In this document: one piece after another, positions 1 to 64,000 of the stretch | Layout of the letters: every line of letters begins with the position of its first letter | Position numbering within the stretch: position 1 is the stretch's first letter | NCBI GenBank assembly: GCA_017864995.1 | Contig: GCA_017864995.1_4097.1 | Strand: one strand, 5' to 3' | DNA length: 64,000 nt | DNA from: a phage | Made by a program: the position numbers and the translations under genes | Notes under the pieces: generated by a model | What the model was told of the DNA's origin: nothing | Seen by the model: the letters and a program-made list of their open reading frames with translations, nothing else | The model's database searches: none

Positions 1-1
1 T

Positions 2-316
2 GGTTGGTACACTGACAGAACCGCTTCGTACTGTATAGATGCTAACTATTTTAAGGGTGGTGATTGTAACCAGTACTTTAATAAATCAAGACGACAGTTG
101 GTGTTTCGTGACCCAACGATTAATCGTCAATATCTATTGGAGAATGGTAAAAGAAATATTGACTATAGACACTTAAGTGTAGTAGAATGTTGTAAATTAC
201 AGGGTATTCCTGTAGATTTCTTTAAAGTGTCTAGTAAGACACAAGCATACAAAATGCTTGGTAATGGATGGACTATGCCAGTTATATCACACTTACTAAG
301 AGAGATATTCTTTTGA
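2..316 (+). CDS. DNA (cytosine-5)-methyltransferase-like protein, C-terminal fragment (5' end outside window)
   Basis: Frame open from window edge to stop at 314-316; motifs ECCKLQGIPVDF and LGNGWTMPV resemble C5-MTase C-terminal motifs (RLQGFPDDF / GNxVxVPV). Confidence 0.5.
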   Translation, partial: GWYTDRTASYCIDANYFKGGDCNQYFNKSRRQLVFRDPTINRQYLLENGKRNIDYRHLSVVECCKLQGIPVDFFKVSSKTQAYKMLGNGWTMPVISHLLREIFF

Positions 317-318
317 AC

Positions 319-798
319 ATGAAGAACTACCCCACCTATACTGAACGTGTAATGAAATTTCAACGTCAGTCATCAAAGGAAGAATTAGAATTTAATTTGT
401 ACTATCCTAATATTGGTGATGAGGTATTCTATTGTTCTCATACAAAGAATGGAACTTTACTTAAATCCGGTAAAGGTATTATTGTTGATATGATTCGCAC
501 TTTCAAAGGTAAACTTAATGTAATGTACAAAGTACAAGATTCAAGTACTGAGTGCATTCATGAAGTGATGCATAATATACCTGCATATCCAAAGGATTTT
601 GTTGAGCTAATATCTCGAAGGGAGAAACCTATGTTTTATTGTGGTTATGACAAACTAACCAAACAAATTATTCCTAATACTATGGGAAAATTTAAAAGTG
701 ATGTTAAAACTGAACTTAATAAGAAATTAGGTTCATCATGGGAAACTGAAAACGAATTCATCGAAATTCGTTTGATTGAAGTTACTATACTCGATTAA
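319..798 (+). CDS. hypothetical protein
   Basis: ATG 3 nt after upstream stop; track ORF 268-798 trimmed to first in-phase ATG after the preceding gene. Confidence 0.6.
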   Translation: MKNYPTYTERVMKFQRQSSKEELEFNLYYPNIGDEVFYCSHTKNGTLLKSGKGIIVDMIRTFKGKLNVMYKVQDSSTECIHEVMHNIPAYPKDFVELISRREKPMFYCGYDKLTKQIIPNTMGKFKSDVKTELNKKLGSSWETENEFIEIRLIEVTILD

Positions 799-804
799 TT
801 ACAG

Positions 805-828
805 ATCCACGCTATGCGTGGATTTTTC
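805..828 (+). terminator. rho-independent terminator
   Basis: Hairpin atccacgc-tat-gcgtggat followed by TTTTT. Confidence 0.6.
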
Positions 829-840
829 ATAGGTGCATAT

Positions 841-1356
841 ATGACCGTTCCTTATGTTAAAATTATTAATAATATCCTTGATTCGTGGGAAGATGTTATT
901 ACTGGTAAAAAGAACCCAATGCCAGTACACGCACTAACCGGAAGACTACAATTCAGAACGTCAAACAAAACTGAAACTTTTAATAATCATGATGTTCACA
1001 TTACTATAAAATCACCTGTACGTATTGTAATTAAAAAAAATCAAGATGATGAATTGACATTATCTATTGGTAGTGATAAAATCATTTTAAGTAATTTATC
1101 CGAAGAAGAATTCTTTCAACGAAGTACTATCATCGACATGAAAGATTTCACATATGAATCATTGGTTGAACTCAATACACGTTTCAACGATATTCAGGAA
1201 CGATTGCGACCAATCCTCCGTAAAGAAGAGGAAGCCTGGAATGAAAGTGTGAGAAAAATGCAAGAAATGTTGAAAGAAAATATTAACAATCTGGGTAAAG
1301 CTACAATGGAATTTGGTAAATCTTTTAAACTGAACTTTTCAAAGGATCGTAAATGA
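841..1356 (+). CDS. hypothetical protein, EEE-x-F-Q-x-S-T-V motif family
   Basis: Track ORF 814 start lies inside the terminator hairpin so internal ATG 841 chosen; contains LSEEEFFQRSTII. Confidence 0.6.
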   Translation: MTVPYVKIINNILDSWEDVITGKKNPMPVHALTGRLQFRTSNKTETFNNHDVHITIKSPVRIVIKKNQDDELTLSIGSDKIILSNLSEEEFFQRSTIIDMKDFTYESLVELNTRFNDIQERLRPILRKEEEAWNESVRKMQEMLKENINNLGKATMEFGKSFKLNFSKDRK

Positions 1357-1808
1357 AAATTGATAATTTGATTCATGTCTTAGGGACTTTACACAAAATA
1401 TTATTACATCTTAACGAGATGAATAAACTAGGTTATAATGTCCATAATGTATTTGAACCTACATTTAAATATAACTCAATCACTGGAGATGGTAATTACA
1501 TAATCGAATATACATATGAAACCGATCCAGACTTCTATCCTCTTACGTTGCGAATTTATCCAACAAGTCCGATAGGCATTCACGATATATCATCAATTTC
1601 ACTTGATCCAGATGGTGAAACGAGTATTGAATACAATAATGATTCAAAACCAGAATTTTACATTGATGATATTAAAAAGTTGTTCAATGATGAATATGTT
1701 TTCCAACAAAGTACTGTGCATGATGTTGGTAGTACTAATGGGCAATTTTGGAATACATGTTATTATCATATGATTGAAATTTGTAAATTACTAAAAGGTG
1801 TTGAATAA
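1353..1808 (+). CDS. hypothetical protein, F-Q-x-S-T-V motif family
   Basis: ATGA start/stop overlap with upstream gene; contains YVFQQSTVHD. Confidence 0.65.
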   Translation: MKIDNLIHVLGTLHKILLHLNEMNKLGYNVHNVFEPTFKYNSITGDGNYIIEYTYETDPDFYPLTLRIYPTSPIGIHDISSISLDPDGETSIEYNNDSKPEFYIDDIKKLFNDEYVFQQSTVHDVGSTNGQFWNTCYYHMIEICKLLKGVE

Positions 1809-2191
1809 TGAAATACTGCATTGAAGTACATTACACTACAGGTGATACTGAAAATTGTTATGACGTTCTTAATACAATTGATATTCAATGGTCTTCTAAA
1901 GAGGAAGCAGTTGCTGCTTTACAGTGCCTAAAAGAGCATTGGGTGTTTTATATGAAGCAAGATAATTGCTATACAAAAGAACACGAAACCATCGTCGAAA
2001 ATGCTAAACAAAAAGAGTGGTTTGACCCAATATCACCAGCATATTCATTCTTGGTTAAAGTTGGCGATGTGACAGTTCCATTACGAACACCGTGGAACGG
2101 CTACTTTGAAACTCTTCATAATGCACGAGTTGTCGCTGTTGATAACCCTGAACAAATCGATTTCGATTCATTGGACTGGAAAAAACTATGA
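1808..2191 (+). CDS. hypothetical protein
   Basis: TAATG overlap with upstream gene; 127 aa ORF. Confidence 0.65.
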   Translation: MKYCIEVHYTTGDTENCYDVLNTIDIQWSSKEEAVAALQCLKEHWVFYMKQDNCYTKEHETIVENAKQKEWFDPISPAYSFLVKVGDVTVPLRTPWNGYFETLHNARVVAVDNPEQIDFDSLDWKKL

Positions 2192-2631
2192 CAGTACTGC
2201 ACCAATTGAAGAAGGTTAAGCATCCAGTTGTATACGAGGATTGGAAACGACAGAAGTTGATGGGTGATTTTTATTTCCCAAAATCTAAAGTTCTTGCGAA
2301 TTCAAGATGTACATATTTCAAACATAATGATAAAGATACAGTATTTGTTGAAATGGGTTTCAATCCATCAAATACAATGTTCACTACTAACCAAACATTT
2401 TACAAATTTCATATCCAAAAAGATTCATTTTCTATCATGATTTTAAAACTTTTAGTTGAAGATCTGCTATACCGTGGTGAACGTGTACCTTTATCATTAG
2501 TGGATATTCCTTATAATAATTTAGAGGAAATGTACTTCCAACAGTTGACAGTACAAGAAAACTTTGGTATGATAGGACTTCAAGAGTTAGAGATGATTAA
2601 GCAAATTCGTGATATCTACTTTAAGGAGTAA
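2188..2631 (+). CDS. hypothetical protein, F-Q motif family (divergent)
   Basis: ATGA overlap; contains LEEMYFQQLTVQE. Confidence 0.65.
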   Translation: MTVLHQLKKVKHPVVYEDWKRQKLMGDFYFPKSKVLANSRCTYFKHNDKDTVFVEMGFNPSNTMFTTNQTFYKFHIQKDSFSIMILKLLVEDLLYRGERVPLSLVDIPYNNLEEMYFQQLTVQENFGMIGLQELEMIKQIRDIYFKE

Positions 2632-2633
2632 CT

Positions 2634-2777
2634 ATGCCAGTACGTAACAGTACTTCACGCTTTACGCTTCAACAGAAAGCAGATCTTTTGAATATGGCAA
2701 ACAAAGATTCTAATTTTCACTATCTAGTACTCGGTGGTTCAGTTGAAAAGATTGACCTACGTGAGTGTATGAAATAA
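2634..2777 (+). CDS. hypothetical small protein (47 aa)
   Basis: Not in track (<60 aa); ATG preceded by GGAG SD, fills gap between genes; hand-translated. Confidence 0.4.
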   Translation: MPVRNSTSRFTLQQKADLLNMANKDSNFHYLVLGGSVEKIDLRECMK

Positions 2778-2790
2778 CAAAGGGGATAAA

Positions 2791-2961
2791 ATGAGCCTAC
2801 GTGAATCATGGGAACAATTTAAAGAAGAGATTGGTTATCGTGGTGTTAAGATTGAACCAATCAATCGTACTGAAAGCATCAAAGCTAGTACTAATGGCAC
2901 TACCTATGATCGTTATGATGAAAAGTATGGTTTACATTCTAAACCAAAGGATACTGAATAA
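2791..2961 (+). CDS. hypothetical small protein (56 aa)
   Basis: Not in track; SD AAAGGGGA upstream of ATG; hand-translated. Confidence 0.4.
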   Translation: MSLRESWEQFKEEIGYRGVKIEPINRTESIKASTNGTTYDRYDEKYGLHSKPKDTE

Positions 2962-3104
2962 TGGTGTATACTAACATTTTTACTGGTATTATGCGTAAGT
3001 TTGTTAATGGTATTGGATATGTATCCAATGACAACGGTAGTACATGGGTAAAAAATAATACGTCCGAATCTTTAGTGAAAAGTCTTCCGTATTATAAAGC
3101 TTGA
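2961..3104 (+). CDS. hypothetical small protein (47 aa)
   Basis: Not in track; TAATG overlap with preceding small ORF; hand-translated. Confidence 0.35.
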   Translation: MVYTNIFTGIMRKFVNGIGYVSNDNGSTWVKNNTSESLVKSLPYYKA

Positions 3105-3129
3105 CACATGAAAATGGAGTATGTATAAT
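3101..3129 (+). promoter_or_regulatory. sigma70-type promoter (TTGACA-17-TATAAT)
   Basis: Perfect -35 TTGACA at 3101 and -10 TATAAT at 3124 with TG immediately upstream. Confidence 0.65.
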
Positions 3130-3146
3130 ACTCCTATATTAATCAA

Positions 3147-3734
3147 ATGAGGATATACGAAATGGCTGGTGTTGATAAAATTTGTGAATTCAGTGGAGAT
3201 TATGAAGGTTACGAAATGTACAAGTCCAAGCGTAATCACATTCAAGTTCTGTCAAAGTACCGTAAAGAATTCCGAGGACACAAAGCAACATTGTATGTTT
3301 TTGAGAATGGATATTCTGAAGTTTTCACAAGTGGTGGGTATAGTACAGCTAACATGGCACATATCAACCCAAACCCAACTGAAGATGATTGGAATAGTGG
3401 TAACGCTTTTCGTATTTCAATTTTGAATAAAATGAATCGTTACGACCGTTATTGTACATTCTTTGAAAATATTTCAGAATACAAGCAAGCATTAAAGAAA
3501 TATAATCAACGCTTACTAATGAATTATGATTACATTCTTCATGTTCCTACTGTTCCAGGTCAGGTTAATGGTCTGTATACGAACAGTACACATGATTTAA
3601 CTGCGGTGAAGCGTCGCCTCAAACGTATGTTGGGTTGTGGTAATTTAACAATCAAGGTTATGCGTAATGAATCAATGTATAACTTTTTAAATGTACTACA
3701 CTACACATTGAAGGATAATAATGGAAACGATTAA
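3147..3734 (+). CDS. hypothetical protein
   Basis: 195 aa ORF; start may be ATG 3162 which has a better GAGG SD. Confidence 0.65.
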   Translation: MRIYEMAGVDKICEFSGDYEGYEMYKSKRNHIQVLSKYRKEFRGHKATLYVFENGYSEVFTSGGYSTANMAHINPNPTEDDWNSGNAFRISILNKMNRYDRYCTFFENISEYKQALKKYNQRLLMNYDYILHVPTVPGQVNGLYTNSTHDLTAVKRRLKRMLGCGNLTIKVMRNESMYNFLNVLHYTLKDNNGND

Positions 3735-3918
3735 GTTTATGTTTGAGGTGTTTGTTGCATTCATCTTATGTGCTGTATCTATTGCTATTGCTTTAATCCC
3801 AGTAATCGTTTACCAAGTTAATGGTGGTACAGACCAAACAGTTGATCTGTTTCTTCGTTGCGTGGGATTCTGCATATGGTTGGCGATGTTTATGTACTAT
3901 ATGCATCGTGAGGATTGA
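3721..3918 (+). CDS. small membrane protein
   Basis: Hydrophobic 65 aa ORF with two predicted TM segments; overlaps neighbours by a few nt. Confidence 0.55.
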   Translation: METIKFMFEVFVAFILCAVSIAIALIPVIVYQVNGGTDQTVDLFLRCVGFCIWLAMFMYYMHRED

Positions 3919-4751
3919 TTATGTCATTGGAAAAAGTAATTATTTCTGAATTCCGAAAGTACATCATTGATTGTGATAGAGATACCCAGCGTAAGTTCAA
4001 TGAGTATCTTGACAAATATCCATATTTGATGTTTAATCCATTTGAAACTCAATCCGATGTTAATCTTGGATTTTACATTGGGTTTACACAACGAATTCTA
4101 CAACAATATGAGATGAAACAGCCAGAGGTTTGGGTAGAAACTGATTCGAATGAGACGAATGTTTTTTATCTGTACTCTTATTATGCTGAAATTGTTAGTT
4201 CAATGACGCTAGAAGGGTATCTATTCGTCAAAACATCTGATATTGAAAAAATATACATAGAACCTGTATCTTTGGATATGGTTGCCCAGCTTCCAACAGT
4301 TCAATATTTGGATGCAAATGAGTTGACATATTCGGTGTTTGAGTACCTTAACCGAGACGATTTAACTCAAGAAATTGAGAATATGGTTTCAAAATATACC
4401 ACAACTCTTATATCTAATGGTTCACTTAGAATAGAACTGATTTACGACGATACTAGTACTAATGCAGTACGAGGAATTCGAATTGGAAAAGTTACTATAC
4501 GTGTTGTCCACAATGATGTAGTACTTGGTTATATTTCGAAACGTGGTCATGACTTGTGTTTGATTAACACATATGTTATTGAACGAAAAGAATGGAACGA
4601 TTTAATGCAAAAAATCGTAGACGGAAGTGGAATTCGTGATATAATGTGTAATGAGGTAGTGACAATGAATCCTGACATTGACTGTGATGTATATTTCCCA
4701 GTTCCTGGATTTACTCTACGTAATTTTGGTACATTAAAGGGTACAAAATGA
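3915..4751 (+). CDS. hypothetical protein
   Basis: 278 aa ORF; ATGA overlaps at both ends. Confidence 0.7.
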   Translation: MIMSLEKVIISEFRKYIIDCDRDTQRKFNEYLDKYPYLMFNPFETQSDVNLGFYIGFTQRILQQYEMKQPEVWVETDSNETNVFYLYSYYAEIVSSMTLEGYLFVKTSDIEKIYIEPVSLDMVAQLPTVQYLDANELTYSVFEYLNRDDLTQEIENMVSKYTTTLISNGSLRIELIYDDTSTNAVRGIRIGKVTIRVVHNDVVLGYISKRGHDLCLINTYVIERKEWNDLMQKIVDGSGIRDIMCNEVVTMNPDIDCDVYFPVPGFTLRNFGTLKGTK

Positions 4752-5038
4752 AAATTTTAGAAGTCTTACTTGAAAAGGATGCATCCGGCACTCTTTATGT
4801 TGGTAATGAGTTCAGTCCTGACCCAATTGATATGATGCAGCGTATTCAAACACTGACCCAATCAATTTCAGTTAAACAACCTTTCCTAAAAGAATTGGAA
4901 ATTCACTGCGATAAAGATATGGAACAACATGATAATGTTATTTCTGATATCAAAAGTCTATTGACAAAGAATGGATATGTGGAGTATAATCCTTCTATCG
5001 TAATCGTTATCCCTGACTTTATGAAAGGAACATTGTAA
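4748..5038 (+). CDS. hypothetical protein
   Basis: 96 aa ORF; ATGA overlap. Confidence 0.65.
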   Translation: MKILEVLLEKDASGTLYVGNEFSPDPIDMMQRIQTLTQSISVKQPFLKELEIHCDKDMEQHDNVISDIKSLLTKNGYVEYNPSIVIVIPDFMKGTL

Positions 5039-5307
5039 TGACTAAAGAAGAAATGAAATCTCGCCTAAGCGAACTTAAGAAAGAACGAAAACTAGTCCGT
5101 TTGGACTGGGACATTCTTAACAAAAAAGATGAGCAATCATATGCTAACTGGAGTTCCGATAAAGTTCGCAATGACCGTTCCAAAGAAGACGCTAAACAGT
5201 TTATGGCATTGACCAAACGTTTATCTTCACTGAATAGTGAAATTACAGGTCTTCAAAAGGAAATTATTTCAATTCTTCAAGTGGAGATCAACTCACTGTA
5301 TGAATAA
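5038..5307 (+). CDS. hypothetical protein (coiled-coil-like)
   Basis: 89 aa ORF, K/E-rich heptad-like sequence. Confidence 0.6.
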   Translation: MTKEEMKSRLSELKKERKLVRLDWDILNKKDEQSYANWSSDKVRNDRSKEDAKQFMALTKRLSSLNSEITGLQKEIISILQVEINSLYE

Positions 5308-5596
5308 ACATGAAGTGATTCATTTTGATGGTAAGATTTATGTACCAAACAATGATAGTACTGAATCTTATTATCTAATCAATGCAATTATGTCAGAAAC
5401 ACAAACATGTTGCCGTCAGCGTCCAGGTGAGTATGAGTTCAGTCAGACCATTGGTTATTATCGTTATACTGAACTTGATAAATTTACAATCGATTCTAAA
5501 AAAGTTATTGACGTTCTCACGAAGAACGGATATAATGAATCCGAATCAAACGAAACAGAGTTACCAGTCGTGAAATTTGTTCTAAAAAATAATTAA
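5300..5596 (+). CDS. hypothetical protein
   Basis: Track ORF 5237-5596 trimmed to ATG 5300 overlapping upstream stop. Confidence 0.55.
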   Translation: MNKHEVIHFDGKIYVPNNDSTESYYLINAIMSETQTCCRQRPGEYEFSQTIGYYRYTELDKFTIDSKKVIDVLTKNGYNESESNETELPVVKFVLKNN

Positions 5597-5599
5597 TTT

Positions 5600-5629
5600 T
5601 TGGGACAACGCTGAAAAGCATGATATAAT
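5600..5629 (+). promoter_or_regulatory. sigma70-type promoter (TTGGGA ... TATAAT)
   Basis: TTGGGAcaacgctgaaaagcatgaTATAAT; same architecture as the promoter at 10015. Confidence 0.45.
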
Positions 5630-5663
5630 GTATATTATCGGCAGATGTAAAAATGCAAACCAT

Positions 5664-5685
5664 TCCTCAATGATGAGGGTTTTTC
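5664..5685 (+). terminator. putative terminator hairpin
   Basis: Stem tcctca/tgaggg with loop atga followed by TTTT. Confidence 0.4.
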
Positions 5686-5713
5686 ATAAAAAAGAAATAA
5701 AAGGGTATTAAAA

Positions 5714-5923
5714 ATGGCTAAAGAAACTAACGCACAAGTACTAGATATCACCGACTTCGACCGCACTGTGAACTACATTCAGTTCCAGATTCATCAAGCT
5801 GAAGAAGCTCTCGCAGTATTCCACGGTACTGGTGCAAGGCCAATCCGTTTTGCTCATCTAATTGCATGGAAGAAAAGTCTACAAGAAGAACTTTCTGAAC
5901 TGCGTAAAGCAAACCGTAAGTAA
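5714..5923 (+). CDS. hypothetical protein
   Basis: 69 aa ORF between terminators, SD AAAAGGG upstream. Confidence 0.6.
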   Translation: MAKETNAQVLDITDFDRTVNYIQFQIHQAEEALAVFHGTGARPIRFAHLIAWKKSLQEELSELRKANRK

Positions 5924-5933
5924 TTGATTTCCC

Positions 5934-5961
5934 GCCTCATCAATGTTGATGGGGCTTTTTT
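5934..5961 (+). terminator. rho-independent terminator
   Basis: 9-bp stem gcctcatca/tgatggggc followed by TTTTTT. Confidence 0.6.
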
Positions 5962-5988
5962 AATAAAATACAAACTGAGGATATATTA

Positions 5989-6495
5989 ATGAGTGTTGAA
6001 TATTGGTTTTTGTTTATATGTCTTGGTACACTAGTACTGATTACATTGGGCTTAATCTTCAATACGGTAATCAGTGGTAGTAATTACTTCAAGTCCTTTC
6101 AACTTCTAATGTCAGCTATGCAGTACAGTGACGAGGCAGAAGAAACCACTACGTTGATTTTGAATAAACTTGAAGCTAACTTACTGGTTGCTAAAATTTC
6201 TTCGTGTAATACAAATATTGTATTTTATGCATCACCCGTGGACATTAATGGGTACGAAATGAGTTACCAACCAGCCGTTGCTGAAATTTTTATTGGTTCT
6301 AAGTATTATGCATATGGATATATCCGAAAGTATTATACTGAAGCAAAAGCCGAGCTAACAAAGAAACGACCGTCAATTAAGACATTAAAGCGTATCATCG
6401 CACTAGAAAAGAAACTACGAGGTGATGTGACAAAAAATGATTCACCCACTGTAGTAAATACAAAGAAAAAAAATAACGTAGTGGAGTTGGATTAA
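5989..6495 (+). CDS. membrane-anchored hypothetical protein
   Basis: 168 aa ORF with N-terminal hydrophobic segment (FLFICLGTLVLITLGLIF). Confidence 0.65.
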   Translation: MSVEYWFLFICLGTLVLITLGLIFNTVISGSNYFKSFQLLMSAMQYSDEAEETTTLILNKLEANLLVAKISSCNTNIVFYASPVDINGYEMSYQPAVAEIFIGSKYYAYGYIRKYYTEAKAELTKKRPSIKTLKRIIALEKKLRGDVTKNDSPTVVNTKKKNNVVELD

Positions 6496-6800
6496 TGGAC
6501 GCAGATAAATCAAACAGTATTCTTATTGATGTACAAACGAAGTTATTAGATGTTATGGAAATCATCAAAGATTTACCACAAGGATATCAGTTTAAAGTTC
6601 GTGAAATGTTATCTTGTGCAGAAACGGTTGTGTCTATGTACAATGATGTGCAGCATGGAATTATCCCTGAAATTCTTCAAGATGGTCTAAATATTAACAC
6701 AAAGATTCCAGCACAAGAGCCTGAAGAGGTTGTTCAGCCTGAACCAGAACCTCCTATACGTAAAGTACTGGATCTATCTGGGATTAAAATTAACATCTAA
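6495..6800 (+). CDS. hypothetical protein
   Basis: 101 aa ORF, acidic PEPEP-rich C-terminus; TAATG overlap. Confidence 0.6.
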   Translation: MDADKSNSILIDVQTKLLDVMEIIKDLPQGYQFKVREMLSCAETVVSMYNDVQHGIIPEILQDGLNINTKIPAQEPEEVVQPEPEPPIRKVLDLSGIKINI

Positions 6801-6824
6801 AAAATACAATCAATAGGAGAAGTA

Positions 6825-6974
6825 ATGAGTAATCAAAAAATCGACTTAGTAGTAAAACTTCAAGAGATTCAAGCACTAGCTAAAGACCTTGATGAAAAAC
6901 ATGCAGCAGCAGTTGATTCACTGTGTGCAACAATCCTGACTGTTTTTACAGATTACGAAAAGAAATCTGATTAA
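6825..6974 (+). CDS. hypothetical small protein (49 aa)
   Basis: Not in track; strong SD AGGAGA 6 nt upstream of ATG; followed by terminator. Confidence 0.45.
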   Translation: MSNQKIDLVVKLQEIQALAKDLDEKHAAAVDSLCATILTVFTDYEKKSD

Positions 6975-6987
6975 ACATTACTTTATG

Positions 6988-7014
6988 CCCAGTCTAGTAC
7001 TGGGTATTTTTTTT
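6988..7014 (+). terminator. rho-independent terminator
   Basis: Hairpin cccagt-ctagt-actggg followed by a T-run of about 9. Confidence 0.6.
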
Positions 7015-7025
7015 AAGGAAATAAA

Positions 7026-7418
7026 ATGACTGAATCAGAACTACACGAAATGATAGATTTCATTTATGAAATGGTGCAAGATAAAAATAACATTAATACA
7101 ATTACTACTGGACCAAGACAAATTGGTAACCAAATGACATATTCGTTGTCCTTATGGTTACACCCGAACTTCAAGGTTGATTGTTTGTATTTTCGTCCTG
7201 ATATTGATGCTTATTATTTTGTAAATCATGATGCATTAATGAAACCAAATAAGCGTCCAGTTGATGATGCCTTTGTGACGCACCCATTTTATCTGGCTGA
7301 TTCCGAAGAAGATGAGTTTCAAAAGAACACAACGTTAAGCCCAGGTGAAATTTGCATCCCTTACACACTAAAAGATAAAATGATTTACATCACAGAAGTT
7401 ATGAAAACATGCTGGTAA
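7026..7418 (+). CDS. hypothetical protein, F-Q motif family (divergent)
   Basis: 130 aa ORF; contains SEEDEFQKNTTLS. Confidence 0.65.
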   Translation: MTESELHEMIDFIYEMVQDKNNINTITTGPRQIGNQMTYSLSLWLHPNFKVDCLYFRPDIDAYYFVNHDALMKPNKRPVDDAFVTHPFYLADSEEDEFQKNTTLSPGEICIPYTLKDKMIYITEVMKTCW

Positions 7419-7466
7419 GTGCAATGAAACTCTGATATAATACAAATAATGATAATAGGAGGATAT

Positions 7467-7685
7467 ATGAAATTTATTAATTTTGATATTTCTAAGGTCA
7501 AAGAATTATTTGTAAGAAATGCAGTTTATGATATCATGTTACATAACGGTACTGTACAAGAAGATGTTGTATTGTTTTCGTTTGATGGTGAAAATCTCGA
7601 AACTATATATAAATTCAGCAACTTAGATGGTGACTTTTGGGAAACCAGTGCTGTTAAAATGTATAGAATTAAAAAGGAGCATTAA
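7467..7685 (+). CDS. hypothetical protein
   Basis: Track ORF 7449 trimmed to ATG 7467 which has SD TAGGAGGA. Confidence 0.55.
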   Translation: MKFINFDISKVKELFVRNAVYDIMLHNGTVQEDVVLFSFDGENLETIYKFSNLDGDFWETSAVKMYRIKKEH

Positions 7686-7686
7686 T

Positions 7687-8175
7687 ATGCCAATTCGTGG
7701 TGTACCAGAACCATTAATGGAAGTTATTAAGCATGTTCGCATTGGAGATCGAGAAGTTAATCTTCGCCGTAATAACATTTTTTACTTTAAAACTTCAGAA
7801 ATGAGTTCTGTACAGATTGTCATTGGTACATCTATTAAGATTACTCGTGTACTTGATGGTAGTACTGACTTCGTTGAATATAATGTACTTACTAATAAAG
7901 TAACGCATATATATAAATGGAGTGGGTATAAAACTATTAAGTATGAATTTGACTTAGCTAGAACTGAAGAAGAACGATTTATGCTGAGTACTATCAATCC
8001 AGCAAACTATCCTGACCTTGATGCATTTTTGCTAATTTTAAAATTGTATAATGAAGCAAATCAGAAAGCCAAAGATTATGATAGAATCATGTATGAACGC
8101 CGAAAAGAACGTGCACAAAAAAGTTATGATCTGTATGATAGCCCATACGTGAAATATAGTAAGGGGTCGAAATGA
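7687..8175 (+). CDS. hypothetical protein, F-Q motif family (divergent)
   Basis: Track ORF 7627 trimmed to ATG 7687 (SD AAGGAG); contains TEEERFMLSTINP. Confidence 0.6.
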   Translation: MPIRGVPEPLMEVIKHVRIGDREVNLRRNNIFYFKTSEMSSVQIVIGTSIKITRVLDGSTDFVEYNVLTNKVTHIYKWSGYKTIKYEFDLARTEEERFMLSTINPANYPDLDAFLLILKLYNEANQKAKDYDRIMYERRKERAQKSYDLYDSPYVKYSKGSK

Positions 8176-8576
8176 ATAAAGAAGTTCAAATTATCATAAC
8201 TCCACCTATACAAAGTCTGGATGTATCCATTAGTGATTTTTTGGAAAAATACTATGAATGGTTTAATGAAGATTCAGTAATTTATAACCATTCATTACCT
8301 GATGGTTTCGTTGAGCTTATTGAATTAAATGCAAAATCACTATACTTCTGTGTTGAATACAATGATTATATGACAGATGAAGCATATCGTTTTCGTTGTA
8401 CATTGTATCCTAACCATTTTTCCATTGGTTATAAAGACTATCAGTACTGCACCACAAACTATAGTGTAGAGGAAGAATTTCAGTACAATTTACTTTATCC
8501 TGATTTAGATTATACGATTGCAGTACTGTTGACTAAAATCATGGATTTTTATAAAGATAAATATAATGCAGCCTAA
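8172..8576 (+). CDS. hypothetical protein, F-Q motif family (divergent)
   Basis: ATGA overlap; contains VEEEFQYNLLYPD. Confidence 0.65.
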   Translation: MNKEVQIIITPPIQSLDVSISDFLEKYYEWFNEDSVIYNHSLPDGFVELIELNAKSLYFCVEYNDYMTDEAYRFRCTLYPNHFSIGYKDYQYCTTNYSVEEEFQYNLLYPDLDYTIAVLLTKIMDFYKDKYNAA

Positions 8577-8751
8577 GACATTTGATGAGTGGTTTAATCT
8601 ACACTATAATATAAATGCAGCAGATATATACTATTTTAAGCTTGAATTGTATATATCATTGCGTAACCCAATTGAGTACTATAACAACATTATCAATTGT
8701 GATGATTTTGGTACATATTTTAGTATAGCAGTCATGGACAAAATAAGATGA
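8566..8751 (+). CDS. hypothetical protein
   Basis: 61 aa ORF overlapping neighbours. Confidence 0.45.
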   Translation: MQPKTFDEWFNLHYNINAADIYYFKLELYISLRNPIEYYNNIINCDDFGTYFSIAVMDKIR

Positions 8752-8918
8752 CACACAAAGAATGGTTAGATGAACTAAAATTTAAACATAATCCTTTTGG
8801 TTTTGGTATACGCCAAGGTCATTATGATGTGTTAAAAGATAAACAACTTTTCAAATCATTTGTACTTGATGAGGATAGTAATCACTGGTACATCTATGAG
8901 CTTGCAATTAGGAAATAG
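8748..8918 (+). CDS. hypothetical small protein, MTHxEW family
   Basis: Not in track; begins MTHKEWLDELKF like the tandem MTHEEW ORFs at 10252-10738; ATGA overlap. Confidence 0.45.
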   Translation: MTHKEWLDELKFKHNPFGFGIRQGHYDVLKDKQLFKSFVLDEDSNHWYIYELAIRK

Positions 8919-8928
8919 AAGATATAGT

Positions 8929-9277
<349 letters not shown>

Positions 9278-9290
9278 CGAGGAATCCAAA

Positions 9291-9488
9291 GTGACTAAAG
9301 CAGAACTTGTAGCATTATTGGAATCATATCCCGATGATGCATGTATTGAAGTTGTTCATAGTGCGAGACATTTTGACATTGAAGATGTAGTACGTTATAA
9401 TGACAAAGGTGTACTCATCATGGAACTATGTATTGGTGAAATGAAAACTGTACCCGAATCAGAAAAACGTAAAAATAGTAAACCGTAA
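9291..9488 (+). CDS. hypothetical protein
   Basis: 65 aa ORF with GTG start preceded by GAGGAA SD. Confidence 0.55.
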   Translation: MTKAELVALLESYPDDACIEVVHSARHFDIEDVVRYNDKGVLIMELCIGEMKTVPESEKRKNSKP

Positions 9489-9498
9489 GGAAAATAAA

Positions 9499-9717
9499 AT
9501 GGAATCTACTCTATTAGAAGTTATTAACTCATTAAACGCTGGCGACAATGTTCAAGTACTCCTTCAGGGATACCGTGTAAAAGGTTCAGTAGTTTTAGTT
9601 AATGACACCACTGTTGTTGTAACTGAAACTAACCCGTTTGACAGTAATGAACTTGCTAATATCCATATTGATATTAAAAGTATTATTGGTGTTGGTGTAA
9701 CTAAACCACAAGAATAA
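9499..9717 (+). CDS. hypothetical protein
   Basis: 72 aa ORF, SD AAGGAAA upstream. Confidence 0.6.
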   Translation: MESTLLEVINSLNAGDNVQVLLQGYRVKGSVVLVNDTTVVVTETNPFDSNELANIHIDIKSIIGVGVTKPQE

Positions 9718-9738
9718 CAATTGTTATTGGGGATTACT

Positions 9739-10011
9739 ATGCATTTTGAAAAATTCAATACAAATCGTAACACACGCATTGACGTTCTTTATGAAACACA
9801 AGACACAATAAGCATTCGTACACGTAGTGGTGATGTATATCATGACTGTACTATTGGTTGGGAACAGGGAAGAACACGTAGTGCAGAATTCGATAACTAT
9901 CGCTTCTACCAAGGGGACACCACAATCTGGCCTGAAGACGTAGAAGATATTGCGATTGAAGATGAACATAAAGATGAATTTATAAAATTTAATCCCGAAA
10001 CCGAATCATAA
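9739..10011 (+). CDS. hypothetical protein
   Basis: Track ORF 9721 (TTG) trimmed to ATG 9739 with GGGGA SD. Confidence 0.55.
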   Translation: MHFEKFNTNRNTRIDVLYETQDTISIRTRSGDVYHDCTIGWEQGRTRSAEFDNYRFYQGDTTIWPEDVEDIAIEDEHKDEFIKFNPETES

Positions 10012-10014
10012 ATA

Positions 10015-10141
<127 letters not shown>

Positions 10142-10148
10142 CCAAAAT

Positions 10149-10249
<101 letters not shown>

Positions 10250-10251
10250 CC

Positions 10252-10412
<161 letters not shown>

Positions 10413-10416
<4 letters not shown>

Positions 10417-10573
10417 CACATGAAGAATGGATGAATGACATTAATTTTAGATATTCGGGTATCGGTAAATGGCTAAAGTATCATTGGGAATTCATTTCAG
10501 AGCCACATCTGTATGATAAACTTATCAACGATCCAGCATATGAAATGTACTTAATTGAACTACTGGTACGAAC

Positions 10574-10577
<4 letters not shown>
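10413..10577 (+). CDS. hypothetical small protein, MTHEEW family (copy 2)
   Basis: 54 aa ORF; ATGA overlap with copy 1; tandem duplicate. Confidence 0.5.
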
Positions 10578-10745
<168 letters not shown>

Positions 10746-10746
10746 G

Positions 10747-11200
<454 letters not shown>

Positions 11201-11228
11201 GTATCTTAATAACAGAAGGTATATTGAA

Positions 11229-11468
11229 ATGAGTAAGTATTTTGTGAGTTATAGTTATAATGTATCACAAAAGGTTCCACGTGGTGATGGAATGGGCTGG
11301 TCATATGATACATATACTTTAAATGAGTCATGTATCATCGAATTGCAAGAAAAAGACCTTGACATTTTAAAAATCAAACAATATATTCTTGATGTTGAAT
11401 TGGCACATCGTACCGACAACTGTCCAGATGTAAACAACGTCAACATCTTAGTACTAACCAAAGTATAA
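11229..11468 (+). CDS. hypothetical protein
   Basis: Track ORF 11199 trimmed to ATG 11229 with GAAGG SD. Confidence 0.55.
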   Translation: MSKYFVSYSYNVSQKVPRGDGMGWSYDTYTLNESCIIELQEKDLDILKIKQYILDVELAHRTDNCPDVNNVNILVLTKV

Positions 11469-11474
11469 GATAAA

Positions 11475-11508
<34 letters not shown>

Positions 11509-11514
11509 GAATTC

Positions 11515-11860
11515 CACAATCAGACGTATATGGTGTAAGTTACGTCGATGTAATCCAGAACAAGATCTCTGGTACTCTAGGAAGTGGTGAATGTTAACCT
11601 AGACGGGTTTGATAATTGGACGATAGGCAATTATTACTTGACTAGCAGGTTTAAACTAGAGGTGACAGTCCTTTACCAAACTGGAAAACCGGATGGACTT
11701 TTATTTAAAAGGGTAAGGCGTGGAAATATGTTTACAGTAGTTGCTTTTAGTAGCCTGTACGCCCCACGTCAAGGTAGCCGAAAGGCAAGTTAAAACGGGT
11801 GGTTATAAAGCTGAATTAACAGCGGCGTTTAAAAGCGTCACCATCCATTTTTTTAATTAA
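11515..11860 (+). ncRNA. candidate structured non-coding RNA (function unknown)
   Basis: About 350 nt driven by promoter at 11480, visibly higher GC than flanks, no convincing ORF (only a GTG-start 69 aa ORF of odd composition), multiple stems; lies in the tRNA region. Confidence 0.3.
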
Positions 11861-11870
11861 AGTTGGTGAT

Positions 11871-12690
<820 letters not shown>

Positions 12691-12703
12691 ATAGGAAATT
12701 AAA

Positions 12704-12889
12704 GTGCAACTTTTAATTCTTTCAATATTGTATATTATTATAATGGTTCCGATATCAATACGTTTAATTACACTTGAACGATTTTTATCGAAACATGGAA
12801 ATAGATCTATGATCTTTGTACCAATCGGGTTGATATTGTTTGGTATATTTTCATTTATAATGGGAATTAACGCTACATTCATTTCATAG
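12704..12889 (+). CDS. small hydrophobic membrane protein
   Basis: 61 aa ORF with GTG start; two hydrophobic segments. Confidence 0.4.
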   Translation: MQLLILSILYIIIMVPISIRLITLERFLSKHGNRSMIFVPIGLILFGIFSFIMGINATFIS

Positions 12890-12898
12890 GAAACAAAT

Positions 12899-13566
<668 letters not shown>

Positions 13567-13585
13567 AGAGGTACTTCGAGTATGC

Positions 13586-13916
<331 letters not shown>

Positions 13917-13967
13917 GCCTCCCCTCAATGCGAAAGAGTATGGAGACTTGTTGGTTATCTTACTTCT

Positions 13968-14050
<83 letters not shown>

Positions 14051-14053
14051 TCA

Positions 14054-14126
<73 letters not shown>

Positions 14127-14143
14127 CAAAATAAAGGTACACT

Positions 14144-14560
14144 ATGAAATACAACATTGTTAAAATGGTGAACTACGTATTAAAAAACAACGCATGGTCA
14201 CTGCATGATGTACAATTAGAAGATATTGGTGAAGTTAGAGTTTTTTGCTATGATGGCGATTTGAACGAAACCACTGATTTGAGTAAATGTTTTAATATTT
14301 TTCTTGGTTATGAAATCAATAATCATTTTTATTCATTTGATGTGTATTTTGAACGAGTTAAAATCAGAATTGCTAATGTAAATAGTGATTATTATGACAC
14401 TAGAATTGAATTGAATTTTGACGATATTGATACTGAAGAAAAATTCTTTCAGTACTGTCTCGTAAACGATCCAAATGGATTGACATTTGAGGACATTAAA
14501 GCTATACTTATAGTTCAAAGATTAATTCCAGAAGAGGTTCTAAATCCCTTTAATGACTAG
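14144..14560 (+). CDS. hypothetical protein, F-Q motif family
   Basis: 138 aa ORF; contains TEEKFFQYCLVNDPNG; C-terminus paralogous to next gene. Confidence 0.65.
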   Translation: MKYNIVKMVNYVLKNNAWSLHDVQLEDIGEVRVFCYDGDLNETTDLSKCFNIFLGYEINNHFYSFDVYFERVKIRIANVNSDYYDTRIELNFDDIDTEEKFFQYCLVNDPNGLTFEDIKAILIVQRLIPEEVLNPFND

Positions 14561-14912
14561 TTTAATAACTCGTATAATGCAAGATGTTCGTAAGAATCTT
14601 CATACTGGTAATTTTGATGATCCTAACATAAAAATATTATGTTATGATGGATTCACCCTAGTACATCCATCAGAATCTAATAATTTATACATAGTATATA
14701 CTTCTCCTAATCTTTTGTATCGATTTGATTTATATACTACAATGGCTAAGATAACATTAGGTGTTTCTAAGGAGCCAATTTTTATAGCAGTACGTGATTT
14801 TGAGTACACAGAAGAGTCATTATTCCAGTACTCAATGATAAATGACATTGGTGACTTGACATTAGAAGAGATAAATGTTATAGTTGGTATCTGTCGTTTG
14901 ATTAATCCATAA
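14553..14912 (+). CDS. hypothetical protein, F-Q motif family (tandem paralog)
   Basis: 119 aa ORF; contains TEESLFQYSMINDIG and C-terminal EINVIVGICRLINP matching upstream DIKAILIVQRLIP. Confidence 0.65.
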   Translation: MTSLITRIMQDVRKNLHTGNFDDPNIKILCYDGFTLVHPSESNNLYIVYTSPNLLYRFDLYTTMAKITLGVSKEPIFIAVRDFEYTEESLFQYSMINDIGDLTLEEINVIVGICRLINP

Positions 14913-14925
14913 CTCGGAGCTTAAT

Positions 14926-15117
14926 ATGTTTTTGAATTTGTTATGCTTATTTGGTCGTACATTGGTTCTTGCTATTATTCATACACCTGGTATTCGTAAT
15001 TATGTTTCTTATGAATTTAAGAAAAATTACCACAACAATACTGAAGTTCGTGCAACTAAGATGTGCAAAGACTTCAATGGAGATGTTCCACCATTCAAGA
15101 AGTACGAGGATGAATAA
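14926..15117 (+). CDS. hypothetical protein
   Basis: 63 aa ORF, N-terminal hydrophobic. Confidence 0.45.
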   Translation: MFLNLLCLFGRTLVLAIIHTPGIRNYVSYEFKKNYHNNTEVRATKMCKDFNGDVPPFKKYEDE

Positions 15118-15401
15118 TGGAATTTATTGTTGCACCTGATGAACTAAAAACATTCACGTTCCGAGACAATAACAATTATCCTTATACAAATCATTCATTG
15201 AATTCATTGCATGTTATTTCAATCATTGCATCTGAATACAGAGACAATCCATGTATTGATTTTAAAACCACTGATGGTGAATATACATGGGTAGTTCCGA
15301 ACGATAAATACAGTTATCAGGGTGCAGTAGAGATCCGCGACTCGATTCTAAAGCAAATCGAAGATGGACATACTCATCCTAAACTAAACATTCAGTACTG
15401 A
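15117..15401 (+). CDS. hypothetical protein
   Basis: 94 aa ORF; TAATG overlap. Confidence 0.6.
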   Translation: MEFIVAPDELKTFTFRDNNNYPYTNHSLNSLHVISIIASEYRDNPCIDFKTTDGEYTWVVPNDKYSYQGAVEIRDSILKQIEDGHTHPKLNIQY

Positions 15402-15414
15402 AATCGTTTAACCG

Positions 15415-15462
15415 GATAGCTTCTAGTCGGTACTGAATTCCTCCTTTTGTCTAGAAGCTATC
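15415..15462. promoter_or_regulatory. long hairpin (12-bp perfect inverted repeat)
   Basis: gatagcttctag ... ctagaagctatc with 24-nt loop, followed by ttttaaagTATAAT. Confidence 0.45.
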
Positions 15463-15560
15463 ACTCTTTTAAAGTATAATGATATCACCCTCATGGTTCA
15501 TTATATTCGTTACCCTCTAACAGTATCTTTTTATTCCTCTTTGATACTGTATTTTAGAAG

Positions 15561-15590
15561 TTGACATTTTTACTTCTACTGTGTTATACT
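15561..15590 (+). promoter_or_regulatory. sigma70-type promoter (TTGACA-18-TATACT)
   Basis: TTGACA at 15561 and TATACT at 15585. Confidence 0.5.
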
Positions 15591-15592
15591 TA

Positions 15593-15625
15593 AGGCTGAT
15601 TCATTATGAATCGGCCTTTTTTCTT
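15593..15625 (+). terminator. leader hairpin with T-run (terminator/attenuator-like)
   Basis: aggctgattcat/atgaatcggcct stem followed by TTTTTT, between promoter and start codon. Confidence 0.45.
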
Positions 15626-15640
15626 GTGGGGATTAATGTA

Positions 15641-16057
15641 ATGAATAAAGAAGTTATTAGTTTAATGGATGAGTATATCAACCAAACATATCGTTTTATA
15701 TTTTTTAATGCATTTGAGTCCAGGACAACGTATCATTCTGGTGAATATGAGATAATAACTGGATCATTTCTTAACGGATACATGGAGTTTTTAGAACAAA
15801 GCGATAATGTTTTCATTTCCATATCTGAAAAACATGGTGATGATTATGTTATTGATGTATGGCCTAATAAAGTAGAGATTGACACTACAAAGAAAATTGT
15901 AATTGATGTGGACGAATCATTGTATGATTTAACTGAAGATATGTATATGCAACTAAATTTCGTATACGATCTAACTAACATAAGTTATTCTAATCTAAGT
16001 AAATTATTTTATATTTGTGGTGTACTACATAAAAACGTACAACAAAATAAAGGATAA
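15641..16057 (+). CDS. hypothetical protein
   Basis: Track ORF 15581 trimmed to ATG 15641 with GGGGA SD, downstream of the leader hairpin. Confidence 0.6.
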   Translation: MNKEVISLMDEYINQTYRFIFFNAFESRTTYHSGEYEIITGSFLNGYMEFLEQSDNVFISISEKHGDDYVIDVWPNKVEIDTTKKIVIDVDESLYDLTEDMYMQLNFVYDLTNISYSNLSKLFYICGVLHKNVQQNKG

Positions 16058-16129
16058 ACATTTAAATGTTGACAATTGACAACATAAATGGTATCTTTGA
16101 AATTGCCAGAACCCTACGAGGAAGATGAT

Positions 16130-16537
16130 ATGGTCAAAATTTTAAGTGACAATGCGGTTGATATTGTCATTGATGTACTTGAAAACAGTAATACATTTGA
16201 GAAGAAACACAGTACTGTATACTTCGGTAAAGATTGTTGGCTGAACTATATATCTGATAATTCGTTTGTAATTCGTGTTGAAACGGGTGATATTGGATTT
16301 ACGGTACATGCGGCACATACCAAAACTGATAAACAAATCACTGTTATTGCTGACACGCCAAGTATCTGGGATAGAATTGATGATTGTGAACACTACACGT
16401 CAACATTATATGATACAGAAGAAGAACATTTCATGGATAGTACTGTTAAAGAATTAGCTATTCCATTTAAACTTATGAAAGCAGCAAGAGATTTTATTTT
16501 AAAATACAAAAAAATAGGAGTTGATGATGCAATTTAA
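16130..16537 (+). CDS. hypothetical protein, F-Q motif family (divergent)
   Basis: Track ORF 16088 trimmed to ATG 16130 (SD GAGGAAG); contains TEEEHFMDSTVKE. Confidence 0.6.
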   Translation: MVKILSDNAVDIVIDVLENSNTFEKKHSTVYFGKDCWLNYISDNSFVIRVETGDIGFTVHAAHTKTDKQITVIADTPSIWDRIDDCEHYTSTLYDTEEEHFMDSTVKELAIPFKLMKAARDFILKYKKIGVDDAI

Positions 16538-16973
16538 TGGTAAGGTTTCTAAAGTAGGTTTAGTTTTTGAAAATTGTGAGTTCATTGAGATTGATGTAAA
16601 GAATGTTTTATGGATGCATATTGCTGACGAGAAAACTCTTTGTAGTCGTTTTTCCAACGGTCTAACTATTAGTACTGGTATTGGTGAGTTTGGTATCGCA
16701 TTACGTAGTGACACACCATCTGATTTCATGGATAACTCAACACTGCTAGAACGTTTAAAAATGCGTGACGTTACACACGTTTATCTATATGATACTAACG
16801 GTGTTGAACAGCGTTATGTAGTTGAATGGGCTAATTATAACCTTAGTGATCAATATTCAGTAAACCAGCGTGTTCAACTCACCCCTGGTGGTAATATTGT
16901 GTTTGTTAGTTCAACTGGTAAATTAATCAGTGTAGATGATGAAAGTATTGATCTATTCACTTCATATAACTAA
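16524..16973 (+). CDS. hypothetical protein
   Basis: 149 aa ORF; SD AGGAG upstream of ATGATG. Confidence 0.6.
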   Translation: MMQFNGKVSKVGLVFENCEFIEIDVKNVLWMHIADEKTLCSRFSNGLTISTGIGEFGIALRSDTPSDFMDNSTLLERLKMRDVTHVYLYDTNGVEQRYVVEWANYNLSDQYSVNQRVQLTPGGNIVFVSSTGKLISVDDESIDLFTSYN

Positions 16974-16984
16974 TACGAGATAAT

Positions 16985-17404
16985 ATGAAAACAATCAAAA
17001 CACATTTCAAAGATACATGGACAGAAGTAAGTACTGGTAATATTCAAGATATTTTATACAGTACTGAAACTATTCATGTCTATGATGAAGAGACAGCCGC
17101 CGAGCAGTTAAAGGCATTGCATCGTAGTGTAGGTGAACACACCGAGTACGGTGTCAAACATACTCGTGAATTGGTAAGTACTGATCATATTGACACCCGC
17201 ACTGTAAATCTATCAAAAGAAGAAATGTTTGATTTTATTCTAAACAATACTTTAACAATTCAACCAGATGGATCACTATACAGTAAAACAGATGGTACAC
17301 AAGTTAGTAAAAAGTACAATGTGACCATCAATGATACGGTGATGTCTGGATATGATTTAGTTGATGCAATCAACGAGTACGTTTCTATGCAGAGGTTGAA
17401 ATGA
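16985..17404 (+). CDS. hypothetical protein
   Basis: 139 aa ORF. Confidence 0.65.
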   Translation: MKTIKTHFKDTWTEVSTGNIQDILYSTETIHVYDEETAAEQLKALHRSVGEHTEYGVKHTRELVSTDHIDTRTVNLSKEEMFDFILNNTLTIQPDGSLYSKTDGTQVSKKYNVTINDTVMSGYDLVDAINEYVSMQRLK

Positions 17405-17766
17405 TTAATCTGATATATTTTACAATTATTTGTTGCATTACTATTGTACTTTGTCGTCTAATTCATGTATACTCATATCATAAAGCGTTGAGAATCGAAC
17501 AAGAGATTTACAACGAAAACCGTGAGCCAGAGCCAGAGAAGCTACCCCGCTCACCATATGCATTGAAGCGTGAGATGCATTCGGAGAGTAAGAAGTGGGG
17601 TTATGCAATAACCAAGCATGGTTATATCTACACTGCTGCAAATGGCTATTTTCAAATTCACCATGATCTTTCAGTTGCGATTGGAATTTTATGGGAAATG
17701 GAGGATATAGGTGGTTATGAGCGTACTAAATTCCCAAACTTACAAAATGATCCAGGAACTTCATGA
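17401..17766 (+). CDS. membrane-anchored hypothetical protein
   Basis: 121 aa ORF with N-terminal TM segment (LIYFTIICCITIVLC); ATGA overlap. Confidence 0.6.
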   Translation: MINLIYFTIICCITIVLCRLIHVYSYHKALRIEQEIYNENREPEPEKLPRSPYALKREMHSESKKWGYAITKHGYIYTAANGYFQIHHDLSVAIGILWEMEDIGGYERTKFPNLQNDPGTS

Positions 17767-17920
17767 AGAACATGATATAATTGTAGATGTAGAAAAGAAG
17801 GAAGTTGTTATGAAGAAGCAAGCATACCGCATCTTAGACAACTTCTATCTTAAGGCATTTATAATGAAGTTCTGTGCAGACGAGCACTTAACAGGACGTG
17901 TTATACGCAAGGAGTCGTAG
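17747..17920 (+). CDS. hypothetical small protein
   Basis: Track ORF 17711 trimmed to internal ATG 17747. Confidence 0.4.
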   Translation: MIQELHEEHDIIVDVEKKEVVMKKQAYRILDNFYLKAFIMKFCADEHLTGRVIRKES

Positions 17921-18262
17921 ATGGACATGAGTTCAACAATTCAGTACTTGAGCGAGAATTTTGTCAAAATCATTTCACGTGGTGGTATGATTGTGCATCC
18001 TGAAACTGAAGATATGTATATCATTCGTTTTGATGCAAATTCTTATGATCAAGTACTTGTTGTTTCGAAATTAGTAGGTTATAATGAAGTCGTTCAGTTC
18101 TGCTGTACCGAGTTCGGTATCTATATTAAAGATGCAGAAACCAATGAGATTTCACATTATTTTTATCACACACTGATGGGTACTAAAGATTTTGGATTGA
18201 AATTCAATGATTTAGTACAATGTCACTATATGTTTAAAACATACCCAGCATCTGGGAAATAA
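17921..18262 (+). CDS. hypothetical protein
   Basis: 113 aa ORF; ATG directly after upstream stop. Confidence 0.6.
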   Translation: MDMSSTIQYLSENFVKIISRGGMIVHPETEDMYIIRFDANSYDQVLVVSKLVGYNEVVQFCCTEFGIYIKDAETNEISHYFYHTLMGTKDFGLKFNDLVQCHYMFKTYPASGK

Positions 18263-18273
18263 GGAGTAACAAT

Positions 18274-19089
18274 ATGAGCAACATTTTCTTCAAAACCATT
18301 TCCTTCAAAAAAGAATCTTACTCTTACGCTTATGTAGATGGTAAAGTACTCAATATCGTTCTAGATGGTGTTGATGTACCTGTTCAATTTACCAGTCACC
18401 AAGAAGCGATTGAGGGTGCTCAAGAGCTTAACAGCTTACTAAATGGTATTGAGAAGAAACCTGAAGTTAAATCTGACCTTGATTTATTGGTTGACAAAAT
18501 TAAAAGTGGTGAACTATTATCAATTCTAGACCAGTGTAATGAAAAATTACGTGGTGTTGTTGGTGATGTACGTACTACAGTTCAAGATCGTCTACTTGAG
18601 CAAGCATTCAAAGAAGTTACTAAGAAAACTGAAGAACGTGTTGAAGGTATGATTAAAAACATTGATGACGTTCTCACTCATATGTTCACCAAGCCATACG
18701 AATCAAGTACTGATTCTGAAGAGAAACAAGAAGAACCAGTAGAACGCACCAAGCCATCTATTGTTACTAAAGTTAAACATAGTTTTGGTTCACTGGATGA
18801 TGTATTTGGCTTTACAAATGTACGTGTTAGTACTGATGAAAAGCCAGAAGTTGATGAAATGCTAATTGGTGACATGACCACTGGTCAACTCAAAAAAGAG
18901 ATTGATACCTTTGTTAATGAACTAATTAGTTCTGAACGTGCTGAAAATATGTTTAGCAGTATTTCAGCTAACTTCGGTAAAGAAGCAACTGAGCAAGCAG
19001 TACAGGCATTCAAAGATTTGATTTACACTGTCGCAATTGCTAATCCAGAACAAACACTGGAAGAAGTTCTACGTAAAAACTTCAAATAA
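18274..19089 (+). CDS. hypothetical protein (acidic, coiled-coil-like)
   Basis: 271 aa ORF; SD AAGGAG upstream; followed by bidirectional terminator. Confidence 0.7.
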   Translation: MSNIFFKTISFKKESYSYAYVDGKVLNIVLDGVDVPVQFTSHQEAIEGAQELNSLLNGIEKKPEVKSDLDLLVDKIKSGELLSILDQCNEKLRGVVGDVRTTVQDRLLEQAFKEVTKKTEERVEGMIKNIDDVLTHMFTKPYESSTDSEEKQEEPVERTKPSIVTKVKHSFGSLDDVFGFTNVRVSTDEKPEVDEMLIGDMTTGQLKKEIDTFVNELISSERAENMFSSISANFGKEATEQAVQAFKDLIYTVAIANPEQTLEEVLRKNFK

Positions 19090-19098
19090 GATATAGAT

Positions 19099-19132
19099 AA
19101 AAGAAAAGCCACTACATTGTAGTGGCTTTTTT
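19099..19132. terminator. bidirectional rho-independent terminator
   Basis: A-run, hairpin gccactac-att-gtagtggc, T-run; between convergent genes. Confidence 0.7.
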
Positions 19133-19133
19133 G

Positions 19134-20291
19134 TTATGCGTTATAACCAACAATGACTACAGTACAGCCAAATGGTTCAACAACTTTTAATACAACATTA
19201 TCATCGGCATCTAGTTCAACTTCACTTAGTACAACGTGATTGTCTTCAGCATAGACTTGAACTTGTGGGAGGATTTTACCATGTTCACTGGCAGGAATGG
19301 ACAGTGTGTACATAGAATCACCATCATCTACCCAATCACTATCAGTATACGTGTTGTGATATGGAGTGGTGTGTAAGGTTTTACCAATAATACTCAATGA
19401 GATTGGAGCATCATCAGTTTGGTACACAGTAATATTACCGCTAGGATCTACAATGAGGTCTACTCCAATTTGGAATAAATCACCACTGTATGCTTGTAGA
19501 GCAAGATACTCACCACGCTCATGCACAGTAGCTGGTACAGTTGCCATGTACATACCATCGGACGTGTACTCAAACTGAGATAGAAGTACTGAAGTAACGA
19601 AGTCAATATCTTCGCCGCTTTCTAGTATATCAAATTCAATAGTTTTGGTATTATATATGTCAGAAGTGAGTATGATGGTTCCTTTACCGGATTGAGTAAT
19701 TGGATCAACTGGAATACTAAAAACATCATCAATTATTTCAGTAGTGAAGTACTCGGTTCCGTCAGGAAGTATAACGGTAATACGCATTCCAGTTGTATCA
19801 ATGGCTGAACCTGCGTTGAATAGGCGACCACCTACCAAATCATCACCTACGAACGTTGGGAACATAAGGATGTTGTCTATATCTCTATCTATAATCCCGC
19901 ATTCAGGGGTGTACATATTATATAGTGTTTGTGAACTACCTAGAATTGTTTTGTGCAAAAGAAACTTATAAACAAACCCAGTAGGATCTGATTCAAGTTT
20001 AGCATCTGAGTATCCTCTTACGAAAAAAGAGTTCTTTCTTATTTCACTTAGGATTTGGTCATTAGTTTTGTTGTAGTTTAATTGATATCCTTGTATATCC
20101 TTTGTTGTAATTTGTACTTTACGATAAATTACATTACTTACAGGATCAAGTAAATCATATAATCTATGGCTTCTCTGACGATAGATTCGAACATTTTTGA
20201 GTTTAGTCCCATCGTTGAGAATTGCACCATCGACTACATATCCACATTCACCGAACTTATATTGTCCAGCAGCAGCAATCGATCTTGACAT
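19134..20291 (-). CDS. hypothetical protein (385 aa; possibly virion-associated)
   Basis: Only long minus-strand ORF in the first 51 kb; SD GGAGGG upstream; TATAAT/ATAAATA-rich upstream region. Confidence 0.7.
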   Translation of the reverse strand: MSRSIAAAGQYKFGECGYVVDGAILNDGTKLKNVRIYRQRSHRLYDLLDPVSNVIYRKVQITTKDIQGYQLNYNKTNDQILSEIRKNSFFVRGYSDAKLESDPTGFVYKFLLHKTILGSSQTLYNMYTPECGIIDRDIDNILMFPTFVGDDLVGGRLFNAGSAIDTTGMRITVILPDGTEYFTTEIIDDVFSIPVDPITQSGKGTIILTSDIYNTKTIEFDILESGEDIDFVTSVLLSQFEYTSDGMYMATVPATVHERGEYLALQAYSGDLFQIGVDLIVDPSGNITVYQTDDAPISLSIIGKTLHTTPYHNTYTDSDWVDDGDSMYTLSIPASEHGKILPQVQVYAEDNHVVLSEVELDADDNVVLKVVEPFGCTVVIVGYNA

Positions 20292-20351
20292 TCATCCCTC
20301 CATTGGTATAATTATTATAACGTATTTATTCTAGATAGGTAAAAAAGCACC

Positions 20352-20380
20352 TTGACTGAGTTGTGTTTTTGACGTATACT
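20352..20380 (+). promoter_or_regulatory. sigma70-type promoter (TTGACT-17-TATACT)
   Basis: In the divergent intergenic region between 19134-20291(-) and 20408(+). Confidence 0.55.
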
Positions 20381-20407
20381 TAAATGGAATATCAATAAGG
20401 GGATTTT

Positions 20408-20992
20408 ATGAGTGTTGTAGAAAAACGTTTAGTACTGAAAAATGGTAAAATGACTGTTAAGCTATACAAAGATGAAGCTGATTCTTTTATGGCTAAAGCA
20501 ATTGAGAAATCCGAACGATATAAAATTCTTGCACCTGCAAGTAAATCGCCGTATGGGTTTAATCACGCTCACAGTCATTTTGTTGGTATGGTATGTGAAC
20601 ATGCTTCATTTGTACTTTTTAATGAAATTGAAAACTATTCAGGTATTGCACTTAACATCGATCCAGCGTTCCAAAGTGATGGACGTGATGGGGAATGTGA
20701 TATCAAAGTAAACAACTTAAGAATTGAAGTGAAAGGTATCAAGTACAAATCGTGGACCGACTTTGGACCATGTGTTAGTACTCGACAGTTAAAAAATATA
20801 CAGAAAAAAGCTGACGTTATTCTGTGGGTATTGTATAATGAGAAAAAGCAAGAATTCACATTTGAGGGATTCAACTATGTAAAAGACATTAGTTCGATTC
20901 CAGTTGTGCTAACAGGTGTACCAGGGCGACCAATGATTGAAAATCACCCAGTACTGAGTATTATTAAACCACTTCAGGAGTTACCATTATGA
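20408..20992 (+). CDS. hypothetical protein (possible PD-(D/E)xK-like nuclease motif)
   Basis: 194 aa ORF; segment DGRDGECDIKV...IEVKG fits a D...E-x-K pattern; speculative. Confidence 0.6.
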   Translation: MSVVEKRLVLKNGKMTVKLYKDEADSFMAKAIEKSERYKILAPASKSPYGFNHAHSHFVGMVCEHASFVLFNEIENYSGIALNIDPAFQSDGRDGECDIKVNNLRIEVKGIKYKSWTDFGPCVSTRQLKNIQKKADVILWVLYNEKKQEFTFEGFNYVKDISSIPVVLTGVPGRPMIENHPVLSIIKPLQELPL

Positions 20993-21216
20993 TTCAGGCA
21001 ACTGTATATCAAGATATTAATGAAGAATTTAATTCTAAAATTGCATTTTTATCCTTTCCCGTATTGCCAGCTATTGGTGCTACGTTGAATCTTACAATCT
21101 GTGGCTTTGAAAAATACTATGAAGTACTAGATATTGAGTACTGTGCAGATGTTTATTCATGCAACAGTGAGATTGCTATTCCTGTGCAAATCGACATTAT
21201 TGTAAAAGAGGTTTGA
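20989..21216 (+). CDS. hypothetical protein
   Basis: 75 aa ORF; ATGA overlap. Confidence 0.55.
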   Translation: MIQATVYQDINEEFNSKIAFLSFPVLPAIGATLNLTICGFEKYYEVLDIEYCADVYSCNSEIAIPVQIDIIVKEV

Positions 21217-21677
21217 TTATGTTTAAACACTTTCTAGTAATCACTGCTGTTGTATTCAGTACTTCCTGCTTCGTTGCACCAGTACATGCGGAAGACCAGC
21301 GTCAAACAATCAAGACGATTGGAACAGGGAAAGCCCAACCAAAACGTACTGCTGAAGAATACATGCCTGAGATGCGTGAACGTTACCGCCAGCAATACCG
21401 TGAAAAACATGCTAATGATAAGCCTATCAAAAAGCATAAATGGAATGTAGTCAAATCGCCATCGTTTTGTGCTGGGTATGCTAAGGTTAAGGATGAACAG
21501 CACAACAAGCAGTACTATAAAGATATGTACACATTCTATGATTCGAGGATCTCGGATGATGACATGATGGCTGCTAAGGTTGATAAAGAAGAATTTCTTC
21601 AGGGTTATGACATGACCGATGATGACAAGATCATGGAATGTGTTGAAGTATATGAAAAATACAGAGGTTTTGAATGA
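21213..21677 (+). CDS. secreted hypothetical protein
   Basis: 154 aa ORF with N-terminal signal-peptide-like segment ending VHAEDQ. Confidence 0.6.
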   Translation: MIMFKHFLVITAVVFSTSCFVAPVHAEDQRQTIKTIGTGKAQPKRTAEEYMPEMRERYRQQYREKHANDKPIKKHKWNVVKSPSFCAGYAKVKDEQHNKQYYKDMYTFYDSRISDDDMMAAKVDKEEFLQGYDMTDDDKIMECVEVYEKYRGFE

Positions 21678-22117
21678 CACTTTTGCTGATTCTAGGTTTA
21701 TTAGTGTCATATTTCATTTTTCTTAACATCTTCTCTGATGCATCACATTTTGCATATGCTTCAGCTATTGCAAAACACGAAGGGATAAAGAAGTATATTC
21801 CTGCATTGTTATTCTCATATATGTACCACCCAAGGTACTTTACACTAGGTGTGTTTGACAAGTATGTATACGACGAAAAAGCACTCAATGAAATTGAATA
21901 CTTTGTAAGAACTCATGCTAATAACAATCCAAAATCATTAATTAACTTTACTGATAATCGTAAACGTGTTAGTATTAGAACTGACTTGTATCCTACCAGT
22001 CACTTTCATCTAGGCGATTGTAGTGTGTACAGGGTTAGATACGAAAACTTACTGTTACCACCATCACATATAAGATACATAGAAAAATACTTGTTGAAAT
22101 GTGTTGACTCCAAATAG
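21674..22117 (+). CDS. membrane-anchored hypothetical protein
   Basis: 147 aa ORF, N-terminal TM segment. Confidence 0.6.
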   Translation: MTLLLILGLLVSYFIFLNIFSDASHFAYASAIAKHEGIKKYIPALLFSYMYHPRYFTLGVFDKYVYDEKALNEIEYFVRTHANNNPKSLINFTDNRKRVSIRTDLYPTSHFHLGDCSVYRVRYENLLLPPSHIRYIEKYLLKCVDSK

Positions 22118-22170
22118 TAAATGGCAGTATAATAGCTTCGTACCGCAATAACTGACAAGAGGATTTAACG

Positions 22171-22629
22171 ATGGACGTATTAGCTACTCAATTCAAACGC
22201 AACGCAGAAGAACGTGAAGGTTACCTAAGTATCAGTGAAGTGGTTGAAGATGGATTCAAGCAGTACATTTTCAACAGTGCAATTAAACTGAAGCCAACAA
22301 AAGATTCACCGGATCGCAGCTTCACAAAGTGGATTGCATTCTGGGAAGAGTCACCAATTGCAATCGAAATGACTGTCATTACTACAGTACTGGAAACTGG
22401 TTACATCAAAGCAATTGTAGTTGATAAGAAAGTTCGTACTCTTGATGAAATCGGGACATATCCAGCACGTAACTCTAAAGTATTTGGGTGTTTAGTTGAT
22501 GGTAAGTTTATGATTGAAAAAGATGCTAAGAACTATGTAATTGATAAACTACAAACCAGTGCTACTAAACAGGAAGTCGTAGACCAGAACGCAGTGGATG
22601 CTATTAAAAAGGCATGGGGACTGAAATAA
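22171..22629 (+). CDS. hypothetical protein
   Basis: 152 aa ORF; SD GAGGA upstream. Confidence 0.65.
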   Translation: MDVLATQFKRNAEEREGYLSISEVVEDGFKQYIFNSAIKLKPTKDSPDRSFTKWIAFWEESPIAIEMTVITTVLETGYIKAIVVDKKVRTLDEIGTYPARNSKVFGCLVDGKFMIEKDAKNYVIDKLQTSATKQEVVDQNAVDAIKKAWGLK

Positions 22630-23051
22630 TGTTCACACTTAGCAATGCAAAGTATCTATTTCTTATTGCTATTATTGGTTGGGTTATGGCTCCAGTGCTT
22701 AATGCACTGGGGTTTCTAGACGGACATAAACTTGTAGATGTTTCAGGTGTAATCCAGGGCATTTCATGGTATTCATTGATTATATTTTCTATATGTATTC
22801 ATACATTTGCACGTGATTGCCGCCGTCTGCTTTTTGTTAAAGTATTCGGTACTAAGAGATATAGTTTTGTGTTTACATTTATTTTAATACCATGTATTAT
22901 CTATGCTTTTGTATTTGATTACTATACTTATCTGTGGGTGTGTGGTTCTATGTTTGTTATGTTGGAATATACAAGAACTGTTCAAAACTCATATGCTGAT
23001 GAGTATTATGATCTTGAAGTTAAACGAAAATTAACGGAGCTAAACAAATGA
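22614..23051 (+). CDS. polytopic membrane protein
   Basis: 145 aa ORF with 3-4 hydrophobic segments; start may be ATG 22629. Confidence 0.6.
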   Translation: MGTEIMFTLSNAKYLFLIAIIGWVMAPVLNALGFLDGHKLVDVSGVIQGISWYSLIIFSICIHTFARDCRRLLFVKVFGTKRYSFVFTFILIPCIIYAFVFDYYTYLWVCGSMFVMLEYTRTVQNSYADEYYDLEVKRKLTELNK

Positions 23052-23473
23052 GGGGATACAATAAGATTTGTATTTTTGTATTTTTAGTTTGTGCAATCAA
23101 TACATTTGGATATTACTGTACTGAAAACAACATTTCATATGGTTTAAATCCTTTGTGGTTTACAATTGCCAATGTAGCACAAATTGGTATTGCTGTTATG
23201 TCTGCACTTATGTTCTGTCCAATTGTCACTATGGATACTGATCATGAAAGGCTTGGATTTATCCGTGATACTGGAGACGAACCTTACAGTAGATTGATTG
23301 TGTTGTATCCATTTATTGTTATTTTAGGTACTAACATCCAACTTGGGTCTTTATCTAATAGTGTTACTTCAGCAGCCATTACAGTCTTTGCATTCACATT
23401 TTTTATGGTACACAAATCAGTACTCAAATGGCACATCACCAAAATGGCAGAGAAAGGTACGGAAAACAGTTGA
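23048..23473 (+). CDS. polytopic membrane protein
   Basis: 141 aa ORF with several hydrophobic segments; ATGA overlap. Confidence 0.6.
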   Translation: MRGYNKICIFVFLVCAINTFGYYCTENNISYGLNPLWFTIANVAQIGIAVMSALMFCPIVTMDTDHERLGFIRDTGDEPYSRLIVLYPFIVILGTNIQLGSLSNSVTSAAITVFAFTFFMVHKSVLKWHITKMAEKGTENS

Positions 23474-23532
23474 CGTGAGTTATTGAGTCATATATAATTA
23501 TTACATCAAAACTGGGAAATGGTAAGGAACTT

Positions 23533-23784
23533 ATGAACATCGATAAGGTCAAAGAACTTAGTGAAGCACTAATTAAGAACGAAGAAGCTTGTGAAGAACT
23601 TCGCAGTACTATCAAAGTTGAGTACGCACGTCTTCAAGCTATGCTTCAGGAATCCGAATGGGTTGTAACTAAATCCATCGAAGCTATCTATAAGGATATC
23701 GAATCCCTTTTCAATAAGAAAAGTAAGTTTGAATCTGATTCATATAACAAGCGTAAAGAATTGAATTCAGTACTCGGTATCTAA
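23533..23784 (+). CDS. hypothetical protein
   Basis: 83 aa ORF. Confidence 0.6.
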   Translation: MNIDKVKELSEALIKNEEACEELRSTIKVEYARLQAMLQESEWVVTKSIEAIYKDIESLFNKKSKFESDSYNKRKELNSVLGI

Positions 23785-23858
23785 AAGTATTTGACTTAAC
23801 CAATAACATGGAGTACAATGTGCTCCTACTTTAATCAAAATCCTAAAAGGAAAACATT

Positions 23859-24119
23859 ATGAAATCTATCCTCGTTGCTGTAAACCTGGTTGCTTCCCCA
23901 TCTTTCAACTTCAAACAAGTTGTTGCTGATAATCTGAAGAACATTTGCCCTAACGCTGAATTGACTTTCTGTGTGTTTGATTCAGAAAAAGTAACAACTG
24001 TTGATCTAAACTATCTTTTGAACGAAGTACAAAGTATTTCTGGTGAAAGTAATTTGGAAGTACTGAACTCCGTTGCTGATGACTATGATGATACACTTGT
24101 AATTTCGGAGAAATTCTAA
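23859..24119 (+). CDS. hypothetical protein
   Basis: 86 aa ORF; SD AAAGGAAA upstream. Confidence 0.6.
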   Translation: MKSILVAVNLVASPSFNFKQVVADNLKNICPNAELTFCVFDSEKVTTVDLNYLLNEVQSISGESNLEVLNSVADDYDDTLVISEKF

Positions 24120-24124
24120 ATCCA

Positions 24125-24544
24125 ATGCTTAGATTTATACATTACTTAATCAGTAAGGTTTTTGGGTATCAAACTGTGGAGGACAAGGCTAATCTAGCAC
24201 ACAAAATCTTCACAGCTTTGTGTTCTGGTGATTATCCTGTATTGAATAAGTACTGTAAATCTAAAGCATGTATTGACATAATGGCACTTCGTATATATGA
24301 GTGCCAGTTCAATAGATACAATTTTTACCAGTACAGATATGATAAAGATGATTTTGATAGCATTGTAATGCTAAAGAATTTATGTAATAATAAAAAGAAT
24401 ATTCATATATCTGAATTTGTTGCATTGTATTTTTATTTAAAAAGTTCATTGTATATGAATTCAATGCAACGATTTGATACTAGAATTAATGTATTCAACG
24501 ATAAAGAATTTTATATCTATGATAAATTTTTAGATAAGGTTTAA
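24125..24544 (+). CDS. hypothetical protein
   Basis: 139 aa ORF. Confidence 0.55.
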   Translation: MLRFIHYLISKVFGYQTVEDKANLAHKIFTALCSGDYPVLNKYCKSKACIDIMALRIYECQFNRYNFYQYRYDKDDFDSIVMLKNLCNNKKNIHISEFVALYFYLKSSLYMNSMQRFDTRINVFNDKEFYIYDKFLDKV

Positions 24545-24545
24545 T

Positions 24546-25043
24546 ATGACGACTGTTTATATTGATAAACGCTTGGGAGTATTACTTACTGATTCAAAAG
24601 TGACATCAACTGAGCAACGTTCATTTTTGAACCTATTCCCGTTGAAGCCAAAACTTAGTTATGGTGTAGTTTCACAAAAAACATTGTATGTACACGACCG
24701 ACTGTTTAGTGCTTGCGGTGAAGTTAGTGAAATTAACAAAGTACTGAGATACTTGATTTCACAAGAGACTGTGATACCAGACCGCAAGGCGAGTTGTCAC
24801 TGTGTTCTTGTGTCAAAAGATTACATCATTCACTTAATCGTTAATAAGGGTAAGTTTACCAAGAAGATTGATTATCTCCATAATGATTATACATTCTTTA
24901 TGGGTAGTGGTGGTGAATACATGCTTGATGCAGCAGTACATGAAGAGTATAATACTCTTCTTGATAAGGTATTTGATACCTTCATGGATGTTCATAACCA
25001 TGATATCTATACCGATGATAATATTAATGTATACCGTTTTTGA
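24546..25043 (+). CDS. hypothetical protein
   Basis: 165 aa ORF. Confidence 0.6.
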   Translation: MTTVYIDKRLGVLLTDSKVTSTEQRSFLNLFPLKPKLSYGVVSQKTLYVHDRLFSACGEVSEINKVLRYLISQETVIPDRKASCHCVLVSKDYIIHLIVNKGKFTKKIDYLHNDYTFFMGSGGEYMLDAAVHEEYNTLLDKVFDTFMDVHNHDIYTDDNINVYRF

Positions 25044-25065
25044 TTTCATTCATTAGGAGAAGTAA

Positions 25066-26031
25066 GTGAAAAAGCTTGATTTAAATGCAATTTCTGAAGA
25101 AGTACTGGATGAGTGTTTTGCTAGTGAAGAAGTCAACGTATTAGAGGCTCTTGATTCCGTCGAAGAAGAAGAACATGACGGTCACAAGTTTGAGAAACCA
25201 AAAACAGGTATCAGCTTAACTCGCCCTAAAGGGATAACGAATGAAATGCTCATCCAAGCAGTGCGTGATGGTATTGACGTTGAAAAGAACATTGACCTTT
25301 TGGTTCGCTACAACTATCCAATGGTAGTAAGTGTTGCACGTAAGTGTACATGTTTTATCCCATTTGAAGATAAGATTTCTTATGGTGTTGAAGGTTTAAT
25401 GCGAGCAATTCATACGTTCGACACTACCAAAAATGTTAAGTTCATTACATATGCAACAACAACTGTGTACATGACAATCTATAACGAAAGTGCAGATGCT
25501 AATTATCTAGTGCATTTCCCACGTTATATGAGTGTTAATAACATTTATGTGAAACGTTGTGTAGAAGAGTATCAAAGGAAACATGGTAAATACCCAACTC
25601 CTGAGATGGTGTCAAAAGAGACTGGTATTGAGATTCAACACGTTAAGAATTGTCTAACTTACAGTAACACTTATGTAGCATTGAATATGAAAATGAGTAA
25701 TGATTCAGAAAGTACATTATCTGACATTGTTACTTCAGTTGAACCTGATTACAACTTAGGCGTAGAAACTGTCAGTACCCCACTGGTACAAAGTATTGCA
25801 GAAATGATGAGTAACCTATCTGCCAAAGACCGTGAATTGATTGAACGTGTACATGGTATTGGTTCTTATTCTGAACCCGAAACGCTACGAGAAATCATTG
25901 AGAGTGGTTTTGAAGATGAGAAGGGTAAGGTCATGACTGCTCGTTCTTCATTGCACCGTAAGTACTCTGAAGCAATGGAACGACTGCGTAAGATGGTTAA
26001 GACAAAAGGTTATGAGTTCGAAGATTTTTAA
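25066..26031 (+). CDS. RNA polymerase sigma factor, sigma-70 family (phage-encoded)
   Basis: Region-2-like LVRYNYPMVVSVARKC...GVEGLMRAIHTFDTTKNVKFITYATTTV and region-4-like LIERVHGIGSYSEPETLREI; GTG start with GGAGAAG SD. Confidence 0.7.
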   Translation: MKKLDLNAISEEVLDECFASEEVNVLEALDSVEEEEHDGHKFEKPKTGISLTRPKGITNEMLIQAVRDGIDVEKNIDLLVRYNYPMVVSVARKCTCFIPFEDKISYGVEGLMRAIHTFDTTKNVKFITYATTTVYMTIYNESADANYLVHFPRYMSVNNIYVKRCVEEYQRKHGKYPTPEMVSKETGIEIQHVKNCLTYSNTYVALNMKMSNDSESTLSDIVTSVEPDYNLGVETVSTPLVQSIAEMMSNLSAKDRELIERVHGIGSYSEPETLREIIESGFEDEKGKVMTARSSLHRKYSEAMERLRKMVKTKGYEFEDF

Positions 26032-26038
26032 GATTAAA

Positions 26039-26065
26039 GGGTTGACTTCGGTCAACCCTTTTTTT
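26039..26065 (+). terminator. rho-independent terminator (PeSL-type hairpin without -10 box)
   Basis: gggttgac-TTCG-gtcaaccc followed by TTTTTTT; same hairpin as the terminator-promoter cassettes downstream. Confidence 0.7.
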
Positions 26066-26599
26066 ATGGGACAAATTTATTAATGGTGATACAATGATCT
26101 ATGTACAATCACAATGACAGTACTGGTACTGACAATCTTCCCCTACTTCACTTGAAAATGTAAAGGATAGATGAGCTTTTCATTGTAGCGAACAGCAAAA
26201 GAAACCCGTTAGATGTGGGCATAGTTTGAACCCCTCACGGCAATGCGGCTGTATAAAGAACCACGTTAGGATAGCTGGTGGTTCCTCGATAGACATATAA
26301 GGATAACACCTTACGAATTATCTAAGGGAGAGTTATCGAATTTTGTACAGGAAAGTTGCGTCCAAAATTTGAGTACTCACATTAAGTATTTGATTGCATA
26401 GATACTTAATGAAGATACACTATGTTTAAAAGTGTAGACCGTCATATGAAACTGAAGTAGAGAGAAACAGGATGACCCGCTTTCGCACTCGTTATGAGTA
26501 ATCTTCAATGCAATAGCTCTGATACCATCAGCGTCAAATTTCCCTCCGTGCGGGGGGAAGAAAAATCCCTTCCTCAAATCCCGTCAATATTAAAAGTCC
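26066..26599 (+). other. ORF-free island, candidate structured RNA
   Basis: About 530 bp with no plausible ORF on either strand in an otherwise gene-dense region; more GC-rich by eye, many local inverted repeats. Confidence 0.3.
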
Positions 26600-26628
26600 T
26601 TGACAGTTATGATTCATTCGCGTAGAAT
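26600..26628 (+). promoter_or_regulatory. sigma70-type promoter (TTGACA-17-TAGAAT)
   Basis: TTGACA at 26600 and TAGAAT at 26623. Confidence 0.5.
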
Positions 26629-26692
26629 ACGTAGTATTAGAAGCGAACAGACATCTCGAAGAGATGGATGATTAACCATCGAGGAATATCTA

Positions 26693-26902
26693 ATGAATTC
26701 AGTAATCTTTTTAATTATTGCTCTTTCACCACAATCTGGCGTACAAATCACCCCAATGAATTCAATGAATCAATGCATTGCAGTACGTGACAGTACGTAT
26801 GAACAAGTAAACAGCGTTTCACTTAGAACAGTTGGTGAAGAATTAATGTGGTGTTACAATAGTAATACTAAAGAAAAACTAATTGTTGGACAAACAGAAT
26901 GA
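26693..26902 (+). CDS. small secreted/membrane protein
   Basis: 69 aa ORF with N-terminal hydrophobic segment; SD GAGGAA upstream. Confidence 0.5.
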   Translation: MNSVIFLIIALSPQSGVQITPMNSMNQCIAVRDSTYEQVNSVSLRTVGEELMWCYNSNTKEKLIVGQTE

Positions 26903-27129
26903 GTTATGGTGTTCGTTTTGAGATTCGTTCTATTGTTATCAATGACGAGAAACAAGCATCGTTGGATGGCGATATACGAGAACTATATCTATCATGTATC
27001 CGTGCAAAATCTGAAGCAGATGTCTTAGTACAAATGTATAGTTTTAACTTTTCAAATGGATTCTATTTGGTACGAGTTATTGAAGTGAAAAAAGTACTTA
27101 TTGGTTGTAGCATAGAAGGATTAATGTAA
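26899..27129 (+). CDS. hypothetical protein
   Basis: 76 aa ORF; ATGA overlap. Confidence 0.5.
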   Translation: MSYGVRFEIRSIVINDEKQASLDGDIRELYLSCIRAKSEADVLVQMYSFNFSNGFYLVRVIEVKKVLIGCSIEGLM

Positions 27130-27130
27130 A

Positions 27131-27925
27131 ATGAGCACTATAGATGAATTGATTCGCCGGAATTCAAAATACTACGACCCATCAGAAATTGTCGGCAACA
27201 TTACTAAATCTGAGTTCGGCCCAAATACTCGAAAACTCATTCATGTAATGTCACGTGATGGCTTTAAATGTGATTGTTGTGGTGAATCCAATGTGGTATT
27301 CACTTTACATAAGCACAGTACTAAAGACCGTTATAAATTCAGACCTTATGTACTTAAAGGGAAACGCCTTGTACGCATGACGTTAGACCATAATGTACTG
27401 GACTGTCTTCAGGGCGGTAATGATAAAGAGAACATGACCGCATTGTGTGAGGATTGTAACGCATTACGCCAGCATAAGTTTGCTGAGTACAGTGAGTTTA
27501 AGCACTGGTATCATAACGCTGATCGTTCTATCGAGCCTGACGTTAACTACTGCTTCATTGAGTATATTAAGAATGCTAAAGATACGTACATTCTTAAATC
27601 AATGTCACCTATTACAGTGTTCCCTGAGAATCTATTCAGTACTATGCAGCGTGATTTTAAACGTGGTATCATTAATGCATTCAAACATTTAGACAAAGGT
27701 ATCAAGCACTTTGAGGTGCAATGCTTAAATGAAGGAATGAATCGTTTAGTACAAATTTACATGAAATCATTTATAGGTGTTGACACCGCACGTCTACCAG
27801 TATATAATTACTTTATTGAAAGCGAAGAAGGTGAATCACTTCGTGATTATGGTGAAAGATTTAATAATAAAGTTTTCACTGCAATCGCAAACGAGATTCA
27901 TTACTATAAACCATATGTAATTTAA
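27131..27925 (+). CDS. HNH endonuclease-like protein (possible homing endonuclease)
   Basis: CDCCGES ... LDHNVLDCLQGGNDKENMTALCEDCNALRQH fits the HNH beta-beta-alpha metal finger. Confidence 0.65.
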   Translation: MSTIDELIRRNSKYYDPSEIVGNITKSEFGPNTRKLIHVMSRDGFKCDCCGESNVVFTLHKHSTKDRYKFRPYVLKGKRLVRMTLDHNVLDCLQGGNDKENMTALCEDCNALRQHKFAEYSEFKHWYHNADRSIEPDVNYCFIEYIKNAKDTYILKSMSPITVFPENLFSTMQRDFKRGIINAFKHLDKGIKHFEVQCLNEGMNRLVQIYMKSFIGVDTARLPVYNYFIESEEGESLRDYGERFNNKVFTAIANEIHYYKPYVI

Positions 27926-27939
27926 TTAGAGGATATATC

Positions 27940-28122
27940 ATGCAAAACATCATTCTTATCGTAGGTATCATTCTTGGTGTATATGGTCACTCCTGGATGA
28001 ACGAGAAGTTCCCTAATACCCGTCCTGAGTATTGCAGTACTAATGTATTCCAGAATGGTGAGAAACCAAAGGATAGTATTGGTAAGAAACTGGACAAAGT
28101 ACTTGACGTAATCAACGAATAA
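27940..28122 (+). CDS. small membrane protein
   Basis: 60 aa ORF with N-terminal TM segment. Confidence 0.5.
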   Translation: MQNIILIVGIILGVYGHSWMNEKFPNTRPEYCSTNVFQNGEKPKDSIGKKLDKVLDVINE

Positions 28123-28131
28123 GGGTAAAGT

Positions 28132-28332
28132 ATGTTTAAATCAAATACAAATGTTGGTAAGAAGGTTCAATTACTTGAGGATGTATCCACCTTGAGTGGA
28201 ATTTTCCCAAGAGGTCACATCATGACTATTATTGCCGAAACATCCCGTGGGTGGGATTTGGAAGATGCTGATGGTAATCGCATCCTTGAGGCTGGATTCT
28301 ATGGTCATCGTGAATATAAAATCATTGATTAA
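28132..28332 (+). CDS. hypothetical protein
   Basis: 66 aa ORF. Confidence 0.55.
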   Translation: MFKSNTNVGKKVQLLEDVSTLSGIFPRGHIMTIIAETSRGWDLEDADGNRILEAGFYGHREYKIID

Positions 28333-28341
28333 GGATGCAAC

Positions 28342-28425
28342 ATGACTTTAGAGATTGTCTTTGGTATTGTTAGCTTAGTCGTCTGTGTGGGTTGGTTTGG
28401 GTATCTGATGATTTTTGGTGATTAA
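28342..28425 (+). CDS. hypothetical 27-aa hydrophobic peptide
   Basis: Not in track; MTLEIVFGIVSLVVCVGWFGYLMIFGD; SD AAGGA upstream; weak. Confidence 0.25.
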   Translation: MTLEIVFGIVSLVVCVGWFGYLMIFGD

Positions 28426-28428
28426 TAC

Positions 28429-28456
28429 TTGACATAAGATATCAGTACTGTATAAT
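28429..28456 (+). promoter_or_regulatory. early promoter (TTGACA-16-TATAAT)
   Basis: ttgacataagatatcagtactgtataatgtttatatcaa. Confidence 0.6.
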
Positions 28457-28501
28457 GTTTATATCAAACGACACCCACTTTAACAAATAATAGGAAATAT
28501 T

Positions 28502-28780
28502 ATGTCTTTTACCAAAGAAGAACGTGACCTTATTAAAAAAGCAATCTGGTTTTATGCTAATGAAGGGGAGTGCGATGAAGAAAAAGCACGTGAACTGTGT
28601 AATATCCTTGAGCAGAAACAAGAACTGAAAGTTTATCGTATCCGTGTTTTGGATGACGGGGATCGTATTGTCCTAGCTGAAACAAAAGAAGAAGCAGAAC
28701 AAATCTTCACTGATAAAAACGAAAATCCACATTGGATGGAAGAAGTCTGTGAAGTAAAAAAAGGTACTTATATCGATTGA
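28502..28780 (+). CDS. hypothetical protein
   Basis: 92 aa ORF; stop TGA inside TTGACT of downstream promoter. Confidence 0.6.
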   Translation: MSFTKEERDLIKKAIWFYANEGECDEEKARELCNILEQKQELKVYRIRVLDDGDRIVLAETKEEAEQIFTDKNENPHWMEEVCEVKKGTYID

Positions 28781-28805
28781 CTGTACTGAATAATAGCAGT
28801 ATAAT
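28777..28805 (+). promoter_or_regulatory. early promoter (TTGACT-17-TATAAT)
   Basis: ttgactgtactgaataatagcagtataatgtttatatcaa. Confidence 0.6.
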
Positions 28806-28898
28806 GTTTATATCAAAGGGAATGCAGTGAAAGGAAAGACAGCATAATCGTACTCGTCACTGCGTTTCCACCCTTTTAAATTAAATGAGGAATTAACT

Positions 28899-29207
28899 AT
28901 GTTTCAAACTAACACTCAAGGTTTTGTAATCATCGATTTGAATCAAAACAGCGGTTATTGGATGAAACCTACTGACGCATGTATGCAGTTTGATTTTTTA
29001 GGTTACAGGATTAGTGTAAGTACTGGTGCTTCTGTACTGCGTGGTGGTTGTATCGTTGAACATCTGGTAACTGATCCAGAAGGTCGTGAGTATGAAATCG
29101 CAGGTTCAGTACAAGATGCCATTATGTTTGTATGTCAGCGTGAAATGAATAGTTCGAATTCAAATGCACTGACTCATGCTCTTTCTCAAGAAGTGGAGGT
29201 TCGTTAA
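28899..29207 (+). CDS. hypothetical protein
   Basis: 102 aa ORF; SD GAGGAA upstream. Confidence 0.6.
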   Translation: MFQTNTQGFVIIDLNQNSGYWMKPTDACMQFDFLGYRISVSTGASVLRGGCIVEHLVTDPEGREYEIAGSVQDAIMFVCQREMNSSNSNALTHALSQEVEVR

Positions 29208-29458
29208 TGAAATATATCGTAGCAGTACTCGTTGCATTTTTACTCACTGCATGTGACGCTTCAACAAAAGAACGCACAAGTGATTTTATTCTCCCTATTG
29301 AATTACAAGAAGCAGGATGTAAGATTTATCGTATGCAAAAGGACGGTGCTGGTGTAACCTTGTATACAGTTTATTGCCCTAATGCAAATACCAGTACTGG
29401 ATACAGCAGCGGTAAAACACGAATCAATACTTCAGTGATTAATGGAGTACAACAATGA
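29207..29458 (+). CDS. putative lipoprotein
   Basis: N-terminus MKYIVAVLVAFLLTAC with lipobox-like LTAC. Confidence 0.6.
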   Translation: MKYIVAVLVAFLLTACDASTKERTSDFILPIELQEAGCKIYRMQKDGAGVTLYTVYCPNANTSTGYSSGKTRINTSVINGVQQ

Positions 29459-29823
29459 GCCTTGATACAACCCGTGCAACAGATTTATTAACTCGTATGA
29501 ATAATGAAGAATTTCTTGCTGAAATAAAGTACAAGCTTGAAAAACTGGCACGAAGTGCTGAAGTAATTGAAGTTGAAGGTCACTTACCAATGGACCAATT
29601 CCATACGTTCAACGAAGATATGGTTTATTATCCAAATGAAATTTGGATTGAGTGGGAGTCATGGACTAACAAAACTCTACGCATTGAAGGTTATTGTGTG
29701 AATTATGAATCTGAACCTGGTGATGTTACAAAAACTCTCTCCATTTGGTGTACAAAAACACATGAACTCGTTGAGGTGAATTTGAATTATATGAAAGGTT
29801 TCCGTTGGGGTGATGTTCAATGA
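29455..29823 (+). CDS. hypothetical protein
   Basis: 122 aa ORF; ATGA overlap. Confidence 0.6.
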   Translation: MSLDTTRATDLLTRMNNEEFLAEIKYKLEKLARSAEVIEVEGHLPMDQFHTFNEDMVYYPNEIWIEWESWTNKTLRIEGYCVNYESEPGDVTKTLSIWCTKTHELVEVNLNYMKGFRWGDVQ

Positions 29824-30095
29824 TTAAAAAACTATTGACAGTTGTCTTTGTATTCTGTACAATGTTTCTTACAGCATGTAATGATGACGGCAGGTTTAGT
29901 GCAAAAGACTTAGTTCGTCAGGATTGTACATTCACAGGTAAGTCTTTTATTAACGAGTATGAGGTATGTACACAATCAGGCCGTATCTGTGGTGGTTGGG
30001 AAAAACGTCAGGAGAGATTGTATGTATATGAATGCCCTGGACATCTCAACAAAGTACTAAGCACACACAAACTTGTTTATGATAAGGTTGAATAA
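29820..30095 (+). CDS. putative lipoprotein (Cys-rich)
   Basis: N-terminus MIKKLLTVVFVFCTMFLTACNDD with lipobox-like LTAC. Confidence 0.6.
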   Translation: MIKKLLTVVFVFCTMFLTACNDDGRFSAKDLVRQDCTFTGKSFINEYEVCTQSGRICGGWEKRQERLYVYECPGHLNKVLSTHKLVYDKVE

Positions 30096-30310
30096 TGACT
30101 ACCAATGAAATGATGCAGGTTATTTGGGATAAAGGTTGTGATATTAAAATCACTAGTACTGATGTTCGTGTATTCAAAACTGAATATATGGAGTACTTGG
30201 ACCTTGATACTTATAATAATATTGTATCAATTGAACACAAAGGTGCAGTACTGGAAACAATTGACGTAGTACTGAAGAAAGCTACCGACCTATTAGGAGC
30301 GGCAGTGTGA
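30095..30310 (+). CDS. hypothetical protein
   Basis: 71 aa ORF; TAATG overlap. Confidence 0.55.
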   Translation: MTTNEMMQVIWDKGCDIKITSTDVRVFKTEYMEYLDLDTYNNIVSIEHKGAVLETIDVVLKKATDLLGAAV

Positions 30311-30453
30311 ATAACAAAGAGTGGGAAGAGTACCGTAAGAAGTGCAGGGAGTTTGATAAAGAACTAACTGGTACAGTGAATGCAGTAATGTGGGTATCTG
30401 TAATTATTGCAGTTCTTGCGTTGGGTGCTATTATTATTAATAAATTATTCTAA
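30307..30453 (+). CDS. hypothetical small C-tail-anchored membrane protein (48 aa)
   Basis: Not in track; GTG start overlapping upstream stop, AGGAG SD; C-terminal hydrophobic segment; weak. Confidence 0.35.
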   Translation: MNNKEWEEYRKKCREFDKELTGTVNAVMWVSVIIAVLALGAIIINKLF

Positions 30454-30463
30454 GGCGAATATC

Positions 30464-30664
30464 ATGTTTACTTTATATCTCGCAGTAGTTCTCACCAATG
30501 GTGAAATCACTCGTACTATTGGTGAAGGTGTATATAAAACACCAGACCAGTGCTACTCTGCTACTCATTGGCCTCGCGATAGTGGGGATGAAACTCGCAC
30601 TGAATTCAAATGCATGAAAGTAAAAGGTGATTTTGTTAACCTTAAGGTTATCGAGGCGAAATAA
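30464..30664 (+). CDS. hypothetical protein
   Basis: Track ORF 30407 trimmed to ATG 30464. Confidence 0.5.
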   Translation: MFTLYLAVVLTNGEITRTIGEGVYKTPDQCYSATHWPRDSGDETRTEFKCMKVKGDFVNLKVIEAK

Positions 30665-31179
30665 TGGATATTAATGAGTTGTTGATCTTATTGTTTAATC
30701 GTGGAAATGATGTAAGACGTTCTGAATATCAAGACAAAATTCACATTGAAACTGATAAATGTTATGGTAAAACAACTCATGAGATTTTGAAGCCAAATGG
30801 CAAACGATATGCCGATGTATGTTTTCATGAACGAAGTGATGGTAGTGAAATAATCAGTACTGAAATTGTGTTTTATGATAGATCCTCGGCAGGATCGTAT
30901 GAAATAGAACTTATATATTGCCCTGGTTCAGAAACACACAATAAACGTCAGATATTATATGATGTTTATTCACCTCCAGGTGTAGCTGAATATTTTGTTA
31001 TTGATTACAGTACTGAAGAAAGTGTGTTTCAACAGAGCTTGATTCATAACTTCCAGTTGAATGATCCAAATGTACCAAAGTTGTTCAAACTACTCGATAC
31101 TATCGATGTTGATTTTGAATTTGTTATGTGCATTAGAACTTCCTTGATCGATGAATTTATGGAACTACTTAATATATGA
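30664..31179 (+). CDS. hypothetical protein, F-Q motif family
   Basis: 171 aa ORF; contains TEESVFQQSLIHNF. Confidence 0.65.
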   Translation: MDINELLILLFNRGNDVRRSEYQDKIHIETDKCYGKTTHEILKPNGKRYADVCFHERSDGSEIISTEIVFYDRSSAGSYEIELIYCPGSETHNKRQILYDVYSPPGVAEYFVIDYSTEESVFQQSLIHNFQLNDPNVPKLFKLLDTIDVDFEFVMCIRTSLIDEFMELLNI

Positions 31180-31397
31180 ATCGTTACTACATTGTGTATG
31201 AGCATGTATCTGAGTTTAATAATGTACGTGGTTATAAGAAAGAAGTACAGAAGATTGATGTATTTGTTCGTGCATTAAGTCCAACACATGCACTATTTAA
31301 ATTGTTTGATGAAGTAACTAAGTACAACACACCAAAAACACAACGCTATATTGAAACAGTACATAGTGTAATACTCACTGAATATGATGGAGAATGA
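31176..31397 (+). CDS. hypothetical protein
   Basis: 73 aa ORF; ATGA overlap. Confidence 0.55.
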   Translation: MNRYYIVYEHVSEFNNVRGYKKEVQKIDVFVRALSPTHALFKLFDEVTKYNTPKTQRYIETVHSVILTEYDGE

Positions 31398-31400
31398 CAA

Positions 31401-31619
31401 ATGAATTTATATCTAGTTGAAGGGTCAGTACAAGTATCCAAGCAAGACGGAGAAGGGTATCGTTTTTCACATGTAGAATATTTTAAGTACGTAGTAAAGG
31501 CCGATGGTCAGTACGACGCAGAAATTCAGGTTGAAGAATCATTCCGTAAGAAGAATGATATTGGTAAATTTGAATACCAAGACTTACAATTCACTGTATG
31601 GCCTAGCATTAATGACTAA
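31401..31619 (+). CDS. hypothetical protein
   Basis: 72 aa ORF. Confidence 0.55.
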   Translation: MNLYLVEGSVQVSKQDGEGYRFSHVEYFKYVVKADGQYDAEIQVEESFRKKNDIGKFEYQDLQFTVWPSIND

Positions 31620-31620
31620 G

Positions 31621-31824
31621 ATGTGGTGGTGTCATGGTGTCTACAATGTCTATGAATATGGTAGATTCAAAATGAGCAGCACCTATGCCAGACGTGTTAA
31701 TGCGAAAAACCAAGTTGATGCTGCTTGTGAGATTGTAGAGTGGTATGCAGAGTTCAATGCAATTGATTTTATGTACGAAATAGTTACAATAAATGTTGTA
31801 CAAATTGACACGTCTTTGATATAA
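31621..31824 (+). CDS. hypothetical protein
   Basis: Track ORF 31504 trimmed to ATG 31621 just after upstream stop; no clear SD. Confidence 0.4.
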   Translation: MWWCHGVYNVYEYGRFKMSSTYARRVNAKNQVDAACEIVEWYAEFNAIDFMYEIVTINVVQIDTSLI

Positions 31825-31860
31825 TAACTACATCAAAAAACAACTGCAACTGAGGATACT

Positions 31861-32523
31861 ATGTTAGTAAATCTTAATTTCATCACTTCTCCTGATTGGG
31901 CATTGCGTGGTGTTTCTTTGAACTTTAAAGAAACTAATTTCGACTACATTGGTGATTGTACTTTAGTTAATGCTACATTTGATCCTCATCATCCTTTTTG
32001 GGCTGAAATTCATGATCCTAATGTAAACAATAGTACATCTGTTATGACTATTGTACAGACGAAACATACAGGTATCCTCGCAGGTTATAGACCAGGACAT
32101 GCGATTGAACACTTCACTGATTATGATGTAGTAGATGAGTATCCAATGATCCATGAAGATGGAAGTTTATACACGTCAGAAGACTTCCGTGCTATCTTTA
32201 ATAGTACTGATGACATTCTACCAAGTGGTCGTCCACGCCCTGAGTCTTATCTTATGCACCCGTCTTATGGTGTAGCAGATACGCTTGAACAGATTTTGAC
32301 GAAGTACAAGAACCTTATTGAAGGTCCAGAAGAAATTGTCATGTGCTATCATCCAGTCCTGAAGTCTGACCAACCAGAGAGTGGTGGGTGGCGTTGGCAT
32401 AAGAATGGTGAGTACATCGGTACTAAGCGTAGTAAAGAACGCTTTGAGTACTTGTATGATGAGCCAGATGTTGAGGTTGTTTTATGTTATAATTTTCTTA
32501 AGGTGAAAAAGAAATGTATCTAG
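31861..32523 (+). CDS. hypothetical protein
   Basis: 220 aa ORF; SD GAGGA upstream. Confidence 0.7.
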   Translation: MLVNLNFITSPDWALRGVSLNFKETNFDYIGDCTLVNATFDPHHPFWAEIHDPNVNNSTSVMTIVQTKHTGILAGYRPGHAIEHFTDYDVVDEYPMIHEDGSLYTSEDFRAIFNSTDDILPSGRPRPESYLMHPSYGVADTLEQILTKYKNLIEGPEEIVMCYHPVLKSDQPESGGWRWHKNGEYIGTKRSKERFEYLYDEPDVEVVLCYNFLKVKKKCI

Positions 32524-32756
32524 TATTGAGTTTTGTAGTTGCATTATTGTTTATGTTCTACCCTACACTAGTAGCAGTAGCCACTAAACGAAAGCTGGTG
32601 GATATCACTACTGTATTCTTGCTAAACGTGGCACTCGTTCTAGTGTCTATTATCATTCCCGTGAGCTTTACGGTTATTGATATGGCATCTGTATTACTAT
32701 TCGTCTTCAGTTATCTTATGCTTATTGAAGAAAAACCTGTTGACAAACGTTTGTAG
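32514..32756 (+). CDS. small membrane protein
   Basis: 80 aa ORF with two hydrophobic segments. Confidence 0.5.
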   Translation: MYLVLSFVVALLFMFYPTLVAVATKRKLVDITTVFLLNVALVLVSIIIPVSFTVIDMASVLLFVFSYLMLIEEKPVDKRL

Positions 32757-32767
32757 TACTGTATAAT
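32740..32767 (+). promoter_or_regulatory. early promoter (TTGACA-16-TATAAT) with palindromic spacer
   Basis: ttgacaaacgtttgtagtactgtataatgg; spacer contains 12-bp palindrome acaaacgtttgt. Confidence 0.55.
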
Positions 32768-32814
32768 GGTTCTTGTAGTCTGAAACTTAACACTTAAACT
32801 TGAGGATATAAAAC

Positions 32815-33141
32815 ATGTTATCAGTTCTAATTTCAATTCCTGCTCTAATTCTGTTATGGGTTATGGTTTTCGAATTCTTCATTAAAGACGAAACCGAGCG
32901 TGATGAGTTTCGTGAGTTGTTTATGCTAGACTCACCTATTGCACGAATCTTCTTTGTTGTAGTACTTATTTCAGTACTGTCATGGTTAGTAAGTTTTGTA
33001 TTACCAATTGGACCATTTGTTTCAATTATGAATTTAGTTGAGAATATTGTTGGTATTGTGTGGTTTACTAATGCATTGTTTGCTGGTAAAGTTTCCATTT
33101 GGTTTGATATCTTGAAAGATAAACTAACTAGTAAGAAGTAA
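32815..33141 (+). CDS. polytopic membrane protein
   Basis: 108 aa ORF with 3 hydrophobic segments; SD GAGGA upstream. Confidence 0.6.
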   Translation: MLSVLISIPALILLWVMVFEFFIKDETERDEFRELFMLDSPIARIFFVVVLISVLSWLVSFVLPIGPFVSIMNLVENIVGIVWFTNALFAGKVSIWFDILKDKLTSKK

Positions 33142-33219
33142 CGTTCAAAAAGTCTCTAATAGTATTAAATACTTCTGTACAAATAATATGTGCAGAAGTA
33201 TTGCTCGTTAGAGGTTATA

Positions 33220-33585
33220 ATGAAAAAATATATAAGAATGATAATGGTGTTTGTAGTATTCATGCTTTATTCAAGGTTCAGTACAGCCGTACCTGCTTAC
33301 CTTGATTGTATGGGAAACGATGGAACATGGCATGTACTTTCTAATGACCCACAAAATGGAAACAATATTGTCGTAGATAATGAGGTTTACCGTTTCAGGG
33401 CCGAGAGTTTGATTGGGAATAAAAAGGTATCGACATATAAATCAGATGCTGGTATAATAGCAAATGTAATATTGATAGTGGACCCCAAGACAAAGGATGG
33501 GGATATTTACATAGTCATTTATCAAGATTCGTCGAACAAACGCGATCAGGATATTGATAAATTGAATATTCATTGTGAACTTTAA
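33220..33585 (+). CDS. small secreted protein (Cys-containing family)
   Basis: Track ORF 33190 trimmed to ATG 33220 (SD GAGG); signal-peptide-like N-terminus; VVDNEVYRF segment resembles YIDGEVYNF in 33976. Confidence 0.6.
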   Translation: MKKYIRMIMVFVVFMLYSRFSTAVPAYLDCMGNDGTWHVLSNDPQNGNNIVVDNEVYRFRAESLIGNKKVSTYKSDAGIIANVILIVDPKTKDGDIYIVIYQDSSNKRDQDIDKLNIHCEL

Positions 33586-33595
33586 GGTATAACAA

Positions 33596-33979
33596 ATGAT
33601 AAACGATGTAATGCTTTATGTATTAATTACTCCGATTCTTATTAACTCAGTAATAACTATTTCAATGGCATTATTTGGTATAGTAGCAATTGTTTATGCT
33701 GTTAGTACTGGGAAGTATACTTTAATTAGTAAGGTTGATTCATGGTTCGCATCTGATAGTGTACCATATTCAGCTAGTATGATTACGATTGGTATTCTAA
33801 TCGTTGCATTTACACTGCACTGTATTGGTTTTATTAATACAAGTATTTTTTCAGTTTTTATTGGTCTATCATTATATCCATCACTTTGGTACTTGATTTA
33901 TGTAATCGATGTTTGGTATAATAACTACAAGCAGTACAAAGTGAAGAAATCCATTTTATCCAAAGGAAACAAATCATGA
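33596..33979 (+). CDS. polytopic membrane protein
   Basis: 127 aa ORF with 4 hydrophobic segments. Confidence 0.6.
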   Translation: MINDVMLYVLITPILINSVITISMALFGIVAIVYAVSTGKYTLISKVDSWFASDSVPYSASMITIGILIVAFTLHCIGFINTSIFSVFIGLSLYPSLWYLIYVIDVWYNNYKQYKVKKSILSKGNKS

Positions 33980-34326
33980 AAGTAATTTTGTTTTTTGTTT
34001 GTATGATTATATGTGGTATGTCTTATGCAGAACCATTACCTGGACTAGTCTGTACTGAAGGTGATATTAAACACATTTACCAAGGTGATAGCGATGACCA
34101 TACTATCGTTTATATCGATGGTGAAGTGTATAATTTTGTTAAAGAACATACTGTAGGTGACATTAGTTTTACGCAGTACTCGAACGATACTGATCCCAAT
34201 ATGCTTGCATTTCTTCAAGTTGATGTATATGAAGAAAGTAATGGCGAACAGTATGTTAAACTTGTGATGATGCGTAAGGCAGCAAAACAGGCAACATTCG
34301 GTGGCTTGTGTAAATATGAGGACTAA
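33976..34326 (+). CDS. small secreted protein (Cys-containing family)
   Basis: 116 aa ORF; N-terminal signal-peptide-like MKVILFFVCMIICGMSYAEP. Confidence 0.6.
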   Translation: MKVILFFVCMIICGMSYAEPLPGLVCTEGDIKHIYQGDSDDHTIVYIDGEVYNFVKEHTVGDISFTQYSNDTDPNMLAFLQVDVYEESNGEQYVKLVMMRKAAKQATFGGLCKYED

Positions 34327-34330
34327 ACAT

Positions 34331-34522
34331 ATGTTGATTTATCAATGTGATAACATTCGTGTTATGCAGCATCCCTACTTACAAATCTTTGATGTGCAGC
34401 AGTATATGGAAGGTGATGATCCAAGAACCTATGGTCGTAAGTATGATTACTTCACTGTAAAGCAGTGTCATAACATCAAAGAAGTACGACAATTAGTTCA
34501 AGAACTTCAAAATAAAGGTTGA
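34331..34522 (+). CDS. hypothetical small protein
   Basis: Track ORF 34301 trimmed to ATG 34331 (SD GAGGA). Confidence 0.45.
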   Translation: MLIYQCDNIRVMQHPYLQIFDVQQYMEGDDPRTYGRKYDYFTVKQCHNIKEVRQLVQELQNKG

Positions 34523-34548
34523 CTTCGGTCAACCTTTTTTGTTATAAT
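34517..34548 (+). promoter_or_regulatory. terminator-promoter cassette (PeSL-like)
   Basis: Hairpin ggttgac-TTCG-gtcaacc with T-run; TTGACT inside the stem as -35, TATAAT 18 nt downstream. Confidence 0.7.
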
Positions 34549-34577
34549 TATTTCATCAACTACTGGGGATTTTAATT

Positions 34578-35018
34578 ATGTACGTATATCGTTTTGAACT
34601 TAAATTCAGTTATATTGAACCTAACTTAGATCCAGCAAAAACAGTAGGGCCGTTCGCACGGTACTCTTCACGATACAGTACGAAAAATGGATTTGACCGT
34701 TTGTGCATGACCACGCCTTCGCAATTCCAACCAGAACCAACTGAAGATGGAATCTATTCAATCAAACGTGGCTGGGCATTTGGCTGTCAGAGTTTGAATG
34801 ATTTGTTTAAGTTCTTTACTATGGACTTGGGTAAATTACATCGTGCAGGGTTTGCTGTATCAGTATATGAAGTTCCTGATAATCATGTTGACATTGGTCG
34901 TAGTCAGGTTCAGTACTATTGTGGTAGTGCCAATCTGGTTCGTATCATGTCAGTGAGAGAAGCAAAGGATGAGTACCGCCAAAGTAAAAGAGTAATACAT
35001 GAGGCTGTATATGGATAA
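34578..35018 (+). CDS. hypothetical protein
   Basis: 146 aa ORF downstream of cassette. Confidence 0.65.
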   Translation: MYVYRFELKFSYIEPNLDPAKTVGPFARYSSRYSTKNGFDRLCMTTPSQFQPEPTEDGIYSIKRGWAFGCQSLNDLFKFFTMDLGKLHRAGFAVSVYEVPDNHVDIGRSQVQYYCGSANLVRIMSVREAKDEYRQSKRVIHEAVYG

Positions 35019-35355
35019 GACTCAAATAGAATTAAAAAAATTTGTATCGTTTTATCTACCCAATGACCCACGTTGTACACAATATGATGTTGCATATTAC
35101 AATGCATTGACTACACAGTTAATGAAGAAATTCAAACAATGTTTGACTGTATTCAATGATGATGGTAGACGTAGATATAGAATCATTCCAATGAATGATG
35201 AAAACGATAACTACTTTGACTTTGATGTTGTTTTTAGAGCATACAGTGATGATAGAATAAAATTAAATTATGAGCAAATAATGCTTGACCTGAGTGTTAT
35301 CTGTGTTATAATTACTCACATAGCCGAACTTGATGGTTTAAAAGAATGGTATTAA
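35011..35355 (+). CDS. hypothetical protein
   Basis: Track ORF 34999 trimmed to ATG 35011 overlapping upstream stop. Confidence 0.55.
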   Translation: MDKTQIELKKFVSFYLPNDPRCTQYDVAYYNALTTQLMKKFKQCLTVFNDDGRRRYRIIPMNDENDNYFDFDVVFRAYSDDRIKLNYEQIMLDLSVICVIITHIAELDGLKEWY

Positions 35356-35369
35356 CTTAGAGGATAATC

Positions 35370-35636
35370 ATGAAGCTTAAATTACAATACAATGGTTTTA
35401 CTTTGCGTAACGACACTGAGTTTGTCAATCGTTCACCAGGTGCTGAGTTGTTTTTGCGAGAGATGAACATTCCTTTCGTCATCACTACTGTTGGTGACCG
35501 TGAAGTGCTACAATACGCAGAGCATCCAGTTATTGATGTTCCGTGGTATTCTGAGCATATGTATATGGATATGGCCCGTCGCTACGACTGTAAGTTCGTA
35601 GTTGAAGGTGATAAAATTACAGTCCAATTCAAATAA
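35370..35636 (+). CDS. hypothetical protein
   Basis: 88 aa ORF; SD GAGGA upstream. Confidence 0.6.
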   Translation: MKLKLQYNGFTLRNDTEFVNRSPGAELFLREMNIPFVITTVGDREVLQYAEHPVIDVPWYSEHMYMDMARRYDCKFVVEGDKITVQFK

Positions 35637-35647
35637 GGTAACTTAAA

Positions 35648-35941
35648 ATGATCAGTACTTCAGTAAATGCAAGCATCGTGGCAGACGTAGAAATGGTTAA
35701 AGAATGTACAGACGAAACCCTTCGCAACATGTACATCAATGATTTGATTTCAGAGTACGGAAGTCGTGGTGTTCATGAGTTTGTTCGCCTAAGCGGTGAA
35801 TTGATGAAGAATCGCATTCGTATGAAGCTTAATGTGCATCCAAAAGCATGGGCGTTTACAATGAAGTACGCTGAAGATATTGTTGAGTTGCGTCGCAATG
35901 ATGTGTATAATCGTTTACACAATGGTACATTAAAGGACTAA
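35648..35941 (+). CDS. hypothetical protein
   Basis: 97 aa ORF. Confidence 0.6.
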   Translation: MISTSVNASIVADVEMVKECTDETLRNMYINDLISEYGSRGVHEFVRLSGELMKNRIRMKLNVHPKAWAFTMKYAEDIVELRRNDVYNRLHNGTLKD

Positions 35942-35947
35942 ATTATA

Positions 35948-35978
35948 GGAATCCGTAAAAGGATTCCTGTTCTTGTTT
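35948..35978 (+). terminator. putative terminator
   Basis: Hairpin ggaatcc-gtaaaa-ggattcc followed by T-rich tract. Confidence 0.5.
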
Positions 35979-35991
35979 ATAAGGTAATAAA

Positions 35992-36216
35992 ATGAAATAT
36001 CTAGTACTAGTACTGCTATTCTTGAGTACTGTTGTATGTGCTAAACCAAAGTATCATGTAGTGTGTATCAACGAGATGGAAGGGTATACTGAAACATATA
36101 AGAACCATATTGTTGAAGTTGCAGCCCAAGGTTCCTATGGGACCATCATCTTCCTTAAGAACAATGTGATTGTTCAGTACAAAAAAGATTCAAATTGTAA
36201 AGTGACTAAAAATTGA
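35992..36216 (+). CDS. small secreted protein
   Basis: 74 aa ORF; signal-peptide-like N-terminus MKYLVLVLLFLSTVVCA. Confidence 0.55.
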   Translation: MKYLVLVLLFLSTVVCAKPKYHVVCINEMEGYTETYKNHIVEVAAQGSYGTIIFLKNNVIVQYKKDSNCKVTKN

Positions 36217-36232
36217 TCTAGATCAATTTTTC
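36211..36232 (+). terminator. putative terminator (perfect palindrome plus T-run)
   Basis: aattgatctagatcaatt followed by TTTT; overlaps stop codon of upstream gene. Confidence 0.5.
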
Positions 36233-36286
36233 AGATATTCTCTGTAAATAATAGCAGTACAGAACATTATTTTACGGAGGTGTAAT

Positions 36287-36523
36287 ATGGAAACTATAAT
36301 CATCATATGTGCGTTGTTTGCATTTTTGGTAATGTGGTCACCAACATTCATTGCATATAAAATGAAAAATAAAAATGCAGAAGCAATTATGTACGTAAAC
36401 TTATGTTGCATACTAACTTATGGAATACTTTTATTCTTTACTGAATTTACATTAATCCCAGTAGTAGTTTGTTCATCAATGTTTATTTGGTTGTTTCTGC
36501 TTTATGAATCTATTAAAAAATAA
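36287..36523 (+). CDS. small membrane protein
   Basis: 78 aa ORF with 2-3 hydrophobic segments; SD GGAGG upstream. Confidence 0.55.
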   Translation: METIIIICALFAFLVMWSPTFIAYKMKNKNAEAIMYVNLCCILTYGILLFFTEFTLIPVVVCSSMFIWLFLLYESIKK

Positions 36524-36577
36524 AAGATATAGGGTTGGTAATATGCCATCCCTTTTACTTTATGTGGGGTTTAATTA

Positions 36578-37150
36578 ATGAATAGAAAAGGTAAGTTCAA
36601 AGTATCAAAGAAGAACAAAAGTTCTAGATTTAGACCTATAACTTTAACTTTTAAGGCTAAAGAAGAATTAACTGCACTTAGTAAAAAGATAATTTCATCT
36701 AAGATTAAAGTATCATACGTAAATTCGGTAAAATTTCAGAAGGTTAAACCACAAGACAAACTCATTTCACTTATATTTAAACGTAATGATTTTGAGATAT
36801 TAGTAGATGATTATAGAGCCTATAATGCTGGATTCATTCATGTCACTTGTAATACCGAACTAACTGAGTTGGAACATTTGACATGTATCATAAGTGTAGA
36901 TAACGGTGTGGTGAAGTACAATTTTTTACATTTTACCAATATCAATAATGGAATGGGTGTACAATCCAGACCTATAGTACCTACATGTGATGTGACTAAT
37001 TTAGCAAAGCTCAATGAAGAAGAATATTTTCAAGAAAGCATTGTAACTGAGCATTTAGATGCTATAATAGCAACTTACAAAGAATGCATATGGGTTTTGA
37101 ATGCGATAAAGCCCAAATTGTGTTTAATGAATGTCGTTCGTGATTTATAA
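36578..37150 (+). CDS. hypothetical protein, F-Q motif family
   Basis: 190 aa ORF; contains NEEEYFQESIVTEH. Confidence 0.65.
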   Translation: MNRKGKFKVSKKNKSSRFRPITLTFKAKEELTALSKKIISSKIKVSYVNSVKFQKVKPQDKLISLIFKRNDFEILVDDYRAYNAGFIHVTCNTELTELEHLTCIISVDNGVVKYNFLHFTNINNGMGVQSRPIVPTCDVTNLAKLNEEEYFQESIVTEHLDAIIATYKECIWVLNAIKPKLCLMNVVRDL

Positions 37151-37163
37151 CTGGAGATGAAGT

Positions 37164-37607
37164 ATGGGTTGGATTAACGTTAATAGCATTGAGCTAAATG
37201 AGCAAGACATATTTGCCTTTGTTAATTTGGTAGAGAACATTGCTATTAAAGGTCGTCTGTTTAGTTCATCGGACGGTAAAAAATGGATCTCTCTTATGAA
37301 CGACAATGGCGAGATTTATGACGTTATGCAACTACCTCATTGGGCTTATAAGAATACATCTGATGATGTGATGGCTGCTGTTATGCGTGAGTTTGAGAAG
37401 CTGCCAGGTGGTGATATTAAGAACATCGTATTCAATGCAGAACGCATGAACTACACACCAGAGCAGCTTCAACAGTTGGCAATTGCTGCCTATCAAGCTG
37501 CCATTAAGAAACCTGAATGTGTGATATTAAAGTACACACCGAACTTGAAGTTAACACTAGAAGATATGGATTCCTTTATCTTCAGTTCAGAACTTAAACA
37601 GTACTGA
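37164..37607 (+). CDS. hypothetical protein
   Basis: 147 aa ORF; SD GGAG upstream. Confidence 0.65.
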   Translation: MGWINVNSIELNEQDIFAFVNLVENIAIKGRLFSSSDGKKWISLMNDNGEIYDVMQLPHWAYKNTSDDVMAAVMREFEKLPGGDIKNIVFNAERMNYTPEQLQQLAIAAYQAAIKKPECVILKYTPNLKLTLEDMDSFIFSSELKQY

Positions 37608-37614
37608 TTTGACT

Positions 37615-37644
37615 TTGGAACAACCATTTCATATGTGATATAAT
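37615..37644 (+). promoter_or_regulatory. possible promoter (weak -35, TATAAT -10)
   Basis: gatataat at about 37637 with TTGACT/TTGGAA upstream at non-ideal spacing. Confidence 0.3.
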
Positions 37645-37718
37645 CTTAAGTGTCTGTTGAAATAAACAGCACATGAAGTATAAATATTAAAGTAATTTAT
37701 CTCTTTAAGGAGTATGAA

Positions 37719-38102
37719 ATGGTTGATAAATGGAATAAGAAAGATCCATCGCATGATGTGGATATTTCTGGAATTGATAATGCACATAAGCATAAGTATC
37801 TTGATTCACTAGGTCTACTAAAGCCTGACCAAAGTCTTGCACATGATCGTCCTTCACGTGAAAAAGCTTTCAGTCTAGAATCACTAGGCCATGAATTGAA
37901 TCGTGTATTTGAAGATCATCCAATTTATGTACGTGATATCATTGAGAAACTTAAAGTGACTCCTAAAGAGCACTTCAAGGCAACAGTACACGCAGCATTC
38001 CGTGCACTACATGAAGCACTAAAGAAAACTCATAACCTTCGCAAGATTCATGATGACATCGTGAACTCTATTGAAGGCGAAAAACATAAGTTTAAAAAAT
38101 AA
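37719..38102 (+). CDS. hypothetical basic protein
   Basis: 127 aa ORF; shares Y-x-[DN]-SLGLL motif with the 503-aa protein at 38950. Confidence 0.6.
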   Translation: MVDKWNKKDPSHDVDISGIDNAHKHKYLDSLGLLKPDQSLAHDRPSREKAFSLESLGHELNRVFEDHPIYVRDIIEKLKVTPKEHFKATVHAAFRALHEALKKTHNLRKIHDDIVNSIEGEKHKFKK

Positions 38103-38108
38103 TTAAAA

Positions 38109-38142
38109 GGGGTTGACTTCAGTCAGCCCTTTGTCGTATAAT
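38109..38142 (+). promoter_or_regulatory. terminator-promoter cassette (PeSL-like)
   Basis: gggttgac-ttca-gtcagccc hairpin; TTGACT at 38113, TATAAT at 38137 (18-nt spacer). Confidence 0.65.
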
Positions 38143-38189
38143 ATTTTCATCAAGTGATACAAAATACAAACAACGTGAGGTATTAAATT

Positions 38190-38303
38190 ATGCAAGGTAC
38201 TAAATTCATCATCGCTGCCCTAATCGCTGCTGTTGTAGTGGGTACAGTATGTTATTCAATTGACACCTATATCAATACACCTAGTGTTGAACAAACCAAA
38301 TAA
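38190..38303 (+). CDS. hypothetical small membrane protein (37 aa)
   Basis: Not in track; MQGTKFIIAALIAAVVVGTVCY; SD GAGG upstream; weak. Confidence 0.35.
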   Translation: MQGTKFIIAALIAAVVVGTVCYSIDTYINTPSVEQTK

Positions 38304-38311
38304 GGGATATC

Positions 38312-38575
38312 ATGGCTGAAACATTATCACTATATGCGTTAGTACTGTTATTTGTCGGATTTCTTCCTGCACTCATTACAGCCATTCGTGTTGTTAAACA
38401 TGAAGCTGCATTGATTGTATGTAGTATTGGGTCGAACATTCTATTGTATTTCTTTTTGACAAATACTATTGTACTGTTTGCTTTCTTTATCATGATTCTG
38501 TGGGTACTTGTAATTCTCGGATTCTTCATTTGGTCATTGGTTGATCCTAAGAAAAAAACAGGAGAAGTGAAATGA
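38312..38575 (+). CDS. polytopic membrane protein
   Basis: 87 aa ORF with 3 hydrophobic segments. Confidence 0.55.
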   Translation: MAETLSLYALVLLFVGFLPALITAIRVVKHEAALIVCSIGSNILLYFFLTNTIVLFAFFIMILWVLVILGFFIWSLVDPKKKTGEVK

Positions 38576-38868
38576 AATTAATTATAGCAATGATGATGTG
38601 TTTGGCTTTCCCTGTACTGGCTACTCCTAATCTGGACTGCACACTGTTGCGTTCAGATGGTGACACACTTGAAATCAACACATATGAACTCTTTGGTCCA
38701 AGTGTAGTGGAGAATGAAACCACCTACAATTTCAAAGCTATTGACTTTGAAGGTAATGTTCCAGTACTAACTACAATGACTATTGACAAAACTACTTTAC
38801 TCGGACGAATCACCACACAACGTGGAGAAAGTAAAACATTCACAGCGAAAGCTGACTGTAACTACTAA
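38572..38868 (+). CDS. small secreted protein (Cys-containing family)
   Basis: 98 aa ORF; N-terminal signal-peptide-like MKLIIAMMMCLAFPVLATP. Confidence 0.6.
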   Translation: MKLIIAMMMCLAFPVLATPNLDCTLLRSDGDTLEINTYELFGPSVVENETTYNFKAIDFEGNVPVLTTMTIDKTTLLGRITTQRGESKTFTAKADCNY

Positions 38869-38890
38869 TGGTATAGTACAGTGAAAATAG

Positions 38891-38921
38891 GGTTGACTTC
38901 GGTCAACCTTTTCTTTATACT
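38891..38921 (+). promoter_or_regulatory. terminator-promoter cassette (PeSL-like)
   Basis: ggttgac-TTCG-gtcaacc hairpin with T-run; TTGACT at 38893, TATACT 17 nt downstream. Confidence 0.65.
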
Positions 38922-38949
38922 ATAAATATAGTCATAGAGAATAAACAAT

Positions 38950-40461
38950 ATGAAATCTATGGAGAGAAATCAAATGCCAGGTCAATTTACTGATAAAAAT
39001 GGCGGGAACATGGCAGGTCACTCTGATAAATGGAGTGAACGCAATCGTCGTCAAAATAGCTACCAAGCAGGACAGGGGTCACGTGGTTCACGTAATCAAG
39101 GGACAGGTTTAGCTGGTAAGGCAAACGCAGAAGCAGGTGAAGTTAAGAGTACTGAGAACATGACTGAGCTAGAAAAGCTACGTTATGTTAACTCATTAGG
39201 TCTTCTTAACGCAACACAGAAACAACGCCTTGCTGATATGGAACGTGCTGAGAAAGAACAAGCAGTTCCTAAAGAAGAACCAAAACCAGAAGCTCCTAAA
39301 GCAGCTAACCCTGTTAAAGAGTTATCTGATAACTTAGGTAAGATCTTTGCTAACAAACCACAGTTGATTCAGGGTATTGTCAAAGCACTACAGGCAGTTC
39401 CTAAAGAAGAACTCAAAGGTAAAGCACAAGCTGTACTTGATGCAATGAAAGGTAATAAGAGCACTGAACCCACTGAAGTATTCAGTACTATCATGCGTGC
39501 ACTTGAAGGTACACACAAAGAAGATTCCAAAGAACCTGAACAGGGTGAAGCAAGTCTTGATGGTATTCTTAAAACTTTTGATAGTATTGGTAAAGCAGAC
39601 CGTGCTAATGCCCAGCAAGTCAAGAATGTACTGGCTAAACTTGAAAACCGTTTAGAAGGTAAAGACGATAAGGTTAAGCTCGTATCAGATGCAGTTAACA
39701 GTGCACTTAAATCTTATGTACAAGGTGAGAAAAGTCGCTTCGTAACAGCTATGGATGCTGCATTCAACACTATGAAAAAGTATGAAGCAGAACATGGTGA
39801 GAAGGTAACACCAGATGGTTATCTACTACGTAAAGATGAAGAAGGTGCAGTTGAACAGAAAGATGTTGAGCCTGAGCAAGAAGATCTACCTGATACCGTT
39901 GATATGGATGGATACATTCATCGTCCTGAGATGGAAGAGTTTGGGTCAGATAAAGAAGGTTTTGAACATGCAATGGCAGTATATAAAGCATTAGTTAAAA
40001 ATCCAGATTATGCTAACCGTTTTGTTGACGAGTTTGATAGTGCATGGAATAACTACAAAGAGAAAGGTTATGACTTCCCTGCTGAAGCTGCATTCTTTGA
40101 ACTTGGTAAACTATTAGCTAAACATGGAATTGACGTTGGTTCATCTGATTCTGACGGTATGGAAGAAGAACATCTTGAAATGACTGATAAATCAATTCAT
40201 GAACTTCAAAAGTTAATGATGTGGATATCCGAGATTGGTAAAAAAGCAGGTGCTGATAGTAAAAGTATCAACAAAAATATTAGTTGGATTAAAGATAATG
40301 TTGGTAACAATGCTCGTAAACTTCAAAAGGCTTGGGCTGATTTAGTAAATGGTGCAGATGATGTTGACATTGAATCACCAGAAGCATATGAGTATGCACT
40401 AACTACACTTGATAACTCATTCAAAGAGTACGACCGTGGTGTTGGAAAGGATAAAAAATAA
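38950..40461 (+). CDS. hypothetical charged protein (503 aa)
   Basis: Long K/E/A-rich ORF flanked by cassettes; contains LRYVNSLGLL motif shared with 37719. Confidence 0.75.
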   Translation: MKSMERNQMPGQFTDKNGGNMAGHSDKWSERNRRQNSYQAGQGSRGSRNQGTGLAGKANAEAGEVKSTENMTELEKLRYVNSLGLLNATQKQRLADMERAEKEQAVPKEEPKPEAPKAANPVKELSDNLGKIFANKPQLIQGIVKALQAVPKEELKGKAQAVLDAMKGNKSTEPTEVFSTIMRALEGTHKEDSKEPEQGEASLDGILKTFDSIGKADRANAQQVKNVLAKLENRLEGKDDKVKLVSDAVNSALKSYVQGEKSRFVTAMDAAFNTMKKYEAEHGEKVTPDGYLLRKDEEGAVEQKDVEPEQEDLPDTVDMDGYIHRPEMEEFGSDKEGFEHAMAVYKALVKNPDYANRFVDEFDSAWNNYKEKGYDFPAEAAFFELGKLLAKHGIDVGSSDSDGMEEEHLEMTDKSIHELQKLMMWISEIGKKAGADSKSINKNISWIKDNVGNNARKLQKAWADLVNGADDVDIESPEAYEYALTTLDNSFKEYDRGVGKDKK

Positions 40462-40470
40462 ACATTTAAA

Positions 40471-40503
40471 AGGTTGACTTCGGTCAACCTTTTTTTGTAA
40501 ATA
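40471..40503 (+). promoter_or_regulatory. terminator-promoter cassette (PeSL-like, weak -10)
   Basis: aggttgac-TTCG-gtcaacct hairpin with TTTTTTT; -10-like TAAATA. Confidence 0.55.
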
Positions 40504-40532
40504 TTGTAGAGGGTTTTATAAGAGGTAATGCA

Positions 40533-40784
40533 ATGTTTAAATATGTTTTATTTTCACTTGTATTGTTTACTGATATAGTTTATAGTACTGAATACCAGTG
40601 CTCCATTGCTAGACAGGAGTTTAGAAACGGTGAGTTCTATACCAAGTCTTACACTAGAGGATTGGTACATGACAATAATAAAACTATAGGGTTCAATGCA
40701 TTTGATAACAAAGATCGATATACGTCTGGAATACTATCTGAACGTAAGTCGGATATACTAGGTATCGAGCGTGAATTCCGGTGA
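40533..40784 (+). CDS. small secreted protein (Cys-containing family)
   Basis: 83 aa ORF; signal-peptide-like N-terminus. Confidence 0.55.
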   Translation: MFKYVLFSLVLFTDIVYSTEYQCSIARQEFRNGEFYTKSYTRGLVHDNNKTIGFNAFDNKDRYTSGILSERKSDILGIEREFR

Positions 40785-40794
40785 CACGGTTGCA

Positions 40795-41145
40795 ATGTGT
40801 AATGATATTGAGAGTACTAAGAAAGTATATACTAATGGTGAAAATACTTTTAGATTCCACAATCTTACTACCAATGAAAGTTTATACTTCTACAACTGTA
40901 AAGAGTTCATTAAACCTGTGGATAACTCATGTGATATGCCGGAGCCAAAAACTGCTGTATGTGAGGAACCACAATCTAAAGCTGACAAAGATTCAAAAGA
41001 TAAGAAAGACAAAGCTGACAAATCGGATAAAAAAGAAAACAAAAAGAAAGCTAAAGATGATAAAGATAAAAAGTCCCCTAAGCCAAATCCATTTGAAAAG
41101 CCAAAGAATGAAAAGCCAAAACCAGACATGACATGTAAAATATAA
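40795..41145 (+). CDS. hypothetical protein with K/D-rich low-complexity tail
   Basis: Track ORF 40771 trimmed to ATG 40795; C-terminal KADKDSKDKKDKADKSDKKENKKKAKDDKDKK. Confidence 0.5.
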   Translation: MCNDIESTKKVYTNGENTFRFHNLTTNESLYFYNCKEFIKPVDNSCDMPEPKTAVCEEPQSKADKDSKDKKDKADKSDKKENKKKAKDDKDKKSPKPNPFEKPKNEKPKPDMTCKI

Positions 41146-41152
41146 AAGAAAA

Positions 41153-41185
41153 GGGTTGACTTCGGTCGGCCCTTTTTGCTATAAT
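41153..41185 (+). promoter_or_regulatory. terminator-promoter cassette (PeSL-like)
   Basis: gggttgac-TTCG-gtcggccc, TTTTT, TATAAT at 41180, conserved leader catttcatcaactactggagg. Confidence 0.7.
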
Positions 41186-41211
41186 CATTTCATCAACTAC
41201 TGGAGGCAAAC

Positions 41212-41625
41212 ATGTTAAAAGTTATTTTCCGTTCTATCAGTTCATTACTTCTTATGATTAGTTCAGTTTGTTATGCAAATGAAGTATCTGATTTATTTGA
41301 GAAGAATTACCCAACTGCACAAGAGATGGGTGTTTTAAAATGCAAGCTAACTTCGTACAACATCATCGGCAGTAAACTTGTACTGGAACATGAACGTAGT
41401 ACACCAATCCCTCTAGTAGAAGAAGGTAGTACCTTTAGCTTCAAGTACGGGGTGAATGTAACATCTGGTGTAATGAACAATGTTGATGCAGAGACTGGTT
41501 CAACATGGAGTACTAGCGGTAAAGATGTGTTTCATCGTATGCGTGAAAATGGTAAACTGAAGTACGTATATGAAAGTTCATTCATGAAACGTGTATTCAT
41601 TATAAAAAATTGTGTACCAGCATAA
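41212..41625 (+). CDS. secreted hypothetical protein
   Basis: 137 aa ORF; signal-peptide-like N-terminus ending CYANEV. Confidence 0.6.
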   Translation: MLKVIFRSISSLLLMISSVCYANEVSDLFEKNYPTAQEMGVLKCKLTSYNIIGSKLVLEHERSTPIPLVEEGSTFSFKYGVNVTSGVMNNVDAETGSTWSTSGKDVFHRMRENGKLKYVYESSFMKRVFIIKNCVPA

Positions 41626-41636
41626 GGAACAACATC

Positions 41637-41912
41637 ATGCGTTCATTTGAAAACTTAATCGGTAAACTTCGCTTACAAGAAATTGAAGCTGATGTGAAGG
41701 AATTATCTGAAACTAAGAGTTACATTCATTTAGATGAACTGTTTATTAAGTACGGTGAGATTGGTTTTAAGTCATTATTTGTTTTTGTCATGAAGGTGCA
41801 TAGTTTAAAGTACTTTGATTTGAGTTCAAAAGACGGACAACCAAATCTGTATTACATGTATTATCTTAAGAACATAGACGAAGCTAATACATTATTCTTA
41901 GAATATATGTAG
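41637..41912 (+). CDS. hypothetical protein
   Basis: Track ORF 41610 trimmed to ATG 41637 (SD AAGGAA). Confidence 0.55.
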   Translation: MRSFENLIGKLRLQEIEADVKELSETKSYIHLDELFIKYGEIGFKSLFVFVMKVHSLKYFDLSSKDGQPNLYYMYYLKNIDEANTLFLEYM

Positions 41913-41923
41913 GGGTAAAAAAA

Positions 41924-42262
41924 ATGGAACAACATTTTGAATTAATTAATAAGGTATCATTTTATGTAGTATCGTTAATTTGGGTGTATTACATGTTTTG
42001 TTACATTATTGCATTCTTCCGATACACAACCTTGTATCAACGCATATACTACGATGCACCCATTTCATTTATGATGTTCTGTGCATGTACGTGGGGGATA
42101 ATTGAAGCACTGGTATGTGGATATAGTACTGACGAATTAAATCTCGTATCGGGGTTGACATTACTAACAATTGCCATTATGATAGCTACTGTTCCGATAT
42201 TTTTGCTCTTTAAACTGCTTCATCGTATTGATGAGTGGCGTGATAAAATCCCTGAAAAGTAA
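41924..42262 (+). CDS. small polytopic membrane protein, basic-C-tail family (copy A1)
   Basis: 112 aa, 3 hydrophobic segments, C-terminus RIDEWRDKIPEK. Confidence 0.6.
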   Translation: MEQHFELINKVSFYVVSLIWVYYMFCYIIAFFRYTTLYQRIYYDAPISFMMFCACTWGIIEALVCGYSTDELNLVSGLTLLTIAIMIATVPIFLLFKLLHRIDEWRDKIPEK

Positions 42263-42271
42263 GGATTGATA

Positions 42272-42613
42272 ATGATTTTCTACACTAATGCTTTTGCTTA
42301 TGCTATTGCATCAATCTACATTGTGTACTTCTTATTTGGTGGAGTACTGTACTTCTTTAAGTACAAAACATTGTTTAACCGAATGTATCCAAATCATCCA
42401 ATTGTTGTAGTACTTTTGATTATTTCTGTTGCTCACATCATTGTAGAAACAATAATGGGTATTAGTGCAGTACATTACAGTCTAGGTACTATTGTGATTA
42501 TTACTATGATCATCGCATACATTTTAGTAATGGGTTTTGGTTTATTTGGAAATGTAGCAATGAAATTGTATAATCGAATCAAAACATTACGTGATAATCT
42601 ACCGGAGCGTTGA
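42272..42613 (+). CDS. small polytopic membrane protein, basic-C-tail family (copy A2)
   Basis: ATG 42272 with SD AAGGA; C-terminus RIKTLRDNLPER. Confidence 0.6.
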   Translation: MIFYTNAFAYAIASIYIVYFLFGGVLYFFKYKTLFNRMYPNHPIVVVLLIISVAHIIVETIMGISAVHYSLGTIVIITMIIAYILVMGFGLFGNVAMKLYNRIKTLRDNLPER

Positions 42614-42614
42614 G

Positions 42615-42959
42615 ATGTATAATTTAAATTTAATATCATATATCATAACAACACTGTTTACTTTCTATGCCTTTGTTGGTATACTCCTACTGTACTTTAA
42701 ATTTTATAAACTTTTTGATCGTTTTTATCCGTCATTAGAACATGAATTCTTATTAGTGATGTACATATGTCTAACGTTTATGTCTACATTTTTCACTGCA
42801 TCTGATGGTATCATTGGTATTAAAGCTGAAGAACCAAATGGGAGTACGCTTGTTGCCTTTATTCTGGTAGGATTTTTCAGTACTTATATTACCTTTATTT
42901 CAGGATGTACCGTGATTGATTATCTTGTGAAATTACGAGATAAAATGCCAAATCGATAG
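42615..42959 (+). CDS. small polytopic membrane protein, basic-C-tail family (copy A3)
   Basis: Track ORF 42591 trimmed to ATG 42615; C-terminus VKLRDKMPNR. Confidence 0.6.
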   Translation: MYNLNLISYIITTLFTFYAFVGILLLYFKFYKLFDRFYPSLEHEFLLVMYICLTFMSTFFTASDGIIGIKAEEPNGSTLVAFILVGFFSTYITFISGCTVIDYLVKLRDKMPNR

Positions 42960-42968
42960 GGGATTGCT

Positions 42969-43226
42969 ATGTTTGCATTGCGTAATAAAAATACAAAAGA
43001 GATTCTATGTATCTCAATAGTATGGGATTGTGCAGGAAGTGAAATGATTCTCGAAGAAGGTTCAGGTGATTGTGTTTATGTTGTTCAGGATCGTCGCGAA
43101 CTGGAATCATTACTTGACGAATTTAATGCTGGTGGAAATCCTAAAAGTACTCAATTCCCTGAGATCAGGAATCCAGCACCACCAGGCTCTTATGAAATTC
43201 TACAACTGTGGGAGATGGATAAGTAA
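42969..43226 (+). CDS. hypothetical protein
   Basis: 85 aa ORF; SD GGGGA upstream. Confidence 0.55.
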   Translation: MFALRNKNTKEILCISIVWDCAGSEMILEEGSGDCVYVVQDRRELESLLDEFNAGGNPKSTQFPEIRNPAPPGSYEILQLWEMDK

Positions 43227-43606
43227 TGCGTCAAATGCACAAAGTAACCGAGCTAAACAAGCGTCTGATTAAACAATCAATGTTTGAGGATAAAGAGTCT
43301 TACTATAACTTCAAACGTGCTGTAGAGGCTGCTATCCACATTCAGAAGCTTAAAGATAGTGGATGTATTATTCTCGAAAATGGTTCTGACGTTGTTACTG
43401 ATGACTTCAGTGTAGCGTTTGATGTTTCACCTGATGGTTCGCTATCAATGCCACGCTTAGGGACTGGTGACATGACTGTGTGGGTAGGTTTCACTATGGG
43501 GAATGTACCAGGCACGGTGTATGTAGATGATGCTGAGTTGAAAGAAAGCTTCAAAAACTTATCGCATCTTGAACCACAATACGCACATGAAATGAATTTA
43601 TTTTGA
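43226..43606 (+). CDS. hypothetical protein
   Basis: 126 aa ORF; TAATG overlap. Confidence 0.6.
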   Translation: MRQMHKVTELNKRLIKQSMFEDKESYYNFKRAVEAAIHIQKLKDSGCIILENGSDVVTDDFSVAFDVSPDGSLSMPRLGTGDMTVWVGFTMGNVPGTVYVDDAELKESFKNLSHLEPQYAHEMNLF

Positions 43607-43607
43607 G

Positions 43608-43635
43608 TTGACAAACTCATTCAGTACTGTATAAT
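43608..43635 (+). promoter_or_regulatory. early promoter (TTGACA-16-TATAAT)
   Basis: ttgacaaactcattcagtactgtataatgtttatcaa; same family as 28429 and 10748. Confidence 0.6.
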
Positions 43636-43682
43636 GTTTATCAAGGGGATGAACTTCTCATCCCCACAATCGAGGAATTGTC

Positions 43683-44237
43683 ATGATTACTTTTAAGAAA
43701 ACTGCTAACCACATCCATGAGATCTACATTAACGGTCACAAAGCTGGCCTTCTTCGTTTACTCGCCCATCATCCGAATATTACCGTATCTGATAATGAAC
43801 CTAAAGATTGGCGTGTATTTTTCTTTGGAAAGTACAGTGATTTTCAAGTATCAAACCTGAAGAACATTCGTTCAGTATGCACGTTAACTGAAATTAAAGA
43901 AAAGTTAACCAAAGCATTGAAAACTAATCCAGATAGTGTTCTTCCACCTGATAACTTTGTAGAGAAAGGATATGCCTTAGCTCATTTCAAAGATGGTACT
44001 ATTCAATCTATCAGTACTGAATATGAATATCAATGGACTGAGTACTTCACTTATGGATCGCGTAATACATTGATGGCTTCACGTAGTAAATTGGAAGAAG
44101 TACTGACTCGTATGAATGAACGCGAGCGTCAATTTTATGACAAACCAGAAATGTGGAGTTCAACTTACATTGACCGTATTGACTATGTTATTATGACTCC
44201 AATCTTTGACACTGCTTACTATGATTCTTTGAAATAA
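43683..44237 (+). CDS. hypothetical protein
   Basis: 184 aa ORF; SD GAGGAA upstream. Confidence 0.65.
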   Translation: MITFKKTANHIHEIYINGHKAGLLRLLAHHPNITVSDNEPKDWRVFFFGKYSDFQVSNLKNIRSVCTLTEIKEKLTKALKTNPDSVLPPDNFVEKGYALAHFKDGTIQSISTEYEYQWTEYFTYGSRNTLMASRSKLEEVLTRMNERERQFYDKPEMWSSTYIDRIDYVIMTPIFDTAYYDSLK

Positions 44238-44248
44238 GGATAACTTAT

Positions 44249-44425
44249 ATGAAACTACGTACTCGTAATCGACTGATGGATGCACTGTACCATGAACAGC
44301 TTTCACTGAATGAAGTGAAGCGTCAGTTAATGTACACATATCTGTTACCCGCTCGCATTGCAAAACAACGTGCTAAAGAATTGCTGAAAGAAGCAATCGA
44401 GTACTGGGAATCTGATTCGTACTAA
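44249..44425 (+). CDS. hypothetical small protein (58 aa)
   Basis: Not in track; SD AAGGA upstream; hand-translated. Confidence 0.45.
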   Translation: MKLRTRNRLMDALYHEQLSLNEVKRQLMYTYLLPARIAKQRAKELLKEAIEYWESDSY

Positions 44426-44453
44426 TTGTCACGTTAATTAAGTGAGGCGATAA

Positions 44454-44705
44454 ATGAAAATTTTATTAGTTCTAATACTACTAATTGTTTTACCATTTAC
44501 GTTAGTATCCCCTGAACTTGCATGGAATGTGTTTGTGTACTTACTATGTACTATTGTAGTAAATGGTATCTTGATCTTAGTTCTATTCATAAATGGAATA
44601 GGACACGGTGGAGGATGGACCAGTACTGCTGATATTGTACATAAAACCACTATGTTTTTATTTGTAGTGTGGAATTTATTCTGGACTTGGTTTGTGTTCT
44701 TCTAA
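44454..44705 (+). CDS. small polytopic membrane protein
   Basis: 83 aa, 3 hydrophobic segments. Confidence 0.5.
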   Translation: MKILLVLILLIVLPFTLVSPELAWNVFVYLLCTIVVNGILILVLFINGIGHGGGWTSTADIVHKTTMFLFVVWNLFWTWFVFF

Positions 44706-44714
44706 TTAAAAAAT

Positions 44715-45086
44715 ATGAATATAGATTTGAAAGGTGCAACACGAACTGTCATACTCATTGGGGAATATGCTATCAAGATTCCAACCTTTAAAAGTTGGAA
44801 GCTATTCTTAACAGGGATGATAGCTAACCTCAATGAACGTTCGTGGATGCAGTACTCCAAGCGTAGTGATACTGGTATCTGTCCTACTTTGTGGTCATCA
44901 TGTACTGGACTAGTAACTGTACAGAAACGTTGTAAGCCAGTACAACATAGGGGTTTATTTTGGGTGGAGTTGTGTGCTTTAGCATTGAATTCAGAGTTAA
45001 GTACTGACTTCTTTTATTCAGATGCGAAGCCAGAAAACTTTGGGTATCTGTGTGGTAAGTTGGTTAAACTTGATTATGGAGATTAA
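44715..45086 (+). CDS. hypothetical protein
   Basis: 123 aa ORF. Confidence 0.6.
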   Translation: MNIDLKGATRTVILIGEYAIKIPTFKSWKLFLTGMIANLNERSWMQYSKRSDTGICPTLWSSCTGLVTVQKRCKPVQHRGLFWVELCALALNSELSTDFFYSDAKPENFGYLCGKLVKLDYGD

Positions 45087-45087
45087 T

Positions 45088-45357
45088 ATGTACGCACTGT
45101 ATAATAAAGAAAAGAAACGATTTGCTAAGGTTGAAATTTCGATTGATACATTTGACATGTTGGAGTACTGTATTGTAACGGACCTATATGCTAACTTGTA
45201 TTACGTTCTTGATGACGTATCAGTACTGCAACGATTGCTTGAGAATTCCAAAAGTCAATGCCAGGGCATCCATGATGGTTCATCTTATGAAACACCTGAG
45301 TGTTCCTACGGCTATCTGGACGGGTATGAGATTGTGAAGTTGGGGATTGTTGAATAA
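45088..45357 (+). CDS. hypothetical protein
   Basis: Track ORF 45022 trimmed to ATG 45088 (SD GGAG) after upstream stop. Confidence 0.5.
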   Translation: MYALYNKEKKRFAKVEISIDTFDMLEYCIVTDLYANLYYVLDDVSVLQRLLENSKSQCQGIHDGSSYETPECSYGYLDGYEIVKLGIVE

Positions 45358-45369
45358 ATGGATTAAACA

Positions 45370-45783
45370 ATGAAGAAGTGTATCACGTGTAATATTGAAA
45401 AAGACATTAGTGAATTTGGTATAAGAAGTGATACTGGGAAACATAGAAATACATGCAAAGGTTGTAGTAATATTACCAGTAAGAGAACCAGAAATAAAAA
45501 AACTGATGTAAAAACACTTGAAGAAATCAAAAGAAAAAATAAAGATTTCATGACCAGAGTTAAATCATTTTATGGTTGTAGTGTTTGTATGATGAAGTAT
45601 CCAGAATGTTTAGACTTTCACCATCTTGACCCTAATACCAAAGAACATACACCAAGTTCTATGTTCAGTAAAAGTCGAGATGCTATCAAAGATGAAATTC
45701 GAAAGTGTATGATTCTTTGTTCTAATCACCATCGCATGGTACATTCTGGTAGACTATGTTTGATTGAAAGAAAAAAGGGTTGA
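45370..45783 (+). CDS. HNH endonuclease (freestanding, homing-endonuclease-like)
   Basis: CITC...CKGC...LDFHHLDPNTKEH...CMILCSNHHRMVH fits HNH with zinc-binding cysteines; stop codon TGA lies inside the TTGACT of the downstream cassette. Confidence 0.65.
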   Translation: MKKCITCNIEKDISEFGIRSDTGKHRNTCKGCSNITSKRTRNKKTDVKTLEEIKRKNKDFMTRVKSFYGCSVCMMKYPECLDFHHLDPNTKEHTPSSMFSKSRDAIKDEIRKCMILCSNHHRMVHSGRLCLIERKKG

Positions 45784-45809
45784 CTTCGGTCAGCCCTTTT
45801 TGCTATAAT
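45777..45809 (+). promoter_or_regulatory. terminator-promoter cassette (PeSL-like)
   Basis: gggttgac-TTCG-gtcagccc, TTTTT, TATAAT at 45804, leader catttcatcgaaacgagagg. Confidence 0.7.
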
Positions 45810-45837
45810 CATTTCATCGAAACGAGAGGATGAATAC

Positions 45838-46281
45838 ATGACACGCATTAACTTAGTACACGTTAAAGAACTTGCTGACCAACATCTGATGGCTGAATAT
45901 CGTGAACTCCCACGTGTGTTTGGTGCTGTACAAAAACATGTTCAAGCACGTAAGCGAGTCCGTGATTTCAAAATTAACAGTACTTACCTGTTAGGTTCAG
46001 GTCATGTAACATTCTTCTACAACAAGTTATTGTACTTACAGAAGCGTCATATTGATATTGTTAACGAATGTTTGCGTCGTGGGATGAAGATTCAAAACAC
46101 TGAAGTAAACGACATTAGCGGATTCCCTACTGAGTTTTGTAATGACTACGTACCATCGGAGTCAGAGATTAAAATGTCTCGTGAGCGTTTGATTGAGAAG
46201 CTACAGATGAAGCCTACGTGGTATAAGTTTACTGATGTTGAGTTACCTGAGTATTATCGTTCTATGATAGTGTATTACTAA
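45838..46281 (+). CDS. denV: pyrimidine dimer DNA glycosylase / endonuclease V
   Basis: N-terminus [35 protein letters not shown]...VRDFKI...GHVTFFY...PTWYK matches my memory of T4 endonuclease V nearly residue for residue over the first ~60 aa. Confidence 0.85.
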
Positions 46282-46321
46282 AAATACACCATAAATGAAG
46301 AAATTATTTAATACAAATGTG

Positions 46322-46350
46322 TTGACCAGTGGTTGACATTTATGTTAACA
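46322..46350 (+). promoter_or_regulatory. possible promoter (TTGACC-17-TAACAT)
   Basis: gttgaccagtggttgacatttatgttaacat upstream of 46382; weak. Confidence 0.3.
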
Positions 46351-46381
46351 TATCAGTACTGAAAACTAAAGAGATTGAGTA

Positions 46382-47836
46382 ATGTTTGAAGAATTTTACA
46401 TGAACTTAAAAAATGAAAAAGTATTCATACATAGTGAATGTGGGATGTCATTTCAATTCATTGATAATAGTATTCTTCCAGATTACTATAAGAATGTGAT
46501 CAATAAATTGAGAACCATAAATTCAAACATTACGATTTTTGGATTCTGTGTAAGCTCATTAGATGAGCTATCATCTAAATCAAAAATTCTTTTCATGTAT
46601 AAGAATGTTTTATATTTAAATATGGATCAACATACCTTAAAAAATAAAATTTCCAAAACAACAGATTTGAAATTTGTAGTTCCATATAATAATGATAACT
46701 ATTTTTATTACATTACCCAAAAAGTGAAAAAATTTGGGGCATGTATTTTTGAAAATGAAAAAATAAGTGATGGTGCAAATACTATAATTAAATACAAATG
46801 TCACGACGGTCATATAACCAACAAAACTATAAAGGCGATTCACAATAATCCAGATAAATGTATGATGTGTGCTGGCATAGCCCCACTAACCCAAGAAAAT
46901 GCATCATCTATCGTTGCGGAGAAATGTAAAGAAAAAAATCTTGAATTTACTCCATTTACATATATCAATATTTCTACCAAAATAAATCTATATTGTAAGA
47001 TTCATGATTATTCTTGGGTATCAGTGTATAATAACATCAGGAATGATGGGTTTGGGTGTAAGTATTGTGCAAGTGCAAAAAATTCAATGCTACGCAAACC
47101 AAAAAACCCACAACAAGAAATTGAAAAAATATGTGTTGAGAATGGGTATAAATTAGTGGAGCCTTTTGTATATACCAATCAAACCACAGTCATTCATTTA
47201 ATGTGTGATAAACATCCAATACCCCACACATGGAAGACTGCTTATTCATCTTTGGTATATTCAAAGACTAAGTGTAACTTATGTCAAACACATAAATCAT
47301 CTAGGGCGAATATCATTAATAAAGAAGAACGTAAAGCTCAAGTTCAAGCAAAAAGTTTAAAAAATGACTGGGTATTGAAAGATTTTGAATTTGGGGGAAG
47401 TGTTTGTAGAAATATACATCTTGAATGTCATAAGCATAGTCGAGTACATAAGTGGACAACAACCTATCATCATTACATTGTTCGTGATCAAGGTTGTGCA
47501 GCCTGTAATAATGGTCATACACAGCAATATGCTTATATTAATACTATTTTAGACAATGATTTACCTGTGGCTTTAAAATATGGTATTGAAAAACAAAAAG
47601 GAACAAGAGTTAAGACACAAAATAGAAAATCATTATTTAAAGTACAGTCATTGTATGTTTATGTATTCCAAAGCGTAGAACAGTGCAAGAACGCTGAAAA
47701 AGAATGTAAGAAGATTTTTGGAAAAGGTATTTTATCTAAACGCGAAATGTGTGATGGATATACTGAAACAACCACAATATTAAATTTGGGTAAAATCATT
47801 GAAATCTATGAAAAATGGGGTGGCGTAAAACAATAA
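46382..47836 (+). CDS. Cys/His-rich repeat protein (four C-x-H ... G-C-x2-C modules; putative zinc-binding DNA-binding or nuclease-like)
   Basis: Repeats YKCHDGH...CMMCAG, LYCKIHDY...GCKYCAS, LMCDKHP...CNLCQ, LECHKHS...GCAACNN spaced about 55 aa apart. Confidence 0.7.
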   Translation: MFEEFYMNLKNEKVFIHSECGMSFQFIDNSILPDYYKNVINKLRTINSNITIFGFCVSSLDELSSKSKILFMYKNVLYLNMDQHTLKNKISKTTDLKFVVPYNNDNYFYYITQKVKKFGACIFENEKISDGANTIIKYKCHDGHITNKTIKAIHNNPDKCMMCAGIAPLTQENASSIVAEKCKEKNLEFTPFTYINISTKINLYCKIHDYSWVSVYNNIRNDGFGCKYCASAKNSMLRKPKNPQQEIEKICVENGYKLVEPFVYTNQTTVIHLMCDKHPIPHTWKTAYSSLVYSKTKCNLCQTHKSSRANIINKEERKAQVQAKSLKNDWVLKDFEFGGSVCRNIHLECHKHSRVHKWTTTYHHYIVRDQGCAACNNGHTQQYAYINTILDNDLPVALKYGIEKQKGTRVKTQNRKSLFKVQSLYVYVFQSVEQCKNAEKECKKIFGKGILSKREMCDGYTETTTILNLGKIIEIYEKWGGVKQ

Positions 47837-47844
47837 TAAGAAAA

Positions 47845-47877
47845 GGGTTGACTTCGGTCGGCCCTTTTTGCTATAAT
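47845..47877 (+). promoter_or_regulatory. terminator-promoter cassette (PeSL-like)
   Basis: gggttgac-TTCG-gtcggccc, TTTTT, TATAAT at 47872, leader tatttcatcaactgatgagg; near-identical to 41153 and 45777. Confidence 0.7.
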
Positions 47878-47905
47878 TATTTCATCAACTGATGAGGATA
47901 ACGAA

Positions 47906-48676
47906 ATGACCAGAGAAGCACGTAGCATTCAAATTCAGAAAAACTTCAACTCCATGATGGTTGCTCTTGAGTGTTTGCTCGACGATAGCAGTACTGTAAA
48001 AAGTATGGTTGTCAGCGGTGCACCTGGTGTTGGTAAGACTTACACCCTGTCACAACGCCTCCAGAAAGCTCATGACGCAGCAGAATGGAACGTAGCTACT
48101 ATCAGTGGTAAGATGACTACTCTTGCTCTGTATGAAGTTCTGTACAAGAATCGTCACAGCACCAACGTATTAGTACTGGATGATATGGACAGCATCTTTG
48201 ATTCAGAAGACGGTATGAACCTACTCAAAGCAGTACTGGACAGCGGTAAACGTACTGTGTCTTACATGACTAGCTCTAAGTACTTAACTACCAACGGTAT
48301 CCCTAACAGCTTTGATTTTAACGGTCGTATCGTGTTCATTACTAACAAAGATTTAGCACTGAATGCTAAAGCTAAAACCAAAATGTCTGCTCACTATGCT
48401 GCTCTTATGTCTCGCTCTGTGTATGTTGACTTACAGATCCAGACTAAAAGCGATATCATGATTCACATTGAAAACGTAATGAACAAGACCAACATCCTGT
48501 CAACTAAAGGTGTTAATAGTAATGGTAGCAAAGCAATCCTGAATTGGATGCTGAAACATGAAGATGCACTTCGTGCTCCTTCACTGCGTATGCCTCTGTT
48601 GATTTCAGCAGTATACAACAACAACCCGTATGATTGGGAAGAGCAGTGCGAAAACTTGTTCCTTGAGAAAATTTAA
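47906..48676 (+). CDS. P-loop NTPase (AAA-like ATPase)
   Basis: Walker A VVSGAPGVGKTYTL and Walker B-like NVLVLDDMDSIF. Confidence 0.7.
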   Translation: MTREARSIQIQKNFNSMMVALECLLDDSSTVKSMVVSGAPGVGKTYTLSQRLQKAHDAAEWNVATISGKMTTLALYEVLYKNRHSTNVLVLDDMDSIFDSEDGMNLLKAVLDSGKRTVSYMTSSKYLTTNGIPNSFDFNGRIVFITNKDLALNAKAKTKMSAHYAALMSRSVYVDLQIQTKSDIMIHIENVMNKTNILSTKGVNSNGSKAILNWMLKHEDALRAPSLRMPLLISAVYNNNPYDWEEQCENLFLEKI

Positions 48677-48743
48677 TTACATGTATTGACTGTACTATCA
48701 TAGTGTAGTACTATAACTTAATATTCACCACCGGAGATACGAT

Positions 48744-49082
48744 ATGCTTGAGTTTTTTAATTCAGATACAATGCTTAGTATTACTTTGATTTATCTGTTT
48801 GGTTTTTTCTTTTATCATGCACTAGTTGTAGTACTATGGTATTTTAAAAAGAAAATCGTTTTCAAACTGTATCCTGATGGAAACATTTCACTACTTCTTT
48901 TCACTATTATCCAAGGTATGTTTGCAATTGTTGGTCTTATCGCACACTTAATTTATTGTGCTAATCCACAGTTGAACTCAATATCACAATATATTGTATT
49001 CCTTGGATTACTAATTTGGGTGCTGATATACTTGTTTAATCTCATCATTAATGGTAGAGCAAAAATTCGTGGGGACTTCTAA
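48744..49082 (+). CDS. small polytopic membrane protein, basic-C-tail family (copy B1)
   Basis: 112 aa, 3 hydrophobic segments. Confidence 0.6.
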   Translation: MLEFFNSDTMLSITLIYLFGFFFYHALVVVLWYFKKKIVFKLYPDGNISLLLFTIIQGMFAIVGLIAHLIYCANPQLNSISQYIVFLGLLIWVLIYLFNLIINGRAKIRGDF

Positions 49083-49429
49083 TGTTTGAATCTTATCTTG
49101 AGTTGTTAAAGAGTAGTTCTGTTGCACATTCAATTGCAGGGATTATTCTAACAGGTTATGTAACATTTTGGGTAGTTATGTTTCTAGGATGGTATTTTAA
49201 ACGACAATTCTATAAGCGTAATGGTGAAGATTTTATGAATTCTTTCATTAATCAATCGTTGTTTGCATCAACATTGATAGCATGTATTGTAGCAACACTC
49301 ACAGGAAAGGTACTGCCAGCATTCTCCGCAGTTTACGGTACATTGGGTATGATATGTGTAGTTTTTTACTTGACCATTAAACTTTGTTGTGTTATGATTG
49401 AACTTCGAAACAAGATACCGGAGGAATGA
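49082..49429 (+). CDS. small polytopic membrane protein, basic-C-tail family (copy B2)
   Basis: C-terminus ELRNKIPEE resembles copies A1-A3; TAATG overlap. Confidence 0.6.
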   Translation: MFESYLELLKSSSVAHSIAGIILTGYVTFWVVMFLGWYFKRQFYKRNGEDFMNSFINQSLFASTLIACIVATLTGKVLPAFSAVYGTLGMICVVFYLTIKLCCVMIELRNKIPEE

Positions 49430-49764
49430 TGGAATATTTTTTACACTTAATGCCGTGGTATATGAAAGTTAGTACTATGTACTATATTCTTAGTGCTGGA
49501 TTCTACTTTCTGATGTGGTTCTTCAAACGACCAATTTCAGTATTCATCTCTGATAACATGCTGCAATTAAAATTACACGCATGGTTTGGTATGGCGATGT
49601 TCATGCCTATTATTCACTACTCAATGATTAGTAGAGGGTTCCGTTCCAATGGTGAACCAATTATATTAGTATTCTATTGGGGTTCAACTATTGCATATGT
49701 AAGTTTGTTGTTGTTCCCAGTCGTTCATAAATTACGTGCTAAAGTTCCTGATGCGAGGTACTAA
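49426..49764 (+). CDS. small polytopic membrane protein, basic-C-tail family (copy B3)
   Basis: C-terminus HKLRAKVPDARY; ATGA overlap. Confidence 0.6.
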   Translation: MMEYFLHLMPWYMKVSTMYYILSAGFYFLMWFFKRPISVFISDNMLQLKLHAWFGMAMFMPIIHYSMISRGFRSNGEPIILVFYWGSTIAYVSLLLFPVVHKLRAKVPDARY

Positions 49765-50078
49765 TGGATATCGTAACATTGATTTACACGCTTTATTCAT
49801 TCTATTTTATTATGTGTTGGGTTGGATTTTTATTTGTACTGAAGATGTTTGATTATGTTGAAAAACAGATAAAAGAATTTTGTATTCCTTTTATTGGGTC
49901 AACCATTATTAGTATTACTTGCTTGTATTATTTGATATGTGATCCACCTGTTAATACAGCAATGATTGACTTCATGTTATTACCAACAACTGTTATTTTT
50001 TTATGTAGTCTGATGCCACCGATTAGCCGTGGACTAACTGAATTTAGACGCAATCAAAAGCGTAAACGAGGGATGTGA
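49764..50078 (+). CDS. small polytopic membrane protein, basic-C-tail family (copy B4)
   Basis: C-terminus TEFRRNQKRKRGM. Confidence 0.6.
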   Translation: MDIVTLIYTLYSFYFIMCWVGFLFVLKMFDYVEKQIKEFCIPFIGSTIISITCLYYLICDPPVNTAMIDFMLLPTTVIFLCSLMPPISRGLTEFRRNQKRKRGM

Positions 50079-50446
50079 TGGAAATTGCACTTATTATATT
50101 AACTTCTATGTTGTTTATTAGTACAATTGTTATTATTGGCAAGTTCTTCTGTGTATCCTTCTTGGAAACCGTATACGATGAAATTGCTGATGATTATGAA
50201 TTACATGCGGGATTTTTTACTACGTATTGGATTAGTTTATTACTACTTATCACTGTATGGATTTTACATATATTCAAATGGGGTATGGTAGATGGTGATC
50301 CAGTACTGGCAATTATCTGTGTAGTGTTTGGTCTACTCGGTGGTGCTGTCCATAATCTGATGGTAATTTGGCAAACCGTACAATATGTATTAGTTCCACA
50401 TTTTCAGAGAATGCACCAAAGCATCAAATACCGCAAACGAGGATAA
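50075..50446 (+). CDS. small polytopic membrane protein, basic-C-tail family (copy B5)
   Basis: C-terminus QSIKYRKRG; ATGA overlap. Confidence 0.6.
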   Translation: MMEIALIILTSMLFISTIVIIGKFFCVSFLETVYDEIADDYELHAGFFTTYWISLLLLITVWILHIFKWGMVDGDPVLAIICVVFGLLGGAVHNLMVIWQTVQYVLVPHFQRMHQSIKYRKRG

Positions 50447-50447
50447 C

Positions 50448-64000: not shown

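Follow-up and report, generated by a model that had tools for sequence, protein, structure and literature searches.

Predicted small envelope-addressed proteins in a presumably early, promoter-dense region of an Asteriusvirus jumbo coliphage

The window, that is, the whole stretch of 64,000 nucleotides analysed, belongs to an Asteriusvirus (121Q/PBECO4-like) jumbo coliphage and exhibited 99.5% identity to phage BF17. Sigma-70 consensus sites with at least 11 of 12 matches were found 35 times on the + strand and 0 times on the − strand (2.6 expected), and they were located in intergenic gaps, ahead of groups of genes. Two of them are the following:

28777..28805, + strand: sigma-70-type promoter, 11/12 match, preceding the gene run 28899-29207-29455-29820
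32740-32767: sigma-70 promoter, 12/12 match, upstream of m32815

The same promoter arrangement is present in phage CBB, where its authors read it as an early region (PMC5259590). The interval from 29207 to 41625, which holds the eight genes for exported proteins described below, is presumably a hyperplastic early region of this phage transcribed by the host RNA polymerase, its early timing being derived only from the promoter consensus. Many further membrane-protein paralogs lie within the same promoter-dense block, and the envelope-addressed genes are interleaved with genes for small polytopic membrane proteins.

A preliminary description of this DNA had flagged eight ORFs of the interval as small secreted or lipoprotein-like proteins containing Cys. 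All of them are genuine, as their starts match ORFs and they are annotated as CDSs in near-identical phages:

29207..29458, + strand: o29207, predicted lipoprotein precursor, 83 aa, lipobox LLTA↓C, PHROG_902
29820..30095, + strand: o29820, predicted lipoprotein precursor, 91 aa, lipobox FLTA↓C, phrog_31263
33220..33585, + strand: o33220, barrel family member A, 121 aa, mature 98 aa, Cys7 and Cys96
33976..34326, + strand: o33976, barrel family member B (the protein modelled), 116 aa, mature 98 aa, Cys8 and Cys94
35992..36216, + strand: o35992, predicted secreted protein, 74 aa, mature 57 aa, Cys8 and Cys52
38572..38868, + strand: o38572, barrel family member C, 98 aa, mature 81 aa, Cys6 and Cys79
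40533..41145, + strand: o40533 with x40795, accessory cassette, in the 121Q and window clades only
41212..41625, + strand: o41212, predicted secreted protein, 137 aa, mature 115 aa, Cys22 and Cys112

The signal-peptide-like N-termini attributed to these ORFs were confirmed in all eight; in each, a positively charged N-terminus is followed by a hydrophobic core free of charged residues and by a site that obeys the −3/−1 rule. The predicted cleavage sites of the non-lipoproteins are SYA↓E, STA↓V, VLA↓T, VCA↓K, VYS↓T and CYA↓N, while the two LTAC sequences reported as lipobox-like correspond to canonical L-T-A-C lipoboxes in o29207 and o29820. In the orthologs, the hydrophobic character of the N-terminus is retained while its sequence drifts, and the number of conserved Cys in the mature parts is even, with the exception of o40533. 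A strict rule identified signal-peptide genes in 9 of 31 cases inside the interval vs 2 of 100 outside (Fisher p=3.3e-5). Among these, the start of 30407, inside, was probably called wrongly, and the two outside matches are doubtful. With export called by home-made heuristics plus conservation in orthologs, it is strongly supported that all eight genes encode a Sec-type signal peptide, in two cases with a lipobox, and the secreted or lipoprotein nature of the eight ORFs is well supported as far as sequence analysis allows. Some N-termini could be uncleaved signal anchors. That the six non-lipoproteins as a group are tethered to the inner membrane by an uncleaved N-terminal segment, rather than soluble in the periplasm, is nevertheless quite unlikely: their cores are rather long and very hydrophobic (e.g., in o33220 and o33976), but in all six, small residues are conserved at −3 and −1, just behind the core, and the conservation of the mature part sets in after them. 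With either an anchor or a cleaved peptide the folded domain would face the periplasm, and the functional reading would be little changed.

The local similarity proposed among the ORFs was borne out for o33220, o33976 and o38572, which are homologous according to both BLASTP of their mature parts (1e-5 and 0.007) and HMM search; the segments originally quoted (VVDNEVYRF, YIDGEVYNF and ETTYNFKA) fall in common columns when 30 sequences of the family are aligned. It did not extend to the other five, since profile-profile comparison revealed no relation of this family to o35992, o40533, o41212, o29207 or o29820, nor among these five. That the eight ORFs represent six unrelated sequence families is strongly supported by these sequence comparisons. 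As for the supposed common Cys framework, what stands is a layout with a pair of Cys placed close to the two ends of the mature chain, in five of the eight ORFs (33220, 33976, 35992, 38572, and 41212) and in only 2 others of the 131 genes of the window; a single framework by descent was not found. T4 Spackle and T5 Llp show this two-Cys layout too, which is therefore convergent.

In the family formed by o33220, o33976 and o38572, both Cys (Cys8 and Cys94) are invariant across the 30 aligned sequences and the Tyr of the motif is nearly so. The family comprises 29 clusters among 5.8 billion proteins, is restricted to Rak2-like phages and matched no Pfam domain; o38572 is accessory, being missing in 121Q and present in JNE01. 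The AF2 model of o33976 is an 8-stranded beta-barrel (pLDDT 86.7, pTM 0.76), for which no relative of known function was found in PDB or BFVD. The assignment of the three paralogs as periplasmic 8-stranded beta-barrels of ~80-100 residues with two invariant Cys is strongly supported. As the invariant Cys lie in strands 1 and 8, a disulfide joining the two strands probably staples the seam of the barrel, and the proteins would constitute a family of tiny, disulfide-stapled beta-barrels that had not been described before. Calycin/lipocalin-like barrels (Treponema pallidum Tp0751, avidins, lipocalins) are also exported eight-stranded antiparallel barrels of ~100 residues, but their structural match to the o33976 model is weak (Foldseek E=0.012, TM 0.56, rmsd 4.6 Å, 17% identity), the sequences are unrelated, and the predicted end-to-end seam disulfide is specific to the family described here.

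The calycin-like topology is among the arguments for regarding the barrels and lipoproteins as inhibitors or shields, which would neutralise peptidoglycan hydrolases, proteases, periplasmic nucleases, colicins or membrane-based abortive-infection sensors and so keep the cell intact until lysis, rather than block the entry of other phages as such. Small, disulfide-stabilised, beta-rich and predicted periplasmic proteins have the format of known proteinaceous enzyme inhibitors, Rak2-like virions carry baseplate proteins with a lysozyme domain (phAPEC6 gp241; CBB), and the genes lie behind predicted early promoters. However, no match to MliC/PliC, Ivy or any other inhibitor family was obtained in Pfam, NCBIfam or PADLOC, and no inhibitor appeared among the Foldseek matches. 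In addition, this reading shares much ground with the Spackle-type variant of the superinfection exclusion favoured below, from which computation cannot separate it. We consider this role unlikely.

Two of the barrel genes belong to a five-gene module (32514-34326), in which they are accompanied by three small inner-membrane proteins, and additional membrane proteins adjoin other flagged genes:

32514..32756, + strand: m32514, small polytopic membrane protein, first gene of the module, 80 aa, conserved to RaK2
32815..33141, + strand: m32815, module membrane protein, 108 aa, PHROG_31401 (function unknown)
33596..33979, + strand: m33596, four TM segments, between barrel genes A and B, 127 aa
36287..36523, + strand: m36287, accessory, three TM segments, adjoining o35992, 78 aa, missing in 121Q
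38190..38575, + strand: m38190 (37 aa, one TM) and m38312 (87 aa, three TM), directly upstream of barrel C

The module was seen in RaK2, 121Q, A4, JNE01, ph0011 and metagenomic relatives, and it is collinear across genera down to ~20-40% identity, the position of m33596 between the barrel genes being kept in RaK2 and the metagenomic relatives. Its conservation from Asteriusvirus to Alcyoneusvirus (Klebsiella phage RaK2) is thus strongly supported at the sequence level. The protein m38312 is confined to the clade of the window. The pairing of periplasmic proteins with small membrane proteins also fits components of an antiholin or lysis-inhibition system, similar to T4 RI, that would delay the triggering of the holin. 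Jumbo phages have long latent periods and need a tight control of lysis, and T4 sp mutants also have lysis phenotypes according to annotation text. Against this, the lysis genes of 121Q lie elsewhere in its genome (spanins gp511/gp512 and endolysin gp532), PHROGs and Pfam revealed no similarity to RI or holins, and several members are accessory and missing in close relatives, which is unexpected for core lysis control. A function in lysis timing is therefore improbable. A spanin identity of the flagged genes was also rejected.

With respect to the lipoproteins, the mature part of o29207 starts with C-D-A-S and has 2 further conserved Cys. Its match to phrog_902 (E=5e-13) places it in a lipoprotein family widespread in virulent phages of Gram-negative bacteria, most members of which share its Asp at +2. 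This residue is the inner-membrane retention signal of E. coli lipoproteins. The mature part of o29820 contains 4 conserved Cys, sufficient for two disulfides and all retained in the 36%-identical JNE01 ortholog; the protein occurs in Asteriusvirus and in a small number of jumbo phages related to it. Both lipoproteins show high conservation (92-98% identity to 121Q), which agrees with a housekeeping function during infection more than with an arms race. Among the remaining secreted proteins, o35992 forms a separate family (PHROG_31284) that only part of the relatives encode, and o41212 another, found only in Asteriusvirus and highly divergent (40% identity to 121Q). In the accessory cassette, o40533 (83 aa) has a signal-peptide-like N-terminus, a single Cys and no lipobox, and the translationally coupled x40795 (116 aa) has 5 Cys, no signal peptide and a Lys/Asp/Pro-rich tail.

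Two GenBank records apply Llp/Cor-type names to o29207, o29820 and o40533. The labels "lytic conversion lipoprotein", "Cor" and "immunity to superinfection" failed in sequence and fold tests, and all membership tests of the flagged genes for Llp, Cor, Spackle and Imm were negative or below threshold. As a Cor protein, o29207 matched phrog_1119 only with E=9e-4 over residues 1-49, which cover the signal peptide, and its AF2 model (pLDDT 68.5) did not match the Llp structures present in the fold library searched (PDB 8A60_B and 7QJF_A). T5 Llp and Cor-type FhuA-blocking lipoproteins are likewise small (~60-70 aa mature) and encoded by virulent phages under their own promoter, and Llp has an intramolecular Cys pair besides the lipid Cys, as does the lipoprotein here. 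Nevertheless, there is no sequence similarity to Llp, whose Ser at +2, consistent with outer-membrane sorting, differs from the Asp of o29207; llp adjoins the receptor-binding protein gene whereas o29207 does not, and o40533, unlike these lipoproteins, has no lipobox. T4 Spackle (Sp, gp61.3) and T4 Imm, which make up a superinfection-exclusion pair, are also early gene products of a large virulent myovirus; Sp is a soluble periplasmic protein (~75-100 aa) that has a signal peptide and carries Cys close to both ends, and Imm is paralleled by the small polytopic inner-membrane proteins encoded alongside the exported ones. Sp has no sequence similarity to the proteins studied and is helical, unlike the all-beta o33976 model, and Spackle was missing among the Foldseek matches listed for it. 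At the end of TM1, m32514 has a P-T-L-V-A...K-R-K motif resembling the start of the T4 Imm domain, and m32514, m36287 and Imm have a 'P-x-F/L-I/V-A...K/R' motif in common. However, m36287 and the RaK2 ortholog of m32514 scored only 15.7 and 13.4 bits against PF14373 (Imm_superinfect; cut-off 27.9, T4 Imm 58), m32514 and m36287 lack the second half of the domain, and the hhalign probability vs Imm was at most 12%. Orthologs of the flagged genes were not detected in the phAPEC6 virion proteome, and no published functional data on them were found in the searchable literature.

A hairpin that resembles the promoter-early stem-loop (PeSL; PMC2839356, PMC4122927) occurred 8 times (0.19 expected), including:

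34517..34534, + strand: PeSL-like composite terminator/early-promoter hairpin, downstream of the module
38111..38128, + strand: PeSL-like element, ahead of the m38190-m38312-o38572 cassette
38891..38908, + strand: PeSL-like element, after o38572
40472..40489, + strand: PeSL-like element, ahead of the o40533/x40795 cassette
41154..41171, + strand: PeSL-like element, ahead of o41212

As in the hyperplastic regions of T4-type phages, these are composites of an intrinsic terminator and a sigma-70 early promoter repeated between small early genes, and they sit at the borders of variable cassettes or indels and at one recombination junction. They differ in belonging to a Rak2-like jumbo phage and in their particular consensus, GGTTGACTTCGGTCAACC, whose stem contains the −35 box; a non-exhaustive literature search found no prior description of them in this lineage. 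Identity to 121Q was 43-78% for the module genes vs 93-99% for flanking genes, and phage A4 retains a remnant of the window-type allele. Purifying selection acts on all genes (dN/dS 0.1-0.35), and no direct signal of positive selection was obtained, the overall dN/dS being < 0.4. It is strongly supported that the accessory members lie in PeSL-bracketed cassettes exchanged between lineages as old, divergent alleles. Such shuffling might simply amass unrelated small early genes, commonly with envelope-directed products, each doing something different and some doing little. The distribution of the eight ORFs in six families, their patchy presence among relatives, the elements at cassette borders and at the recombination junction, and the many membrane-protein paralogs of the block agree with it; the strong enrichment in signal-peptide genes (p=3e-5), the five-gene module collinear across genera and the purifying selection on all genes do not, and we regard the lack of any common function as doubtful.

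From their sequences, at least eight small envelope-addressed proteins probably modify the envelope of the infected cell, and they may plausibly serve in superinfection exclusion or in protecting the envelope. Superinfection exclusion is also the mode of action of T5 Llp, T4 Spackle and T4 Imm, to whose families the proteins studied here do not belong. The sigma-70-dense and presumably early block, the variable alleles swapped between lineages and the design similar to that of T4 Sp and T5 Llp speak in favour of exclusion; against a single role, it must be noted that hyperplastic regions collect unrelated genes and that a shared function is not required. Our best explanation, still tentative, is that of early, small envelope-addressed proteins that close or protect the envelope. 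They would be exported soon after infection, fold oxidatively in the periplasm and serve as stable binding modules on envelope components, some of them jointly with the membrane proteins encoded next to them. The envelope of the infected cell would be closed or protected in this manner through the long latent period of the jumbo phage, most likely by superinfection exclusion, in which receptors, the peptidoglycan-piercing step or the entry of competitor DNA would be blocked.

The eight genes starting at 29207, 29820, 33220, 33976, 35992, 38572, 40533 and 41212 (o29207 to o41212, named by their starts) encode small proteins that are, with good support, early-expressed and destined for the cell envelope. 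All eight starts correspond to real ORFs, annotated as CDSs in near-identical phage records and, in agreement with the preliminary description, all eight N-termini resemble signal peptides, with a basic start, an uncharged hydrophobic core and a site following the −3/−1 rule. In the six non-lipoprotein ORFs these sites were SYA/E, STA/V, VLA/T, VCA/K, VYS/T and CYA/N (predicted cleavage at the slash), while o29207 and o29820 carry the two L-T-A-C lipoboxes that had been noticed (LLTA/C and FLTA/C, respectively). None of the eight has a transmembrane (TM) segment downstream of the N-terminal hydrophobic core. Among orthologs the N-terminal sequence drifts and its hydrophobic character is retained, as would be expected if these are signal peptides; the N-termini of 41212 orthologs, for example, read MLKVIFRSISSLLLMISSVCYA/NE, MKKTILSVIGAVLFMVTSVASA/AT and MKKIFLSIILVLFSFNVYA/AD. 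Export of the eight proteins is thus a well-supported prediction from their sequences.

When a strict signal-peptide rule was applied to all window genes, 9 of the 31 genes within 29207-41625 were selected vs. 2 of 100 elsewhere (Fisher p = 3.3e-5), the ninth inside gene and both outside genes being doubtful. Genes for small polytopic membrane proteins are interspersed with them, at 32514, 32815, 33596, 36287, 38190 and 38312 and then at 41924-42959. The latter belong to arrays of proteins of about 112-123 amino acids (aa) with three TM segments, located at 41924-42959 and 48744-51183 and also at 44454-44705. Paralogy is clear for 41924, 42266 and 42615 (PHROG_19285; E = 3e-12 and 8.5e-7). Similarity is weak (E = 1e-3 to 1e-2) among the seven genes at 48744-51183 and between these and 41924. 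Together, the arrays constitute a large, divergent paralog family of predicted membrane proteins.

The preliminary description had also proposed conserved cysteines in the eight proteins and local similarity between some of them. Of the eight, only o33220, o33976 and o38572 (barrels A, B and C, hereafter) are homologous. After removal of the signal peptides, BLASTP aligned 33220 with 33976 at E = 1e-5 and with 38572 at E = 0.007. The VYRF/VYNF/TYNF motif was confirmed, since its Tyr is nearly invariant in a 30-sequence alignment of the barrel family, in which Cys8 and Cys94 (mature 33976 numbering) are invariant. A single superfamily for all eight was rejected, as hhalign profile-profile comparison showed 35992, 40533, 40795, 41212, 29207 and 29820 to be unrelated to the barrels and to one another; the eight exported proteins may, as a less likely reading, have no common function. 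Two cysteines, one near either end of the mature chain, are nonetheless present in 33220, 33976, 35992, 38572 and 41212, a layout found in only two further window genes. T4 Spackle and T5 Llp, two known phage exclusion proteins, also have a Cys near either end of the mature chain, and for this reason the terminal pair is read as convergent stabilisation of small periplasmic proteins rather than as common descent. The original observation is therefore real, yet over-unified.

An HMM built from 33220, 33976 and 38572 recovered orthologs in 121Q and RaK2 and otherwise nothing significant. When 5.8 billion proteins were searched with the family profile, 29 clusters were returned, all unnamed and with no Pfam domain, and HMMER, run exhaustively on 1.84 billion representatives, contributed just a few further small proteins. 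Its giant matches, proteins of 3445 and 4280 aa in which as many as 25 stretches aligned, were rejected as homologs: they carry cadherin/Big, FG-GAP or flagellin repeats, and the similarity is limited to a generic DG-x-x-I-V-V-x-G beta-hairpin. AlphaFold2 modeling of mature 33976 with the family alignment gave a confident all-beta model of eight strands (pLDDT 86.7, pTM 0.76), having the eight-stranded antiparallel beta-barrel that characterizes the lipocalin/calycin superfamily. Strand 1 of the model holds Cys8 and strand 8 holds Cys94, so that a disulfide between them likely staples the barrel seam. Foldseek against the PDB yielded weak calycin-type matches (Tp0751 with E = 0.012 and TM 0.56, then lipocalins and avidins), and Spackle was not among the best 50 matches; against BFVD it returned the family's own orthologs and no characterized protein. 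A sequence-profile search for a solved relative found none. That the barrel family is new and lineage-restricted is well supported.

Barrels A and B lie in a block of five genes, all on the + strand.

Genes of the conserved module at 32514-34326
32514, + strand: m32514, membrane protein with an Imm-like motif, first gene of the module
32815, + strand: m32815, second membrane protein of the module
33220, + strand: barrel A (o33220), third gene
33596, + strand: m33596, four-TM protein between both barrels
33976 to 34326, + strand: barrel B (o33976), last gene

The order of these five genes is the same in 121Q, ph0011, A4, JNE01 and the Klebsiella phage RaK2, a member of another genus. Distant metagenomic relatives retain the Imm-motif membrane protein, barrel A, the four-TM protein and barrel B. 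A sigma-70 promoter matching at 12 of 12 positions was located at 32740-32767, upstream of the module. There is thus good support for the barrel family being embedded in a conserved module that combines membrane with periplasmic proteins. It must be noted that the four-TM gene is present and uncalled in one metagenomic contig (L015, 4315-4663), and that both lipoprotein genes are unannotated in phAPEC6 (locus L018, 208-456 and 824-1096). Therefore, presence and absence scored only from annotation would be misleading for these small envelope genes.

The region 29000-42000 is 99.2-99.5% identical over its full length to Asteriusvirus Escherichia jumbo phages (BF17, fEgEco12, vB_Ec-M-J and others); its identity to the type phages 121Q and PBECO4 is about 86%. 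Short + strand genes are densely packed in the window from 1 to about 52 kb, a stretch that also contains six tRNA genes and a phage sigma-factor gene. At 52000-64000, the − strand carries an array of paralogs of about 370-400 aa annotated as chromosome/DNA condensation proteins (RCC1-like), several of whose orthologs are virion-associated in phAPEC6 (gp003-gp010, gp549 and gp551). Sites matching the sigma-70 consensus at 11 or more of 12 positions numbered 35 on the + strand and 0 on the − strand (2.6 expected), and mark the small-gene block at 1-48000 as probably transcribed by the host RNA polymerase. In phage CBB, a promoter-dense block around the sigma-factor gene was read by its authors as an early, host-takeover region (PMC5259590).

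The sequence GGTTGACTTCGGTCAACC was present in 8 copies, all on the + strand, vs. 0.19 expected. The copies are parts of elements with the consensus AAAAGGGTTGACTTCGGTCAGCCCTTTTTGcTATAAT, each consisting of a stem-loop and a T-run, with TTGACT within the stem and TATAAT 18 nt downstream. In their composite terminator plus sigma-70 promoter, their repetition and their location at indel and recombination borders they are like the promoter-early stem-loops (PeSLs) of T4-type phages, composite terminator/early-promoter units which drive cassette shuffling in hyperplastic regions (PMC2839356, PMC4122927). No description of PeSL-like elements in Rak2-like jumbo phages was found in the literature searched.

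PeSL-like elements and associated breakpoint
26040, 34517, 38111, 38891, 40472, 41154, 45778 and 47846, + strand: 18-nt cores of PeSL-like elements matching the consensus
34150-34420 of the window, against 10345-10620 of A4 (L007): breakpoint inside the 33976 gene, with a PeSL-like copy at the breakpoint

The elements at 38111 and 38891 flank m38190, m38312 (both small membrane-protein genes) and o38572, of which 121Q lacks m38312 and o38572. Those at 40472 and 41154 flank the 40533/40795 cassette, missing from JNE01, A4 and ph0011, and the 41154 element is upstream of 41212. Identity to 121Q was 93-99% for the flanking genes, 43-78% for the module genes and 40-66% for 35992, 40533 and 41212. 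Positive selection was rejected as the cause, since old alleles and saturated dS (vs. 121Q) explain the divergence and dN/dS was not elevated (0.1-0.35 for all genes). Barrel A is nearer to JNE01 than to 121Q, while its neighbours show the opposite. A4 has a divergent barrel-B allele of its own, behind which lie, in this order, a PeSL-like element, the final 135 nt of the window's allele and downstream DNA of about 99% identity; this junction is direct evidence of allele replacement. The remnant of the window-type allele is annotated in A4 as a separate small CDS (A4_205). The location of the flagged genes in a PeSL-type hyperplastic region is therefore well supported. Elsewhere, an HNH endonuclease gene (27131-27925) has no counterpart at the same position in A4 and JNE01, and a protein-kinase gene found 3' of the 41212 ortholog in 121Q (L006, 13124-13798), phAPEC6 and ph0011 is missing from the window; these differences are more indels of the same hyperplastic block.

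Within its cassette, o40533 encodes a signal peptide and one Cys, and its TGA is followed by 10 nt and then by the ATG of x40795, whose product lacks a signal peptide, contains five Cys and has a low-complexity tail, rich in Lys, Asp and Pro, that ends in DMTCKI. Because the number of Cys is odd and the +1 frame is conserved in 121Q, recoding into a single protein was considered; it was rejected, the junction in both phages being a plain TGA-10 nt-ATG with a weak Shine-Dalgarno sequence and no slippery site. The genes 40533 and 40795 are therefore probably two coupled genes.

The lipoproteins are 92 and 98% identical to those of 121Q, unlike the variable module genes, and the gene between them (29455-29823) has no TM segment. 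Four Cys are conserved in the mature part of o29820, a protein restricted to Asteriusvirus and a few jumbo phages related to it. PHROG_902, the family of o29207 (E = 5e-13), is of unknown function and comprises lipoproteins of about 80 aa from Felixounavirus, Vequintavirinae, Vibrio, Aeromonas and Acinetobacter phages, in every case annotated as hypothetical. The lipobox Cys, two more Cys and one Pro are present in all 37 aligned members, most of which, like o29207, start with C-D. In E. coli, Asp at position +2 causes retention of lipoproteins in the inner membrane through the Lol pathway. A precomputed PF16225 tag on every member of the o29207 family (P0041-P0086) was not reproduced by direct hmmscan against Pfam-A at E ≤ 10. 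PHROG_902 genes in other phages lie in early/replication neighbourhoods and not in a lysis cassette. An o-spanin reading of the two lipoproteins was rejected for their wrong gene context, since gp511/gp512, the spanins of 121Q, are encoded elsewhere in the genome, near 245 kb (Kongari et al. 2018 supplement).

In GenBank, o29207 is labelled "Cor" or "lytic conversion lipoprotein", and o40533 carries the latter label in PP777464. A lipobox such as that of T5 Llp is present in o29207 and o29820 and lacking in o40533 despite its label. Homology to Llp was rejected, with no BLASTP alignment at E ≤ 100 and phmmer E > 0.1 (12-sequence set); the model of o29207 (moderate pLDDT of 68.5, a weak negative) gave 31 PDB matches at E ≤ 10, among them neither 8A60_B nor 7QJF_A. 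Furthermore, Llp starts with C-S at its lipidated end whereas o29207 starts with C-D, so that the outer-membrane-sorting feature of Llp is absent from it. Matches to Cor (PHROG_1119) span the signal peptide, both in o29207 (a marginal E = 9e-4, residues 1-49) and in o35992 (E = 0.022, residues 1-50), and for o29207 that to PHROG_902 is far better (5e-13 vs. 9e-4). A sequence relation to T4 Spackle was rejected for all eight ORFs (phmmer E > 0.1), and a fold relation for the all-beta barrel model. Membership of PF14373 (Imm_superinfect; cut-off 27.9 bits) was likewise rejected for m36287 (15.7 bits) and for the RaK2 ortholog of m32514 (13.4 bits), T4 Imm itself scoring 58.2 bits; hhalign of m32514 and m36287 with Imm gave a probability of 12% at most, and only the TM1 motif (P-x-F/L-I/V-A, then basic residues) is common to the three. 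Their relation to Imm is, on sequence grounds, a resemblance and not membership.

A 33976 ortholog (OQ708376) is labelled as virion structural protein, an assignment that was rejected because its orthologs are missing from the phAPEC6 virion proteome. From this region only gp035c and gp037c (orthologs of 38950-40461 and 37719-38102, respectively) were found there; the orthologs gp047c, gp040c and gp034c-032c were absent and no exported protein was detected in phAPEC6 virions, although mass spectrometry can miss small proteins. The two virion-associated proteins are encoded amid an early-looking block, and the product of 38950-40461, a Lys/Glu-rich protein of 503 aa, is mis-labelled as chromosome segregation protein in one record. 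Taken together, the labels "lytic conversion lipoprotein", "Cor", "immunity to superinfection" and "structural protein" are not supported by the sequences. The exported proteins may, as a less likely alternative to exclusion, be inhibitors of envelope-acting enzymes or defences. MliC/PliC lysozyme inhibitors gave no match to the eight ORFs in Pfam and NCBIfam at E ≤ 1, scans against Pfam, NCBIfam and PADLOC gave nothing above threshold, and no ORF matched defence, anti-defence, lysozyme-inhibitor, spanin, Spackle, Llp or Imm families.

Under the proposed mechanism, export and oxidative folding would follow infection, and the proteins would then bind envelope components, protecting or sealing the infected cell. 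Exclusion of superinfecting phages would be the most likely mode, favoured by the early timing, by the swapping of alleles together with their patchy presence, and by the design in common with Llp, Spackle and Imm. This statement as a whole is tentative, its chances being slightly below even; export alone is far more certain, and exclusion alone somewhat less. Control of lysis timing would be a less likely alternative. The immunity or exclusion function suggested in the preliminary description is, in this regard, reasonable and unproven. It is conceivable, but in our opinion unlikely, that the module is an envelope system of several components, not described before, in Rak2-like jumbo phages. 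The stapled barrels would then be interchangeable binders that dock on membrane partners and recognise either a component of the host envelope or the machinery by which competing phages enter, and they would gain new specificities when paralogs are duplicated (barrel C) and alleles replaced through PeSLs.

Phage therapy counts jumbo phages among its candidates, and for over 80% of their genes no function is known. This analysis corrects functional labels which are now spreading through GenBank for these genes. Should these early exported proteins gate the entry into, or the damage of, the infected cell, the barrel family would be a new small, stable periplasmic binding scaffold, part of the hyperplastic gene content would be explained, and the competition between phages in cocktails would be affected.

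Follow-up and report, generated by a model that had tools for sequence, protein, structure and literature searches.

What are two charged proteins, encoded a short distance apart in a jumbo phage genome and sharing a Y-x-[DN]-SLGLL motif, and what could this motif be for? The window analyzed here is a stretch of 64,000 nucleotides (NCBI GenBank assembly GCA_017864995.1, contig GCA_017864995.1_4097.1). It belongs to an Asteriusvirus jumbo coliphage of the 121Q/PBECO4/phAPEC6 group and is 99.6% identical to BF17. The original prediction, made from the letters of the DNA, was that both proteins could be injected or packaged in the capsid.

The two genes and their expression signals

ORF A (37719..38102, +) encodes a basic virion protein of 127 amino acids (pI 9.05) that is the orthologue of 121Q gp199, phAPEC6 gp037c, and JP4_541. 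ORF B (38974..40461, +) encodes a virion protein of 495 amino acids (pI 5.13), acidic overall with a basic N-terminus, whose orthologues are 121Q gp201, phAPEC6 gp035c, JP4_543, and RaK2 ORF275. The high charge of both proteins was confirmed, with K, R, D, and E accounting for 45 of the 127 residues of A and 163 of the 495 residues of B. Both ORFs were found where they had been placed at first, but the 503-aa version of B, the longest ORF, which begins at ATG 38950, is probably not the real one. The true start is almost certainly ATG 38974 (MPGQF..., 495 aa), because a GGAG (38961-38964) lies 9 nt upstream of it while ATG 38950 has no Shine-Dalgarno sequence, because homologues begin with MP(G/S)xF, and because 121Q gp201 and fEgEco12 g555 have an annotated length of 1488 nt. 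Between A and B, the BF17-like phage carries two additional small membrane-protein genes that are missing from 121Q.

Judging from the surrounding DNA, each gene appears to form its own transcription unit, in which TATAAATA and a Shine-Dalgarno sequence precede the ORF and a hairpin terminator follows it. The TATAAATA element, which is the consensus of T4-type late promoters (dependent on gp55 and gp33), lies at 37679..37686 (+), 33 nt before the ATG of A, and at 38921..38928 (+), 45 nt before ATG 38974. The putative Shine-Dalgarno sequence of A is AAGGAG (37707-37712), and that of B is the GGAG mentioned above. Predicted stem-loop terminators were located directly after A (38111..38128, +; GGTTGACTTCAGTCAGCC followed by T's) and a little upstream of the B promoter (38891..38908, +; GGTTGACTTCGGTCAACC followed by a T-run), where the latter would insulate B from upstream transcription. 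The same element as at 38891..38908 recurs directly after B (40472..40489, +). Only two copies of TATAAATA were present in the 64 kb, compared to 11.9 expected, and each is directly upstream of A or B; [AT]ATAAATA was seen 5 times, compared to 23.8 expected. The TATAAATA element also precedes both genes in phAPEC6 (50 kb) and 121Q. Neither A nor B has a significant RNA fold in its 5' region in the window (z = -1.6 and -1.7).

We considered whether TATAAATA is a general promoter of virion genes and rejected this, as other MS-verified virion genes do not have a perfect copy. The RCC1-repeat genes and the gp077 homologue carry TAAATA-N3-TATAAT instead. Homologues from Mimasvirus and Eneladusvirus are preceded by a near-consensus sigma-70 promoter (TTGACA-N18-TATAAT) in place of TATAAATA; the CBB, BF, GAP32, XbC2, and Yen9-04 homologues have such a promoter. 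Because of these, exclusively late expression is not established for the family as a whole. T4-related jumbo phages encode sigma factors, gp33, and a gp21-type prohead protease (PMC7824862).

A paralogous family with a conserved N-terminal module

The motif common to both proteins is K-x-[KR]-Y-x-[DN]-S-L-G-L-L. In A it reads K24-H-K-Y-L-D-S-L-G-L-L34 (37788..37820, +), with residues 26-38 being KYLDSLGLLKPDQ and Y27-L34 corresponding to nt 37797-37820. In B it reads K68-L-R-Y-V-N-S-L-G-L-L78 in the 495-aa numbering (39175..39207, +) and is contained in LRYVNSLGLLNATQ, with YVNSLGLL at nt 39184-39207. Its supposed location near the N-terminus holds for A (residue 27); in B it occupies residues 71-78 of 495. 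The pattern Y-x-[DNQ]-x-L-G-[LIVM]-[LIVM] was confined to ORFs A and B in the six-frame translation of the window, with no additional motif-bearing ORF in any of the six frames. The likeness reaches far past the motif, as A23-120 aligned with B75-187 in BLASTP (40 bits, E=5e-9). In a profile search, PHROG 16530 matched A at 7.7e-55 and B at 2e-40, and PHROG 20398 (phrog_20398) matched B at 2.7e-245; the category of both is 'head and packaging: virion structural protein'. A Pfam scan of A and B returned sub-threshold noise only (Tau95, Inhibitor_I34, DUF6507). The 171-aa homologue P0081 is intermediate, combining a complete N-terminus with an A-like remainder. ORFs A and B are paralogues. The sharing of the motif, as first noticed, is thus not a chance match, because the motif is the invariant core of the family to which both belong.

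A profile search among 1.84 billion proteins retrieved 33 clusters, and the profile recovered both A and B. All 33 matches in the representative library and the 71 matches in phage records came from RaK2-like jumbo phages or uncultured contigs. The family was found in all sampled RaK2-like genera, including RaK2, K64-1, and GAP32, and its members include CBB_38, GAP32_032, and BF_0027. It is narrow, confined to RaK2-like (T4-related) jumbo phages. When the consensus N-terminal module was searched by tblastn (E<=10), one or two family copies were found per genome, and three places in CBB, a phage with a long terminal repeat. Homologues that occur as a single copy are small, basic proteins (pI 8.75-9.57). 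Across Asteriusvirus, A is 95-100% identical. B is 97% identical to 121Q gp201, while the phAPEC6/JP4 form has 417 aa and is ~74% identical over ~90% of B.

AlphaFold2 predicted a beads-on-a-string layout with a disordered N-terminus, a short motif helix, a linker, and helical bundles (pTM 0.29). In B, residues 1-60 (38974..39153, +) are predicted to be disordered and follow the pattern MPGQFTDKNGG..GHSDKWS..NRR..AGQGSRGSRNQGTG..GKAN. The predicted motif helix spans residues 65-74, with LGLL at the turn. The helical domain characteristic of the family comprises residues 111-180 (39304..39513, +; NPVKELSDNLGKIF...VFSTIMRALEG). It is followed by an acidic, lineage-variable C-terminal extension (39514..40458, +) with three more helical bundles (residues 195-274, 320-383, and 405-490), which is missing from A and from the 153-177-aa single-copy homologues. 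ORF A is a short paralogue that differs in its N-terminal module by the loss of the Gly/Arg-rich segment (only the NRR...GKAN stretch is missing). Its motif forms a short isolated helix (residues 21-30) and then the LGLL turn, and its predicted four-helix domain (residues 53-126; 37875..38096, +; pLDDT ~80-87) is homologous to B 111-180. The family proteins are all-alpha, in which they differ from typical tail, baseplate, or fibre proteins.

Foldseek with the AlphaFold2 model of B found nothing below E=1 in the PDB, and in BFVD it found family members only, followed by insignificant tape-measure-like helical matches. In profile searches of PDB sequences, the only matches were to designed helical repeats and ferritin (E>=7e-4) and reflect composition. 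BLASTP detected no internal repeats of the helical domain in the C-terminal extension of B (E<=100). The metagenomic homologue P0082 carries a tandem copy of this domain.

Conservation is concentrated at the N-terminus. In the N-terminal module of ~80 residues, a basic stretch that is rich in Gly/Ser/Arg/Asn/Gln and predicted to be disordered precedes one short amphipathic helix; the module is better conserved than the folded four-helix domain behind it. Among 37 family members compared column by column, W20, K68, and Y71 were invariant and L75, G76, and L77 were 92-97% conserved, giving the segment consensus K-x-[KR]-Y-[FVL]-x-[SAK]-L-G-L-[LM]. The run AGQGSRGSRNQGTG was nearly invariant as well, while the columns of the helical domain had an entropy of 2-3 bits. 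The alignments contained, in order, DKW, (D)TSKM, K-x-[KR]-Y-x-x-x-L-G-L, a linker, and the helical domain, which has conserved F and L/K positions. Most short homologues (155-260 aa) were about 55-80% identical to B in the N-terminus and 16-56% identical in the helical domain; their C-terminal region, where present, was ~20% identical to B. The RaK2-type N-terminal variants were only 37-47% identical to the N-terminus of B. The motif itself, the best-conserved element of the family, was kept in essentially all homologues; a lack of such conservation would have counted against the original prediction.

The module is joined to at least four C-terminal architectures, which include the standard helical domain, tandem helical domains (P0082), long acidic extensions, and short '...NRPVRR...' tails (P0116, P0117, P0122, and P0123). 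A recombinant combination of N- and C-terminal parts was seen in P0008, which is 37% identical in the N-terminus and 95-99% identical elsewhere. Some members have no helical domain and comprise just the N-terminal module with the motif (P0116, P0117, and P0119), and P0120 and P0121 start exactly at the motif, which argues for an autonomous role of the motif.

Occurrence in virions and comparison with known phage proteins

Published virion proteomics of related phages bore out the expectation that such proteins are carried in particles. In purified phAPEC6 virions, mass spectrometry detected the A orthologue gp037c with 5 peptides (48% coverage) and the B orthologue gp035c with 8 peptides (28.8%) (PMC7247149, Table 1). 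In JP4 virions, JP4_541 (A) was detected with 4 peptides (29%) and JP4_543 (B) with 2 peptides (5%) (PMC12648861, supplement 2). The single-copy homologue CBB_38 was found in CBB virions with 9 peptides (56.6%) (PMC5259590, Table 4). All three are published whole-virion proteomes of orthologues or homologues, with tables at the protein level. Such tables are compatible with either loss or retention of the N-terminus; YLDSLGLLKPDQSLAHDRPSR is a tryptic peptide within the N-terminus of A. The label 'virion structural protein' is given to family members in the GenBank and RefSeq records of 121Q, fEgEco12, RaK2, GAP32, BF, and Yen9-04. The orthologues of A and B are components of purified virions, and A and B are already annotated, MS-verified virion proteins of Asteriusvirus that were re-found here. 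The phAPEC6 virion list also holds a RecA-like protein, SSB, thymidylate synthase, and topoisomerase (PMC7247149). Because it includes such clearly non-structural proteins, detection by mass spectrometry does not by itself prove a structural role.

The virion proteins of 121Q, phAPEC6, JP4, CBB, GAP32, BF, and RaK2 are direct orthologues or homologues that have the module and motif in common and differ in nothing essential. A more distant likeness is to the T4 internal proteins IPI, IPII, and IPIII (and Alt), which are likewise small virion proteins, often basic, with genes that lie outside the main structural block. As with T4 proteins that carry a capsid targeting sequence (CTS), a conserved N-terminal element is combined with variable bodies in a phage that has gp20, gp21, and gp23 homologues. 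PHROG and Pfam searches revealed no similarity to IPI, IPII, IPIII, or Alt and matched RaK2-like families only. A CTS of ~10 residues ending in L/I-x-E was not present in the MVDKWNKKDP... and MPGQFTDKNG... N-termini, and no L/I-x-E was conserved in the first 80 residues. Unlike the 10-residue T4 CTS, the conserved element here has ~80 residues with an internal helix and is limited to one family. If A and B do lie inside the head, the family would be functionally analogous, not homologous, to the T4 internal proteins with a CTS.

In T4, ipII and ipIII lie near denV, and a corresponding synteny had been proposed for A and B. The genes do lie upstream of denV (45838-46281), but the arrangement is loose, with 5.4 kb and ~14 small ORFs between the gene pair and denV, in a phage that is an Asteriusvirus and not T4. 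Nor is it conserved in other genera, as the 4 kb around the homologue in RaK2, CBB, and BF contain no annotated denV.

Like the phiKZ inner-body and head proteins, A and B are virion proteins of a jumbo phage that occur as paralogues. Unlike the inner-body families of phiKZ and 201phi2-1, they gave no PHROG, Pfam, or fold match to these and have no conserved S/A/G-x-E site. The authors of the phAPEC6 study likewise report no homology to phiKZ-like inner-body proteins (PMC7247149). An inner-body role for the family is something that we purely infer. The GenBank label 'chromosome segregation protein' of phAPEC6 gp035c originates from a weak match (E=0.039, record note), and both gp035c and SMC proteins are long, charged, and alpha-helical. 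We found this label unsupported: Pfam detected no SMC, SbcC, or ABC-ATPase domain, there was no PDB or fold match, and AlphaFold2 predicted short helical bundles only.

Possible roles of the N-terminal module

The pattern described above looks like the signature of a docking signal, because conservation is highest in a segment with predicted disorder, which has been recombined with different C-terminal domains. Our leading reading, to which we give slightly less than an even chance, is that A and B are late-expressed virion proteins whose N-terminal module serves for docking or incorporation, probably inside the head. The module would fold as it binds some conserved component of the particle under assembly, and the motif helix would supply its hydrophobic contact; candidate partners are the core or scaffold of the prohead, the inner surface of the capsid, the portal, and DNA. 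Once docked, it would take the helical C-terminal domains, which are variable, along into the virion, most likely to the head interior, where they may act as internal, inner-body, or ejected proteins. ORF A would then be a trimmed copy that kept DKW and K..Y...LGLL and lost the Gly/Arg-rich stretch. The overall acidity of B, unlike the classic basic internal proteins, counts against this reading. In contrast to the T4 CTS, the module is not a general tag for capsid targeting, because it is absent from unrelated virion proteins and the family has one or two copies per genome. Literature searches for a cryo-EM assignment or functional study of the A/B family found none.

Alternatively, A and B could be external or tail-associated accessories, with the module docking to the exterior of the capsid or to the sheath. 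They might be anchors or parts of the hair-like fibres on the capsids and tails of 121Q, phAPEC6, and CBB, or decoration or cement proteins. Whole-virion mass spectrometry is blind to location, and a conserved, 'disordered', extended N-terminal arm is how many cement and decoration proteins bind capsids. In phAPEC6, fibre-anchoring and decoration densities have no assigned protein (PMC7247149, figure legends). This placement is nevertheless unlikely. The family occurs in every RaK2-like genus sampled, whereas the CBB authors consider that the whiskers may be an extra specific to CBB and perhaps missing from GAP32 (PMC5259590). Furthermore, the proteins are all-alpha, lack any fibre-like or beta-rich domain, and match no known decoration or fibre fold, and their C-terminal parts are highly variable or absent.

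We consider it rather more doubtful that A and B are abundant binders of nucleic acid or host factors that are co-purified or co-packaged with DNA, the motif being a linear motif for an intracellular partner. The company of the RecA-like protein, SSB, topoisomerase, and thymidylate synthase in the phAPEC6 list (PMC7247149), the RGG-like basic low-complexity N-terminus, and the sigma-70 promoters of the homologues listed above would fit such proteins. On the other hand, three independent virion proteomes, which represent two genera, include the family at high coverage (48% and 56.6% for the small forms), and TATAAATA precedes both genes in Asteriusvirus. SLGLL loosely resembles beta-clamp-binding peptides such as QLGLF. 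A clamp-binding function was dropped, as the register does not fit QL[SD]LF or QLxLxL and the key Q is missing.

Less probable still is that the motif marks a propeptide or cleavage region and that the module is removed by a T4 gp21-like prohead protease, in the manner of the T4 CTS or the propeptides of phiKZ head proteins. Packaged proteins that undergo protease processing are built in this way, with a conserved N-terminus followed by variable cargo, and the RaK2 major capsid protein is apparently processed. These phages encode a gp21-type prohead protease, which was detected in phAPEC6 virions as gp227c (PMC7247149; PMC7824862). However, alignment of the N-termini, which had been suggested as a way to recognize a processed targeting peptide, revealed no conserved site of the T4 type (L/I-x-E) or the phiKZ type (S/A/G-x-E) before or after the motif. 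The Glu that precedes K68 has a conservation of only 57% and is replaced by His in A, there is no conservation in the column aligned to the 'VKE' of B, and a T4-like 10-residue CTS is missing.

Finally, the motif could have no separate function and be the slowest-evolving remnant of the gene duplication, for example a folding or oligomerization helix, given that paralogy fully explains its sharing by the two ORFs and that the motif helix of B is confidently predicted (pLDDT 86-91); this is very improbable, as A and the short homologues lack the helix that follows the motif in B although the motif is invariant in them, and as the motif helix of A stands isolated between disordered stretches (pLDDT ~50-57).

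The paralogy of two annotated virion proteins is ordinary, and the remaining value of the locus lies in the conservation pattern. The TATAAATA element is a testable candidate late-promoter element for this phage group. If the docking reading holds, the module would offer a handle on the loading of internal proteins in RaK2-like jumbo phages, and possibly on the inner body that was seen by bubblegram imaging in the heads of the closely related phAPEC6 (PMC7247149). A bolder version, which we regard as possible but doubtful, is that the ~80-residue module, with its conserved Gly/Arg-rich disordered stretch and K-x-K-Y-F-x-S-L-G-L-L helix, is a new type of virion-incorporation signal in RaK2-like jumbo phages that loads interchangeable cargo domains into the head as inner-body components or ejected proteins. 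If this is true, the module could be used to package foreign proteins into the very large capsids of jumbo phages, just as the T4 CTS has been.

ORFs A and B encode paralogous virion proteins

A megablast search with positions 37600-40600 as the query assigned the window to an Asteriusvirus jumbo coliphage. Phage BF17 was 99.6% identical to the window, followed by WPEC3, WPEC5, vB_Ec-M-J, fEgEco12, Turkey3, and Ecwhy_1 (99.1%–99.5%), while 121Q and PBECO4 were 92%–93% identical across 75% of the query. The relatives of this phage are 'RaK2-like' myoviruses of ~350–385 kb that are distant kin of T4. The T4 framework of the original prediction thus holds as an analogy only, the phage being an Asteriusvirus and not T4.

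ORF A (37719-38102, plus strand; N-terminus MVDKW...) encodes a 127-residue protein that contains ...HKHKYLDSLGLLKPDQ..., and the longest ORF of B (38950-40461, 503 aa) contains ...EKLRYVNSLGLLNATQ.... Both ORFs were confirmed where they had been placed, and both products are highly charged, with about one-third charged residues in each (pI 9.05 for A and 5.13 for B). For B, ATG 38974 (MPGQF...; 495 aa) is the most likely start codon, rather than ATG 38950 (MKSMERNQ...), because GGAG is located 9 nt upstream of the former and is lacking at the latter, the homologues have N-termini of the form MP(G/S)xF, and the annotated length of both 121Q gp201 and fEgEco12 g555 is 1488 nt. The longer form is present in some database entries, e.g., the 503-aa cluster P0001.

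The motif Y-x-[DN]-SLGLL, which the two proteins had been proposed to share, proved genuine; both carry it within K-x-[KR]-Y-x-[DN]-S-L-G-L-L. When all six frames of the window were translated, Y-x-[DNQ]-x-L-G-[LIVM]-[LIVM] was confined to ORFs A and B, and the similarity extended far past the motif. Residues 23-120 of A aligned with residues 75-187 of B in BLASTP (E=5e-9), and PHROG 16530, a 168-position profile named 'virion structural protein', matched both, at 7.7e-55 for A and at 2e-40 for B (residues 9-188). On the basis of these matches, A and B are paralogues with a ~170-residue module in common. They are linked by P0081, a metagenomic homologue of 171 aa that consists of the full N-terminus of B followed by an A-like remainder. 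This intermediate architecture indicates that A originated through deletion of NRR...GQGSRGSRNQGTG...GKAN.

Orthologues of both proteins were detected by mass spectrometry (MS) in purified virions, and the motif is conserved in the homologues, which bears out the prediction of virion proteins. In phAPEC6, gp037c (to which A is 95% identical) was detected with 5 peptides and 48.0% coverage, and gp035c, the orthologue of B, with 8 peptides and 28.8% coverage (PMC7247149 Table 1). In JP4, the A orthologue JP4_541 was detected with 4 peptides (6 PSMs, 29% coverage) and the B orthologue JP4_543 with 2 peptides (5% coverage) (PMC12648861 supplement 2). The single-copy CBB_38 (172 aa) was detected with 9 peptides and 56.6% coverage (PMC5259590 Table 4). 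These data were obtained from whole virions and do not distinguish head from tail. The phAPEC6 list also holds evident non-structural proteins, such as RecA-like, SSB, and thymidylate synthase (PMC7247149), so MS detection should be read with caution. The depositors of 121Q named gp199 and gp201 'structural protein', and RefSeq names the RaK2, GAP32, BF, and Yen9-04 homologues 'virion structural protein'; for RaK2 ORF275, the text of the RaK2 paper did not confirm MS support.

Homologues of ORF A were found by tblastn in 56 phage records and those of ORF B in 69, and the consensus N-terminal module was found in 71, at one or two places per genome; CBB, which has a long terminal repeat, carries it at three places. 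In every record found, the host of the family was a RaK2-like jumbo phage. The family occurs as the A plus B pair in Asteriusvirus, as a 565-aa form in Alcyoneusvirus (RaK2, K64-1), and as a single basic protein of 153–173 aa (pI 8.75–9.4) in Mimasvirus (GAP32, CBB, XbC2) and Eneladusvirus (BF, fHe-Yen9-04, and the pEa_SNUABM phages); it is also present in the 7t3/Munch/SE_PL group. When the family profile was run with HMMER against 1.84 billion representative proteins, just 33 clusters were returned at E<=1e-3, and no Pfam model exists for the family. A and B are shown to be paralogues within a narrow family of jumbo-phage virion proteins, with support from MS.

The argument that the two genes lie upstream of denV, as internal protein genes do in T4, is weak. 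The denV gene (45838-46281, 147 aa) is clearly T4 endonuclease V-like, but it is located 5.4 kb and ~14 ORFs downstream of ORF B, behind an HNH endonuclease gene, and no denV annotation was found within 4 kb of the family homologue in RaK2, CBB, or BF. The HNH-endonuclease-like ORF directly upstream of denV (45370-45783, 137 aa) is Cys-rich with an HH...H motif; such an endonuclease is annotated at the matching position in fEgEco12 and not in 121Q. A and B are separated by three small ORFs (38191-38304, 38312-38575, and 38572-38868). Two of them are hydrophobic and membrane-like, and the N-terminus of one (98 aa) resembles a signal peptide. Since 121Q and phAPEC6 carry only the first (gp200 and gp036c), the other two are a lineage-specific insertion. 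The annotated features of one relative across this 3-kb region include 'immunity to superinfection' and 'membrane protein'. In Mimasvirus and Eneladusvirus, a gene for an SPFH/Band-7 protein is located 2–3 kb upstream of the family gene (CBB_29, L005:602-1477; BF_0022, L006:1662-2519; Yen9-04 g012, L009:1-663). The CBB protein was MS-detected in the virion with 8 peptides, which makes it an unusual virion component.

Conservation and predicted structure of the N-terminal module

In the family alignments, the motif forms the invariant core of an N-terminal module that is itself conserved. Among 37 diverse members, the motif's K and Y were invariant, as was the W of DKW, the L, G, and L of LGL were 92%–97% conserved, and the consensus read (D)TSKM-x-P-E-E-K-L-[KR]-Y-F-[NQK]-S-L-G-L-[LM]. 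The whole ~80-residue N-terminal stretch is the best-conserved part of the protein. Its run A-G-Q-G-S-R-G-S-R-N-Q-G-T-G-x-x-G-K-A-N-T was nearly invariant (entropy of 0–0.6 bits), and the columns of the helical domain had mostly 2–3 bits. Most short homologues (155–260 aa) were 55%–78% identical to B over residues 1-60, 16%–56% in the helical domain, and about 20%, i.e., unrelated, in the C-terminal region where present.

The module is joined to different downstream parts. P0008 (phage TH47) is a mosaic whose RaK2-type N-terminus is 37% identical to B and whose helical and C-terminal part is 95%–99% identical; for the TH47 type as a whole (P0008/P0010), the N-terminal 60 residues are RaK2-type and the remainder is 86%–99% identical to B of the window. 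B of the phAPEC6/JP4 type (417 aa) keeps the N-terminus and has a shorter or different C-terminal part. Such mosaicism among the Asteriusvirus relatives indicates recombination within the ORF B gene, as judged from sequence comparison. In the metagenomic P0082 (256 aa), the four-helix domain is duplicated in tandem behind one N-terminal module. In P0116, P0117, P0122, and P0123, the module is followed by short tails containing NRPVRR, whereas P0119 and P0124 end just past the motif, and P0120 and P0121 start at it.

AlphaFold2, run with the family alignments, predicted B as an all-alpha, beads-on-a-string protein (mean pLDDT 76, pTM 0.29). Residues 1-60 were of low confidence and disordered, residues 65-74 formed the motif helix (pLDDT 86–91) with LGLL in the turn at its C-terminal end, residues 98-110 formed a disordered PEAK-rich linker, and residues 113-178 the family helical domain, followed by three further helical bundles (195-274, 320-383, and 405-490). 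In A, the motif was predicted as an isolated helix (residues 21-30, pLDDT about 50–57) with disordered segments on either side, and residues 53-126 as a four-helix domain (pLDDT 80–87). Foldseek with the model of B as the query gave no fold match in the PDB, where the best E was 1.1; its matches in BFVD were confined to the family, and the sequence-profile search of the PDB gave compositional matches only. The name 'chromosome segregation protein' (SMC/SbcC) of phAPEC6 gp035c (L004:2277-3530) is unsupported; it stems from a match with E=0.039, and Pfam, PDB, and fold searches found no ATPase or SMC domain.

Transcription signals of the two genes

Judged by its flanking signals, each of the two genes is a self-contained unit. 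The 64-kb window contains exactly two copies of the octamer TATAAATA, which is the T4 late-promoter consensus, compared to 11.9 +/- 3.4 expected; they lie at 37679-37686 (33 nt upstream of the A ATG) and at 38921-38928 (45 nt upstream of ATG 38974 of B). Its exclusive placement before the A and B orthologues is repeated in the first 50 kb of phAPEC6 and in 121Q. The relaxed octamer [AT]ATAAATA occurs 5 times compared to 23.8 expected; the remaining three copies, at 12083-12090, 13896-13903, and 20323-20330(-), are located upstream of tRNA-Ser (12274), tRNA-Thr (13974), and the homologue of the phAPEC6 virion protein gene gp077. The T4 late-promoter octamer is thus strongly avoided in this genome and is a candidate late-promoter element of Asteriusvirus. 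A T4-like late promoter at A and B is plausible, since T4-related jumbo phages are reported to have sigma factors and a gp33 orthologue, along with a gp21-type prohead protease (PMC7824862). Because an extended -10-like element, TG-a-TATAAT, is located at 37636-37644, about 75 nt upstream of A, unmodified host RNA polymerase may transcribe this gene as well. Six tRNA genes are clustered at 10055-14127 (Ser-tga, Ser-gct, Met-cat, Asn-gtt, and two adjacent Thr-tgt).

A GC-rich hairpin, GGTTGACTTCGGTCAACC, followed by T's, is located after A (38111-38128) and after B (40472-40489), and a further copy (38891-38908) would insulate B against upstream transcription. With 0–2 mismatches, 8 copies were found compared to 0 expected, all on the plus strand and 18 nt each (starting at 26040, 34517, 38111, 38891, 40472, 41154, 45778, and 47846). 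This hairpin is apparently a stereotyped intrinsic terminator, reused among small transcription units.

Two observations qualify the assignment of TATAAATA. First, other MS-verified virion genes have a different but related element, TAAATA-N3-TATAAT, which occurs 6 times in the window compared to 0.23 expected, always upstream of minus-strand genes. One copy, 20314-20328(-), precedes ORF 19134-20291, and five lie in an array of ~250–460-aa ORFs at 57–64 kb: 58227-58241(-), 59449-59463(-), 60712-60726(-), 61942-61956(-), and 63193-63207(-). The same element precedes phAPEC6 gp077 and the RCC1-repeat genes (gp001, 005, 006, 007, and 010), most of which encode MS-verified virion proteins; the window ORFs behind it are possible orthologues. 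It may be a second type of virion-gene promoter. Second, the family gene of Mimasvirus and Eneladusvirus lies behind a near-consensus sigma-70 promoter, TTGACA-N18-TATAAT (L005:3948-3993 in CBB and L006:3952-3995 in BF; also GAP32, XbC2, and Yen9-04). This promoter is set in a hairpin, AATCCCCTAA...TTAGGGGATT, that is both strong (-24 and -20.6 kcal/mol; z = -5.0 and -3.8) and conserved, with the -10 box inside and the Shine-Dalgarno sequence AGGGGA in the 3' arm. The layout resembles a T4 arrangement in which the ribosome-binding site is masked in read-through transcripts and only transcripts initiated inside the hairpin are translated.

Location in the particle and role of the module

For the A/B family, a location inside the head is the most likely one, by a modest margin over even chances. 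This is suggested by the small, basic, all-alpha ancestral form, by the position of the genes outside the main structural block, and by the inner body of ~91 x 18 nm that bubblegrams reveal in phAPEC6 heads and that has no assigned proteins; phAPEC6 proteins bear no resemblance to those of the phiKZ inner body (PMC7247149).

The N-terminal module probably serves as a docking or incorporation element: despite its predicted disorder, it is better conserved than any other region of the protein, it has just one amphipathic helix, and it has been recombined with various C-terminal domains. During particle assembly, it would fold upon a conserved putative partner and bring variable cargo into the particle. 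The proteins would then be functional but non-homologous counterparts of the CTS-bearing internal proteins of T4. In contrast to the CTS, the module is family-specific and not common to unrelated cargo, and the family alignments contained neither a T4-like CTS nor a conserved L/I-x-E or S/A/G-x-E site. The overall acidic character of B also counts against full equivalence.

A and B are an ordinary pair of virion-protein paralogues that were annotated already. What is new is modest: the N-terminal module common to both is strongly conserved and probably binds a partner, and the window has only two TATAAATA octamers, one before each gene. That the module is a novel type of virion-incorporation signal in jumbo phages is rather unlikely, and this is the one reading that would make the A/B pair more interesting.

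Follow-up and report, generated by a model that had tools for sequence, protein, structure and literature searches.

A probable homing-endonuclease-gene hotspot around denV among the early genes of an Asteriusvirus-like jumbo coliphage

Barth, Dunham and Seed (2023; PMC10448857) described T5orf172-type homing endonucleases with repeated CapR/DUF723/DUF4379 modules, together with domain shuffling and clusters of homing-endonuclease genes of mixed classes. One such protein is TcgB, encoded by a T5orf172 gene beside terL in Vibrio phage ICP1, and most genes of this kind have been found next to essential genes (PMC10448857). The NrdC.10 protein of phage T4 is a conserved AAA ATPase (PMC1524935). 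Here we describe a locus that holds relatives of both proteins.

The window, by which we mean the whole 64,000-nucleotide stretch of DNA that was analysed, derives from an Asteriusvirus-like E. coli "jumbo" phage with a genome of ~350 kb, 98% identical to fEgEco12 and EC.P1; the nearest records are 350-380-kb Asteriusvirus-like jumbo phages, and the T4-type genome assumed in a preliminary description of this DNA is not what was found. Four open reading frames, all on the + strand and at the positions given in that description, make up the locus: an HNH endonuclease gene (45370-45783), denV (45838-46281), a gene for a protein with Cys/His repeats (46382-47836) and an ATPase gene (47906-48676). 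We favor, with a probability of about three in four, the reading that this is a homing-endonuclease-gene hotspot in the early-gene region, and it is likely that denV and the NrdC.10-type AAA+ ATPase form a fixed resident frame to which the HNH and Cys/His nuclease genes are optional additions. The order denV then ATPase is kept in 9 of the 10 relatives examined, that of TH47 being deduced from ORF sizes and DNA matches, while the locus as a whole takes at least nine different layouts among relatives, most of them with other nucleases. Nuclease genes are by far the commonest variable cargo; PBECO4, SHEFM2K, E9.1 and UB carry unrelated-looking phrog_681/559/9084 nucleases, and TH47 has a 507-aa homologue of the Cys/His protein on the opposite side of denV. 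All four combinations of presence and absence of the HNH and Cys/His genes are found, each varying independently among relatives, and these two genes have low GC contents (0.31 and 0.29, respectively), those of the resident genes being 0.385 and 0.415. The earlier view that all four genes are independently acquired modules thus holds for the HNH and Cys/His genes, which are present or absent among relatives, and fails for denV and the ATPase, with their conserved order and T4 homologues.

The assignment of denV, a pyrimidine-dimer DNA glycosylase of 147 aa homologous to T4 endonuclease V, is secure as first proposed, with matches to Pfam Pyr_excise (6e-15; PF03013, 55.8 bits with the cut-off at 23), phrog_1183 (7e-59) and PDB 2END (3.9e-54 over residues 1-131). 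The protein begins MTRINL and contains Thr2, Arg3, Arg22, Glu23 and Arg26, so that the catalytic Thr2 and Glu23 are in place as in the T4 enzyme (PDB 2END, 1VAS). It differs from the latter in its C-terminal tail, of which two alleles (147 and 171 aa) occur in this phage group. The short 3' allele present here is common to PBECO4 and SHEFM2K up to base 46268; the 171-aa allele is found in fEgEco12, EC.P1, UB and E9.1, and the denV ORFs of ELP-22 and TH47 have the same 171-aa length. The second conserved resident gene encodes a 256-aa protein with an AAA+ fold of base and lid that belongs, like T4 NrdC.10, to PHROG 1250, a family present in 1310 phage records; identity to NrdC.10 is 38% over 239 residues (7e-56). 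The P-loop noted previously is present as GAPGVGKT at residues 38-45 (Walker A, G38-T45), together with Walker B D92-D93, sensor-1 N147 and conserved R170, R223 and R228, and matches to AAA-type Pfam profiles fall under threshold. The protein lacks the ~70 N-terminal residues of NrdC.10 and its gene neighborhood is different. Of the two placements that would have refuted the earlier description, one is seen: the ATPase belongs to a conserved, syntenic family. The Cys/His protein is not a housekeeping protein.

The first of the optional genes encodes a 137-aa HNH protein, as originally annotated, with a match to phrog_2255 (4.6e-32) and to five further HNH PHROGs; the Pfam HNH_2 score of 13.5 bits is under threshold. 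An N-terminal CxxC...CxxC zinc ribbon is followed by a C-terminal HNH core, DFHHLD...CSNHHRMVH, the motif and its flanking Cys pairs comprising C70-x2-C73, H84-H85, C113-x3-C117, N119, H120-H121 and H125. The gene (GC 0.314) starts 12 nt past the upstream stop codon. It is cleanly absent (bases 45359-45762) from PBECO4, SD-15_S21 and contig L015 and has an internal deletion (45384-45702) in SHEFM2K, E9.1 and ELP-22, with a left insertion edge at 45358, directly after the stop codon, and a right edge at 45763. Relatives of the protein with at least 80% identity occur in only 17 phage records and the next best match has 42%. From this distribution the gene is probably mobile. At 137 aa the protein is short for a homing enzyme, which counts against a homing reading of the HNH gene.

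The 484-aa Cys/His-repeat protein was initially thought to belong to no family that could be named. It matches the phrog_681 'endonuclease' family with 1e-52 and is homologous to ICP1 TcgB (27% identity, 3e-23, along residues 139-483), and on sequence grounds is probably a T5orf172-type homing endonuclease with repeated CapR/DUF723/DUF4379-like zinc modules. Three regions can be distinguished, beginning with a very AT-rich N-terminal domain (residues 1-135, bases 46382-46786; GC 0.261 across bases 46382-46880) with AF2 pLDDT values below 50. A search of 1.84 billion representative proteins returned only four matches to this domain, namely the query, P0133, P0134 and a further match that is doubtful, and its motif, MFE.(Y/F)Y.N....EKV(Y/F).H.E.GM.F, is common to a handful of other homing-endonuclease-like proteins. 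The domain is also found in a 382-aa ORF of TH47 and in PBECO4 gp306, in the same slot and joined to different nuclease domains.

The zinc-module array follows (46790-47521). Residues 137-165 make up a partial module, and residues 169-236, 240-308 and 312-380 are three full modules of ~68 aa, CapR-like, each combining a helix and beta strands with ligands of the pattern Cys-His...Cys-x2-Cys; pLDDT values are mostly ~70-89. The ligands are C140/H141...C160-x2-C163, C205/H208...C226-x2-C229, C275/H278...C299-x2-C302 and C348/H351...C372-x2-C375, so that all four of the modules described earlier have the Cys/His...Cys-x2-Cys pattern, the Gly said to precede the second Cys pair being present in just two. 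These putative zinc ligands align across the four modules and the CapR modules of TcgB and of the protein P0010. Only one of the four modules exceeds the Pfam CapR (PF21817) threshold, module 1 (169-236) scanned alone giving 28.0 bits (E 2.5e-6) where the cut-off is 24.2; module 2 alone gives 14.9 bits, modules 0 and 3 scanned singly give no CapR match and the whole protein gives 22.1 bits, under the cut-off. No DNA-level repeats were found between the modules. The array is presumed to be a sequence-specific DNA-binding region, with ~35% identity between the DNA-binding part of the protein and its nearest phage homologue.

Residues 381-484 (47522-47836, including the stop codon) form a T5orf172-type nuclease domain with the GIY-YIG fold. 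Y385, Y400-G401, R409, E439/E441, E462 and N468 are conserved in an alignment of 12 homologues, with R409 and N468 invariant; R409 and E462 are candidate catalytic residues, and the protein is a predicted nuclease. No match to Pfam T5orf172 (PF10544) or MUG113 (PF13455) was obtained with the whole protein at E<=0.1 or the isolated C-terminal domain at E<=5, and among its homologues only P0007 matches these profiles, weakly (0.01). We consider this a limit of detection that does not show non-homology. The domain is 42% identical over 105 residues to TcgB residues 290-394 (5e-27), and this region of TcgB overlaps the latter's own T5orf172 match at 295-387, which with 21.3 bits exceeds the cut-off of 20; TcgB has a Pfam CapR match as well. 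As the Cys/His protein would be a divergent member of a nuclease class already described, the locus is instructive but ordinary.

The two nearest relatives, fEgEco12 and EC.P1, lack the Cys/His gene, and blastn breakpoints together with alignment of the denV 3' end delimit an inserted or replaced segment, 46242-47837 (+), that stands where these phages have 111 bp, in which the long denV allele has its final 37 codons. The breakpoints are sharp, at 46241 and 47838, where homology to fEgEco12 resumes; relative to the short denV allele of the PBECO4 type it falls at 46268/46269. A DNA search of 50,697 phage records found nothing that matches bases 46269-47511, even in 'distant' mode. The nuclease domain and downstream cassette show 78-88% DNA identity with other nucleases at the locus; one breakpoint is intragenic, at the boundary between zinc modules and nuclease domain (47512). 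The gene is a mosaic, and shared nuclease-domain DNA next to a DNA-binding part lacking DNA relatives points to recombinational exchange at the domain boundary. An identical Cys/His protein is encoded on 8 contigs from several samples, and in each of the four places examined its gene follows the 147-aa denV.

We infer from the pattern of presence and absence, the degraded copies and the hotspot behavior that the Cys/His gene homes. In a co-infection with a relative lacking the gene, the zinc modules would bind a long asymmetric site in or near the empty denV-ATPase junction, the GIY-YIG-type domain would cut close to the bound site, and recombinational repair templated by the carrier genome would transfer the gene, along with adjacent markers, to the genome that was cut. 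Since the insertion removes the 111-bp denV tail of the empty allele, the carrier genome would be protected if the target lies there. There is no clear co-conversion signal in SNP density near the junction, a cleavage site or target for the protein could not be read from the sequence, and the non-essential nature of denV counts against homing. Could the protein instead derive from a homing endonuclease that was domesticated and now serves the phage, as a site-specific nuclease directed against a satellite, plasmid or competing phage, or as a DNA-binding regulator? There are precedents in the same domain family (PMC10448857), the nuclease Odn of ICP1 and the regulator CapR of the PLE satellite, the unique DNA-binding part could recognize a foreign target, and the identical protein is intact in all 8 contigs. 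We nevertheless regard domestication as unlikely. The nuclease domain retains its conserved residues, so that the protein would not be a pure repressor; Pfam scans of it for a RepA_N-like or other borrowed target-recognition domain found none; and, as one would expect of a selfish element, its slot is occupied by other nucleases in relatives and the gene is missing from the nearest of them.

Two of the gene junctions carry cassettes that combine a predicted terminator with a predicted promoter. The cassette core, GGGTTGACTTCGGTCRGCCCTTTTTGCTATAAT, occurs in 3 copies at <=3 mismatches, versus 0 expected, and a profile search (nhmmer) adds two copies that are complete but weaker and three that consist of the hairpin alone. 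Copy 1 (45772-45833, +), an exact pattern match with an nhmmer E-value of 4.4e-22, has a 13-bp hairpin at 45772-45801, A5GGGTTGAC-TTCG-GTCAGCCCT5, whose 5' arm contains the -35 box TTGACT (45780-45785), and an extended -10 box TGcTATAAT that ends at 45809, followed by a Shine-Dalgarno sequence and the denV ATG. Its RNA fold has -19.8 kcal/mol (z -4.9), its promoter matches at 11 of 12 positions with TG, and the TGA stop of the HNH gene (45781-45783) lies inside the -35 box. Copy 2 (47840-47901, +; 4.1e-22), at the right edge of the inserted block, is the predicted promoter of the ATPase gene, with a hairpin at 47840-47869, a -35 box at 47848-47853, a -10 box ending at 47877 and a fold of -18.3 kcal/mol (z -5.4). 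A further copy in the window, likewise resembling a promoter-early stem-loop (PeSL) cassette, is at 41148-41208. The four genes had been described as each bracketed by such cassettes; this is correct for the HNH/denV and Cys/His/ATPase junctions and incorrect for the other three of the five. No cassette is present upstream of the HNH gene, the denV/Cys-His spacer (46282-46381, +) gives no nhmmer match and is not a cassette copy, and this spacer and that between the ATPase and the next gene (48677-48743) contain just weak promoter-like matches (9 of 12 positions) and fold no better or barely better than shuffled sequences (z -1.9 and +0.7, respectively). In the former, a weak hairpin (46319-46339) overlaps the promoter-like TTGACC-18-TAACAT (46322-46351). 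In functional terms 'PeSL-like' reasonably describes the two real cassettes, if not every junction. By their sequence, the cassettes would have both promoter and terminator activity, and we think it likely that they are compact transcription insulators, in which the 5' arm of a terminator hairpin includes the -35 box belonging to the consensus sigma-70 promoter that follows. As both nuclease genes are directly upstream of a cassette, the predicted promoter of the downstream resident gene would be left undisturbed.

The cassettes also suggest that presence and absence might arise from ordinary homologous recombination between them, a PeSL-style shuffling of the kind ascribed to PeSLs in RB49 and phi1 (PMC2839356), with nuclease genes as passive cargo. 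The core of ~45 nt is invariant and repeated at module boundaries in the window, PBECO4, UB, TH47 and SHEFM2K, that of copy 1 being unchanged in copies from PBECO4, UB and TH47, and the right breakpoints of both insertions, 45763 and 47838, are within a few bases of a cassette, so that plain recombination between cassettes could explain part of the pattern without a nuclease. As a full account this is quite improbable, however, because the left breakpoints are away from cassettes, at 45358, directly behind a stop codon, and inside the denV tail (46241 or 46268), because the breakpoint at 47512 is intragenic, and because the variable cargo is so much more often a nuclease gene than any other. 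Homing and recombination between cassettes can act together. That the four adjacent same-strand genes, all with DNA-related motifs, form a functional DNA-repair or DNA-transaction operon in which the zinc-finger protein and ATPase partner denV is highly improbable, as the Cys/His and HNH genes are missing from close relatives that retain denV and the ATPase, each resident gene has its own predicted promoter with a terminator ahead of it, homologues of the Cys/His protein occur at unrelated loci such as that beside terL in ICP1, and no denV is found in the 46-59 kb stretch examined around T4 nrdC.10 (54.3-55.3 kb).

The closest parallel is the TcgB/gp130 type of ICP1 (PMC10448857), which shares with the Cys/His protein repeated ~65-aa zinc modules on the N-terminal side and a ~100-aa C-terminal nuclease, as well as a free-standing gene, a slot used by other nuclease classes and evidence of domain swapping at module boundaries. 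Unlike that type, the nuclease domain here escapes the Pfam T5orf172 profile, there is an extra ~130-aa N-terminal domain with almost no relatives, and the gene flanks a non-essential repair gene, not terminase, RNR or capsid genes. The host is an Asteriusvirus-like jumbo coliphage, a group that does not appear among the lineages given as enriched in the sections of that survey considered here. The Seg GIY-YIG and Mob HNH genes of T4 (PMC2988022) are likewise optional intergenic nuclease genes between conserved genes, varying among close relatives, and spread by cutting the gene-less allele followed by recombinational repair, which by analogy we assume here too; the DNA-binding part of the present protein differs in its repeated CHCC zinc modules, and the phage is of another lineage. 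Finally, the cassettes resemble the PeSLs known from T4-like phages such as RB49 and phi1 (PMC2839356, PMC4122927) in joining a sigma-70 promoter of consensus sequence to a stable stem-loop that would act as a terminator, and in recurring between genes, at module boundaries of variable early regions. The resemblance is one of design only, in another phage lineage and apparently with no sequence relationship; cassettes occupy only two of the five junctions of the cluster, and the hairpin, which in PeSLs is mostly between the -35 and -10 boxes or over the -10 box, here overlaps the -35 box.

The four open reading frames at 45370-48676, all on the plus strand, lie exactly where the preliminary description had placed them: an HNH endonuclease gene (45370-45783), denV (45838-46281), a gene for a 484-residue Cys/His-repeat protein (46382-47836) and a P-loop ATPase gene (47906-48676). 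A megablast search with this region matches 65 phage records, led by Escherichia phages EC.P1 and fEgEco12 (98.6% and 98.2% identity, respectively) and followed by Asteriusvirus members UB, PBECO4, 121Q and TH47 at 88-97%; the matched Asteriusvirus-like genomes are all 320-385 kb in size. With Asteriusvirus-like jumbo phages supplying the best records, the T4-type genome assumed initially is not the appropriate frame, and we treat the DNA as that of a jumbo Asteriusvirus-like phage. Query coverage is at most 52% for every record, a first sign of an insertion within the region, and both fEgEco12 and EC.P1 serve as natural 'empty' partners at 98% identity. Eight public contigs, among them a metagenome scaffold of 357,535 bp, encode the exact Cys/His protein, and at all four of the places examined its gene is preceded by a 147-residue version of denV. 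The presence of the same arrangement on several public contigs establishes that it is real and not an artefact of assembly.

The order denV then ATPase is kept in fEgEco12, EC.P1, UB, TH47 (an unannotated record for which gene order was deduced from ORF sizes and DNA matches), PBECO4, SHEFM2K, E9.1, ELP-22 and SD-15_S21, and in the stretch of WPEC5 that was fetched the ATPase gene is present and denV was not seen. The interval between these two genes, which we refer to as the slot, is empty in fEgEco12 and EC.P1. Around denV lie four ORFs in UB, including one for a 487-residue protein (Pfam CapR, phrog_681), gp308, gp307, a 379-residue phrog_681 nuclease (gp306) and gp305 in PBECO4, a 474-residue phrog_9084/559 nuclease in SHEFM2K and ELP-22, nucleases of 449 and 193 residues in E9.1, nuclease fragments in WPEC5 and a denV-gp308 fusion in SD-15_S21. 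TH47 has a 382-residue nuclease in the slot and, on the opposite flank of denV, a 507-residue homologue of the window's Cys/His protein. The whole interval from the upstream ORF to the ATPase gene is arranged differently in nearly all of the relatives examined, and this hotspot, with at least nine layouts, in which the HNH gene is intact, internally deleted or absent altogether, is a clear example of gene turnover.

Assignment of the first gene as an HNH endonuclease is borne out by a match to phrog_2255 (4.6e-32) and by the Cys pairs and H..N..H core in its sequence, with the Pfam HNH_2 match falling below threshold. The gene starts 12 nt from the upstream ORF, and bases 45359-45762 are cleanly missing from PBECO4, SD-15_S21 and contig L015; SHEFM2K, E9.1 and ELP-22 carry an internal deletion of 45384-45702, and in UB only a 64-residue fragment is annotated. 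The occurrence together of intact, degraded and empty states is the expectation for a gene that passes through the homing-endonuclease life cycle. All four combinations of the HNH and Cys/His genes are found (Cys/His only in L015, HNH only in fEgEco12, both in the window and neither in PBECO4), so that the two vary independently, and their GC contents are 0.314 and 0.294 vs 0.385 for denV and 0.415 for the ATPase gene. The earlier proposal of independently acquired modules is therefore retained for the HNH and Cys/His genes and abandoned for denV and the ATPase, the order of which is conserved in relatives. A short imperfect direct repeat flanks the HNH insertion, TTGAATAAA on the left (45341-45360) and TTGAAAGAAAA on the right (45760-45776), which may reflect microhomology at insertion or chance, and the C-terminal codons and stop of the HNH ORF come from the A-run and 5' arm of the hairpin in the adjoining cassette, a predicted terminator hairpin containing the -35 box of the next predicted promoter.

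The identification of denV is secure from Pfam Pyr_excise (6e-15) and from PDB 2END (3.9e-54, residues 1-131), with the residues at catalytic positions, Thr2 and Glu23, in place in the alignment with T4 endonuclease V. Relative to fEgEco12 and EC.P1, homology ends at 46241 and restarts at 47838, such that 1596 bp stand in place of 111 bp corresponding to the last 37 codons of a 171-residue denV. We had considered that the insertion truncated denV, a view that must be softened since sequence shared with PBECO4 and SHEFM2K extends to 46268; the 147-residue form is then a 'short' allele that existed already and was altered over its last few codons, and it retains everything that aligns to the 138-residue T4 enzyme. 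In the Salmonella phage SD-15_S21 (locus L010, 1579-2358) an in-frame fusion of denV with the next gene downstream, of phrog_32140 (PBECO4 gp308 family), makes up a 259-residue ORF annotated 'endonuclease'; the fusion could be natural, or the stop codon of the short allele could have been missed through a sequencing error.

The Cys/His protein, which the preliminary description could not name, can now be placed among the phage homing endonucleases, in the T5orf172/CapR class, and all four of the Cys-His...Cys-x2-Cys units reported for it are present. It matches phrog_681 'endonuclease' at 1e-52, while a Pfam search with the whole protein gives a CapR match below threshold and nothing else. Searched as isolated modules, module 1 (169-236) scores 28.0 bits against CapR vs a cut-off of 24.2, module 2 gives a weak match and neither module 0 nor module 3 is detected, and all four align at ligand positions with the CapR modules of the ICP1 protein TcgB and of the protein P0010. 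TcgB (gp130), annotated as a putative homing endonuclease beside terL, carries both Pfam CapR and T5orf172 domains and is 27% identical overall (3e-23); the last 105 residues of our protein align with TcgB 290-394 at 42% identity (5e-27), overlapping the T5orf172 match of TcgB at 295-387. The Pfam T5orf172 profile itself does not match the Cys/His protein, in the nuclease domain of which Tyr385, Tyr400-Gly401, Arg409, Glu439/441, Glu462 and Asn468 are conserved. Relatives were found by tblastn in 311 phage records (RaK2, GAP32, CBB, KP13-7, Vibrio ICP1 and others), and over most of the length no relative exceeds ∼38% identity. PDB sequence searches with the protein and with the family profile gave no match, and a search for homologues that used just the C-terminal domain returned a single protein, the word index being too coarse for a 106-residue query. 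In the account by Barth, Dunham and Seed (PMC10448857) T5orf172 is described as a subfamily of GIY-YIG that is coupled to zinc modules (CapR, DUF723 or DUF4379) in repeated copies; the genes often adjoin those of different nuclease classes and display shuffling of domains, and nuclease activity has been demonstrated for the relative Odn. Judged by its sequence, the Cys/His protein belongs to this class, described in 2023, as a divergent new member; the presence of the class in this group of phages had not been pointed out in the literature that we searched. The cluster holds nothing that is categorically new.

The DNA-binding and catalytic halves of the Cys/His gene have different histories. 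From 47512 (residue 377-378), a point that coincides exactly with the end of the zinc modules and the start of the nuclease domain, the DNA resembles that of other nuclease genes and the match runs on into the cassette and the ATPase gene, with 88% identity to the 3' end of the gene for the 193-residue E9.1 nuclease and 79% to a WPEC5 remnant, and from 47693 it is 78.5% identical to the gene for the 507-residue TH47 protein. For the 1243 bp at 46269-47511 a search of the phage collection gave no DNA match, even with the sensitivity of blastn. A recent internal duplication of the four modules can be dismissed, as there are no DNA repeats and protein identities are just 20-27%. Among 1.84 billion representative proteins there are almost no relatives of the first 135 residues, which contain the motif MFE.(Y/F)Y.N....EKV(Y/F).H.E.GM.F, with which about five proteins are known. 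It recurs at the start of P0133 and P0134 (phrog_9084-type nucleases), the 382-residue TH47 ORF and PBECO4 gp306, and the opening can also be written as MFE.YY.NEDGEKVYFHEE.GM.FEWM. The N-terminal domain, ∼130 residues in length, is encoded at 46382-46786 in the window, at 6169-6600 of locus L004 and at 3700-4125 (minus strand) of locus L005, and is found in P0133 and P0134. The nuclease heads of the carriers are of three kinds, two T5orf172-type variants and one phrog_9084-type, the heads of the other carriers differing from that of the window protein, and the motif carriers in this slot, each in a different Asteriusvirus, are the window gene, the 382-residue TH47 ORF and PBECO4 gp306. The domain might be a targeting module of a kind not described before and peculiar to homing endonucleases, a constant address that would tie the element to one locus during swaps of nuclease heads and zinc modules, with the hairpin-in-promoter cassettes as recombination joints; we put this forward as a speculation that we think rather unlikely to be correct.

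We infer the steps of homing from the biology of the GIY-YIG and HNH homing endonucleases of T4 and ICP1 (PMC2988022; PMC10448857). The zinc array would bind an extended site in a co-infecting relative, at its empty junction or close to it; the nuclease would then cut near the bound site, and repair would copy the nuclease gene into the cut genome. Both nuclease genes lie directly upstream of a cassette, so that the downstream gene keeps its promoter untouched. Rfam searches over 44500-49500 gave only two chance-level matches and no group I intron, and the nuclease genes are therefore free-standing. SNP density relative to fEgEco12 and EC.P1, computed on both flanks to look for co-conversion tracts, rises slightly in the last 200 nt of denV but has similar peaks elsewhere, and so gives no clear trace of co-conversion. 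The cassettes and the nuclease domain, being shared, also offer homologous stretches to ordinary recombination, which probably contributes to the pattern and is a rival to the homing explanation. A domesticated role for the Cys/His protein, of the Odn or CapR type, is unlikely. PADLOC defence models returned no match, so that nothing points to a system of defence or anti-defence.

The last gene of the cluster, with its GAPGVGKT and hhhhDD Walker B motifs, encodes a P-loop ATPase as described. It matches phrog_1250 (7e-103) and is 38% identical to T4 NrdC.10 (7e-56), with ∼70 N-terminal residues missing; an assignment to NrdC.11 was discarded because gene order in HY01 and T4 together with BLASTP gives NrdC.10. 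The only statement on NrdC.10 that we found in the literature is that it matches an AAA motif (PMC1524935). NCBIfam has nothing for the other three cluster proteins and weak Hda and Orc1/Cdc6 matches for the ATPase, which, with the DD Walker B, lean slightly towards the initiator clade as a tentative placement. By tblastn the family is present in 1310 phage records, mostly T4-like, so that more than 1300 phage genomes carry an AAA+ ATPase of this type. In T4 itself (NC_000866, 54343-57208; locus L014) nrdC.10 is one gene from mobD, a free-standing HNH homing endonuclease gene inserted beside nrdC.11, and in some T4-like records the ATPase match overlaps features annotated as homing endonuclease or putative endonuclease; the family may often have homing-endonuclease neighbours. 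Downstream, at 48744-51183, are seven head-to-tail small ORFs of 104-123 residues, most with 1-3 long hydrophobic stretches, apparently an array coding for small membrane proteins; they show almost no mutual similarity, the first matches phrog_19454 and the first several recur after the ATPase gene in most relatives fetched. A perfect 12-bp hairpin at 51190-51216, terminator-like on both strands and near a change of sign in GC skew, is probably the border of two divergently oriented transcription blocks, and in relatives a minus-strand gene for an RCC1-like 'chromosome condensation regulator' comes next (from ∼52000).

Cassettes had been described around each gene and are found at two junctions, HNH/denV (45772-45833) and Cys/His/ATPase (47840-47901); the remaining two spacers have just 9/12 promoter-like matches and a non-significant fold. 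The sequence GGGTTGACTTCGGTCRGCCCTTTTTGCTATAAT is present three times vs 0 expected, and a profile from eight copies locates two weaker full copies (34514 and 38106) and three hairpin-only copies. Cassette RNA forms a 13-bp hairpin, A5GGGUUGAC-UUCG-GUCRGCCCU5, of -18 to -20 kcal/mol (z ∼-5, none of 200 shuffles folding as well), which is of intrinsic-terminator shape. The -35 hexamer TTGACT lies within the 5' arm, followed 18 nt on by TGcTATAAT and then by a Shine-Dalgarno sequence and ATG. Transcripts arriving from upstream would contain the hairpin and those from the cassette's own promoter would not, and the cassette is consequently read as a putative terminator-then-promoter insulator. A core of ∼45 nt is invariant between the window copies and those of PBECO4, UB and TH47. 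All TTGAC-N17-20-TANAAT sites in the window (29/29) are on the plus strand, and the whole stretch has the appearance of an early region in which promoters recur at intervals of a few small genes. There is also a second repeated promoter type, distinct from the hairpin cassette, with a conserved spacer close to CAGTACTG (TTGACTAAATAGTTCAGTACTGTATAATG in the tRNA-cluster copies), at 10748, 11169, 11480, 12239, 28429, 32740 and 43608; it is interleaved with the tRNA cluster, six genes (Ser, Ser, Met, Asn, Thr, Thr) at 10055-14127. The hairpin cassettes resemble the PeSLs (promoter-early stem-loops) of the T4-like phages RB49 and phi1, in which a consensus promoter and a terminator stem-loop likewise border variable genes (PMC2839356; PMC4122927), but they differ from PeSLs in belonging to another phage lineage and in the position of the hairpin.
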